A stretch of DNA of 64,000 bases from Paragordius varius. Lineage: Eukaryota; Animalia; Nematomorpha. Location of the stretch: NCBI GenBank assembly GCA_964247055.1, contig OZ176060.1:1054001-1118000 (forward strand), written 5' to 3'. Shown piece after piece: positions 1 through 64,000 of the stretch. A program made the position numbers and the translations under genes. A model generated the notes under the pieces. The model did not search any database, had not been told where the DNA came from, and was given only the letters and a program-made list of their open reading frames with translations. Each line of letters begins with the position of its first letter. The stretch's first letter is position 1.

Positions 1-612
1 ATAAAAATTTATTTCTTAATATTTTTGAATAAAAATGACATATTTTATGTCATTATTCAAGATAAAAAAATTAGTAAAAACTAGAAAAATTAGAAAATTT
101 GCTAGTTTTACAGTTAAAATGAATTATTTAATATTTGTCACTCAAAATTGAGAAATTTAATCAAAAATGAGCAAAAACTAGAAAAATAACTAAAATACCC
201 ACAAAATATCCATCAAATCTTCAAAAAATCATCAAAAATGTCATTTTTCAAACAAAAATAATCTTCAAAAATATTAATTTTAATGAAAAAATCATCATTT
301 TCAACAAAAAAATAATCAAAATTAATCAAAAAAATTCAAAAAATTCAAAAAATTATTCAAAAAATAACAATATTCCTCAAAAATAACAATATTTCATTCA
401 AAAATAACAATTTTCTCCTTTCTTATACATATATATATAATAACAAAAATAACAAACAAAAATAACAAACATCACTCATTTCATCCACATACATATATAA
501 ATGAGAGAGAGAGTCACTTTCCCCTACAACTACAACAACAATTAAGAGTGATGTGTGTGAGTGATGTGTGTGAGTGGTGGAGTGAGTGGAGAGAGAGAGA
601 GAGAGAGTGTGT

Positions 613-670
613 ACAACTACACTCACAACAAGAGTGATGACGTCATCACTCTTGTTGTGAGTGTAGTTGT
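613..670. repeat. Perfect loop-less palindrome, 58 bp (exemplar; one per monomer, arms 26-30 bp in 46 of 49 copies)
   Basis: ACAACTACACTCACAACAAGAGTGATGAC|GTCATCACTCTTGTTGTGAGTGTAGTTGT; the right arm is the exact reverse complement of the left. Confidence 0.98.
637..646. promoter_or_regulatory. ATGACGTCAT, full CRE-type bZIP (ATF/CREB) consensus at the dyad axis (exemplar; TGACGTCA present in all 49 monomers)
   Basis: Exact match to the TGACGTCA octamer. The motif is certain; binding or regulatory function is not shown by sequence. Confidence 0.35.
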
Positions 671-3600
671 GAGTGATGTATTATTATTATTAGAAGAAGA
701 AGAAGAGAAGAAGAGAGAGAAGAAGGTTTTGTTGTTGATTCTTGTTGACACAGACACACATACATGATTGAATGAATGAATGAAGAAAATGTTACTCACT
801 ACTACTACTAAAGAAGAATGAAGAATATTGTTGGAGAAATACTAAATATTCTTGTTTTTTATACTGATTTTTGACTAAAAATGAAGAATTTTGGACATTC
901 TTACTAAATTTATGAATATTTATAGTTGAAAATGACATTTTTTCTACAATTTTAATGAAAAACAAGATTATTTCTGTGTTAAGATGACAATTTTGACACT
1001 TTTTTTGATAAAAATGAAGAATTTTGGACAATTTAATGAATATTTTTAAATATTTTGTTGAAAATTGACATTTTTAATACTTTTTAAGGTTTTTCTAGTG
1101 AAAATTCATGAATAATTGAGTTAAAATTTGAATAATTAGGAATTTTTATATTAAAATTTGAGTTTTTTTTCTAATTTTTCACTGAAAAAATGAATTTTTA
1201 CTTAAATTTTTGACACAAAAATGAATTTTTAGTTGAAATTTATCAAAAATTATTGAAAAAATGAATAAAATTTCAAAAATTAACACTTTTTTGATAAAAA
1301 AATAATTTTTTTCTCAAAATTCTGAATAAAAATTGACTTTTTTTCAAATTTTACAATAAAAAATGAATATTTTGTCTAATTTTTGATTCAAAAAAGGAAT
1401 TTTTAGTTGAAATTTATCAAAAATTATCAAAAAAATGAATAAAAATGTTAAAATTTTGAATTTTTTCAATATAAATATATTAATTTTTGTATTTTTTTGA
1501 TTAAAAACTAAATTATTCCTACGTAAAAATGAAATTTTAATCAAAAATGAGTAAAAATTGACAAAAAATAAGTAAAATATCCAACAAATTTTCAAAAAAT
1601 GTTCAAAAATGTCATTTATAAACCAAAAAAATGATAAAAAGTAACAAAAATAATTCAAAAATTCAAAAAAATAATCAAAAAAATTAAAAAAATTTAAAAA
1701 AATATTCAATTTCAACAAAAAAAATTCTTAAAATTGTCCTATTATTACACAAAAATAACAATGTTTCATTCAAAAATAACACTTTTCATTCTTCTTCTCT
1801 ATATATATACATATATATAATAACAAAAATAACAAATGACACTCATTTCATCACATATATAAATGAGAGAGAATGAGAGATGCAGCTACAACAACAATTA
1901 CTAGTGTGATGTGTGTGCATGAGTGAGTGGAGAGAGAGAGATGTATACACAACTACACTCATAACAAGAGTGATGACGTCATCACTCTTGTGGTGAGTGT
2001 TGTTGTGATGGACACTTACTCATTTAATAATGAAGAAGAAGAAGAGAAGAGTAGAGAAGAATGTTTTTGTTGTTGATTCTTGTTGACACACACATATATA
2101 CATGATTGAATGAATGAATGATGAAAATGTTACACTACTACTAAAGAAGAATAATGAGGAATATTGATGGAGAAATGAAGAAATTCTTGTTTTTTATACT
2201 GTTTTTTGAATAAAATGAAGAATTTTGGACATTTTTAATGAAAATTAATGAATATTACACTTGGAAATGACAATTTTGACATATTTTTTGATAAAAATGA
2301 AGAATTTTGGACATTCTTATTAATATTTTTGTTAAAAATTGATATTTTTGACACTTTTTAGGTTGTTTTTCTCAAGAATTCATCAATAATTGAGTTGAAA
2401 TTTAGAGAATTTTGAGTTTTTTCACTAAAATTTGATTTTTTTGTTAATTTTTTCAATAAAAAGTCATTTTTTTCACTAATTTTTAACTAAAAAATCAATT
2501 TTTCATTCTTTTTTTAACAAAAATGATGTTTTTTCTTGAAATTTTTCAGAAATTTTGACAAAATGAGCAAAATCTTTCAAAATTGAGAATTTTTTCCAAT
2601 AAAAATGAATTTATTCCTTAATTTTTGAATAAAAATTGAATTTTCTCTTGAAATTGAGCAGAAATTCTTCAAAAAATAAGTGAAATTTGTAAAAATTTAG
2701 TATTTTTTGAACAAAAATTAATTATTTCTTACTGAAAATTGAGTATTTTTATCAAAAATCGATTAAAAACTAGAGAAAATAACAAAAATTAAGTAAAATA
2801 TTCATCAAATCTTCAAAAATTCTTCAAAAATATCATTTTTCAACAAAAATAATCTTAAAATTCTAAATAATCAAACAAAAAATCAAAAATATTCAACATC
2901 AACAATGAAAAAATTAAAAAAAATAGTCAAAAATATTCAAAAATATTAAAAAATAACAAAATTCAACAAAAAATAACAATTTTTCATTCAAAAATTGCAT
3001 TCTTCATTCTTCTTCTCTATATACATATATATATATATACATATATATAATAATAATAATAACAAAAATAACAAATGACACTCATTTCATCCATTTACAA
3101 TTGAGAGAGAGAGAGATGTGTAGCAGCAACAACAACAGCAACAAGAGTGATGTGTGAGAGAGAGTGATGAGAGAGTGTGTACAACTACACTCACCACAAG
3201 AGTGATGACGTCATCACTCTTGTGGTGAGTGTAGTTGTTGTGAGTGATGAAGAAGAATATTATTATTATTAGAAGAAGAGGAAGAGAAGAGTTGAGAGAG
3301 AAGAATGTTTTTGTTGTTTATTCTTGTTGATACACATACACACATACATGATTGAATGAATGAATGAAGAAATTGTTACACTACTACTACAAAAGAAGAA
3401 TGAAGAATATTGATGGAGAAGTGATGATTATTCCTGTTTTTCACTTATTTTTGAATAAGAATAAGGTTTTTTGAGACAATTTTACTAAATTTATGAATAT
3501 TTCTGTGTTAAATTGACATTTTTGACACTTTTTTGATAATTTTACTCAAAATTCATGAATAAATGAGTTAAAATTTGAAGAATTTTGAGTTTTTTTCGAA

Positions 3601-6600
3601 TTTTTAACTAAAAATGAAGATTTTTTCTATGAATTTTTGATTAAAAAGATGAATTTTTCTTATTTTTTGAATAAAACATCAATTTTTAGTTGAATTTTTG
3701 ATGAAATTCTTGAAAAAATGAATAAAAATTTGAAAAATTAACACTTTTATTCAATAAATTTTATTTTTTTTGAATATTTTTGAATAAAAAATCAATTTTT
3801 AGTTCAAATTTATCAAAAATTGTCAAAAAAATGAGTAAAAATTAGAAAAAAAAGTGAAAATTTGCTAATTTTACTGTAAAAAATAATTAATTCTTACTCA
3901 AAATTGTCAATTATCATTGAAAAATAAGTAAAAACAAGAAAAAATGACAAAAAATAAGTAAAATATCCACTAAATATTCATAAAATCATCAAAAATGTCA
4001 TTTATAAACCAAAAAAATAATAAAAAATAACAAAAACAATTGAAAAATTAAAAAAAAAAATTCAAAAAATATCAAAAAATACTCAAAAAATAAAAAAATT
4101 AACAAAATTTCACAAAAAATAACAATTTTTCATTTAAAAATTCTTAAAATTGTCTTTATTCATTCAAAAATAACAATTCTTCTTCTCTATATACATATAT
4201 ATATAATAACAAAAATAACAAATAAAAATAACAATCATCACTCATTTCATCACATACATAAATGAGAGAGAAACACCCACACTCACTTTGTACAACAACA
4301 ACTACAACAACAACTAGTAGTGTGTGAGTGGAGAGAGAATGATATACAACAACACTCACCACAAGAGTGATGACGTCATCACTCTTGTGGTGAGTGTTGT
4401 TGTGACTGACACTTGTTATTAATGAAGAAGAATATTATTATTATTGGTTGAAGAAGAAGAAGAGAAGAGTTGAGAGAGAGAGAAGAAGGTTTTTTGTTGT
4501 TGATTCTTGTTGACACAAACACACATATATACATGATTAAATGAATGAATGAAGAGAATGTTACACTACTACTAAGAAGAATGAAGAATATTGTTGGAGA
4601 GATGATGATTAATCTTGATTTTTGTACTGTTTTTGACTAAAAATAAGAATTTTTGAGACAATTTTACTAGAAATAATGAATAATGTTGTTGAAAATGACA
4701 TTTTTGACACTTTTTGTTGATAAAAATGAAGAATTGTGAGACAATTTAAATGAAAAACAAGAATATTAGACTTAAAAATGACATTTTAGACACTTTTTAA
4801 TGATTTTTATTAATTTTTCATGAATAATACAGTTAAAACTTCAAGAATTTTCAGTTTTTTCAACAAAATTTCAGTTTTTTTTCTAATTTTTGACTAAAAT
4901 TAATCATTTTTCTTGTATTTTTGATTTAAAAAATGAATTTTTAGTTGAAATTTATCAAAAATTCTTGAAAAAATGAATAAAATCTCAAAAAATAACACTT
5001 TTTTTGATGAAAAAATAATTTTTTTCTCAAATTTCTCAATAAAAATTGAATTTATTCTTGAAATTTAGCAAAAATTGTCAAAAAATTGAGTAAAAATGAG
5101 TCAAAACTAGAAAAATTAGTGAAAATTTGTTAATTTTACTGTAAAAATGAATTTTTTTGAATAAAAAATAAATGATTTCTACTTAAAAATGAAAAATTTA
5201 ATTAAAAAATAAGTAAAAAGCACAAAAAAATAATAAAAAATATTCAAAATATCCAAAAAATATTCATAAAATCATCAAAAATGTCATTTTTTAACAAAAA
5301 AATCTTCAAAAATATTAATTTTAATGAATAAATCATCAATTTTTAACAAAAAAATAAAAAAAAATAACAATATTACACAAAAAATAACAATTTTTCATTC
5401 AAAAATAACAATGTTTCATTCAAAAATAACATTTTTATTCTTCTTCTCTATATACATATATATAAGAATAAAAATAACAAAAATAACAAATGACACTCAT
5501 TTCATTCATTTACAATTGATGGGAGTGTGAGACAGAGAGATGTGCAGCAACAACAACAATTAAGAGTGATGTGTATGTGTGTGAGAGAGTGAGTGGAGAG
5601 AGAGATGTGTGTAACAACAACAACACTCACCACAAGAGTGATGACGTCATCACTCTTGTGGTGAGTGTTGTTGTGATGGACACTTACTCATTTAATAATG
5701 AAGAAGAAGAAGAGAAGAGAGAGAAGAATGTTTTTGTTGTTGATTCTTGTTGACACACACATATATACATGATTGATTGAATGAATGAAGAAACTGTTAC
5801 TCACTACTACTAAAGAAGAATGAAGAATATTGTTGAAGAGATGATGATTATTCTTGTTTTTTATACTGTTTTTTGAATAAAAATGACGATTTTTGAGACA
5901 ATTATACTCAAAATTAAGAATATTTTTGTGTTTAATTGACATTTTTGACACTTTTAAGCTTGTTTTTCTCATAATTCATGAATAAATGAATGAATTTTTG
6001 AACAATTTTGATTTTTTTGAGTAAAATTTGAGATTTTTAACTGAAAAATGAACTTTTTTTCTCTAATTTTTGATTAAAAAGATGAATTTTTCTTATTTTT
6101 TGAATAAAACATCAATTTTTAGTTGAAATTTATGAAAAATTCTCGAAAAAATGATTAAAAATTTCGAAAATTAAGAGTTTTATTCATGAAAATTCATTTT
6201 TTTGGTCAAATTTTAAATAAAAATTAAATTTTCTCTTGAAATTTCTCAAAAATTCTTCAAAAAATAAGTGAAAATTACAAAAATTCAGAATTTTTTGAAT
6301 AAAAAATGAATTATTCATCGTCAAAATTGAATTTTTCATTATTTAATGAGTAAAAAGTACTAAAAATGACAAAAAAATAAGTAAAATATCCACAAAATAT
6401 TCAAAAAATCATCAAAAATGTCATTTTTAAACCAAAAAATTCTTCAAAAATATTAATTTTAATGAAAAAATAACAAAAATAATTAAAAAATATTCAAAAA
6501 AAATCAAAAAAATAAAAAAATATACAAAATTCAACAAAAAATTAAAAATATTCTTAAAATTGTCCTATTATTCAACAAAAAATAACATTTTTCATTCAAA

Positions 6601-6803
6601 AATAACAATTTTCTCCTTTCTTATATACATATATATATAATAACAAAAATAACAAATAAAAATAACAAATAAAAATAACAAAAATCACTCATTTCATCAC
6701 ATACATATAAATGAGAGAGAATGAGAGAAACACACCCACATAGTCCAACAACAACTACAACAACAACAACTAGTGTGAGAGAGAGAGAGAGTGTAACACA
6801 CCA

Positions 6804-6863
6804 CCATCACACACACATCAAATGAGTGATGACGTCATCACTCATTTGATGTGTGTGTGATGG
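6804..6863. repeat. Variant palindrome, ATCAAAT arm type, 60 bp (also at dyads 24682, 35767, 37071)
   Basis: CCATCACACACACATCAAATGAGTGATGAC|GTCATCACTCATTTGATGTGTGTGTGATGG; ATCAAAT replaces AACAA in both arms. Confidence 0.97.
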
Positions 6864-9844
6864 ACACTTATTCACTCACTTACTATTAATAAATGAAGAA
6901 GAAGAAGAAGAAGAAGAAGAGAAGAGAGAGAAGAAGGTTTTGTTGTTGATTCTTGTTGATACACACATACACATACAAGATTAAATGAATGAATGAAGAA
7001 AATGTTACACTACTACTAGAGAAGAATGATGAATATTGTTGGAGAAATACTAAATATTCTTGATTTTCATCATTTTTTTGAATAAAATGAAGAATTTTTG
7101 AGACAATTATTACTAAATTTATGTATATTACTATTAAAGTTGACATTTTTTAATAATTTTAAGGTTGTTTTTCTCATAATTCATGAATAATTGAGTTTTA
7201 AATTGAAGAATTTTGAGTTTTTCCACTTGAAATTTACTTTTTTTGATTTTTTTTTCAATAAAAATTATTTTTTTCTCTAATTTTTGAATGAAAATGAAGA
7301 ATTTTGGACAATTTTAATGAAAAACAAGAATTTTTTTGTATAAAAATGATATTTTTGACACTTTTTTTGATGATTTACTCAATAATTCTGAAAAAATGAA
7401 TGAAAATCTGGAAAAATGAAGAATTTTTTCACTAAAAATTGACTTTTTTTTAAATTTTACAGTAAAAAATGAATATTTTCTCTACTTTTTGATTAAAAAA
7501 ATGAATTTTTCTTATTTTTTGAACAAAAATGATGTTTTTTCTTGAAATTTTTGAGAAATTCTTACAAAATTCAACAAAAATTTCAAAAATTGACACTTTT
7601 TTTGATGAAAAAATCAATTTTTTGAATATTTTTGAGTAAAAATTGACAATTTTCATGTGATTATTCAATAATTCTAGAAAAAATGAGTAAAAATGAGTAA
7701 AAACAAGCAAAAATTATAGAAAATTTGAAATTTTTACTGTAAAAATGAATTTTATTTTGAATATCATGAATAAAAATGTTATTTTCTCTCAAAAAAAGTG
7801 TCGAAAAATTCTTCAAAAATAAGTAAAATCTTCAAAAATGTCACTTTTAAACCAAAAAATTAATAAAAAATAACAAAATTCAACATCAACAATGAAAAAA
7901 TTAATAAAAATTAAGAAAAATCATTAAAAAAATTAAAAAAATTAAAAATATTCTTAAAATTGTCCTATTATTACAGAAAAAATAACAATGTTTCATTCAA
8001 AAATAACATTCTTCATTCTTTATATATATATATATATATAAGATTAAAAATAACAAAAATAACAATGTCAAAGTAACAAATGACACTCATTTCATCCACA
8101 TACATAAATGAGAGAGAGAGAGAGAGAGTTGTGCAGCAACAACAACTACAACTAGTGTGTGTGTGAGAGAGATGTACAACAACACACACAACAAGAGTGA
8201 TGACGTCATCACTCTTGTTGTGTGTGTTGTTGTGAGTGACACTTACTCACTTGTATTATTATTATTATTAGTAGTAGAAGAAGAAGAGAAGAGAAGAGAG
8301 AGAAGAATGTTTTGTTGTTGATTCTTGTTGAGACACATACACACATACATGATTGAATGAATGAATGATGAAAATGTTACTCACTACTACTACTAAAGAA
8401 GAATGAAGAAGAAATTGTTGAAGAAGTGAGTGTTATTCTTGTTTTTCATTCTTTTTTTGACTAAAATGATTGTTTTTTTGAACAATTTTACAAGAATTAT
8501 TAATCTTTTAGTTGAAAAAGACATTTTTGATACTTTTTTTTGATGAAAATGAAGATTTTTAGACATTTTTAATGTAAATCATGAATATTTAGGTTGAATA
8601 TTGACAATTTTGATACTTTTTAAGGTTATTCTAGTGAAAATTCATAAATAAATGTGTTAAAATTTGAAGAATTTTGATTTTTTTCACCTAAAATTGAGTT
8701 TTTTTTTTACTTTTTCACTGAAAAAATGAATTTTTTCTAAAATTTTTGACAAAAAAGTGAAATTTTGGTTGAAATTTATCAAAAATTGTTGCAAAATTGA
8801 ACAAAAATTTCAGAAATTAACACTTTTTTTGACAAAAAGATGAATTTTTCTTATTTTTTTGTATAAAACATCAATTTTTAGTTGAATTTTTGATGAAATT
8901 CTTGAAAAAATGAATAAAAATTTCAAAAATTGACATTTTTTTTGATTAAAAATCATTTATTTTTGAATTTTCATGAATAAAAAATGAATATTTCTATGAT
9001 ATTTTTGTAAAATTGTCAAAAAAATGAGTGAAAATGAGTAAAAAGTTGAAAAATTTGCTAAATTTACTGTAAAAGCAATTATTTCAAATAAAAACTCAAT
9101 TATTACTACTTAAAAATGAGAATTTTAATCAAAAAATGAATAAAAATCACAAAAAATGAATAAAAAATAAGTAAAATATCCACAAAATATTAAAAAAATG
9201 ATCAAAAATGTCATTTTTAAACAAAATAATCTTCAAAAATATTAATTTTAATCAAAAATCATCATTTTCAACAAAAAAATTAAAAAAAAAATCAAAAAAT
9301 ATTCAAAAATGTCATTTTTCATTTAAAAATTCTTAAAATTGTCCTATTTTTCATTCAAAAATAACAATTTTCATTCTTATTTATATATACATATATATAT
9401 AATAATAATAATATTAATATAACAAATAAAAATAACAAACATCACTCATTTCATCACATACATAAATGAGAGAGAAACACCCACACTCACTTTGTACAAC
9501 AACAACAATTAAGAATGATGTGTATGTGTGAGAGTGATGTGTGTGAGAGAGAGTGTAACTACAACAACACTCACCACAAGAGTGATGACGTCATCACTCT
9601 TGTGGTGAGTGTTGTTGTGATGGACACTTGTTAATTAATGAAGAAGAAGAAGAAGAGAAGAGAGAGAGAAGAAGGTTTTTGTTGTTGATTCTTGTTGAGA
9701 CACACACACACATACAAGATTGAATGAATGAATGAAGAAAATGTTACTCACTACTACTAAAGAAGAATGAAGAAATTGTTGAAGATATACTAAATATTCT
9801 TGTTTTACTACTGTTTTTGAATAAAATCAAGATTTTTGACACAT

Positions 9845-11571
9845 TTTTGATGAATTTATTAATATTACACTTAAAAATGACTATTTTGACAATTTTTAAG
9901 GTTATTTTTATCTAAATTCATGAATAATTGAGTTAAAATATTGAAAATTAAGAATTTTTCAGTGAAAATTTAGTTTTTTTTTCTAGTTTTTTGAATAAAT
10001 TCTGAATATTTCTCATTTTTTTCAATAATTTTTGAGTTTTTTCTTAAAATTGTTGAGAAATTCTCACAAAAATGAGTAAAATTTGTAAAAATTTGAGTTT
10101 TTTTTCAACAAAACTGAATTAATTTTCAATTTTTTGAGAAAAAAATGAATTTTTAGTTGAAATTCATCAAAAATTATCAAAAAAATGAGCAAAAACTCAA
10201 AAAAATAAGTGAAATATTTAAAAATTTAGAATTTTTTAGATAAAAAATGAATTATTCATCGTCAAAATTGAATTTTTCATTAAAAACTGAGTAAAAAGTA
10301 GTAAAAATGACCAAAAATAACTAAAATATCCACACAAAATATTCAAAAAATGTCCAAAAATGTCATTTCTTTAACCAAAAAATTCTTCAAAAATATTAAT
10401 TTTAATCAAAAAATCATCATTTTCAACAAAAAAATTAAAAAAAAATCAAAAAATATTCAAAAAATGTCATTTTTCAACAAAAAATATTCTTAAAATTGTC
10501 TTTATTTAATCAAAAAATAACAATTCTTCTTCTCTATATATACATATACATATATAATAATAAAAATAACAAATTAAAAATAACAAATAAAAATAACAAA
10601 TGACACTCATTTCATCCACATACATATATAAATGAGTGAGAATGAGAGAGAGTGTATGTGTAGCAACAACAACAACAACTACAACTACAACAATCACTAG
10701 TGTGTGAGTGGTGAGTGAGTGGAGAGAGAGAGAGTGTACCACAACAACACTCACCACAAGAGTGATGACGTCATCACTCTTGTGGTGAGTGTTGTTAAAG
10801 AAGAAGAATATTATTATTAGAGTAGAAGAAGAAGAAGAGAAGAGAGAGAAGAATGATTTTGTTGTTGATTCTTGTTGAGATACACACATATATACATGAT
10901 TGAATGAATGAATGAAGAGAATGTTACACTACTACTAAGAAGAATGATGAATATTGTTGAAGAAATACTAAATATTCTTGTTTTACTACTGTTTTTGATT
11001 AAAATGAAGAATTTTGAGACAATTTTGATGAATTTATTAATATTACACTTAAAAATGACTATTTTGACAATTTTTAAGGTTATTTTTATCTAAATTCATG
11101 AATAATTGAGTTAAAATATTGAAAATTAAGAATTTTTCAGTGAAAATTTAGTTTTTTTTTCTAGTTTTTTGAATAAATTCTGAATATTTCTCATTTTTTT
11201 CAATAATTTTTGAGTTTTTTCTTAAAATTGTTGAGAAATTCTCACAAAAATGAGTAAAATTTGTAAAAATTTGAGTTTTTTTTCAACAAAACTGAATTAA
11301 TTTTCAATTTTTTGAGAAAAAAATGAATTTTTAGTTGAAATTCATCAAAAATTATCAAAAAAATGAGCAAAAACTCAAAAAAATAAGTGAAATATTTAAA
11401 AATTTAGAATTTTTTAGATAAAAAATGAATTATTCATCGTCAAAATTGAATTTTTCATTAAAAACTGAGTAAAAAGTAGTAAAAATGACCAAAAATAACT
11501 AAAATATCCACACAAAATATTCAAAAAATGTCCAAAAATGTCATTTCTTTAACCAAAAAATTCTTCAAAAA
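9845..11571 (+). repeat. Near-identical duplicated spacer segment (~550 bp, offset 1178)
   Basis: TGAATTTATTAATATTACAC begins at 9851 and 11029; near-identity continues to about 10393/11571, while the dyad modules of the neighbouring monomers differ. Confidence 0.85.
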
Positions 11572-12830
11572 ATAATATTAAAATATTAAAAAATCAAAAA
11601 ATACTCAAAAAATTAAACAAAAAATCAAAAAAATAAAAAAATAATCTTAAAATTGTCTTTATTTATTCAAAAAATAACAATATTACACAAAAAAATAATA
11701 TTTCATTCAAAAATAACATTCTTCATTCTTCTTCTCTATATACATATATATATATAAAATAATAAAAATAACAAAAATAACAAATATATATACAAATACA
11801 TATATTCTTCTTATAAATGAGTGTGAGAGAGAGAGATGTGCAGCAGCACAACAGCAACAACAACAACTACAAGAAGGATGTGTGTGAGAGAGAGAGTGTG
11901 TAACTACAACAACACTCACAACAAGAGTGATGACGTCATCACTCTTGTTGTGAGTGTTGTTGAAGAAGAATATTATTATTATTAGATGAAGAAGAAGAAG
12001 AAGAAGAGAAGAGAGAAAAAGAATGTTTTTGTTGTTGATTCTTGTTTGACACATACATACATGATTAAATGAATGAATGAATGAATGAAGAGAATGTTAC
12101 TCACTACTACTACTAAGAAGAATGAAGAATATTGTTGAAGAAATGAGTGTCATTCTTGATTTTCATTCTTTTTTAGACTAAAATGATTGTTTTTTTGAAC
12201 AATTTTACAAGAATTATTAATCTTTTAGTTGAAAATTAACAATTTTTATACATTTTTTGATGAAAATGAATGTTTTTTGGACATTTTTAATGTAAATCAT
12301 GAATATTTAGGTTGAATATTGACAATTTTGATACTTTTTAAGGTTATTCTAGTGAAAATTCATGAATAAATGTGTTAAAATTTGAAGAATTTTCAGTTTT
12401 TTGAACAAAAATTGAGTATTTTTGCTAATTTTGTGAATAAAAATTCATTTTTTTCTCTAATTTTTGATTCAAATTTTTAGGATTTTCGGAGTTAAAATAC
12501 ACATTTTTAGCATTCAGCTGCCGGAAAATTATTTTTTAATTTCTCTAAATCAGCTATTTTTACTTTTTTTTCGTTTTTTAAACGGAGCTCAGAATTTCCA
12601 CCTTAAAAAAATGTAAGAAAATTTTGGGGCTGGTAGTTCCTTGCTCAACAACGTTTAAAAAAATTCATTTCATTAAAAAAATTTTAGAATTATCTGTTTT
12701 TAGAATATCCTCAGGTAAACATTTTGAACTCCTTAAACTAGAAATTTGATATAAAAATAGCCAAATCAGCTGTTTTAGTCATTTTTTACTTCATAAAAAT
12801 AATTTTTATGAAATATTATATAAAATCGGA

Positions 12831-13566
12831 CTTGATGGAGCTCTAAATCCTGACCTCAAGAAAGATGTGAGTTTGGGCAGGCGGTTCAGACCTCCTTTTA
12901 ACTGTTCAAAAATCTATAAACAGCTTTTTAAAAATTCAAATCAGCTGTTGCTCATTCTAACGACTAAAATGACTTGTTTCATTATAAAATCAGCCGTTTT
13001 TGGAATTCAAACATTTTAAAATTGTCTTTATGAAATATTTTATAAAATTAGACTTGATGGAGCTCTAAATCCTGACCTCAAGAAAGATCTTAGTGAAAAA
13101 TTTGTCATTGGCTTTTTTAAGTTCTCACATCAGCTGTTCTATTGACTTTTTTAAGTTCTCATATCAGCTGTTCTTTCTTCTGTATAAAACACACAATCTT
13201 ATTTATAATATTAATGTAAAACTCAAAACTAGCCTTATTTAAATTTATTTCTTATATAGCTGATTTTTTACATTTTCCTCAAACATTTTATAAAATCTTC
13301 TATACTTGATGGAGCTTTAAATCCTGACCTCAAGAAAGATGTGAGTGAAAAATTTGGGGCTGGCGGTTCAGACTTGCTTATAAAAATTTAAAAAAAAATA
13401 AAATAACAGATGTTTTAAGGTTCTGAACACTATTTTGACTTCTCCACACAAATTTTTTTGATAATCAGCTGATTTTTTATTCAAATAACTCATTTTTATG
13501 AAATTTTTCAGACTTGATGGAGCTCTTAACCCTGACCTCAAGAAAGACGTAAGCTTTGGGGCTGGT
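12831..13566 (+). pseudogene. Four broken copies of the same putative exon (12831-12912, 13053-13103, 13305-13382, 13513-13566)
   Basis: All translate to LDGALNPDLKKD. The 12831 copy has an 8-nt frameshifting loss, the 13053 copy diverges after F17, the 13305 copy has TAA at codon 29, and the 13513 copy lacks EK in frame and is then truncated. Confidence 0.45.
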
Positions 13567-13715
13567 TAAAAAAATCTATAAAAGCTGCTTTTGAGCTCTA
13601 TTTAAATCGGCTGTTTTTGCTCATTCTTACGACTAAAATGACTTGTTTAATCCTCCTACATCATAAAACCAGCTGTTTTCGCTCATTTTGATTAATTTTT
13701 TATTCATAAAACAGA

Positions 13716-13859
13716 CTAGATGGGGCTCTAAATCCTGACCTCAAGAAAGACGTGAGTGAAAAATTTGGGGCTGGCGGTTCAGACCTCCTTATAACGGTTC
13801 AGAAAGCTATGGGTTGTGAATGTGCCATCAGTTATAAAACCATGTCTTCCAATGCTTAA
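13716..13859 (+). pseudogene. Putative coding-exon remnant, most intact copy: LDGALNPDLKKDVSEKFGAGGSDLLITVQKAMGCECAISYKTMSSNA* (protein family not recognised)
   Basis: 47 open codons, preceded by an AT-rich tract ending in CAG (13712-13714) and ending TAA followed by TGA. Differences from sister copies are mostly synonymous. No start codon or upstream exon found. Confidence 0.5.
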
Positions 13860-13921
13860 TGAAGCCTTTACTATCCAGATCAGCTGTAGTTAAATCAGGT
13901 GATCTGACCATGACTAATTGT

Positions 13922-14611
13922 GCATTCATTCACGCAAACATATGTGTTTTAATGATTATTTTTAAAAATGTAGTATAAATGCTTTATTATGTGTTTGATT
14001 TTATTATGTAATGATGGTTTTATTCTATATTTGAGTGAATGTAGTTTATATGTTTTATAATCAAATCAAGTTTATTTTAGAATACTTATTTCAATTCTTT
14101 ATATAAAGCATTCTTTCTTTGCAGCTAATTTTCATTCTTTACATAATGCCATTTTACTCTTACATATGATTCACAAAATAATATTATCAATTCTTTACAT
14201 AAAGCATTCTTTCACACAAACATTTGATTTTACAAAACAATTTTTTGATATATTTCATATGGCATTCATTCACAATAACATATGATTATGATGGGTAAAT
14301 GATTAAAAACAAAATTATTTCTCCTAAATGGTAAAATATATGATTTCAGGCATGAATGATAATGGTAATTTGTAAATTTGAATCAATATGATTTATAATG
14401 TTTTTTAAATATAAATAGCATTCTTTCACGCAAACGATATATATATGTATATTTATTATATATCTTAATTTGAATGAAAATTTTATATATATATTGATAA
14501 TTTTTTTGTTTAATATGAATAAATGTATATTTGAATCATTATTTTTAATTTTTTCCATTTTTAAAGAACATAATTTTTTGGATGATTCGCATTCATTCAG
14601 ACAAACACCTG
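13922..14611 (+). repeat. Dispersed motif cluster GCATTCWTTCAC(A/G)CAAACA, 6 copies
   Basis: GCATTCWTTC starts at 13922, 14108, 14204, 14262, 14418, 14589; same strand, irregular spacing. Confidence 0.8.
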
Positions 14612-14961
14612 TTTTTGTACGAAAATATTAATGCAGTCGTTTTTACTTTAAACAATTTTTTTGGAAAAATTTATATATATACTCGCTCATTCATTTACAA
14701 AAAGTCATTTATATTACCTATTTTCTATTATATATAATAAAATTGTAAATATATTTTATGATATCTTTTATTTTATTCTTTAAAACATATATATATATTA
14801 TATTTCATTAATTTGTTTGGAATTATTCTGTCATATATTTTATAATATTTTCCCATTTTATAATAAATATATAAAATAATAATTATCAAATATATTATAT
14901 TAAAGGTTCATTCAAAAATGGCGACGACTATTTTTATAAACATATGTTTATTTTTTGTAGA

Positions 14962-15656
14962 GCAGACGATTTGAGTAAAAAAATTACATCTAATATATTT
15001 TGCAGACGATTTTTCCAAACAACCTTAAATAATTCTTAATAATAGCAGATGAACAAATTCATGATTTTTAGACGATATTTTACAAAGCATACGATAATTA
15101 CACAAACTCGTAAAATTAGCAGACGAAAAATTATCATACTGTTCACAACAGAAGATAACTAAGGCAGAGTAGATATTTTAAGATAATAATTTTTTTACAG
15201 ACGAATTTAATTTTTTTATGTAGGCACAGACGATAAATTTCAGTTTTATATGTTGGCAGACGATAACTTGACATTTTTCAAACATTTTTATTTAAGCTCT
15301 TATATCTTATTTTATAAAAATAACAGACGAACATTTTAAACCATGAATTTGAAATTAATCAAATTTTTAAATATATATCTTTGCAAAAAAAATTTAATAA
15401 TTTATTTTATTAAGAAATTTTCATTTTTTAAACATTTTTAATTTGTTTAACTTATTTTTTATTTCATATATTAAATATATATATATTCTCATAATTTTCA
15501 ATATTAACCATTTTCTAACATATTTATCTTTTTAAAATCCATATTTTTATATTTAGCCGAACAACTAACTCATTAAAACAACAAAAAAATGTCAGACGAA
15601 TATTTTAAACTATTTAGAATAGACGAATATTTTGAAATTTTTTTTATAGCAGACGA
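14962..15656 (+). repeat. Dispersed motif cluster (G/A)CAGACGA, 11 exact AGACGA
   Basis: AGACGA at 14964, 15004, 15070, 15121, 15199, 15228, 15258, 15325, 15594, 15621, 15651, all on the + strand, plus near-matches at 15045, 15088, 15148. Confidence 0.88.
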
Positions 15657-15659
15657 ACT

Positions 15660-16380
15660 TTTGAATTATAAATTTTAAATTATATCATATATATATTAAG
15701 TTTTTTCAATAATTAATTTTAATGAGTTTTTATATATGAACTGATTATGTGTATAAGTGCGCCATTAAATAATATTTATAATTTCTTTTTCAGAGAATTT
15801 TAATTTTAACATGATAAAAAAGTAAAATATTTTTATTTTATTTCAAAATTTAAATATTTTTATATTAAAATTTTTTTTTAACTTAAAAAATTATTTTTAA
15901 ATCTATTTTATTATCAAAATTTCAAACAAATGTAAACTATTTAATACACAAATTTTTAATTAGATCAAAATTAATAATTTAATAAATATAGGATTATAAA
16001 CCTAAATTATCTTTAGCATTTTATAAATAATTTTATTTAAAATATATAGTTTATTTTCCTACCACTAAAAAATTATTTTCCTTTTTATAATATTATATTA
16101 AATTTTTATTAAATTATATTTAAAAAATATATTTTAATTTAATTTTAAAATTTTATTTTAAAATAAATAATTTTATGTAAAAATCGTTTTTAATCTCTTG
16201 TTTTAATATTAAAAATAATTTGTTATTATATTGAAATAATATATTTTAATTAAATAAGAAATTTTAAACATTATAAATTATACATTATGAAATAAGCATA
16301 AAAATAAAAATATAAAAATTTTTATTATTATTATTATATTTTATATAACACAATATATTTTTATTAATAAAGTTTGTACA
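15660..16380. other. Extremely AT-rich low-complexity tract
   Basis: Visibly almost free of G/C, with no monomer motifs and no ORF in the track. Confidence 0.8.
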
Positions 16381-19300
16381 ATTGGTTCCATTTCTAAAGA
16401 TTTTTGTGATTTTTTTTGTAATTAATTGATCAAAAATGAATAAAAATTTGAAAAATCAAGATTAATTTACAGTTTGTTACTGAAAAATGAATTTTTTAAA
16501 AATCACATTAAATTATTTCAAATCATGTTTTTTTCAAAATTTTATGCTTAAAATTAGTATTTTTCATCATTTTTTGAGTAAATTTACTGATAAATGAGTT
16601 AAAAATTCAAAAATTTGCAATTTTTCCAGTAAAAATTATTATTTTTATAAATTTGTTAATAAAAAAATTTTTTTTTAAATATTTCAAAAATTCCCAAAAA
16701 ATTTAAAAAAAAATAGTAAAAACTAAAATAAGTGAAAATTGCTAATTTTACTGTAAAAATCAATTTTTTCAAATGAAAAATCCATTATTTCTACTTAAAA
16801 ATGAATAATTTTAATTAAAAAATGAATAAAAATCACAAAAATTTAATAAAAAATATCCAAAATATCAAAAAAATATATAAAAAATCATCAAAAAATATTA
16901 TTTTTCAACAAAAAAATAATTAAAAATGTTCAAAAATATGAATAAAATTAAAAAAATAATATTAAAATTAACATTATTACACAAAAAATAACAATGTTTC
17001 ATTCAAAAATAACAATTTTTCATTCTTATTTATATATATACATATATATATGTATATATATAAATAAAACAAAAATAACAAATGACACTCATTTCATCAC
17101 ATACATAAATGATACAGAGTCACACAACAACAACAATTAAGAGTGATGTGTGTGTGGGAGAGTGAGTGGTGGAGTGAGTGGAGAGAGAGTGAGTGTCCAT
17201 CACAACAACACTCACCACAAGAGTGATGACGTCATCACTCTTGTGGTGAGTGTTGTTGTTGTGAGTGATGAAGAAGAATATTATTATTAATAGAAGTTGA
17301 AGAAGAAGAAGAAGAAGAAGAGAGAGAAGAATGTTTTTGTTGTTGAATCTTGTTGAGACACACAAACACATACATGATTGAGTGAATGAATGATGAAAAT
17401 GTTACACTACTACTACTAAAGAAGAATGAAGAATATTGTTGAAGAAATGTAGAATATTCTTGATTTTTATACTGTTTTTTGACTAAAATTGACATTTTTA
17501 AGACAATTTTACTAAAATTAATGATTATTTCTGTGTTAAATTGACAATTTTGACACTTTTTGTTGATAAAAATGAAGAATTTTGAGACAATTTTAATGAA
17601 AAACAAGAATATTAGACTTAAAAATGACATTTTCGACACTTTTTAATGATTTTTATTAATTTTTCATGAATAATACAGTTAAAACTTCAAGAATTTTCAG
17701 TTTTTTCAACAAAATTTCAGTTTTTTTTCTAATTTTTGACTAAAATTGATCATTTTTCTTGTATTTTAGATTTAAAAATTGAATTTTTAGTTGAAATTTC
17801 TCTAAAATTCTCACAAAAATGAATAAAAATTTCAAAAATTAACATTTTTATCCAATAAAAATCATTTTTTTTGAATATTTTTGAATAAAAATTGATTTTT
17901 TTCTTGAAATTTAGCAAAAATTCTTCAGAAAATAAGTGAAAATTATAAAAATTTAGAATTTTTTGAGTTAAAATTGAATATTTCTTAAGAAAAATTTAGA
18001 AATTTAATCAAAAATGAGCAAAAACTAGAAAAAATGACAAAAAATAACCAAAATATCCAATAAATATTTAAAAATTCTTCAAAAATATCATTTTTCAAAC
18101 AAAAATAATCTTAAAATTGTCATTTTTCAACAAAAAATTGAGATTTATTAGCAAAATATATTTTTAAAAATCAAAAAATACTCAAAAAAATTAAAAAAAT
18201 AACAAAATTCATCAAAAATTAAAAATAATTCTTAAAATTGTCCTATTATTACAGAAAAATAACAATGTTTCATTCAAAAATAACATTCTTCATTCTTCTT
18301 CTATATACATATATATATATATAATAATAAAAATAACAAACAAAAATAACAAACATCACTCATTTCATCACATTCATAAATGAGAGAAATGAGAGATGTG
18401 CAGCAACAACAACAACAACTAGTGTGTGTGTGAGAGAGAGATGAGTGTTCAACAACAACACACACAACAAGAGTGATGACGTCATCACTCTTGTTGTGTG
18501 TGTTGTTGAAGAAGAAGAATATTATTATTATTATTAGTTGAAGAAGAAGAGGAGAGAAGAGAGAGAAGAAGGTTTTGTTGTAGATTCTTGTTGACACAAA
18601 CACAAATACATGATTGAATGAATGAATGAAGAGAATGTTACTCACTACTACTAAAGAAGAATGAAGAAATTGATGAAGAAATGATAAATATTCTTGTTTT
18701 TCACTTATTTTTGAATAAAATTACAATTTTGAGACAATTTTAATGAAAAACAAGATTATTTTTATGTTAAATTGACAATTTTAACACTTTTTTTTGATGA
18801 AATGAAGAATTTTGGACATTCTTATCCAAATTTATGAATATTTTGGTTGAATTTTTACAATTTTGACACTTTTTGATGATTTTAATAAATTTTTCATGAA
18901 TAATCGAGTTAAAATTTGAAGAATTTTCATTTTTTTGAGTAAAATTGAGTTAATTTTCTAATTTTTGACTAAAATTGATCATTTTTCTCTAATTTTTGAT
19001 TGAAAAAATGAATTTTTTAGTTAAAATTTATCAAAGATTGTCAAAAAAGTGAGAAAAAATGAGTAAAAAGTTGAAAAAATAAGTAAAGATGACTAATTTT
19101 ATCCTAAAAAATAATTAATTCTTACTCAAAATTGTTAATTATCATTGAAAAATAATTAAAAAATAGAAATAATGATAAAAAATTACTAAAATATCCACAA
19201 AATATTCAAAAAATGTTCAAAAATGTCATTTTTAAACCAAAAAATTAATAAAAAACAACAAAATTCAACAAAAGAATCTTCAAAATTATCAATTTTAATG

Positions 19301-22300
19301 AAAAAATAATCAATTTTAAACAAAAAATTAAAAAATTCAAAAAAAAATTCTTAAAATTGTCCTATTATTACACCAAAAATATAATGTTTCATTCAAAAAT
19401 AACACTTTTCATTCTTCTCTATATATTATATATACATATATATAATAACAAAAATAACAAATGACACTCATTTCATCCCATACATATATGAGAGAGAGTG
19501 TATGTGTAGCAGCAACAACAACAACAACAATTAAGAATGATGTGTGTGAGAGGAGAGAGATGTGTGTGAGAGAGAGAGTGTACAACTACAACAACACTCA
19601 CCACAAGAGTGATGACGTCATCACTCTTGTGGTGAGTGTTGTTGTGAGTGACGGACACTTGTTAATTAATGAAGAAGAAGAAGAAGAGAAGAGAGAGAAG
19701 AAGGTTTTTTGTTGTTGATTCTTGTTGACACAAACACACACATACATGATTAAATGAATGAATGATGAAAATGTTACTCACTACTACTACTAAGAAGAAT
19801 GATGAAAATTGTTGGAGAAATGAGTGTCATTCTTGTTTTTCATTCTTTTTTTGAATAAAAATGAAGAATTTTGAGACAATTATACTAGAATTATGAATAA
19901 TATTGTTCAAAAATGAATATTTTGACAATTTTTTGACTAAAATGAAGAATTTTGGACATTTTTAATAAAAATTGATGAATAATATAGTTAAAAATGAGAT
20001 TTTTTACACTTTTTTGATGATTTACTCAACATTTCATGAATAAATGATTTAAAAGTTGAAGAATTTTGAGTTTTTTTCTGTTAATTTTGACTAAAATATG
20101 AATTTTTCTCTTTTTTTTCACTAAAAATGATTTTTTTTCTCAATTTTTGAATAAAAAATGAATTTTTAGTTGAAAAAAAATTCTTGAAAAAATGAAGAAA
20201 ATCTTGAAAAATTAACACTTTTATCCAATAAAAATCATTTTCTTTGAGTATTTTTGAATAAAAATTGATTTTTTTCTTGAAATTTAGCAAAAATTCTTCA
20301 AAAATTAAACAAAAATTAGAAAAACTAAGAATTTTTTGAATAAAAATTAATTAATTCTCACTCAAAATTGAGAAATTTAGTTAAAAATGAGTAAAAAGTA
20401 GAAAAAATAACTAAAATATCCAAAAATACTTCATCAAATCATCAAAAATGTCATTTTTCAAACAAGAAAACCTTTAAAAATATTAATTTTAATGAAAAAA
20501 TATCATTTTTAACATCAAAAACAAGAATTAATCTTCAAAATTGTCAAATTTCAACAAAAACAATCTTAAAATTATCAATTTTAATGAAAAAATCATAAAT
20601 TTTAAACAAAATTAATCAAAATTAATCAAAAAATAACTAAATTTCACAAAAAAAACAATATTTTATTCAAAAATAACACTTTTCATTCTTCTCTATATAT
20701 ACATATACATATATAATAATAATAAAAATAACAAATATAACAAATATACACTCATTTCATCCACATACATAAATAAGTGAGAATGAGAGAGAGAGAGAGA
20801 GTGTAACAACAACAACACTCACCACAAGAGTGATGACGTCATCACTCTTGTGGTGAGTGTTGTTGTGAGTGACGGACACTTGTTAATTAATGAAGAAGAA
20901 GAAGAAGAGAAGAGAGAGAAGAAGGTTTTTTGTTGTTGATTCTTGTTGACACAAACACACACATACATGATTAAATGAATGAATGATGAAAATGTTACTC
21001 ACTACTACTACTAAGAAGAATGATGAAAATTGTTGGAGAAATGAGTGTCATTCTTGTTTTTTATACTATTTTTGAATAAAAATGAAGAATTTTGAGACAA
21101 TTTTGATGAATATTTATGAATATTACACTTAAAAATGACAATTTTGACACTTTTTTATGATTAAAATAAGGTTTTTTAACACATTTTTACTAAATTTATG
21201 AATAATATTCTTTAAAAATAACATTTTGACACTTTTTCTGATGATAATGTAGATTTTTGAGACAATATTATTGAAATTTATGAATATTTATGTTGAAAAA
21301 AACAATTTTGACACATTTTTGATGATTTTACTGAATATTTGAGTTAAAAATTGAAGAATTTTGAGTTTTTTTCACTAAAAATTGAGTTTTTTTTCTTGTT
21401 TTTTGAAGAAAAATTCATTTTTTTCTCTAGTTTTTGACAAAAAATTGAATTTTTCATTCTTTAATCAACAAAAATGATGTTTTTTCTTGAAATTTTTGAG
21501 AATTTGTTACAAAATTGAACAAAAATTTGAGAAATTGACACTTTTTTTGATTAAAATTCATTATTTTTGAGTCAAAATTGAATTTTCTCTTGAAATTTAG
21601 TAGAAATTCTTCAAAAAATAAGTGAAAATTACAAAAATTTGCAATTTTTTGAATAAAAAATGAATTATTCATCGTCAAAATTAAATTTTTCATTAAAAAA
21701 TGAATAAAAACTGCAAAAAATGACTAAAATATCCACAAAATATTCATCAAATATTCAAAAATTGTTCAAAAATGTCATTTATAAACCAAAAAAATGATAA
21801 AAAGTAACAAAAATATTCAAAAAATAATCAAAATTAATCAATAAATTTAAAAAAATTAAAAAAAATATTGAAAAAATGTCATTTTTCAACAAAAAATAAT
21901 ATTCAAAAATTACAATATTACACAAAAATAACAATGTTTCATTCAAAAATAACAATATTCTTCTTCTCATATATACATATATATATAATAATAAAAATAA
22001 CAAATGACACTCATTTCATCAAAAATAACAAACATCACTCATTTCATCACATACAAATGAGTGTGAGAGAGAGATGTGCAGCAACTACAACAATTAAGAG
22101 TGATGTGTGTGTGAGAGAGTGGTGTGAGAGAGATGTAACAACTACAACAACAACACTCACAACAAGAGTGATGACGTCATCACTCTTGTTGTGAGTGTTG
22201 TTGTGAGTGATGGACACTTGTTAATTAATAGAAGAAGAAGAAGAAGAAGAGAAGAGAAGAGAAGAGAGAGAAGAAGGTTTTGTTGTTGATACTGTTGACA

Positions 22301-25300
22301 CACATATACATACAAGATTGAATGAATGAATGATGAAAATGTTACTCACTACTACTAAAGAAGAATGATGAAAATTGTTGAAGAAATGAGTGTCATTCTT
22401 GTTTTTTATACTATTTTTGAATAAAAATGAAGAATTTTGAGACAATTTTGATGAATATTTATGAATATTCTTCTTGATATTTGACAATTTTGGACACTTT
22501 TTTTGATAAAAATGAAGAATTTTTGACATTTTTAATGAAAATTTATGAATATTTTTGTTGAAAATTGAAAATTTTGACATTTTTTGATGATTTTACTGAA
22601 TAATTCTTGAATAAATGAATGAAAAGTTGAAGAATTTTGTGTTTTTTCAGTAAAAATTGAATTTTTTTCTTGATTTTTTGATTAAAAAGATGAATTTTTC
22701 TTATTTTTTGAACAAAAATGATGTTTTTTCATGAAATTTTTGAGAAATTCTTACAAAATTCAACAAAAATTTCAAAAATTGACACTTTTTTTGAATAAAA
22801 TTCATTATTTTTGAGTCAAAACTGTATTTTCTCTTGAAATTGAGCAGAAATTCTTCAAAAAATAAGTGAAAATTACAAAAATTCAGAATTTTTTGAATAA
22901 AAAATGAATAATTCATCGTCAAAATTGAATTTTTTATTAAAAAATGAGTAAATAGTACAAAAAAAAGACAAAAAATAACTAAAATATTCATCAAATCTTC
23001 AAAAATTGTTCAAAAATGTCATTTAAAAACCAAAAAAATGATAAAAAGTAACAAAATTAATTAAAAAATTAAAAAAAATAATCAAAAAAATTCAAAAAAT
23101 TAAAAAAAATATTCAATTTCAACAAAAAATATTCTTAAAATTTTCCTATTATTCAACAAAAAATAACAATGTTTCATTCAAAAATAACAATTTTTCATTC
23201 TTCTTCTCTATATACATATATATATAATAATAAAAATAACAAACAAAAATAACAACCATCACTCATTTCATCCATATACAAATGAGAGAGTGTGTGAGAG
23301 AGAGAGATGTGCAGCAACAACTACAACAACAACAACTACAACTACAAGAATGTTGTGTGTGAGAGAGAGAGAGTGAGTGTGTAACAACAACAACACTCAC
23401 CACAAGAGTGATGACGTCATCACTCTTGTGGTGAGTGTTGTTGAAGATGAATATTATTATTATTAGATGAAGAAGAAGAAGAAGAGAGAGAAGAAGGTTT
23501 TTGTTGTTGATTCTTGTTGACACACATATACACATACATGATTGAATGAATGATGAAAATGTTACACTACTACTAAAGAAGAATGAAGAAATTGATGGAG
23601 AAATGAAGAATATTTTTGTTTTTTATACTGTTTTTGACTAAAATGAAGAATTTTGGACACATTTTAATAGAAATAATGATTAATATTGTTGAAAATTGAC
23701 ATTTTTTTATACTTTTTAAGGTTATTTTATTGGATATTCTTGAAAAACAAGTGAATAATTGGAGAATTTTGATTTTTTCACAAAAATTGTGTTTTTTTTC
23801 TTATTTTTCACTGAAAAATTCATTTTTTCTCAAATTTTGAATGAAAATGAAGAATTTTGGACAATTTTAATGAAAAACAAGAATATTTTTGTATGAAAAT
23901 GACATTTTTGACACTTTTTTTGATGATTTACTCGATAATTCTGAAAAAATGAATGAAAATCTTGAAAAATTAAGAATTTTCCCATTAAAAATTGACTTTT
24001 TTTCAAATTTTACAATAAAAAATGAATATTTTGTCTAATTTTTGATTCAAAAAATGAATTTTTAGTTGAAATTTATCAAAAATTGTCAAAAAAGTGAGAA
24101 AAAATGAGTAAAAAGTTGAAAAAATAAGTGAAAATTACAAAAATTTATTATTTTTTGAATAAAAAATGAATAATTCATCGTCAAAATTGAATTTTTCATT
24201 AAAAAATGAATAAAAAGTACTAAAAATGACAAAAAATAACTAGAATATCCACAAAATCTTCAAAAATTGTTCAAAAATCTCATTTATAACCCAAAATAAT
24301 GATAAAAATTAACAAAAACAATTAAAAAATGATAAAAAGTAACAAAAATAATTAAAAAATAAATAAAAATACTCAAAAAATGAATAAAATCAAAAAAATC
24401 ATCCTAAAATTGTCTTTATTTACACAAAAAATAACAATGTTTCATTCAAAAATAACAATTTTTCATTCTTCTTATATATATATACATATATATATATATA
24501 TAATAATAAAAATAACAAATCAAAAATAACAATCATCACTCATTTCATCACATACATGTATGAGTGAGAATGTGAGAGAGAGAGAGAGATGTGCAACACC
24601 AACAACAACTACTACTACTACTAGTGTGAGAGAGAGAGAGTGTAACACACCAACAACACACACACATCAAATGAGTGATGACGTCATCACTCATTTGATG
24701 TGTGTGTGATGGACACTTATTCACTCACTTACTATTAATAAATGAAGAAGAAGAAGAATATTATTATTATTATTTGAAGAAGAAGAGAAGAGTTGAGTGA
24801 GAGAGAAGAATGTTTTTGTTGTTGTTTCTTGTTGAGACACACATATATACATGATTGAGTGAATGAATGAAGAAATTGTTACTCACTACTACTAAAGAAG
24901 AATAATGAAAATTGTTGAATAAATGAGTGTCATTCTTGATTTTTGTACTGTTTTTGACTAAAAATCAAGATTTTTGAACATTTTTACTCAAAATTAATGA
25001 ATATTACACTTAAAAATGACATTTTTAATACTTTTTAAGGTTATTTTACTGGATATTCTTGAATAAATGAGTGAATTTTTACAGAATTTTGAGTTTTTTC
25101 AGTAAAAATTGAGTTTTTTTTCTAGTTTTTCACTAAAAAATTAATTTTTTCTCAAATTTTTGAATAAAAATGAAGAATTTTGGACAATTTTTATGAAAAA
25201 TAAGAATATTTTTGTATGAAAATGACATTTTTGACACTTTTTTTGATCATTTACTCGACAATTCTGAAAAAATGAAGGAAAATCTTGAAAAATTAACATT

Positions 25301-26205
25301 TTTTTCAATAAAAATCAATGTTTTTCTCAGAATTTTGAATAAAAAATGAATTTTTTTCTAATTTTTGATTCAAAAAATGAATTTTTAGTTGAAATTTATC
25401 AAAAATTGTCAAAGATTCTTCAAAAAATGAGTAAAAATTACAAAAATTAACACTTTTTTTGAATAAAAATTAATTTTTTTGTTATTTTTTGAATAAAAAC
25501 TGTCATTTTTCATGTTAATATTCAATAATTCTAGAAAAAATGAGTAAAATTGAGTAAAAACAAGCAAAAATAAGTGAAAAATTGCAATTTTTACTGTAAA
25601 AATGAATTTTATTTTGAATATCATGAATAAAAATGTCATTTTCTCTCAAAAATGTATCAAAAAATTCTTCAAAAATAAGTAAAAACTCTCAAAATTGTCA
25701 TTTCTCAACAAAAAAATTGATATTTTTCAACAAAAATAATCTTAAAATTAACAAAAATTAGCAAAATTCAACAAAAAATTCAAAAAAATTATTAAAATTG
25801 TCCTACATTTCATTCAAAAATAACAATCTTCATTCTTCTTGTATATATATACATATACATAATATATATAATAACAAAAATAACAAACAAAAATAACAAA
25901 CATCACTCATTTCATCCACATACATAAATGATACAGAGTCACACAACCACAACTACAACAACAACAACAACAATTAAGAGTGATGTGTGTGAGAGAGTGA
26001 GAGAGTGGAGAGAGAGAGATGTGTGTGTACAACAACACTCACCACAAGAGTGATGACGTCATCACTCTTGTGGTGAGTGTTGTTGTGAGTGATGGACACT
26101 TGTTAATTAATGAAGAAGAAGAAGAAGAGAAGAGAGAGAAGAAGGTTTTGTTGTTGATTCTTGTTGATACACATACATATATACATGATTGAATGAATGA
26201 ATGAA

Positions 26206-29200
26206 GAAAATGTTACACACTACTACTAAAGAAGAATGATGAATATTGTTGGAGAAATGAGTGTCATTCTTGATTTTCAATCTTTTTTTGACTAACAAGA
26301 AGGTTTTTTGACACATTTTTAATAAATTTATGAATATTTCTGTGTTAAATTGAATATTTTGACACTTTTTTCGATCATTTACTCAAGAATTTTGGACATT
26401 CTTAATAAAATTATGAATTTTTTTGTTGAAATTTGACATTTTTGATACTTTTTAAGGTTTTTCTAGTGAAAATTCATGAATAAATGACTAATTTTTGAAG
26501 AATTTTGAATTTTTTCACCTAAAATTGAGTTTTTTTTCTTGTTTTTTCACTGAAAAAATGAATTTTTAGTTGAAATTTATCAAAAATTCTTGAAAAAATG
26601 AATAAAATCTTGAAAAATTAAGAGTTTTATCCAATAAATTTCATTTTTTTTGATAATTTTTGAATAAAAATTGAATTTTTTCTTGAAATTTAGCAAAAAT
26701 TCTTCAAAAAATGAGTGAAAATCACAAAAATTCCCAATTTTTTGAATAAAAAATGAATTATTCATCGTCAAAATTGAAATTTTCATTAAAAAATGAGTAA
26801 AAAGTAGTAAAAATGACAAAAAATACCTCAAATATCCACAAAATATTCAATAATTGTTCAAAAATGTCATTTCTTTAACCAAAAAATTGTTCAAAAATAT
26901 TAATTTTAATAAAAAAATCATCATTTTCAACAAAAAAATTAAAAAAAAATCAAAAAATATTCAAAAAATGTCATTTTTCAACAAAAAATATTCTCAAAAT
27001 TGTCCTATTATTCAACAAAAAATAACAATTTTTATTCTTCTTATATATACATATATATATAATAATAATAATAATAACAAAAATAACAAATACATATAGT
27101 AACAAAAGTCACTCATTTCATCACATTTACAATTGATGTGTGTGAGAGAGAGAGAGATGTGCAACAACAACAACTACAACAAGAGTGATGTGTGTGTGAG
27201 TGGTGAGATGAGTGTGAGAGAGAGAGATGTGTGAGTGTGTACAACAACACACACAACAAGAGTGATGACGTCATCACTCTTGTTGTGTGTGTTGTGAGTG
27301 ATGAAGAAGAATATTATTATTATTATTAGAAGAAGAGGAGAAGAAGAAGAGAAGAGAGAGAAGAAGGTTTTTGTTGTTGATTCTTGTTGACACACACATA
27401 TATACATGATTGAATGAATGAATGATGAAAATGTTACACACTACTACTAAAGAAGAATGATGAATATTGTTGGAGAAATGAGTGTCATTCTTGATTTTCA
27501 ATCTTTTTTTGACTAACAAGAAGGTTTTTTGACACATTTTTAATAAATTTATGAATATTTCTGTGTTAAATTGAATATTTTGACACTTTTTTCGATCATT
27601 TACTCAAGAATTTTGGACATTCTTAATAAAATTATGAATTTTTTTGTTGAAATTTGACATTTTTGATACTTTTTAAGGTTTTTCTAGTGAAAATTCATGA
27701 ATAAATGACTAATTTTTGAAGAATTTTGAATTTTTTCACCTAAAATTGAGTTTTTTTTCTTGTTTTTTCACTGAAAAAATGAATTTTTAGTTGAAATTTA
27801 TCAAAAATTCTTGAAAAAATGAATAAAATCTTGAAAAATTAAGAGTTTTATCCAATAAATTTCATTTTTTTTGATAATTTTTGAATAAAAATTGAATTTT
27901 TTCTTGAAATTTAGCAAAAATTCTTCAAAAAATGAGTGAAAATCACAAAAATTCCCAATTTTTTGAATAAAAAATGAATTATTCATCGTCAAAATTGAAA
28001 TTTTCATTAAAAAATGAGTAAAAAGTAGTAAAAATGACAAAAAATACCTCAAATATCCACAAAATATTCAATAATTGTTCAAAAATGTCATTTCTTTAAC
28101 CAAAAAATTGTTCAAAAATATTAATTTTAATAAAAAAATCATCATTTTCAACAAAAAAATTAAAAAAAAATCAAAAAATATTCAAAAAATGTCATTTTTC
28201 AACAAAAAATATTCTCAAAATTGTCCTATTATTCAACAAAAAATAACAATTTTTATTCTTCTTATATATACATATATATATAATAATAATAATAATAACA
28301 AAAATAACAAATACATATAGTAACAAAAGTCACTCATTTCATCACATTTACAATTGATGTGTGTGAGAGAGAGAGAGATGTGCAACAACAACAACTACAA
28401 CAAGAGTGATGTGTGTGTGAGTGGTGAGATGAGTGTGAGAGAGAGAGATGTGTGAGTGTGTACAACAACACACACAACAAGAGTGATGACGTCATCACTC
28501 TTGTTGTGTGTGTTGTGAGTGATGAAGAAGAATATTATTATTATTATTAGAAGAAGAGGAGAAGAAGAAGAGAAGAGAGAGAAGAAGGTTTTTGTTGTTG
28601 ATTCTTGTTGACACACACATATATACATGATTGAATGAATGAATGATGAAAATGTTACACACTACTACTAAAGAAGAATGATGAATATTGTTGGAGAAAT
28701 GAGTGTCATTCTTGATTTTCAATCTTTTTTTGACTAACAAGAAGGTTTTTTGACACATTTTTAATAAATTTATGAATATTTCTGTGTTAAATTGAATATT
28801 TTGACACTTTTTTCGATCATTTACTCAAGAATTTTGGACATTCTTAATAAAATTATGAATTTTTTTGTTGAAATTTGACATTTTTGATACTTTTTAAGGT
28901 TTTTCTAGTGAAAATTCATGAATAAATGACTAATTTTTGAAGAATTTTGAATTTTTTCACCTAAAATTGAGTTTTTTTTCTTGTTTTTTCACTGAAAAAA
29001 TGAATTTTTAGTTGAAATTTATCAAAAATTCTTGAAAAAATGAATAAAATCTTGAAAAATTAAGAGTTTTATCCAATAAATTTCATTTTTTTTGATAATT
29101 TTTGAATAAAAATTGAATTTTTTCTTGAAATTTAGCAAAAATTCTTCAAAAAATGAGTGAAAATCACAAAAATTCCCAATTTTTTGAATAAAAAATGAAT

Positions 29201-32200
29201 TATTCATCGTCAAAATTGAAATTTTCATTAAAAAATGAGTAAAAAGTAGTAAAAATGACAAAAAATACCTCAAATATCCACAAAATATTCAATAATTGTT
29301 CAAAAATGTCATTTCTTTAACCAAAAAATTGTTCAAAAATATTAATTTTAATAAAAAAATCATCATTTTCAACAAAAAAATTAAAAAAAAATCAAAAAAT
29401 ATTCAAAAAATGTCATTTTTCAACAAAAAATATTCTCAAAATTGTCCTATTATTCAACAAAAAATAACAATTTTTATTCTTCTTATATATACATATATAT
29501 ATAATAATAATAATAATAACAAAAATAACAAATACATATAGTAACAAAAGTCACTCATTTCATCACATTTACAATTGATGTGTGTGAGAGAGAGAGAGAT
29601 GTGCAACAACAACAACTACAACAAGAGTGATGTGTGTGTGAGTGGTGAGATGAGTGTGAGAGAGAGAGATGTGTGAGTGTGTACAACAACACACACAACA
29701 AGAGTGATGACGTCATCACTCTTGTTGTGTGTGTTGTGAGTGATGAAGAAGAATATTATTATTATTATTAGAAGAAGAGGAGAAGAAGAAGAGAAGAGAG
29801 AGAAGAAGGTTTTTGTTGTTGATTCTTGTTGACACACACATATATACATGATTGAATGAATGAATGATGAAAATGTTACACACTACTACTAAAGAAGAAT
29901 GATGAATATTGTTGGAGAAATGAGTGTCATTCTTGATTTTCAATCTTTTTTTGACTAACAAGAAGGTTTTTTGACACATTTTTAATAAATTTATGAATAT
30001 TTCTGTGTTAAATTGAATATTTTGACACTTTTTTCGATCATTTACTCAAGAATTTTGGACATTCTTAATAAAATTATGAATTTTTTTGTTGAAATTTGAC
30101 ATTTTTGATACTTTTTAAGGTTTTTCTAGTGAAAATTCATGAATAAATGACTAATTTTTGAAGAATTTTGAATTTTTTCACCTAAAATTGAGTTTTTTTT
30201 CTTGTTTTTTCACTGAAAAAATGAATTTTTAGTTGAAATTTATCAAAAATTCTTGAAAAAATGAATAAAATCTTGAAAAATTAAGAGTTTTATCCAATAA
30301 ATTTCATTTTTTTTGATAATTTTTGAATAAAAATTGAATTTTTTCTTGAAATTTAGCAAAAATTCTTCAAAAAATGAGTGAAAATCACAAAAATTCCCAA
30401 TTTTTTGAATAAAAAATGAATTATTCATCGTCAAAATTGAAATTTTCATTAAAAAATGAGTAAAAAGTAGTAAAAATGACAAAAAATACCTCAAATATCC
30501 ACAAAATATTCAATAATTGTTCAAAAATGTCATTTCTTTAACCAAAAAATTGTTCAAAAATATTAATTTTAATAAAAAAATCATCATTTTCAACAAAAAA
30601 ATTAAAAAAAAATCAAAAAATATTCAAAAAATGTCATTTTTCAACAAAAAATATTCTCAAAATTGTCCTATTATTCAACAAAAAATAACAATTTTTATTC
30701 TTCTTATATATACATATATATATAATAATAATAATAATAACAAAAATAACAAATACATATAGTAACAAAAGTCACTCATTTCATCACATTTACAATTGAT
30801 GTGTGTGAGAGAGAGAGAGATGTGCAACAACAACAACTACAACAAGAGTGATGTGTGTGTGAGTGGTGAGATGAGTGTGAGAGAGAGAGATGTGTGAGTG
30901 TGTACAACAACACACACAACAAGAGTGATGACGTCATCACTCTTGTTGTGTGTGTTGTGAGTGATGAAGAAGAATATTATTATTATTATTAGAAGAAGAG
31001 GAGAAGAAGAAGAGAAGAGAGAGAAGAAGGTTTTTGTTGTTGATTCTTGTTGACACACACATATATACATGATTGAATGAATGAATGATGAAAATGTTAC
31101 ACACTACTACTAAAGAAGAATGATGAATATTGTTGGAGAAATGAGTGTCATTCTTGATTTTCAATCTTTTTTTGACTAACAAGAAGGTTTTTTGACACAT
31201 TTTTAATAAATTTATGAATATTTCTGTGTTAAATTGAATATTTTGACACTTTTTTCGATCATTTACTCAAGAATTTTGGACATTCTTAATAAAATTATGA
31301 ATTTTTTTGTTGAAATTTGACATTTTTGATACTTTTTAAGGTTTTTCTAGTGAAAATTCATGAATAAATGACTAATTTTTGAAGAATTTTGAATTTTTTC
31401 ACCTAAAATTGAGTTTTTTTTCTTGTTTTTTCACTGAAAAAATGAATTTTTAGTTGAAATTTATCAAAAATTCTTGAAAAAATGAATAAAATCTTGAAAA
31501 ATTAAGAGTTTTATCCAATAAATTTCATTTTTTTTGATAATTTTTGAATAAAAATTGAATTTTTTCTTGAAATTTAGCAAAAATTCTTCAAAAAATGAGT
31601 GAAAATCACAAAAATTCCCAATTTTTTGAATAAAAAATGAATTATTCATCGTCAAAATTGAAATTTTCATTAAAAAATGAGTAAAAAGTAGTAAAAATGA
31701 CAAAAAATACCTCAAATATCCACAAAATATTCAATAATTGTTCAAAAATGTCATTTCTTTAACCAAAAAATTGTTCAAAAATATTAATTTTAATAAAAAA
31801 ATCATCATTTTCAACAAAAAAATTAAAAAAAAATCAAAAAATATTCAAAAAATGTCATTTTTCAACAAAAAATATTCTCAAAATTGTCCTATTATTCAAC
31901 AAAAAATAACAATTTTTATTCTTCTTATATATACATATATATATAATAATAATAATAATAACAAAAATAACAAATACATATAGTAACAAAAGTCACTCAT
32001 TTCATCACATTTACAATTGATGTGTGTGAGAGAGAGAGAGATGTGCAACAACAACAACTACAACAAGAGTGATGTGTGTGTGAGTGGTGAGATGAGTGTG
32101 AGAGAGAGAGATGTGTGAGTGTGTACAACAACACACACAACAAGAGTGATGACGTCATCACTCTTGTTGTGTGTGTTGTGAGTGATGAAGAAGAATATTA

Positions 32201-35200
32201 TTATTATTATTAGAAGAAGAGGAGAAGAAGAAGAGAAGAGAGAGAAGAAGGTTTTTGTTGTTGATTCTTGTTGACACACACATATATACATGATTGAATG
32301 AATGAATGATGAAAATGTTACACACTACTACTAAAGAAGAATGATGAATATTGTTGGAGAAATGAGTGTCATTCTTGATTTTCAATCTTTTTTTGACTAA
32401 CAAGAAGGTTTTTTGACACATTTTTAATAAATTTATGAATATTTCTGTGTTAAATTGAATATTTTGACACTTTTTTCGATCATTTACTCAAGAATTTTGG
32501 ACATTCTTAATAAAATTATGAATTTTTTTGTTGAAATTTGACATTTTTGATACTTTTTAAGGTTTTTCTAGTGAAAATTCATGAATAAATGACTAATTTT
32601 TGAAGAATTTTGAATTTTTTCACCTAAAATTGAGTTTTTTTTCTTGTTTTTTCACTGAAAAAATGAATTTTTAGTTGAAATTTATCAAAAATTCTTGAAA
32701 AAATGAATAAAATCTTGAAAAATTAAGAGTTTTATCCAATAAATTTCATTTTTTTTGATAATTTTTGAATAAAAATTGAATTTTTTCTTGAAATTTAGCA
32801 AAAATTCTTCAAAAAATGAGTGAAAATCACAAAAATTCCCAATTTTTTGAATAAAAAATGAATTATTCATCGTCAAAATTGAAATTTTCATTAAAAAATG
32901 AGTAAAAAGTAGTAAAAATGACAAAAAATACCTCAAATATCCACAAAATATTCAATAATTGTTCAAAAATGTCATTTCTTTAACCAAAAAATTGTTCAAA
33001 AATATTAATTTTAATAAAAAAATCATCATTTTCAACAAAAAAATTAAAAAAAAATCAAAAAATATTCAAAAAATGTCATTTTTCAACAAAAAATATTCTC
33101 AAAATTGTCCTATTATTCAACAAAAAATAACAATTTTTATTCTTCTTATATATACATATATATATAATAATAATAATAATAACAAAAATAACAAATACAT
33201 ATAGTAACAAAAGTCACTCATTTCATCACATTTACAATTGATGTGTGTGAGAGAGAGAGAGATGTGCAACAACAACAACTACAACAAGAGTGATGTGTGT
33301 GTGAGTGGTGAGATGAGTGTGAGAGAGAGAGATGTGTGAGTGTGTACAACAACACACACAACAAGAGTGATGACGTCATCACTCTTGTTGTGTGTGTTGT
33401 GAGTGATGAAGAAGAATATTATTATTATTATTAGAAGAAGAGGAGAAGAAGAAGAGAAGAGAGAGAAGAAGGTTTTTGTTGTTGATTCTTGTTGACACAC
33501 ACATATATACATGATTGAATGAATGAATGATGAAAATGTTACACACTACTACTAAAGAAGAATGATGAATATTGTTGGAGAAATGAGTGTCATTCTTGAT
33601 TTTCAATCTTTTTTTGACTAACAAGAAGGTTTTTTGACACATTTTTAATAAATTTATGAATATTTCTGTGTTAAATTGAATATTTTGACACTTTTTTCGA
33701 TCATTTACTCAAGAATTTTGGACATTCTTAATAAAATTATGAATTTTTTTGTTGAAATTTGACATTTTTGATACTTTTTAAGGTTTTTCTAGTGAAAATT
33801 CATGAATAAATGACTAATTTTTGAAGAATTTTGAATTTTTTCACCTAAAATTGAGTTTTTTTTCTTGTTTTTTCACTGAAAAAATGAATTTTTAGTTGAA
33901 ATTTATCAAAAATTCTTGAAAAAATGAATAAAATCTTGAAAAATTAAGAGTTTTATCCAATAAATTTCATTTTTTTTGATAATTTTTGAATAAAAATTGA
34001 ATTTTTTCTTGAAATTTAGCAAAAATTCTTCAAAAAATGAGTGAAAATCACAAAAATTCCCAATTTTTTGAATAAAAAATGAATTATTCATCGTCAAAAT
34101 TGAAATTTTCATTAAAAAATGAGTAAAAAGTAGTAAAAATGACAAAAAATACCTCAAATATCCACAAAATATTCAATAATTGTTCAAAAATGTCATTTCT
34201 TTAACCAAAAAATTGTTCAAAAATATTAATTTTAATAAAAAAATCATCATTTTCAACAAAAAAATTAAAAAAAAATCAAAAAATATTCAAAAAATGTCAT
34301 TTTTCAACAAAAAATATTCTCAAAATTGTCCTATTTTTCAACAAAAAATAACAATTTTTATTCTTCTTATATATACATATATATATAATAATAATAATAA
34401 TAACAAAAATAACAAATACATATAGTAACAAAAGTCACTCATTTCATCACATTTACAATTGATGTGTGTGAGAGAGAGAGAGATGTGCAACAACAACAAC
34501 TACAACAAGAGTGATGTGTGTGTGAGTGGTGAGATGAGTGTGAGAGAGAGAGATGTGTGAGTGTGTACAACAACACACACAACAAGAGTGATGACGTCAT
34601 CACTCTTGTTGTGTGTGTTGTGAGTGATGAAGAAGAATATTATTATTATTATTAGAAGAAGAGGAGAAGAAGAAGAGAAGAGAGAGAAGAAGGTTTTTGT
34701 TGTTGATTCTTGTTGACACACACATATATACATGATTGAATGAATGAATGATGAAAATGTTACACACTACTACTAAAGAAGAATGATGAATATTGTTGGA
34801 GAAATGAGTGTCATTCTTGATTTTCAATCTTTTTTTGACTAACAAGAAGGTTTTTTGACACATTTTTAATAAATTTATGAATATTTCTGTGTTAAATTGA
34901 ATATTTTGACACTTTTTTCGATCATTTACTCAAGAATTTTGGACATTCTTAATAAAATTATGAATTTTTTTGTTGAAATTTGACATTTTTGATACTTTTT
35001 AAGGTTTTTCTAGTGAAAATTCATGAATAAATGACTAATTTTTGAAGAATTTTGAATTTTTTCACCTAAAATTGAGTTTTTTTTCTTGTTTTTTCACTGA
35101 AAAAATGAATTTTTAGTTGAAATTTATCAAAAATTCTTGAAAAAATGAATAAAATCTTGAAAAATTAAGAGTTTTATCCAATAAATTTCATTTTTTTTGA

Positions 35201-35541
35201 TAATTTTTAAATAAAAATTGAATTTTTTCTTGAAATTTAGCAAAAATTCTTCAAAAAATGAGTGAAAATCACAAAAATTCCCAATTTTTTGAATAAAAAA
35301 TGAATTATTCATCGTCAAAATTGAAATTTTCATTAAAAAATGAGTAAAAAGTAGTAAAAATGACAAAAAATACCTCAAATATCCACAAAATATTCAATAA
35401 TTGTTCAAAAATGTCATTTCTTTAACCAAAAAATTGTTCAAAAATATTAATTTTAATAAAAAAATCATCATTTTCAACAAAAAAATTAAAAAAAAATCAA
35501 AAAATATTCAAAAAATGTCATTTTTCAACAAAAAATATTCT
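26206..35541 (+). repeat. Homogeneous expansion: about 7.6 copies of a 1221 bp monomer
   Basis: Dyads and ORF-track entries recur at exactly 1221 bp. Only two differences were noticed (34336 A>T, 35209 G>A), both at the distal end. Confidence 0.95.
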
Positions 35542-38207
35542 TAAAATTGTCATATTTTTCATTCAAAAATAACAATTCTTCTTCTCTATATATTATATAT
35601 ACATATATATATAAGAATAAAAATAACAAACAAAAATAACAATCATCACTCATTTCATCACATACATAAATGAGAGAGAATGAGAGATGCAGCTACAACA
35701 ACAACAACTAGTGTGAGAGAGAGAGTGTAACACACCAACATCACACACACATCAAATGAGTGATGACGTCATCACTCATTTGATGTGTGTGTGATGGACA
35801 CTTATTCACTCACTTACTATTAATAAATGAAGAAGAAGAATATTATTATTAGTTGAGTAGAAGAAGTAGAAGAAGAAGAGAAGAGAGAGAAGAAGGTTTT
35901 TGTTGTAGATTCTTGTTGACACACACACATACATACATGAATAAATGAATGAATGAAGAAAATGTTACACTACTACTACTAAAGAAGAATGATGAATATG
36001 TTGTAGAAATGAGTGTTATTCTTGTTTTTCATTCTTTTTTGAATAAAAATGAAGGTTTTTTGGACAATTATACTGGAATTATTAATATTTTTGTTGAAAA
36101 TTGACAATTTTGAGACAATTTTAATGAAAAACAAGATTATTTCTGTGTTAAGATGACAATTTTGACACTTTTTTCGATGATCTACTCAAGAATTTTGGAC
36201 ATTCTTAATCAAATTATCAATATTTTGGTGAAAATTGACATTTTTGACTCTTTTTCGATGATTTTACTGAAAATTCATGAATAATTGAGTCATTTTTTGA
36301 AGAATTTTCAGTTTTTTGAGTAAAAATTGACTTTTTTTTCTAATTTTTAACTAAAATTGATCATTTTTTTCTAATTTTTGATTTAAAAAATGAATTTTTA
36401 GTTGAAATTTCTCGAAAATTCTCGTAAAAATGAATAAAATGTCAAAAATTAACACTTTTTTTGATGAAAAAATCATTTTTTTAAATATTTTTGACAAAAA
36501 ATTGAATTTAATCTTGAAATTTAGCAGAAATTCTTCAAAAAATGAGTGAAAATTACAAAAATTCCGAATTTTTTGAATAAGAATCAATTATTTCTCACTC
36601 AAAATTGAGAAATTTAATCAAAAAATGAATAAAAACTAGAAAAAATGTCAAAAAATAAGTAAAATATCCACAAAAAATTCAAAAATTGTTCAAAAATGTC
36701 ATTTTTCAACCAAAATAATGATAAAAATTAACAAAAACAATTAAAAAAATAAAAAAAAATATTCAAAAAATATCAAAAATTACTCAAAAAATAAAAAAAT
36801 TAACAAAATTTCACAAAAAATAACAATTTTTCATTTAAAAATTCTTAAAATTGTCATATTTTTCATTCAAAAATAACAATTCTTCTTCTCTATATATTAT
36901 ATATACATATATATATAAGAATAAAAATAACAAACAAAAATAACAATCATCACTCATTTCATCACATACATAAATGAGAGAGAATGAGAGATGCAGCTAC
37001 AACAACAACAACTAGTGTGAGAGAGAGAGTGTAACACACCAACATCACACACACATCAAATGAGTGATGACGTCATCACTCATTTGATGTGTGTGTGATG
37101 GACACTTATTCACTCACTTACTATTAATAAATGAAGAAGAAGAATATTATTATTAGTTGAGTAGAAGAAGTAGAAGAAGAAGAGAAGAGAGAGAAGAAGG
37201 TTTTTGTTGTTGATTCTTGTTGACACACACACAGACACATACAAGATTGAGTGAATGAATGAATGATGAAAATGTTACTCACTACTACTAATAAGAAGAA
37301 TAATGAAGAAATTGTTGAAGAAATGATGATTATTCTTGTTTTTCATTCTTTTTTTGACTAAAATGAAGAATTTTGAGGATTTTTAATAGAAATTAATGAA
37401 TAATATAGTTAAAAATGACATTTTTGAGACAATTCTAATGATAAACAAGATTATTTCTGTGTTAAATTGACAATCGTGACACTTTTTGTTGATTTTACTG
37501 AAGAATTCATGAATAATTGAGTTAAAAATTGAAGAATTTTGAGTTTTTTCACTAAAATTTGATTTTTTTCTAGTTTTTTGAATGAAAATTCATTTTTTTT
37601 CTATTTTTTGACTAAAAAATGAATTTTTGGTTGAAATTTCTCTAAAATTCTCACAAAAATGAATAAAAATTTGAAAAATTAAGAATTTTATCCAATAAAA
37701 ATGATATTTTTTGTCAATTTTTGAATAAAAATCGTGTTTTTCTCTTTTATTTTTCTAAAATTGTCAAAAAAATGAGTAAAATCATGAAAAAATAAGTGAA
37801 AATACTGTAAAAATTAATTATTTCTTGATTATATTAATTGAAAAATGAATAAAAATGACAAAAATAACTAAAATATCCAAGAAATATTCATAAAATCATC
37901 AAAATTGTCATTTTTCAACAAAAATAATCTTAAAATTCTCAATTTTGAACAAAAAAATTAAAAAAATCAAAAAATTATTCAAAAAATAACAATATTTCAT
38001 TCAAAAATAACAATATTCATTCTTCTTCTCTATATATATACATATACATATATATATATATATATAATAATAACAACAATATAACAACTAAAAATAACAA
38101 ATCTACACTCATTTCATCTACATACATAAATGAGAGAGAGTGTATGTGTAGCAGCAACAACAACAACAACAATTAGTAGTGTGTGTGAGAGAGAGAGAGA
38201 GTGTACA

Positions 38208-38259
38208 ACAACTACACACACAACAAGAGTGACGTCACTCTTGTTGTGTGTGTAGTTGT
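38208..38259. repeat. Variant palindrome with symmetric 3+3 bp core deletion
   Basis: ACAACTACACACACAACAAGAGTGAC|GTCACTCTTGTTGTGTGTGTAGTTGT; lacks GAT on the left and ATC on the right. Confidence 0.95.
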
Positions 38260-40969
38260 GACGGACACTTACTCACATCATTAATAAATGATGAAGAAGA
38301 AGAAGAAGAATTGAGAGAGAAGAATGTTTTTGTTGTTGATTCTTGTTAAGACACACACACAAATACATGATTGAATGAATGAATGATGAAAATGTTACAC
38401 ACTACTACTAAAGAAGAATAATGAAGAATATTGTTGAAGAAATGAGTGTTATTCTTGTTTTTCATTCTTTTTTTGAATAAGAATGAATATTTTTTGAACA
38501 TTTTAATGAAAATTAATGAATATTACACTTAAAAATGATATTTTTGACACTTTTTTGATAATTTTACTGAATAATTCATGACTAAATGAGTGAATTTTTG
38601 AAAAATTAAGAATTTTATTAGTTAAAATTGATTTTTTCATGAATATTTTGAATAAAAATGAATATTTTTCAATAAATTTTGAACAAAAAATGAATTTTTC
38701 ATTCTTTTTTGAACAAAAATGATGTTTTTTCTTGAAATTTTTGAGAAATTCTTACAAAATTGAATAAAAATTTGAGAAATTGACACTTTTTTTGAACAAA
38801 AATTCCATTTTTTTGAATATTTTTGAGTAAAAAATGAATTTTTCTTAAAATTAACTATAAATTCTTCAAAAAATAAGTGAAATTGGTAAAAATTTAGTAA
38901 TTTTTGAATAAAAAATGAATTAATCTTGCTTAAAATTGTCATTTCTCTCAAAAAAATTAAAAAAAATATTATTTTTAACATCAAAAACAAGAATAAATCT
39001 TTATAAATGTCAAATTTCAACATAAATAATTAAAAAATCCACAAAATATTCATCAAATCTTCAAAAATTGTTCAAAAATGTCATTTTTCAACAAAAATAA
39101 TCTTAAAATTCTCAATTTTGAACAAAAAAATTAAAAAAATCAAAAAATTATTCAAAAAATAACAATATTTCATTCAAAAATAACAATATTCATTCTTCTT
39201 CTCTATATATATACATATACATATATATATATATATAATAATAACAACAATATAACAACTAAAAATAACAAATCTACACTCATTTCATCTACATACATAA
39301 ATGAGAGAGAGAGATGTGTAGCAGCAACAACAACAACAACTACAACAATCACTAGTGTGTGAGTGGGTGGAGAGAGAGTGTGTACAACTACACTCACCAC
39401 AAGAGTGATGACGTCATCACTCTTGTGGTGAGTGTAGTTGTTGTGAGTGATGAAGAAGAATATTATTATTATTAGAAGAAGAAGAAGAAGAGGAGAGAGA
39501 GAAGAAGGTTTTTTGTTGTTGATTCATGTTGAGACACACACATATACATGATTGAATGAATGAATGAAGAAAATGTTACATTACTACTAATAAGAATGAT
39601 GAATATTGTTGAAGAATGGAGAATATTCTTGATTTTTATACTGTTTTTTGACTAAAAATAAGGTTTTTTGAGACAATTATACTAGAATTATGAATATTAC
39701 ACTTAAAAATGACAATTTTGACACTTTTTTTGATGATTTGCTCAAGAATTTTGGACATTCTTAATCAATTTATGAATATTTTTGTTGAAAATTGACATTT
39801 TTGACACTTTTAAGGTTGTTTTTCTCAATAATTCTTGAATAAATGTGTTAAAAGTTTCAAAAATTAAGATTTTTACATTAAAATTTGTCTTTTTTTCTTA
39901 ATTTTTATAATTATTTCTTGAAAAATGAGTAAAAAGTTGGAGAATTTTGAGTTTTTTGAATAAAAATTGAGTCTTTTTTCTAAATTTTCACTAAAAAATG
40001 AATTTTTTCTCTAGTTTTTGACAAAAAATTGAATTTTTAGTTGAAATTCATCAAAAAATCTTCAAAAATTAAACAAAAATTACAAAAATTTAGGATTTTT
40101 TGAGTTAAAATTGAATATTTCCTACTCAAAATTGAGAAATTTAATTAAAAATGAGATAAAACTAGTAAAAATAACTAAAATATATACAAAATATTCATCA
40201 AATCTTGAAAAAATCAAGAAAAATATCATTTTTAAGATTAAAAACAAGAATAAATCTTCAAAAATGTCAAAAATTTCAACAAAAATAATTAAAAAATCCT
40301 AAAAATACTCAAAAATATTACTAAAAAATAACAAAATTAAAGATAAAATATTAAAAAATAAAAAAATAATCCTAAAATTGTCTTTATTTAATCAAAAAAT
40401 AACAATTCTTCTTCTCTATATATATACATATACATATATATAATAACAAAAATAACAAACCAAAAATAACAAATGACACTCATTTCACTCATTTCATCCA
40501 CATACATAAATGAGAGAGAGAGAGATGTGTAGCAGCAACAACAACAACAACTACAACAATCACTAGTGTGTGAGAGAGAGTGATTGTGTGTACAACTACA
40601 CTCACCACAAGAGTGATGACGTCATCACTCTTGTGGTGAGTGTAGTTGTTGTGAGTGATGAAGAAGAATATTATTATTATTAGATGAAGAAGAAGAAGAA
40701 GAGAAGAGAGAGAAGAAGGTTTTTGTTGTTGATTCTTGTTGAGACACATATATACATACATGATTGAATGAATGAATGATGAAAATGTTACACTACTACT
40801 ACTAAGAAGAATGAAGAAGAAATTGATGGAGAAATGATGAATATTCTTGATTTTTATACTGTTTTTTGACTAAAATTGACATTTTTAAGACAATTTTAAT
40901 AAAAATTAATGAATATTACACTTAAAAATGACAATTTTGACACTTTTTTTGATAAAAATGAAGAATTTT

Positions 40970-43217
40970 GGACATTCTTAATAAAATTATTGAGATTTTT
41001 GATGAAAATTGACAATTTTGACACATTTTTTGATTTTTACTGAAAAATTATTGAATAATTGAGTTAAAAACTGAAAAATTAAGATTTTTATTACTAAAAA
41101 GTGACATTTTTTTCAAATTTTCACTAAAAATTGAATTTTTTTCTCTAATTTTTGAGTGAGAAACTGAATTTTTCTTATTTTTTCAGTAAAATTTGACTTT
41201 TTTCTTGAAAATATTCAAAAATTGTTACAAAAATGAGTGAAAAAATGAAAAATTAACACTTTTTTTGAATAAAAATTGAATTTTTTACTGAAATTTAGGA
41301 GAAATTCTTCAAAAATTAAACAAAAATTACAAAAATTTAGAATTTTTTATATAAAAAATGAATTATTTCTACTTAAAAATGAGAATTTTAGTTAAAAAAT
41401 GAATAAAAATTAAAAAAAATGACAAAAAATATCTAAAATATCCAAGAAATATTAATAAAATCATCAAAAATGTCAAATATTCAACAAAAATCATTAAAAA
41501 CAGTTCAAAAAATACTCAAAAAATTAAAAAAATCAAAAAAAAATATTAAAAAATAACAAAATTACACAAAAAATATCATACAATATTAAAATTGTCCTAT
41601 TATTCAACAATAAATTAAAAACGATATTAAAAAAATAACAAATCTTCTTCTTATATATACATATATATATATATAATAATAACAAAAATAACATATAAAA
41701 ATAACAAATGACACTCATTTCATCCACATACATAAATGAGAGAAATGAGAGATGCAGCTACACATCCAACAACAACTACAACAATTAAGAATGATGTGTG
41801 TGTATGTGTGTGAGTGTGAGAGAGAGAGAGAGATGTATACACAACTACACTCACAACAAGAGTGATGACGTCATCACTCTTGTTGTGAGTGTAGTTGTGA
41901 TGGACACTTGTTAATTAATGAAGAAGAAGAGGAGAGAGGAGAGAGAAGAAGGTTTTTGTTGTTGATTCTAGTTGAGACACACACATACATACATGATTGA
42001 ATGAATGAATGAAGAAAATGTTACTCACTACTACTAAAGAAGAATGAAGAATATTGATGAAGAAAAGATGATTATTCTTGTTTTACACTTATTTTTTGAC
42101 TAAAATTGAAGATTTTTGAGACAATTTTACTAGAATTATTAATATTTTTGTTGAAAATTGACATTTTTGACACTTTTTTCGATGATTTACTCAAGAATAT
42201 TGGACATTCTTAATAAAATTATTGAGATTTTTGATGAAAATTGACAATTTTGACACATTTTTTGATTTTTACTGAAAAATTATTGAATAATTGAGTTAAA
42301 AACTGAAAAATTAAGATTTTTATTACTAAAAAGTGACATTTTTTTCAAATTTTCACTAAAAATTGAATTTTTTTCTCTAATTTTTGAGTGAGAAACTGAA
42401 TTTTTCTTATTTTTTCAGTAAAATTTGACTTTTTTCTTGAAAATATTCAAAAATTGTTACAAAAATGAGTGAAAAAATGAAAAATTAACACTTTTTTTGA
42501 ATAAAAATTGAATTTTTTACTGAAATTTAGGAGAAATTCTTCAAAAATTAAACAAAAATTACAAAAATTTAGAATTTTTTATATAAAAAATGAATTATTT
42601 CTACTTAAAAATGAGAATTTTAGTTAAAAAATGAATAAAAATTAAAAAAAATGACAAAAAATATCTAAAATATCCAAGAAATATTAATAAAATCATCAAA
42701 AATGTCAAATATTCAACAAAAATCATTAAAAACAGTTCAAAAAATACTCAAAAAATTAAAAAAATCAAAAAAAAATATTAAAAAATAACAAAATTACACA
42801 AAAAATATCATACAATATTAAAATTGTCCTATTATTCAACAATAAATTAAAAACGATATTAAAAAAATAACAAATCTTCTTCTTATATATACATATATAT
42901 ATATATAATAATAACAAAAATAACATATAAAAATAACAAATGACACTCATTTCATCCACATACATAAATGAGAGAAATGAGAGATGCAGCTACACATCCA
43001 ACAACAACTACAACAATTAAGAATGATGTGTGTGTATGTGTGTGAGTGTGAGAGAGAGAGAGAGATGTATACACAACTACACTCACAACAAGAGTGATGA
43101 CGTCATCACTCTTGTTGTGAGTGTAGTTGTGATGGACACTTGTTAATTAATGAAGAAGAAGAGGAGAGAGGAGAGAGAAGAAGGTTTTTGTTGTTGATTC
43201 TAGTTGAGACACACACA
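40970..43217 (+). repeat. Near-identical tandem duplication, period 1232 bp (about 1.8 copies)
   Basis: Dyads 41869/43101; identical ORF-track entries at 41533 and 42765. Confidence 0.9.
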
Positions 43218-44359
43218 TATATACATGATTAAATGAATGAATGAAGAGAATGTTACACACTACTACTCAAGAAGAATGAAGAATATTATAGATGATTATT
43301 CTTGATTTAATACTGTTTTTTGAATAAGAATAAGAATTTTGAGACAATTTTACTAGAATTATTAATAATATAGCTGAAATTGACATTTTTGAGACAATTT
43401 TAATGAAAAACAAGATTATTTTTGTGTTAAATTGACACTTTTGATACTTTTTTTGATGATTTACCCAAGAATTTTGGACATTCTTAATCAAATAATGAAT
43501 ATTTATGTTGAAAATTGACATTTTTGATACTTTTTAAGGTTTTTCTAGTGAAAATTCATGAATAAATGACTGATTTTTGAAGAATTTTGAATTTTTTGAG
43601 TAAAAATTGACTTTTTTTCTAATTTTTCACTAAAAAAATGATTTTTTTCTTTAATTTTTGACAAAAAGATGAATTTTTCTTATTTTTTTGAATAAAACAT
43701 CAATTTTTAGTTGGATTTTTGATTAAATTCTTGAAAAAATGAATCAAAATTTCAAAAATTGACACTTTTTTTGAATAAAATTCATTATTTTTGAGTCAAA
43801 ACTGAATTTTCTCTTGAAATTTAGCAGAAATTCTTCAAAAAATAAGTGAAAATTTCAAAAATTCAGAATTTTTTAAATAAAAAATGAATAATTCATCGTC
43901 AAAATTGAATTTTTCATTGAAAAATGAGTAAAAACTAGAAAAAATAACTAGAATATCCACAAAATATTCATCAAATCTTCAAAAAACGTTCAAAAATGTC
44001 ATTTTTCAACCAAAATAATGATAAAAATTAACAAAAACAATTAAAAAATGATAAAAAATACTCAAAAATAACAAAAACAAATAAAAAATAATCAAAAAAT
44101 AATTAAAAATACTCAAAAAATGAATAAAATTCAAAAAAATTCTTAAAATTGTCCTATTATTCAACAAAAAATAACATTCTTCATTCTTCTTCTCTATATA
44201 TATACATATATATAATAACAAAAATAACAAACAAAAATAACAATCATCACTCATTTCATCCATTTACAAATGAGTGTGTGAGAGAGAGAGAGAGATGTGC
44301 ACCACCACCACCAACAACTACAACAACAACTAGTAGTGTGTGTGAGAGAGAGTGTAACA

Positions 44360-47300
44360 CAACAACACTCACAACAAGAGTGATGACGTCATCACTCTTG
44401 TTGTGAGTGTTGTTGAAGAAGAATATTATTATTATTAGATGAAGAAGAAGAGAAGAGAAGAGAGAGAAGAATGTTTTTGTTGTTGATTCTAGTTGACACA
44501 CAGACACACATACATGATTGAATGAATGAATGAAGAAAATGTTACTCACTACTACTAAAGAAGAATGATGAATATTGTTGAAGAAATGATGGATATTCTT
44601 GTTTTTCAACAATTTTTGAATAAAAATAAGGTTTTTTGAGACAATTTTACTAAAATTAAGAATGATTTTCTTTAAAAATGACAATTTTGACACTTTTTTC
44701 GATGATTTACTCAACAATTTTGGACATTCTTAATCAAATTATGAATATTATTGTTGAAAATTGACATTTTTGACTCTTTTTTGATGATTTTACTCAAGAA
44801 TTCATGAATATTTGACTGATTTTTGAAGAATTTTGAGTTTTTTTACTTAAAATTTAGTTTTTTTTCTACTTTTTTGAATAAAAATTCATTTTTTTCTCTA
44901 GTTTTTGACAAAAAATTGAATTTTTAGTTGAAATTTATGAAAAATTCTTGAAAAAATGAATAAAATTTCAAAAATTAACACTTTTTTTGATGAAAACATC
45001 ATGTTTTTTGAATATTTTTGACTAAAAATTGAATTTTTTCCTGAAATTTAGTAAAAATTCTTCAAAAAATAAGTGAAAATTACAAAAATTCCGAATTTTT
45101 TGAATAAAAATCAATTATTTCTTACTCAAAATTGAGAAATTTAATTAAAAATGAGCAAAAACTAGAAAAAATGACAAATAATAAGTAAAATATCCACAAA
45201 ATATTGATAAAATCATCAAAAATGTCATTTATAAACCAAAAAATTCTTCAAAAATATTAATTTTAATGAAAAAATCATCAATTTTAATCAAAAAATACTC
45301 AAAATACTCAAAAAATGAATAAAATTAAAAAAAAATAAAAAAAATATTTAAAATTGTCCTATTTTTCATTCAAAAATAACATTTTTATTCTTCTTCTCTA
45401 TATACATATATATATAATAACAAAAATAACAAACAAAAATAACAAATGACACTCATTTCATCAATTAAAAGTGTGTGAGAGAGAGAGAGAGATGTGCAGC
45501 AGCAACAACTACAACAACAACAACTACAACTAGTGTATGTGTGTGTGAGAGAGAGAATGAGTGTACAACAACAACACTCACAACAAGAGTGATGACGTCA
45601 TCACTCTTGTTGTGAGTGTTGTTGAAGAAGAATATTATTATTATTAGATGAAGAAGAAGAGAAGAGAAGAGAGAGAAGAATGTTTTTGTTGTTGATTCTA
45701 GTTGACACACAGACACACATACATGATTGAATGAATGAATGAAGAAAATGTTACTCACTACTACTAAAGAAGAATGATGAATATTGTTGAAGAAATGATG
45801 GATATTCTTGTTTTTCAACAATTTTTGAATAAAAATAAGGTTTTTTGAGACAATTTTACTAAAATTAAGAATGATTTTCTTTAAAAATGACAATTTTGAC
45901 ACTTTTTTCGATGATTTACTCAACAATTTTGGACATTCTTAATCAAATTATGAATATTATTGTTGAAAATTGACATTTTTGACTCTTTTTTGATGATTTT
46001 ACTCAAGAATTCATGAATATTTGACTGATTTTTGAAGAATTTTGAGTTTTTTTACTTAAAATTTAGTTTTTTTTCTACTTTTTTGAATAAAAATTCATTT
46101 TTTTCTCTAGTTTTTGACAAAAAATTGAATTTTTAGTTGAAATTTATGAAAAATTCTTGAAAAAATGAATAAAATTTCAAAAATTAACACTTTTTTTGAT
46201 GAAAACATCATGTTTTTTGAATATTTTTGACTAAAAATTGAATTTTTTCCTGAAATTTAGTAAAAATTCTTCAAAAAATAAGTGAAAATTACAAAAATTC
46301 CGAATTTTTTGAATAAAAATCAATTATTTCTTACTCAAAATTGAGAAATTTAATTAAAAATGAGCAAAAACTAGAAAAAATGACAAATAATAAGTAAAAT
46401 ATCCACAAAATATTGATAAAATCATCAAAAATGTCATTTATAAACCAAAAAATTCTTCAAAAATATTAATTTTAATGAAAAAATCATCAATTTTAATCAA
46501 AAAATACTCAAAATACTCAAAAAATGAATAAAATTAAAAAAAAATAAAAAAAATATTTAAAATTGTCCTATTTTTCATTCAAAAATAACATTTTTATTCT
46601 TCTTCTCTATATACATATATATATAATAACAAAAATAACAAACAAAAATAACAAATGACACTCATTTCATCAATTAAAAGTGTGTGAGAGAGAGAGAGAG
46701 ATGTGCAGCAGCAACAACTACAACAACAACAACTACAACTAGTGTATGTGTGTGTGAGAGAGAGAATGAGTGTACAACAACAACACTCACAACAAGAGTG
46801 ATGACGTCATCACTCTTGTTGTGAGTGTTGTTGAAGAAGAATATTATTATTATTAGATGAAGAAGAAGAGAAGAGAAGAGAGAGAAGAATGTTTTTATTG
46901 TTGATTCTAGTTGACACACAGACACACATACATGATTGAATGAATGAATGAAGAAAATGTTACTCACTACTACTAAAGAAGAATGATGAATATTGTTGAA
47001 GAAATGATGGATATTCTTGTTTTTCAACAATTTTTGAATAAAAATAAGGTTTTTTGAGACAATTTTACTAAAATTAAGAATGATTTTCTTTAAAAATGAC
47101 AATTTTGACACTTTTTTCGATGATTTACTCAACAATTTTGGACATTCTTAATCAAATTATGAATATTATTGTTGAAAATTGACATTTTTGACTCTTTTTT
47201 GATGATTTTACTCAAGAATTCATGAATATTTGACTGATTTTTGAAGAATTTTGAGTTTTTTTACTTAAAATTAAGTTTTTTTTCTACTTTTTTGAATAAA

Positions 47301-47520
47301 AATTCATTTTTTTCTCTAGTTTTTGACAAAAAATTGAATTTTTAGTTGAAATTTATGAAAAATTCTTGAAAAAATGAATAAAATTTCAAAAATTAACACT
47401 TTTTTTGATGAAAACATCATGTTTTTTGAATATTTTTGACTAAAAATTGAATTTTTTCCTGAAATTTAGTAAAAATTCTTCAAAAAATAAGTGAAAATTA
47501 CAAAAATTCCGAATTTTTTT
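44360..47520 (+). repeat. Near-identical expansion, period 1209 bp (about 2.6 copies)
   Basis: Dyads 44387/45596/46805; ORF-track entries offset by 1209 with occasional substitutions. Confidence 0.9.
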
Positions 47521-49374
47521 GAATAAAAATCAATTATTCCTACTTAAAAATGAGAGTTTTAATTTAAAAATGAGTAAAAAGTAGAAAAAATTAATGAAAA
47601 ACATCCAAAATCTACGAAAAATATTCATAAAAATCATCAAAAACCTCATTTTTAAACAAAAATACCTTCAAAATTAATAATTTTAATCAAAAAATCATCA
47701 TTTTCAACAAAAAAATTAAAAAAAATTAAAAAAAATCAAAAAAAAAATTTTAAAAATTAAAAAATTACACAAAAATCAAGAATAAAATATTAAGATTGTC
47801 CTATTATTCAACAAAAAATAACAATTTTTCATTCAAAATTAACAATGTTTCATTCTTCTTATATATACATATATATATATATAATAATAATAAAAATAAC
47901 AAAAATAACAAATACATATATCTCATTCATATACAAATGAGTGTAAGAGAGAGAGAGATGTGCAACACCACCACCAACAACAACAACTACAACAAGAGTG
48001 ATGTGTGTGAGAGTGGAGAGAGTGAGTGATGTGTGTACAACTACAACAACACTCACCACAAGAGTGATGACGTCATCACTCTTGTGGTGAGTGTTGTTGT
48101 GAAGAAGAATATTATTATTATTATTAGAGTAGAAGAAGAAGAAGAAGAAGAGAAGAGAGAGAAGAAGGTTTTTGTTGTTGATTCTTGTTGACACACACAC
48201 ATATACATACATGATTGAATGAATGAATGATGAAAATGTTACACTACTACTACTAAAGAAGAATGAAGAATATTGTTGAAGAAGTGATGATTATTCTTGA
48301 TTTTCACTTTTTTTGACTAAAATGAAGAATTTTGAGACAATTTTAATGAAAATTAAGAATAATATTGTTTAAAATTGAATATTTTGACACTTTTAAGGTT
48401 ATGTTAGTCAAAATTCATGAATAAATGAGTTAAAATTTGAAGAATTTTGAGTTTTTTTCGGATTTTTAACTAAAAATGAAGATTTTTTCTATGAATTTTT
48501 GATTAAAAAGATGAATTTTTCTTATTTTTTGAATAAAACATCAATTTTTAGTTGAATTTTTGATGAAATTCTTGAAAAAATAAATAAAATCTTGAAAAAT
48601 TAACACTTTTACTCGTTAAAATTTATTTTTTTTGAATATTTTTGAATAAAAAATGAATTTTTAGTTGAAATTTATCAAAAATTGTCAAAAAAAGTGAGAA
48701 AAAATGAGTAAAAATAAGAAAAATTTGCAAATTTTAGTGTAAAAATCAATTTTTTTAAATGAAAAATCCATTATTTTTACTTAAAAATGAATAAATTTAA
48801 TTAAAAATTAGTAAAAACTAGAAAAAATCACAAAAATTGACTAAAATATCCAAAAAATATTCATAAAATCATCAAAAATGTCAAATTTCAACAAAAATAA
48901 TTCAAAATCAAAAATATGAATAAAATATTCAAAAAATATTCAAAAAATATTCAAAAATAATCAAAAATTAAAAAAATTCAAAAAATTATCAAAAAATATC
49001 ATATATTCCTCAAAAATAACAATGTTTCATTCAAAAATAACAAAATTAATTCTTCTTCTCTATATACATATACATATATATAATAATAACAAAAATAACA
49101 AATACATATAGTAACAAAAGTCACTCATTTCATACATATACAATTGATGTGTGTGTGAGAGAGAGAGATGTGCAGCAACAACAACAACTACAACAAGAGT
49201 GATGTGTGAGTGAGTGGAGAGAGAGAGAGAGTGTAACAACAACAACACTCACCACAAGAGTGATGACGTCATCACTCTTGTGGTGAGTGTTGTTGTGAAG
49301 AAGAATATTATTATTATTAATAGAAGAAGAGAAGAGAGAGAAGAATGTTTTTGTTGTTGATTCTTGTTGAGACA

Positions 49375-52300
49375 CACACATATATACATGATTGATTGAA
49401 TGAATGAAGAAAATGTTACACTACTACTACTAAAGAAGAATGATGAATAAATTGTTGGAGAAGTGATTTCTTGTTTTTTTCTACTTTTTGACTAAAAATG
49501 AAGGTTTTTTGACACATTTTTACTAAATTTATGAATATTTCTGTGTTCAATTGACACTTTTGACACTTTTTCTGATGATAATGAAGATTTTTGAGACAAT
49601 ATTAATTAAATTTATGAATATTTATGTTGAAAATAACAATTTTGACACATTTTTGATAATTTTACTGAATATTTGAGTTAAAAATTGAAGAATTTTGAGT
49701 TTTTTTACTAAAAATTGAGATTTTTTTCTTATTTTTTGAATAAAAATTGAATATTTTGTTGAAATTTGGTAGAAATCCTTCAAAAAATGAGTAAAAATCT
49801 GAAAAATTAAGACTTTTATCCAATAAAATTCACTTTTTTTGATAATTTTTGACTAAAAATTGAATTTTTTCTCTTAATTTAACAGAAATTCTTCAAAAAA
49901 TAAGTGAAAATTACAAAAATTTTGAATTTTTTGAGTTAAAATTGAATATTTCTCACTCAAAATGGAGTATTTTTATATAAAAATGAGTAAAAACTAGAGA
50001 AAATGACTAAAAATAAGTAAAATATCCAAGACATATTAATATAATCATCAAAAATGTCATTTTTCAACTAAAATATCTTCAAAGTTCTCAATTTTAATCA
50101 AAATATCATCATTTTCAACAAAAAAATCAAAAAATATTAAAAAAATTCTTAAAATTGTCCTATTTTTCATTCAAAAATAAATGTTTCATTCAAAAATAAC
50201 AATATTCTTTCTTCTTCTCTATATACATATACATATACATATAATAACAAAAATAACAAATGACACTTATTTCACTCATTTCATCACATTCATAAATGAT
50301 ACACATTCACCATGTACAACAACAACAACAACAACTACTAGTGTGTATGTGTGTGAGTGATGTGTGTGTGAGAGAGTGAGTGGTGAGAGAGAGATGTAAC
50401 AACAACAACAGTCACCACAAGAGTGATGACGTCATCACTCTTGTGGTGAGTGTTGTTGAAGAAGAAGAATATTATTATTATTAGATGAAGAAGAAGAGAA
50501 GAGAGAGAAGAAGGGTTTTTATTGTTGTTTCTTGTTGAGACACACATATATACATGATTGATTGAATGAATGAAGAAAATGTTACACTACTACTACTAAA
50601 GAAGAATGATGAATAAATTGTTGGAGAAGTGATTTCTTGTTTTTTTCTACTTTTTGACTAAAAATGAAGGTTTTTTGACACATTTTTACTAAATTTATGA
50701 ATATTTCTGTGTTCAATTGACACTTTTGACACTTTTTCTGATGATAATGAAGATTTTTGAGACAATATTAATTAAATTTATGAATATTTATGTTGAAAAT
50801 AACAATTTTGACACATTTTTGATAATTTTACTGAATATTTGAGTTAAAAATTGAAGAATTTTGAGTTTTTTTACTAAAAATTGAGATTTTTTTCTTATTT
50901 TTTGAATAAAAATTGAATATTTTGTTGAAATTTGGTAGAAATCCTTCAAAAAATGAGTAAAAATCTGAAAAATTAAGACTTTTATCCAATAAAATTCACT
51001 TTTTTTGATAATTTTTGACTAAAAATTGAATTTTTTCTCTTAATTTAACAGAAATTCTTCAAAAAATAAGTGAAAATTACAAAAATTTTGAATTTTTTGA
51101 GTTAAAATTGAATATTTCTCACTCAAAATGGAGTATTTTTATATAAAAATGAGTAAAAACTAGAGAAAATGACTAAAAATAAGTAAAATATCCAAGACAT
51201 ATTAATATAATCATCAAAAATGTCATTTTTCAACTAAAATATCTTCAAAGTTCTCAATTTTAATCAAAATATCATCATTTTCAACAAAAAAATCAAAAAA
51301 TATTAAAAAAATTCTTAAAATTGTCCTATTTTTCATTCAAAAATAAATGTTTCATTCAAAAATAACAATATTCTTTCTTCTTCTCTATATACATATACAT
51401 ATACATATAATAACAAAAATAACAAATGACACTTATTTCACTCATTTCATCACATTCATAAATGATACACATTCACCATGTACAACAACAACAACAACAA
51501 CTACTAGTGTGTATGTGTGTGAGTGATGTGTGTGTGAGAGAGTGAGTGGTGAGAGAGAGATGTAACAACAACAACAGTCACCACAAGAGTGATGACGTCA
51601 TCACTCTTGTGGTGAGTGTTGTTGAAGAAGAAGAATATTATTATTATTAGATGAAGAAGAAGAGAAGAGAGAGAAGAAGGGTTTTTATTGTTGTTTCTTG
51701 TTGAGACACACATATATACATGATTGATTGAATGAATGAAGAAAATGTTACACTACTACTACTAAAGAAGAATGATGAATAAATTGTTGGAGAAGTGATT
51801 TCTTGTTTTTTTCTACTTTTTGACTAAAAATGAAGGTTTTTTGACACATTTTTACTAAATTTATGAATATTTCTGTGTTCAATTGACACTTTTGACACTT
51901 TTTCTGATGATAATGAAGATTTTTGAGACAATATTAATTAAATTTATGAATATTTATGTTGAAAATAACAATTTTGACACATTTTTGATAATTTTACTGA
52001 ATATTTGAGTTAAAAATTGAAGAATTTTGAGTTTTTTTACTAAAAATTGAGATTTTTTTCTTATTTTTTGAATAAAAATTGAATATTTTGTTGAAATTTG
52101 GTAGAAATCCTTCAAAAAATGAGTAAAAATCTGAAAAATTAAGACTTTTATCCAATAAAATTCACTTTTTTTGATAATTTTTGACTAAAAATTGAATTTT
52201 TTCTCTTAATTTAACAGAAATTCTTCAAAAAATAAGTGAAAATTACAAAAATTTTGAATTTTTTGAGTTAAAATTGAATATTTCTCACTCAAAATGGAGT

Positions 52301-52500
52301 ATTTTTATATAAAAATGAGTAAAAACTAGAGAAAATGACTAAAAATAAGTAAAATATCCAAGACATATTAATATAATCATCAAAAATGTCATTTTTCAAC
52401 TAAAATATCTTCAAAGTTCTCAATTTTAATCAAAATATCATCATTTTCAACAAAAAAATCAAAAAATATTAAAAAAATTCTTAAAATTGTCCTATTTTTC
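49375..52500 (+). repeat. Near-identical expansion, period 1166 bp (about 2.7 copies)
   Basis: Dyads 50430/51596; identical ORF-track entries at 50338 and 51504. Confidence 0.9.
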
Positions 52501-52503
52501 AAC

Positions 52504-54832
52504 AAAAATAACAATGTTTCATTCAAAAATAACATTTTTATTCTTCTTCTCTATATACATATATATATAATAACAAAAATAACAAAAGACACTCATTTCA
52601 TCACATATATAAATGAGAGAGAAAGAGAGAAACACAACTACAACAACAACAACTACTAGTGTATGTGAGAGAGAGTGTAACACACCACCATCACACACAC
52701 AACAAGAGTGATGACGTCATCACTCTTGTTGTGTGTGTGATGGACACAACTACTCACTCACTTGTTAATTAATGAAGAAGAAGAAGAAGAGAAGAGAGAG
52801 AAGAAGGTTTTGTTGTTGATTCTTGTTGAGACATACACATATACAAGATTGAATGAATGAATGAAGAAAATGTTACACTACTACTACTAGAAGAAGAATG
52901 AAGAATATTGTTGTAGAATGATGAATACTCTTGATTTTTATACTGTTTTTTGACTAAAAATGACATTTTTAAGACAACTTTAATAAAAATTAATGAATAA
53001 TATGGTTGAAAATGACAATTTTGACAATTTTTTAGATAAAAATGAAGATTTTTTGACATTTTTAATGAAAATTATGAATATTTAGGTTGAATACTGACAA
53101 ATTTGATACTTTTTAAGCTTATTGTAGTGAAAATTAATGAATAAATGACTAATTTTTGAAGAATTTTGATTTTTTTCATCTAAAATTGAGTTTTTTTTCT
53201 AATTTTTCACTGAAAAAATGAATTTTTTCTTAAATTTTTGACAAAAAAGTGAAATTTTGGTTGAAATTTATCAAAAATTGATGCAAAATTGAACAAAAAT
53301 TTCAAAAATTAACACTTTTTTGATGAAAAAATCAATTTTTTGAATATTTTTGAGTAAAAATTGACAATTTTCATGTGATTATTCAATAATTCTAGAAAAA
53401 ATGAGTAAAAATGAGTAAAAACAATCAAAAATAAGTTAAAAATTGCAATTTTTACTGGAAAAATGAATTTTATTTTGAATATCATGAATAAAAATGTTAT
53501 TTTCTCCTAAAATGTATCGAAAAATTCTTCAAAAATAAGTAAAAACTCTCAAAATTGTCAAATTTAAACAAAAAAATTGACATTTTGCAACAAAAATATT
53601 CTTTATTAAACAAAAAAAATCAAAAAATACTCAAAAAATGAATAAAATTAAAAAAAATTCAAAAAAATTCTTAAAATTGTCCTATTATAACACAAAAAAT
53701 AACAATGTTTCATTCAAAAATAACATTTTTATTCTTCTTCTCTATATACATATATATATAATAACAAAAATAACAAAAGACACTCATTTCATCACATATA
53801 TAAATGAGAGAGAAAGAGAGAAACACAACTACAACAACAACAACTACTAGTGTATGTGAGAGAGAGTGTAACACACCACCATCACACACACAACAAGAGT
53901 GATGACGTCATCACTCTTGTTGTGTGTGTGATGGACACAACTACTCACTCACTTGTTAATTAATGAAGAAGAAGAAGAAGAGAAGAGAGAGAAGAAGGTT
54001 TTGTTGTTGATTCTTGTTGACACACAAACACATATACAAGATTGAATGAATGAATGAAGAAAATGTTACACTACTACTACTAGAAGAAGAATGAAGAATA
54101 TTGTTGTAGAATGATGAATACTCTTGATTTTTATACTGTTTTTTGACTAAAAATGACATTTTTAAGACAACTTTAATAAAAATTAATGAATAATATGGTT
54201 GAAAATGACAATTTTGACAATTTTTTAGATAAAAATGAAGATTTTTTGACATTTTTAATGAAAATTATGAATATTTAGGTTGAATACTGACAAATTTGAT
54301 ACTTTTTAAGCTTATTGTAGTGAAAATTAATGAATAAATGACTAATTTTTGAAGAATTTTGATTTTTTTCATCTAAAATTGAGTTTTTTTTCTAATTTTT
54401 CACTGAAAAAATGAATTTTTTCTTAAATTTTTGACAAAAAAGTGAAATTTTGGTTGAAATTTATCAAAAATTGATGCAAAATTGAACAAAAATTTCAAAA
54501 ATTAACACTTTTTTGATGAAAAAATCAATTTTTTGAATATTTTTGAGTAAAAATTGACAATTTTCATGTGATTATTCAATAATTCTAGAAAAAATGAGTA
54601 AAAATGAGTAAAAACAATCAAAAATAAGTTAAAAATTGCAATTTTTACTGGAAAAATGAATTTTATTTTGAATATCATGAATAAAAATGTTATTTTCTCC
54701 TAAAATGTATCGAAAAATTCTTCAAAAATAAGTAAAAACTCTCAAAATTGTCAAATTTAAACAAAAAAATTGACATTTTGCAACAAAAATATTCTTTATT
54801 AAACAAAAAAAATCAAAAAATACTCAAAAAAT
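52504..54832 (+). repeat. Near-identical tandem duplication, period 1191-1193 bp (about 2 copies)
   Basis: Dyads 52715/53906; a 2-bp difference in the (CA)n tract downstream. Confidence 0.88.
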
Positions 54833-57800
54833 CATCATTTTCAACAAAAAAATTAAAAAAATTCAAAAATAATATTCAAAATTAACAATATTACACCAAA
54901 AATAACAATGTTTCATTCAAAAATAACAATATTCATTCTTCTTCTCTATATATACATATATATATAATAATAACAAAAATAACAAATAAAAATAACAAAT
55001 GACACTCATTTCATCCATCAAAAATGAGAGAGAAACACCACATTCATTCTTCACCATGTACAACTACAACAACAACAACAACTAGTAGTGTGTGTGAGAG
55101 AGAGAGTGCAACAACAACACTCACCACAAGAGTGATGACGTCATCACTCTTGTGGTGAGTGTTGTTGTGGTGAAGAAGAATATTATTATTATTATTATAG
55201 TAGAAGAAGAAGAAGAAGAGAAGAAGAAGAATGTTTTTGTTGTTGATTCTTGTTGAGACACACACATATATACATGATTGAGTGAATGAATGAAGAAAAT
55301 GTTACACACAACTACTAAAGAAGAATGAAGAAGAAATTGTTGAAGAAGTGATGAATATTCTTGTTTTATATACTGTTTTTTGAATAAAAATAAGAATTTT
55401 TGACATTTTTAATAAAATTATTAATATTTTTAGTTGAAAATGACATTTTTTCTACAATTTTAATGAAAAACAAGATTAATTCTGTGTTAAGATGACAATT
55501 TTTACACTTTTTTCGATGATTTACTCAACAATTTTGGACATTCTTAATCAAATTATGAATATTTTTGTTGAAAATTGACATTTTTGATACTTTTTAATGT
55601 TTTTCTAGTGAAAATTCATGAATAATTGAGTTAAAAATTGAAAAATCTATAGTTTTTTCATGAAAATTTGAGTTTTTTTCTAATTTTTCACTAATAAAAT
55701 GAATTTTATCTCTATTTTTTGACTAAAAAATGAATTTTTAGTTGAAATTTCTTTAAAATTCTCACAAAATTGAACAAAAATTTGAGAAATTGACACTTTT
55801 TTTGAATAAAAATTGATTTTTGTTGAATTTTTTGACTTAAAATTGAATATTTGAATGATAATTATCTAAAATTCTTGAAAAAATGAGTAAAAATTAGAAA
55901 AAATGAGAAAAACAACTAAAATATCCACAAAATATTCATATAATCATCAAAAATGTCATTTCTTAAAACAAAAAATTCTTCAAAAATATTAATTTTAATC
56001 AAAAAATCATCATTTTCAACAAAAAAATTAAAAAAATTCAAAAATAATATTCAAAATTAACAATATTACACCAAAAATAACAATGTTTCATTCAAAAATA
56101 ACAATATTCATTCTTCTTCTCTATATATACATATATATATAATAATAACAAAAATAACAAATAAAAATAACAAATGACACTCATTTCATCCATCAAAAAT
56201 GAGAGAGAAACACCACATTCATTCTTCACCATGTACAACTACAACAACAACAACAACTAGTAGTGTGTGTGAGAGAGAGAGTGCAACAACAACACTCACC
56301 ACAAGAGTGATGACGTCATCACTCTTGTGGTGAGTGTTGTTGTGGTGAAGAAGAATATTATTATTATTATTATAGTAGAAGAAGAAGAAGAAGAGAAGAA
56401 GAAGAATGTTTTTGTTGTTGATTCTTGTTGAGACACACACATATATACATGATTGAGTGAATGAATGAAGAAAATGTTACACACAACTACTAAAGAAGAA
56501 TGAAGAAGAAATTGTTGAAGAAGTGATGAATATTCTTGTTTTATATACTGTTTTTTGAATAAAAATAAGAATTTTTGACATTTTTAATAAAATTATTAAT
56601 ATTTTTAGTTGAAAATGACATTTTTTCTACAATTTTAATGAAAAACAAGATTAATTCTGTGTTAAGATGACAATTTTTACACTTTTTTCGATGATTTACT
56701 CAACAATTTTGGACATTCTTAATCAAATTATGAATATTTTTGTTGAAAATTGACATTTTTGATACTTTTTAATGTTTTTCTAGTGAAAATTCATGAATAA
56801 TTGAGTTAAAAATTGAAAAATCTATAGTTTTTTCATGAAAATTTGAGTTTTTTTCTAATTTTTCACTAATAAAATGAATTTTATCTCTATTTTTTGACTA
56901 AAAAATGAATTTTTAGTTGAAATTTCTTTAAAATTCTCACAAAATTGAACAAAAATTTGAGAAATTGACACTTTTTTTGAATAAAAATTGATTTTTGTTG
57001 AATTTTTTGACTTAAAATTGAATATTTGAATGATAATTATCTAAAATTCTTGAAAAAATGAGTAAAAATTAGAAAAAATGAGAAAAACAACTAAAATATC
57101 CACAAAATATTCATATAATCATCAAAAATGTCATTTCTTAAAACAAAAAATTCTTCAAAAATATTAATTTTAATCAAAAAATCATCATTTTCAACAAAAA
57201 AATTAAAAAAATTCAAAAATAATATTCAAAATTAACAATATTACACCAAAAATAACAATGTTTCATTCAAAAATAACAATATTCATTCTTCTTCTCTATA
57301 TATACATATATATATAATAATAACAAAAATAACAAATAAAAATAACAAATGACACTCATTTCATCCATCAAAAATGAGAGAGAAACACCACATTCATTCT
57401 TCACCATGTACAACTACAACAACAACAACAACTAGTAGTGTGTGTGAGAGAGAGAGTGCAACAACAACACTCACCACAAGAGTGATGACGTCATCACTCT
57501 TGTGGTGAGTGTTGTTGTGGTGAAGAAGAATATTATTATTATTATTATAGTAGAAGAAGAAGAAGAAGAGAAGAAGAAGAATGTTTTTGTTGTTGATTCT
57601 TGTTGAGACACACACATATATACATGATTGAGTGAATGAATGAAGAAAATGTTACACACAACTACTAAAGAAGAATGAAGAAGAAATTGTTGAAGAAGTG
57701 ATGAATATTCTTGTTTTATATACTGTTTTTTGAATAAAAATAAGAATTTTTGACATTTTTAATAAAATTATTAATATTTTTAGTTGAAAATGACATTTTT

Positions 57801-59122
57801 TCTACAATTTTAATGAAAAACAAGATTAATTCTGTGTTAAGATGACAATTTTTACACTTTTTTCGATGATTTACTCAACAATTTTGGACATTCTTAATCA
57901 AATTATGAATATTTTTGTTGAAAATTGACATTTTTGATACTTTTTAATGTTTTTCTAGTGAAAATTCATGAATAATTGAGTTAAAAATTGAAAAATCTAT
58001 AGTTTTTTCATGAAAATTTGAGTTTTTTTCTAATTTTTCACTAATAAAATGAATTTTATCTCTATTTTTTGACTAAAAAATGAATTTTTAGTTGAAATTT
58101 CTTTAAAATTCTCACAAAATTGAACAAAAATTTGAGAAATTGACACTTTTTTTGAATAAAAATTGATTTTTGTTGAATTTTTTGACTTAAAATTGAATAT
58201 TTGAATGATAATTATCTAAAATTCTTGAAAAAATGAGTAAAAATTAGAAAAAATGAGAAAAACAACTAAAATATCCACAAAATATTCATATAATCATCAA
58301 AAATGTCATTTCTTAAAACAAAAAATTCTTCAAAAATATTAATTTTAATCAAAAAATCATCATTTTCAACAAAAAAATTAAAAAAATTCAAAAATAATAT
58401 TCAAAATTAACAATATTACACCAAAAATAACAATGTTTCATTCAAAAATAACAATATTCATTCTTCTTCTCTATATATACATATATATATAATAATAACA
58501 AAAATAACAAATAAAAATAACAAATGACACTCATTTCATCCATCAAAAATGAGAGAGAAACACCACATTCATTCTTCACCATGTACAACTACAACAACAA
58601 CAACAACTAGTAGTGTGTGTGAGAGAGAGAGTGCAACAACAACACTCACCACAAGAGTGATGACGTCATCACTCTTGTGGTGAGTGTTGTTGTGGTGAAG
58701 AAGAATATTATTATTATTATTATAGTAGAAGAAGAAGAAGAAGAGAAGAAGAAGAATGTTTTTGTTGTTGATTCTTGTTGAGACACACACATATATACAT
58801 GATTGAGTGAATGAATGAAGAAAATGTTACACACAACTACTAAAGAAGAATGAAGAAGAAATTGTTGAAGAAGTGATGAATATTCTTGTTTTATATACTG
58901 TTTTTTGAATAAAAATAAGAATTTTTGACATTTTTAATAAAATTATTAATATTTTTAGTTGAAAATGACATTTTTTCTACAATTTTAATGAAAAACAAGA
59001 TTAATTCTGTGTTAAGATGACAATTTTTACACTTTTTTCGATGATTTACTCAACAATTTTGGACATTCTTAATCAAATTATGAATATTTTTGTTGAAAAT
59101 TGACATTTTTGATACTTTTTAA
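54828..59122 (+). repeat. Near-identical expansion, period 1175 bp (about 3.6 copies)
   Basis: Dyads 55139/56314/57489/58664; identical ORF-track entries offset by 1175. Confidence 0.93.
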
Positions 59123-61448
59123 GGTTTTTTTGAGAAAATTCATGAATAATTGAGTTAAAAATTGAGAAATCTAGAGTTTTTTCATTAAAATTTTAGTTTT
59201 TTTTATAGTTTTTTGAATTAAAATTCATTTTTTTCTTTAGTTTTTGACAAAAAATTGAATTTTTCATTCTTTTTTGAACAAAAATGAAGTTTTTTCTTGA
59301 AATTTTTGAGAAATTCTTACAAAATTTAACAAAAATTTCAAAAATTGACACTTTTTTTGATAAAAAAATCATTTTTTTGAATATTTTTGAGTAAAAATTG
59401 ACAATTTTCATGTGATTATTCAATAATTCTAGAAAAAATGAGTAAAAATGAGTGAAAATGAGTAAAAACAAGCAAAAATAAGTGAAAAATTGCAATTTTT
59501 ACTGGAAAAATAAATTTTATATTAAATTTCATGAATAAAAATGTCAGTTCCATCTATAATGTATGGAAAAATTTCTCAAAAATAAGTAAAAACTGTCTAA
59601 AATTGTCATTTTTCATCAAAAATATTGAGATTTATTAGTAAAATATATTTTTAAAAATCAAAAATTACTCAAAAACAATTAAAAAATACTCAAAAAATTA
59701 AAAAAATTAAAAATATTCTTAAAATTGTCCTATTTTTCATTCAAAAATAACAATGTTTCATTCAAAAATAACATTCTTCATTCTTCTCTATATATATACA
59801 TATACATATATAAGAATAAAAATAACAAATAAAAGTAACAAATGACACTCATTTCATCAATTAAAAGTGTGAGAGAGAGAGAGATGTGTAGCAGCAACAA
59901 CAACAGCAACAAGAGTGATGTGTGTGAGAGAGAGATGTATACACAACTACACTCACAACAAGAGTGATGACGTCATCACTCTTGTTGTGAGTGTAGTTGT
60001 GATGGACACTTGTTAATTAATGAAGAAGAAGAAGAGAAGAGTTGAGATGAAAGAGAGAAGAATGTTTTTGTTGTTGATTCTTGTTGACACACACACACAT
60101 ACAAGATTGAATGAATGAATGAAACAAATGTTACACTACTACTACTAAGAAGAATGAAGAAGAAATTGTTGAAGAAATGAGTGTCATTCTTGATTTTCAT
60201 TCTTTTTTTGAATAAAAATGAAGAATTTTGGACATTTTTACTAAATTTATGAATATTTATGTTTTAAATTGAATATTTTGACACTTTTTTCGATGATTTA
60301 CTCAAGAATTTTGGACATTCTTAATAAAATTATTGATATTTTTGATGAAAATTGACAATTTTGACACATTTTTTGATTTTTACTGAATAATTCTTGAATA
60401 ATTGAGTTAAAAATTGAAAAATCTAGAGTTTTTTCATTAAAATTTGAGTTTTTTTCTAGTTTTTTGAATGAATTTTCATTCTTTTCTCTAATTTTTGACA
60501 AAAAATTGAATTTTTAGTTGAAATTTAGGAAAAATTCTTGAAAAAATGAATAAAATTTCAAAAAATAACACTTTTTTTGATGAAAAAATGATTTTTTTCT
60601 CAAATATCTGAATAAAATTTGAATTTTTTCTTAAAATTTAGCAAAAAATCTTCAAAAAATGAATAAAAATTAGAAAAAATGAGTAAAATTTACTTAAATT
60701 TAGAATTTTTTGAATAAAAACTAAATTATTCCTACTTAAAAATGAGAAATTTAATTAAAAAATGAGTAAAAACTATAAAAAATGACCAAAAATAAATAGA
60801 ATATCAAAAAAATATTCAAAAATTCTTCAAAAATGTCATTTATGAACCAAAAAAATGATAAAAAATAACAAAAACAAATAAAAAATTAAAAAAATATTTA
60901 AAAATTAATAAAAAATACTCAAAAAATGAATAAAATTAAAAAAATTCTTAAAATTGTCCTATTATTCAACACAAAAATAACAATATTCTTCTTCTCTATA
61001 TACATATATATATATAATAACAAAAATAACAAATAAAAATAACAAATCAAAATAACAAATGACACTCATTTCATCCACATACATAAATGAGAAACAGAGT
61101 CACACAACCACAACTACAACAACACACACATCACTACTCTTGTATATGTATGCGTGTGAGAGAGAGAGAGAGAGTGTAACAACAACAACACTCACAACAA
61201 GAGTGATGACGTCATCACTCTTGTTGTGAGTGTTGTTGTGAGTGATGAAGAAGAAGAAGAGAAGAGTTGAGAGAGAGAGAAGAAGGTTTTTGTTGTTGAT
61301 TCTTGTTGACACACACACACATACATGATTAAATGAATGAATGAAGAAAATGTTACACTACTACTAGAAGAAGAATGAAGAATATTGTTGTAGAAATGAT
61401 GAATAATCTTGATTTTTATACTGTTTTTTGACTAAAAATGACATTGTT

Positions 61449-64000
61449 GAGACAATTTTACTAGATTTACTAATAATTTTGTTGAAAATTAACAATTTTT
61501 ATACATTTTTTGATGAAAATGAATGTTTTTTGGACAATTTTGATGAATATTTATGAATATTATTGTTAAAATTGACATTTTTGACACATTTTTGATGATT
61601 TGCTCAACATTTCATGAATAAATGACTAAAAAGTTGAAGAATTTTGAGTTTTTTTCTGTTTTTTTTGACTAAACTATGAATTTTTCTCTTATTTTTCAAT
61701 AAATTTTGAGTTTTTTCTTGAAATTTTTCTAAAATTCTCACAAAAATGAAGAAAAATTAGAAAAATTATCATTTTTTTTGAGTAAAAATTGATTTTTTTT
61801 GAATTTTTTGAGTTAAAATTGAATATTTAAATGATAATTATCTAAAATTCTTGTAAAAATGAGTGAAAATTAGAAAAAATAAGTAAAAATTTGTTAATTT
61901 TAGTGTAAAAATTCATTTTTTCTTCTTCAAAATTGACATTACCCAATTAAAAAATGTTAAAAATAAGAAAAAACTAGAAAAAATAAGTAAAAATTCACAA
62001 AATATTCAAAAAATGTTCAAAAATGTCATTTTTAAACTCAAAAATTAATAAAAAATAACAAAAATAATTAAAAAATACTCAAAAACAATTAAAAACAATT
62101 AGAAAATTAACAAAATTCAACTAAAAATTAAAAAAATTCTTAAAATTGTCCTATTTTTCATTGAAAAATAACATTTTTCATTCTTTATATATACATATAT
62201 ATAATAACAAAAATAACAAATCAAAAATAACAAACATCACTCATTTCATCCACATACATAAATGAGAGAGAGAGAGAAACACACCCACATTCACCATGTA
62301 CAACAACTACAACTACTAGTGTGTGTGTGAGAGAGTGGAGAGAGAGAGTGTGTGAGAGAGTGTAACACAACAACACTCACCACAAGAGTGATGACGTCAT
62401 CACTCTTGTGGTGAGTGTTGTTGTGATGGACACTTACTCATTTAATAATGAAGAAGAAGAAGAGAAGAGTAGAGAGAGAAGAAGGTTTTTGTTGTTGATT
62501 CTTGTTGACACAAACACATATATACATGAATGAATGAATGAATGAAGAGAATGTTACACTACTACTATAGAAGAATGAAGAATATTGTTGAAGAAATGAG
62601 TGTTATTCTTGTTTTTCAACAATTTTTGAATAAAAATGAGTATTTTTGAGACAATTTTACTAGATTTACTAATAATTTTGTTGAAAATTAACAATTTTTA
62701 TACATTTTTTGATGAAAATGAATGTTTTTTGGACAATTTTGATGAATATTTATGAATATTATTGTTAAAATTGACATTTTTGACACATTTTTGATGATTT
62801 GCTCAACATTTCATGAATAAATGACTAAAAAGTTGAAGAATTTTGAGTTTTTTTCTGTTTTTTTTGACTAAACTATGAATTTTTCTCTTATTTTTCAATA
62901 AATTTTGAGTTTTTTCTTGAAATTTTTCTAAAATTCTCACAAAAATGAAGAAAAATTAGAAAAATTATCATTTTTTTTGAGTAAAAATTGATTTTTTTTG
63001 AATTTTTTGAGTTAAAATTGAATATTTAAATGATAATTATCTAAAATTCTTGTAAAAATGAGTGAAAATTAGAAAAAATAAGTAAAAATTTGTTAATTTT
63101 AGTGTAAAAATTCATTTTTTCTTCTTCAAAATTGACATTACCCAATTAAAAAATGTTAAAAATAAGAAAAAACTAGAAAAAATAAGTAAAAATTCACAAA
63201 ATATTCAAAAAATGTTCAAAAATGTCATTTTTAAACTCAAAAATTAATAAAAAATAACAAAAATAATTAAAAAATACTCAAAAACAATTAAAAACAATTA
63301 GAAAATTAACAAAATTCAACTAAAAATTAAAAAAATTCTTAAAATTGTCCTATTTTTCATTGAAAAATAACATTTTTCATTCTTTATATATACATATATA
63401 TAATAACAAAAATAACAAATCAAAAATAACAAACATCACTCATTTCATCCACATACATAAATGAGAGAGAGAGAGAAACACACCCACATTCACCATGTAC
63501 AACAACTACAACTACTAGTGTGTGTGTGAGAGAGTGGAGAGAGAGAGTGTGTGAGAGAGTGTAACACAACAACACTCACCACAAGAGTGATGACGTCATC
63601 ACTCTTGTGGTGAGTGTTGTTGTGATGGACACTTACTCATTTAATAATGAAGAAGAAGAAGAGAAGAGTAGAGAGAGAAGAAGGTTTTTGTTGTTGATTC
63701 TTGTTGACACAAACACATATATACATGAATGAATGAATGAATGAAGAGAATGTTACACTACTACTATAGAAGAATGAAGAATATTGTTGAAGAAATGAGT
63801 GTTATTCTTGTTTTTCAACAATTTTTGAATAAAAATGAGTATTTTTGAGACAATTTTACTAGATTTACTAATAATTTTGTTGAAAATTAACAATTTTTAT
63901 ACATTTTTTGATGAAAATGAATGTTTTTTGGACAATTTTGATGAATATTTATGAATATTATTGTTAAAATTGACATTTTTGACACATTTTTGATGATTTG
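61449..64000 (+). repeat. Near-identical expansion, period 1199 bp (at least 2.1 copies, open at window end)
   Basis: Dyads 62395/63594; GAGACAATTTTACTAGATTTAC recurs at about 61449, 62648 and 63847. Confidence 0.9.

Follow-up and report, generated by a model that had tools for sequence, protein, structure and literature searches.

Mirrored variation between the arms of short spacer-less palindromes in a tandem satellite array of Paragordius varius

Large palindromes, such as the ampliconic palindromes of the human Y chromosome, undergo arm-to-arm gene conversion by homologous recombination over kilobases to megabases, their arms being separated by a spacer. The octamer TGACGTCA is the palindromic CRE/ATF sequence, a site of bZIP dimers, and a bZIP site spans 8–12 bp. 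Quasi-palindrome correction, or short-range template-switch mutation (the Ripley model), has been established in other systems (PMC5453318, PMC8794818, PMC8604942, PMC13100816, PMC3820800), and inverted repeats expand at sites bound by dimeric factors (PMC13100816). Satellites with dyad symmetry or conserved boxes have been described (PMC5889037), as have macro-dyad symmetries in Tribolium madens (PMC13081366). The Sequence For Elimination of Oscheius tipulae and Auanema rhodense is a palindromic motif some 29 bp long, for which a reading by a protein dimer was proposed by its authors (PMC13060919; 10.64898/2026.08.27.747507).

The window, that is, the whole stretch of 64,000 nt analyzed here, was occupied by a tandem array of AT-rich monomers (consensus 1226 bp, GC 21–24%) that extended past both window ends (Table 1). 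Each monomer of about 1.2 kb contained one palindrome (dyad) of 52–60 bp centred between GAC and GTC; GACGTC occurred 49 times in the window, once per monomer, and in 49 of 49 dyads the spacer was absent and the centre self-complementary. The spacing of the dyads was 1119–1385 bp, except for a single gap of 5296 bp, where the array is interrupted by an insert that is no part of the palindrome system. The GC content of 100 bp intervals containing the arms was up to 36–40%, and that of the monomer body 12–17%. No relatives of the satellite were found in metagenome, prokaryotic-genome or viral collections. The arms were exact reverse complements over 26–30 nt in 46 of the 49 dyads, the same count as in the earlier note, with perfect lengths of 29 nt (22 dyads), 26 nt (9), 28 nt (8), 30 nt (6) and 27 nt (1). 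The three imperfect dyads were centred at 1977 (three mismatches in 30 nt) and at 50430 and 51596, the latter two being neighbouring duplicates with one mismatch common to both.

Table 1. Coordinates of the array, the insert and the 49 dyads in the window, with haplotypes of the left/right arms and arm lengths.
Feature	Coordinates	Strand	Arms	Length and remarks
Tandem array	1..64000	+		~1.2 kb AT-rich monomers; from dyad spacing, composition, consensus
Unrelated insert	12474..16570	.		~4.1 kb; breaks one monomer at consensus position ~530–570
Dyad 1	613..670	.	D/D	29 nt, perfect
Dyad 2	1948..2007	.	mosaic	left arm D type with one private change, right arm A type; 3 mismatches/30; perfect over 14 nt only
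Dyad 3	3181..3238	.	C/C	29 nt
Dyad 4	4346..4403	.	A/A	29 nt; folds computed
Dyad 5	5617..5674	.	A/A	29 nt
Dyad 6	6804..6863	.	F/F	30 nt; form 2 bp longer per arm
Dyad 7	8176..8233	.	B/B	29 nt
Dyad 8	9561..9618	.	A/A	29 nt
Dyad 9	10743..10796	.	A/A	27 nt
Dyad 10	11907..11962	.	E/E	28 nt
Dyad 11	17202..17259	.	A/A	29 nt
Dyad 12	18453..18508	.	B/B	28 nt
Dyad 13	19588..19645	.	A/A	29 nt
Dyad 14	20809..20866	.	A/A	29 nt
Dyad 15	22147..22204	.	E/E	29 nt
Dyad 16	23388..23443	.	A/A	28 nt
Dyad 17	24657..24708	.	F/F	26 nt; reaches 29 nt if one outer mismatch is allowed
Dyad 18	26029..26086	.	A/A	29 nt
Dyad 19	27244..27295	.	B/B	26 nt; starts run of seven identical 1221 bp monomers
Dyad 20	28465..28516	.	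B/B	26 nt
Dyad 21	29686..29737	.	B/B	26 nt
Dyad 22	30907..30958	.	B/B	26 nt
Dyad 23	32128..32179	.	B/B	26 nt
Dyad 24	33349..33400	.	B/B	26 nt
Dyad 25	34570..34621	.	B/B	26 nt
Dyad 26	35739..35796	.	F/F	29 nt
Dyad 27	37043..37100	.	F/F	29 nt
Dyad 28	38208..38259	.	H/H	26 nt; mirrored 3 bp deletion adjoining centre, TGACGTCA retained
Dyad 29	39384..39441	.	C/C	29 nt
Dyad 30	40592..40649	.	C/C	29 nt
Dyad 31	41840..41899	.	D/D	30 nt
Dyad 32	43072..43131	.	D/D	30 nt
Dyad 33	44360..44415	.	E/E	28 nt
Dyad 34	45569..45624	.	E/E	28 nt
Dyad 35	46778..46833	.	E/E	28 nt
Dyad 36	48043..48100	.	A/A	29 nt
Dyad 37	49239..49296	.	A/A	29 nt
Dyad 38	50403..50458	.	a*/A	28 nt with 1 mismatch; one-sided C-to-G, left arm, 20 nt from centre
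Dyad 39	51569..51624	.	a*/A	duplicate of dyad 38
Dyad 40	52688..52743	.	G/G	28 nt
Dyad 41	53879..53934	.	G/G	28 nt
Dyad 42	55111..55168	.	A/A	29 nt
Dyad 43	56286..56343	.	A/A	29 nt
Dyad 44	57461..57518	.	A/A	29 nt
Dyad 45	58636..58693	.	A/A	29 nt
Dyad 46	59942..60001	.	D/D	30 nt
Dyad 47	61182..61239	.	E/E	29 nt
Dyad 48	62366..62425	.	A/A	30 nt
Dyad 49	63565..63624	.	A/A	30 nt

At an arm length of 26 nt, eight symmetric haplotypes (A in 17 dyads, B in 9, E in 6, D in 4, F in 4, C in 3, G in 2 and H in 1) and two asymmetric ones were counted, in agreement with the minimum of eight given previously. Variable sites were located 24 nt (CAA/CTA), 20 nt (CTC/CAC) and 15 nt (CACAA/AACAA) from the centre, and the F form carried a complex change that made each arm 2 bp longer; all of these were mirrored on the opposite arm, as the earlier note had claimed, the 2-bp length change included. 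Two mirrored changes absent from that note were also detected, namely, a 3 bp deletion on both arms of the H form and the loss of a (GTT)2 block in F and G. It should be noted that only about 6–8 independent mirrored events lie behind the whole pattern. The three covarying pair changes were transversions, C:G<->A:T or T:A<->A:T (AU/UA, UA/AU and CG/AU when written as RNA), and therefore none of them has a wobble (G:U) intermediate. The two-state sites at 15, 20 and 24 nt, which lie within 10 bp, were present in six of the eight combinations, every one symmetric, and the four-gamete test failed for 15 × 24 and 20 × 24. Adjacent dyads often differed in haplotype (e.g., D, d*/A, C, A), and the eight symmetric haplotypes occupied differing flank contexts. 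The dyad centred at 1977 was a hybrid, with the left arm and its adjoining flank of the D type and the right arm and its flank of the A type.

Within units, 5 arm-against-arm mismatches were observed, whereas the permutation of arms proposed in the earlier note gave 130 on average and never fewer than 69 in 100,000 permutations; the result held when each of the 10 haplotype pairs was counted once (4 mismatches vs. 46 on average, a value as low as 4 arising in 3 of 200,000 permutations). The within-dyad mismatch between arms was 4/884. The covariation score, with pairs counted in 27 gapless rows, was 0.073 vs. 0.032 in shuffled data (0 of 500 reached the observed value) and did not exceed 0.012 when the partner column was slid. 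Sequence symmetry ended sharply at about 29 nt: just outside the arms (27–56 nt) it was no higher than in shuffled sequence (4.47 vs. 4.26), and the flanks were thus asymmetric, as previously stated. In one monomer (dyad 11), the left flank (~17186–17203), when reverse-complemented, coincided in 17 of 18 nt with the usual right-flank type, and this monomer retains a trace of arms of at least 44 nt. The earlier note had offered two options, selection for paired arms or an intramolecular re-symmetrization with a reach of about 30 bp, and this pair is supported by at least six mirrored changes, indels included; since chance, shared descent alone or a plain dimer-binding site cannot yield such changes, one of the two options holds.

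The inner 10 + 10 bp with the central TGACGTCA, a CRE-like octamer found at the centre of 49/49 dyads, were essentially invariant (pi 0.003), and consequently the sequence is constrained as well as the pairing. Variation among copies in the outer 16 + 16 bp was similar in extent to that of the flanks but was always mirrored; divergence between lineages was 0.12 substitutions per site in the outer arms vs. 0.08–0.14 in the flanks. Private variants were scarce in the arms, the flanks carrying 3–6 times as many (singletons per site of 0.08 in the palindrome vs. 0.28–0.47), and the palindrome was the best-kept block of the monomer. Symmetrization with otherwise neutral evolution is therefore insufficient to account for this deficit, which, together with the invariant inner 20 bp, means that some selection or targeted homogenization between monomers also acts. 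The invariant inner 20 bp, the deficit of private variants in the arms (3–6-fold) and the trace of arms of at least 44 nt had been missed by the earlier note.

In quasi-palindrome correction, the arms of a short inverted repeat become alike and grow longer, indels and changes of several bases are mirrored in one step, and perfect stems are made and kept; the same would apply to the dyads. The fold-back geometry was present here (inverted arms of 26–30 nt, spacer 0), a single strand folding as DNA at −28 to −33.5 kcal/mol (z-score −7 to −11), and mirrored changes were represented by F, H, the F/G block loss and three single sites. Unlike the described cases, which are single loci compared across species or mutants, the array, in which we infer the process, combines 49 paralogous dyads, among which several symmetric haplotypes coexist, with symmetric reshuffling and an uncorrected hybrid; it provides 49 side-by-side cases for studying how genomes keep short palindromes perfect. 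With dyad satellites the locus shares a conserved dyad-symmetric block with predicted non-B DNA amid more variable tandem sequence, and its tandem monomer holds a dyad with a predicted cruciform, as in centromeric satellites; however, the dyads of PMC5889037 are shorter than 10 bp, whereas the arms here are 26–30 nt, perfect, present once per 1.2 kb monomer and covarying between copies. As in large palindromes, arms within one palindrome evolve in concert and separate palindromes diverge, but the scale is 30 bp, without a spacer and too short for the homologous recombination pathway. The exact octamer TGACGTCA is shared with CRE/ATF sites in 49/49 dyads and was kept through the mirrored 3 bp deletion of dyad 28, whereas 20 bp are invariant and 52–60 bp symmetric here, compared with 8–12 bp in a bZIP site; bZIP binding is putative.

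The Sequence For Elimination is likewise a palindromic motif in AT-rich surroundings, in a genome that is also rich in tandem repeats, but it is degenerate (3–8 mismatches), has a GGC-N3-GCC centre, does not need pairing in the judgement of its authors and occurs singly at break sites. This identity was rejected, as the dyads have a GAC/GTC centre with spacer 0 and no GGC/GCC pair, are perfect and occur once in every monomer. A junction of two terminal inverted repeats (a tandem or circle-derived DNA transposon, or a spacer-less MITE) was rejected because matching was found within the dyad and not across the monomer; the outer dyad edges varied, and no constant duplicated dinucleotide indicative of a target-site duplication was found there. 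A palindromic AT-rich repeat of the PATRR type, with AT-rich arms of hundreds of bp, was also rejected, the arms here being 26–30 nt and belonging to the GC-richest sections of the monomer.

The reading to which we would give about an even chance is that of a sequence-constrained palindromic core with a DNA-level process that copies the arms from one another in short patches (hairpin or template-switch correction). Each spacer-less palindrome would then have two layers, an inner 10 + 10 bp held constant, most simply as the recognition site of a putative dimeric DNA-binding protein, and an outer 16–20 bp of each arm that may change but stays paired. A nascent or unwound strand would fold back and one arm would template the other, through a template switch at the quasi-palindrome or through mismatch repair in an extruded hairpin; a change in one arm, indels included, would therefore be erased or written onto its partner, and mirrored indels or complex changes could arise in one step. 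Exchange between monomers may join two haplotypes in one dyad, as at 1948–2007, and correction working patchwise, in short patches, would resolve such hybrids into new, again symmetric combinations, which agrees with the six of eight combinations seen at 15, 20 and 24 nt. The process would end at about 29 nt, where slippage at the (CAA)n/(TTG)n edge and the many indels of the flanks may shift the two sides out of register. A 4-nt loop would lie beyond the reach of a hairpin-based corrector, and the perfect centre would therefore need sequence constraint, not the same process.

In principle, the symmetry could be explained without special copying if pairing alone were selected, either in DNA (as a cruciform) or in RNA (as a hairpin). 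In the DNA version, which we consider rather unlikely, the dyad would work only when extruded into a cruciform or hairpin, serving, e.g., as a nuclease target, a replication start or a non-B-DNA signal of the centromere type; arm mismatches would cause a monomer to be lost or not amplified, and mirrored variants would be surviving double mutants. The best-kept state of the palindrome agrees with this, as do the AT-rich flanks, whose A/T tracts recur with a 10.25 bp phase; according to Lilley and co-workers, such flanks reportedly favour cruciform extrusion. Dyad symmetry is also common in centromeric satellites (PMC5889037). However, selection is weak on a single monomer when an array contains a great many, independent mutation would hardly generate wobble-free double mutants, mirrored indels or the symmetric reshuffling of three sites within 10 bp, and structure alone does not explain the fixation of the inner 20 bp. 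The evidence leans toward a DNA-level process because of the symmetric reshuffling, the lack of G:U-type intermediates, the spacer-less centre and the mosaic dyad. Distinctly unlikely is the RNA version, in which the monomer would be transcribed and its 27–28 bp stem, with pairing selected in RNA, would be an siRNA/miRNA-type small-RNA precursor. No Rfam match reached the gathering score, and the sub-threshold matches (21–37 bits vs. 56–150 required, the best 37 vs. 67.5), although they included many microRNA precursor models, were scattered over unrelated families and reflect a generic hairpin. As RNA, the region folded at −44 to −49.5 kcal/mol on either strand (z-score about −10), and the stem length suffices for one Dicer product; nevertheless, the stem had no bulges or G:U pairs, the flanks were unpaired, and the ACGT loop was self-complementary in 49/49 dyads, which a hairpin RNA does not need. 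The dyads lacked two marks of a microRNA or hairpin-RNA precursor, compensation through G:U and a non-palindromic loop, as none of the three covarying pairs (AU/UA, UA/AU, CG/AU) used the wobble route and the loop was palindromic.

Two half-sites read separately by a protein would not covary, which makes very improbable the explanation that the whole 52–60 bp is merely bound by a dimer and that the symmetric haplotypes are binding versions spread by unequal exchange, with no arm copying or pairing. Binding would be consistent with the invariant core carrying TGACGTCA and with extra copies of the half-site 8-mer GAGTGATG near the dyads (85 vs. 0.3 expected from composition), but mirrored indels change the distance between the core and the outer sequence, a shift that could not be accommodated by a rigid protein footprint, and the halves of the nematode elimination motif differ by 3–8 mismatches (PMC13060919), whereas 46 of 49 dyads here have none. 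The runs of identical monomers (7 × 1221 bp and 4 × 1175 bp) make the assembly of the region worth checking; symmetrization of the arms by assembly or polishing is, however, extremely improbable, since three dyads are asymmetric and nothing therefore enforces symmetry, and eight symmetric haplotypes occur in different flank contexts. To our knowledge, no consensus step makes one arm a copy of its partner across 30 bp.

Quite improbable, in our estimate, is that the dyad is the working site of repeat amplification, i.e., an origin-like module at whose extruded hairpin copying would start or nicking would occur, as at viral or rolling-circle origins. Such a module would comprise an invariant initiator site with additional half-sites to either side, a perfect palindrome able to form a hairpin, flanks with phased A-tracts and a strand-composition switch. 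If so, the arms would be rewritten from each other at every copying of a unit, and both the symmetry and the spread of few haplotypes would be explained. Base composition was mirrored across the dyad, and the strand composition switched exactly at it.

The window consists of AT-rich units of about 1.2 kb in tandem (consensus 1226 bp; GC content 21–24% over the whole window), and the array continues past both window ends. GACGTC was found 49 times, once in each unit, at the centre of a palindrome without a spacer (hereafter, dyad), and TGACGTCA was present in 49/49. The spacing of the dyads ranged from 1119 to 1385 bp, except for one gap of 5296 bp, which is due to an unrelated ~4.1 kb insert. 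When arm length was scored by extending outward from each dyad centre, perfect reverse-complement arms were identified in 46/49 dyads (29 nt in 22 dyads, 26 nt in nine, 28 nt in eight, 30 nt in six, and 27 nt in one), in agreement with the earlier note, which had reported exact arms over 26–30 bp in the same number of monomers. The imperfect dyads were the one centred at 1977, with three mismatches, and those at 50430 and 51596, which are adjacent duplicates with one common mismatch. Eight symmetric haplotypes (A–H, see the table) and two asymmetric arm pairs were counted at 26 nt per arm, where at least eight haplotypes had been claimed.

The permutation of arms within and between units, suggested in the same note, gave a total of 5 within-unit mismatches, whereas permuted pairings averaged 130 and never fell below 69 (0/100,000 reached 5). 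The effect of recent duplication was removed by collapsing the data to the ten distinct arm pairs; the mismatch was then 4 versus a mean of 46, a value reached in 3/200,000 permutations. The covariation score of the hairpin, calculated from 27 rows aligned without gaps, was 0.073 versus 0.032 in shuffles (0/500 reached it), and it was no higher than 0.012 when the partner column was slid by 1–3 positions.

The three variable sites and the 2-bp length change previously described as mirrored were confirmed as the sites at 15, 20, and 24 nt from the centre and as haplotype F, a complex change in which each arm is 2 bp longer, and in all countable details that description proved right. Six of the eight possible combinations of the three sites were present, all of them symmetric, and the four-gamete test failed for the 15 × 24 and 20 × 24 pairs, with the sites lying within 10 bp. 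Haplotype H lacked 3 bp on either side of the centre and retained TGACGTCA, while a (GTT)2/(AAC)2 block was absent from both arms in haplotypes F and G. Since the flank tree was star-like and poorly resolved, independent events were counted from the haplotypes instead; at least six mirrored events, plus at least two of reshuffling, are required. A 13-mer, TCATCACTCATTT, is common to the F-type right arm and, in the same orientation, to a conserved block that lies roughly 150 bp upstream. The complex F change could have been templated ectopically by this block; the additional 4 nt of the match had only weak significance.

Variable sites, arm haplotypes, and located features of the array
Feature	Position	States or content	Pair	Rows or dyads
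Variable site 15	15 nt from centre	G/T	CG/AU	15 vs 9 rows
Variable site 20	20 nt from centre	A/T	UA/AU	22 vs 3 rows
Variable site 24	24 nt from centre	T/A	AU/UA	21 vs 3 rows
Haplotype A	sites 15, 20, 24	G, A, T		17 dyads
Haplotype B	sites 15, 20, 24	T, T, T		9 dyads
Haplotype C	sites 15, 20, 24	G, A, A		3 dyads
Haplotype D	sites 15, 20, 24	T, A, A		4 dyads
Haplotype E	sites 15, 20, 24	T, A, T		6 dyads
Haplotype F				4 dyads
Haplotype G				2 dyads
Haplotype H	sites 15, 20, 24	T, T, A (its deletion allowed for)		1 dyad
Partial direct copy of inner left arm (example)	544-556
Mosaic dyad	1948-2007	left arm D type, right arm A type
F-type right arm	6834-6863
Unrelated insert	12474-16570
Left flank of dyad 17230	17186-17203
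Conserved upstream block (example)	24530-24550
Identical-monomer run	27269-35765	7 × 1221 bp
Identical-monomer run	44387-46805	3 × 1209 bp
Identical-monomer run	55139-58664	4 × 1175 bp

Nucleotide diversity over 38 distinct dyad contexts was 0.003 in the inner 10 + 10 bp, i.e., the inner 20 bp is essentially unchanging between copies, 0.12–0.13 in the outer 16 + 16 bp, and 0.145 and 0.23 in the well-aligned columns of the right and left flanks, respectively. Between 34 lineages, with recent duplicates left out, the substitution mismatch was 0.121 in the arms and 0.08–0.14 per aligned site in the flanks, which additionally had 28–35% gap columns, while arm-versus-arm mismatch inside dyads was 4/884. 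Thus, the outer arms vary between copies to about the same extent as the neighbouring sequence and are always mirrored. The arms are not simply neutral according to the count of private alleles per site (0.08 versus 0.28 and 0.47 in the flanks). Haplotype A was found in at least 11 lineages whose 300 bp flanks were only about 75% alike, and the arm haplotype was not tracked by the star-like flank relationships. The core contains TGACGTCA, the CRE-type octamer. In the same orientation, its half-site 8-mer GAGTGATG reappeared at −50 to −100 (22 times) and at +20 to +39 (in 15 monomers), and its complement recurred 13 times at −130 to −180; overall, 85 copies were counted versus 0.3 expected from composition. 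These repeats fit a putative protein-binding cluster or past local templated copying. A partial repeat of the inner left arm in direct orientation (AGAGTGATGTG or AGAATGATGTG) was also located 58–96 nt upstream of 21 dyads, with no mirrored counterpart on the right.

Pairing was observed in 23/25 rows at 28 nt and in 17/25, 11/25, and 8/25 rows at the next three positions, and complementarity at 27–56 nt did not exceed that of shuffled sequences (4.47 versus 4.26), which corroborates the earlier statement that the flanks directly outside the arms are asymmetric. The edge of the perfect arms falls on a (CAA)n/(TTG)n tract and on flanks rich in simple repeats and indels. The exception was dyad 17230, the left flank of which, when reverse-complemented, corresponded to the usual right-flank type at 17/18 nt; either its arms were formerly at least 44 nt long, or a single templated extension reached that far. 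With the dyad considered as a candidate recombination hotspot, the Mantel correlation of adjacent 300 bp windows was weak throughout (0.10–0.16) and was −0.015 across the dyad. From ±30 to ±250, the flanks of every dyad are a mosaic of (GA)n, (GT)n, (CAA)n, (GAA)n, (ATT)n, (TGAA)n, (ACT)n, and (TA)n, and most differences in monomer length come from these short simple repeats. Strand composition flips at the dyad: within −330 to +330, mean GC skew is −0.14 to its left and +0.39 to its right. In the consensus, the skew passes from −0.88 a little way upstream of the dyad to +0.72 immediately downstream, with a reverse flip mid-monomer. Composition is mirrored across the dyad, but sequence is not, and the flanks' excess reverse-complement score is explained by mirrored simple-repeat composition. 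The monomer as a large decayed palindrome was not supported, as reverse-strand alignments of about 60% identity had many different centres and the 27–56 nt interval was asymmetric.

In the mosaic dyad, the left arm together with about 20 adjoining nucleotides was of D type, with one private change (compare the dyads centred at 41869 and 59971), whereas the right arm and its flank were of A type (as at 62395). Consequently, exchange between monomers can bring differing haplotypes together in a single dyad. Symmetry does not arise automatically in these data, which argues against an assembly artefact.

Since the changes are mirrored, chance and descent alone are excluded, and the earlier choice between intramolecular re-symmetrisation, with a reach of about 30 bp, and selection on pairing is supported; a dimeric protein site alone was judged very unlikely, because separate recognition of half-sites would not make the halves covary. 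Copying at the DNA level, in which one arm would serve as template for its partner through fold-back template switching or extruded-hairpin repair and hybrid dyads would be corrected patchwise, with symmetric reshuffling of nearby sites, is favoured over selection on pairing. This preference is based on mirrored indels and complex changes arising in one step, on the observed symmetric reshuffling, which is exactly predicted by patchwise correction, on the lack of a wobble intermediate in the pair changes (0/3), on the lack of a spacer in 49/49 dyads, and on the change of the outer arms at approximately the flank rate. Selection on a DNA cruciform keeping the arms paired is plausible, given that no block of the monomer is better conserved than the palindrome and that A/T tracts in its AT-rich flanks are phased at 10.25 bp. 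An RNA hairpin would have a good predicted fold on either strand; however, no Rfam family reached the gathering score (sub-threshold matches were of a generic hairpin type), the 4-nt loop is palindromic, and bulges and wobble-type variation are absent. Arm copying has been documented elsewhere (PMC8794818, PMC5453318, PMC8604942, PMC3820800), multi-base compensatory stem changes included, and inverted repeats grow at sites bound by dimeric factors (PMC13100816).

Arm copying alone cannot be the whole story, since the invariant core and the few private arm variants also call for selection at the sequence level or for monomers being preferentially homogenised with one another. The correction tract is apparently shorter than 10 bp, and the reach of correction would be about 29 nt. 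The dyad is best filed as a very clear multi-copy case of short-palindrome arm homogenisation upon a sequence-constrained core. For the nematode elimination motif, a dimer reading was proposed by its authors, with 3–8 mismatches between the halves and pairing judged unnecessary (PMC13060919); this candidate was rejected, having another centre, being degenerate, and not requiring pairing. A transposon terminal-repeat junction was rejected because the arms match inside dyads and not across monomers, and a PATRR because the arms are only 26–30 nt long.

How stems and palindromes remain perfect despite random mutation is an old question, to which template switching has been proposed as an answer, chiefly from single-locus comparisons between species. 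Here, many paralogous copies of a palindrome occur in one genome, with symmetric haplotypes side by side, one hybrid that is still mixed, and two young variants confined to one arm; together with raw reads, more of the array, and a sister species, these could allow the rate, tract length, and reach of correction to be measured directly and correction to be told from selection. The sharply two-layered structure of this satellite element, with a fixed core and free yet mirrored outer arms, also bears on the upkeep of conserved satellite boxes.

The satellite sequence was not met in the literature searched, and neither the 22-mer nor the 26-mer of the core matched any sequence exactly in the metagenome, prokaryotic-genome, or viral collections; seven metagenome matches of the invariant 20-mer were all unrelated (38–51% GC, arms of 10–15 nt). 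Telomere-type repeats were not found in the window. Its ORFs were of low complexity only, none noteworthy, and a 153-residue ORF spanning the dyad had no homologue in a protein search; a protein-coding reading was rejected on these grounds. The insert interrupts one monomer within its AT-rich body and contains five copies of a 220–340 bp repeat and, further on, about 15 copies of CAGACGA. The repeat has an in-frame stretch (LDGALNPDLKKD...) between splice-site-like ttttcag and gtgagt, for which a protein search returned only bacterial SprB and RTX repeat proteins, judged spurious. The runs of identical monomers arose either by local amplification in the very recent past or through a problem with the assembly. 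The phasing of A/T tracts is array-wide (spectral peak 562 times the median; AAAA autocorrelation peaks at 10, 20–21, 30–31, and 41), which indicates intrinsically curved DNA and recalls the periodic A/T clusters of nematode genomes.
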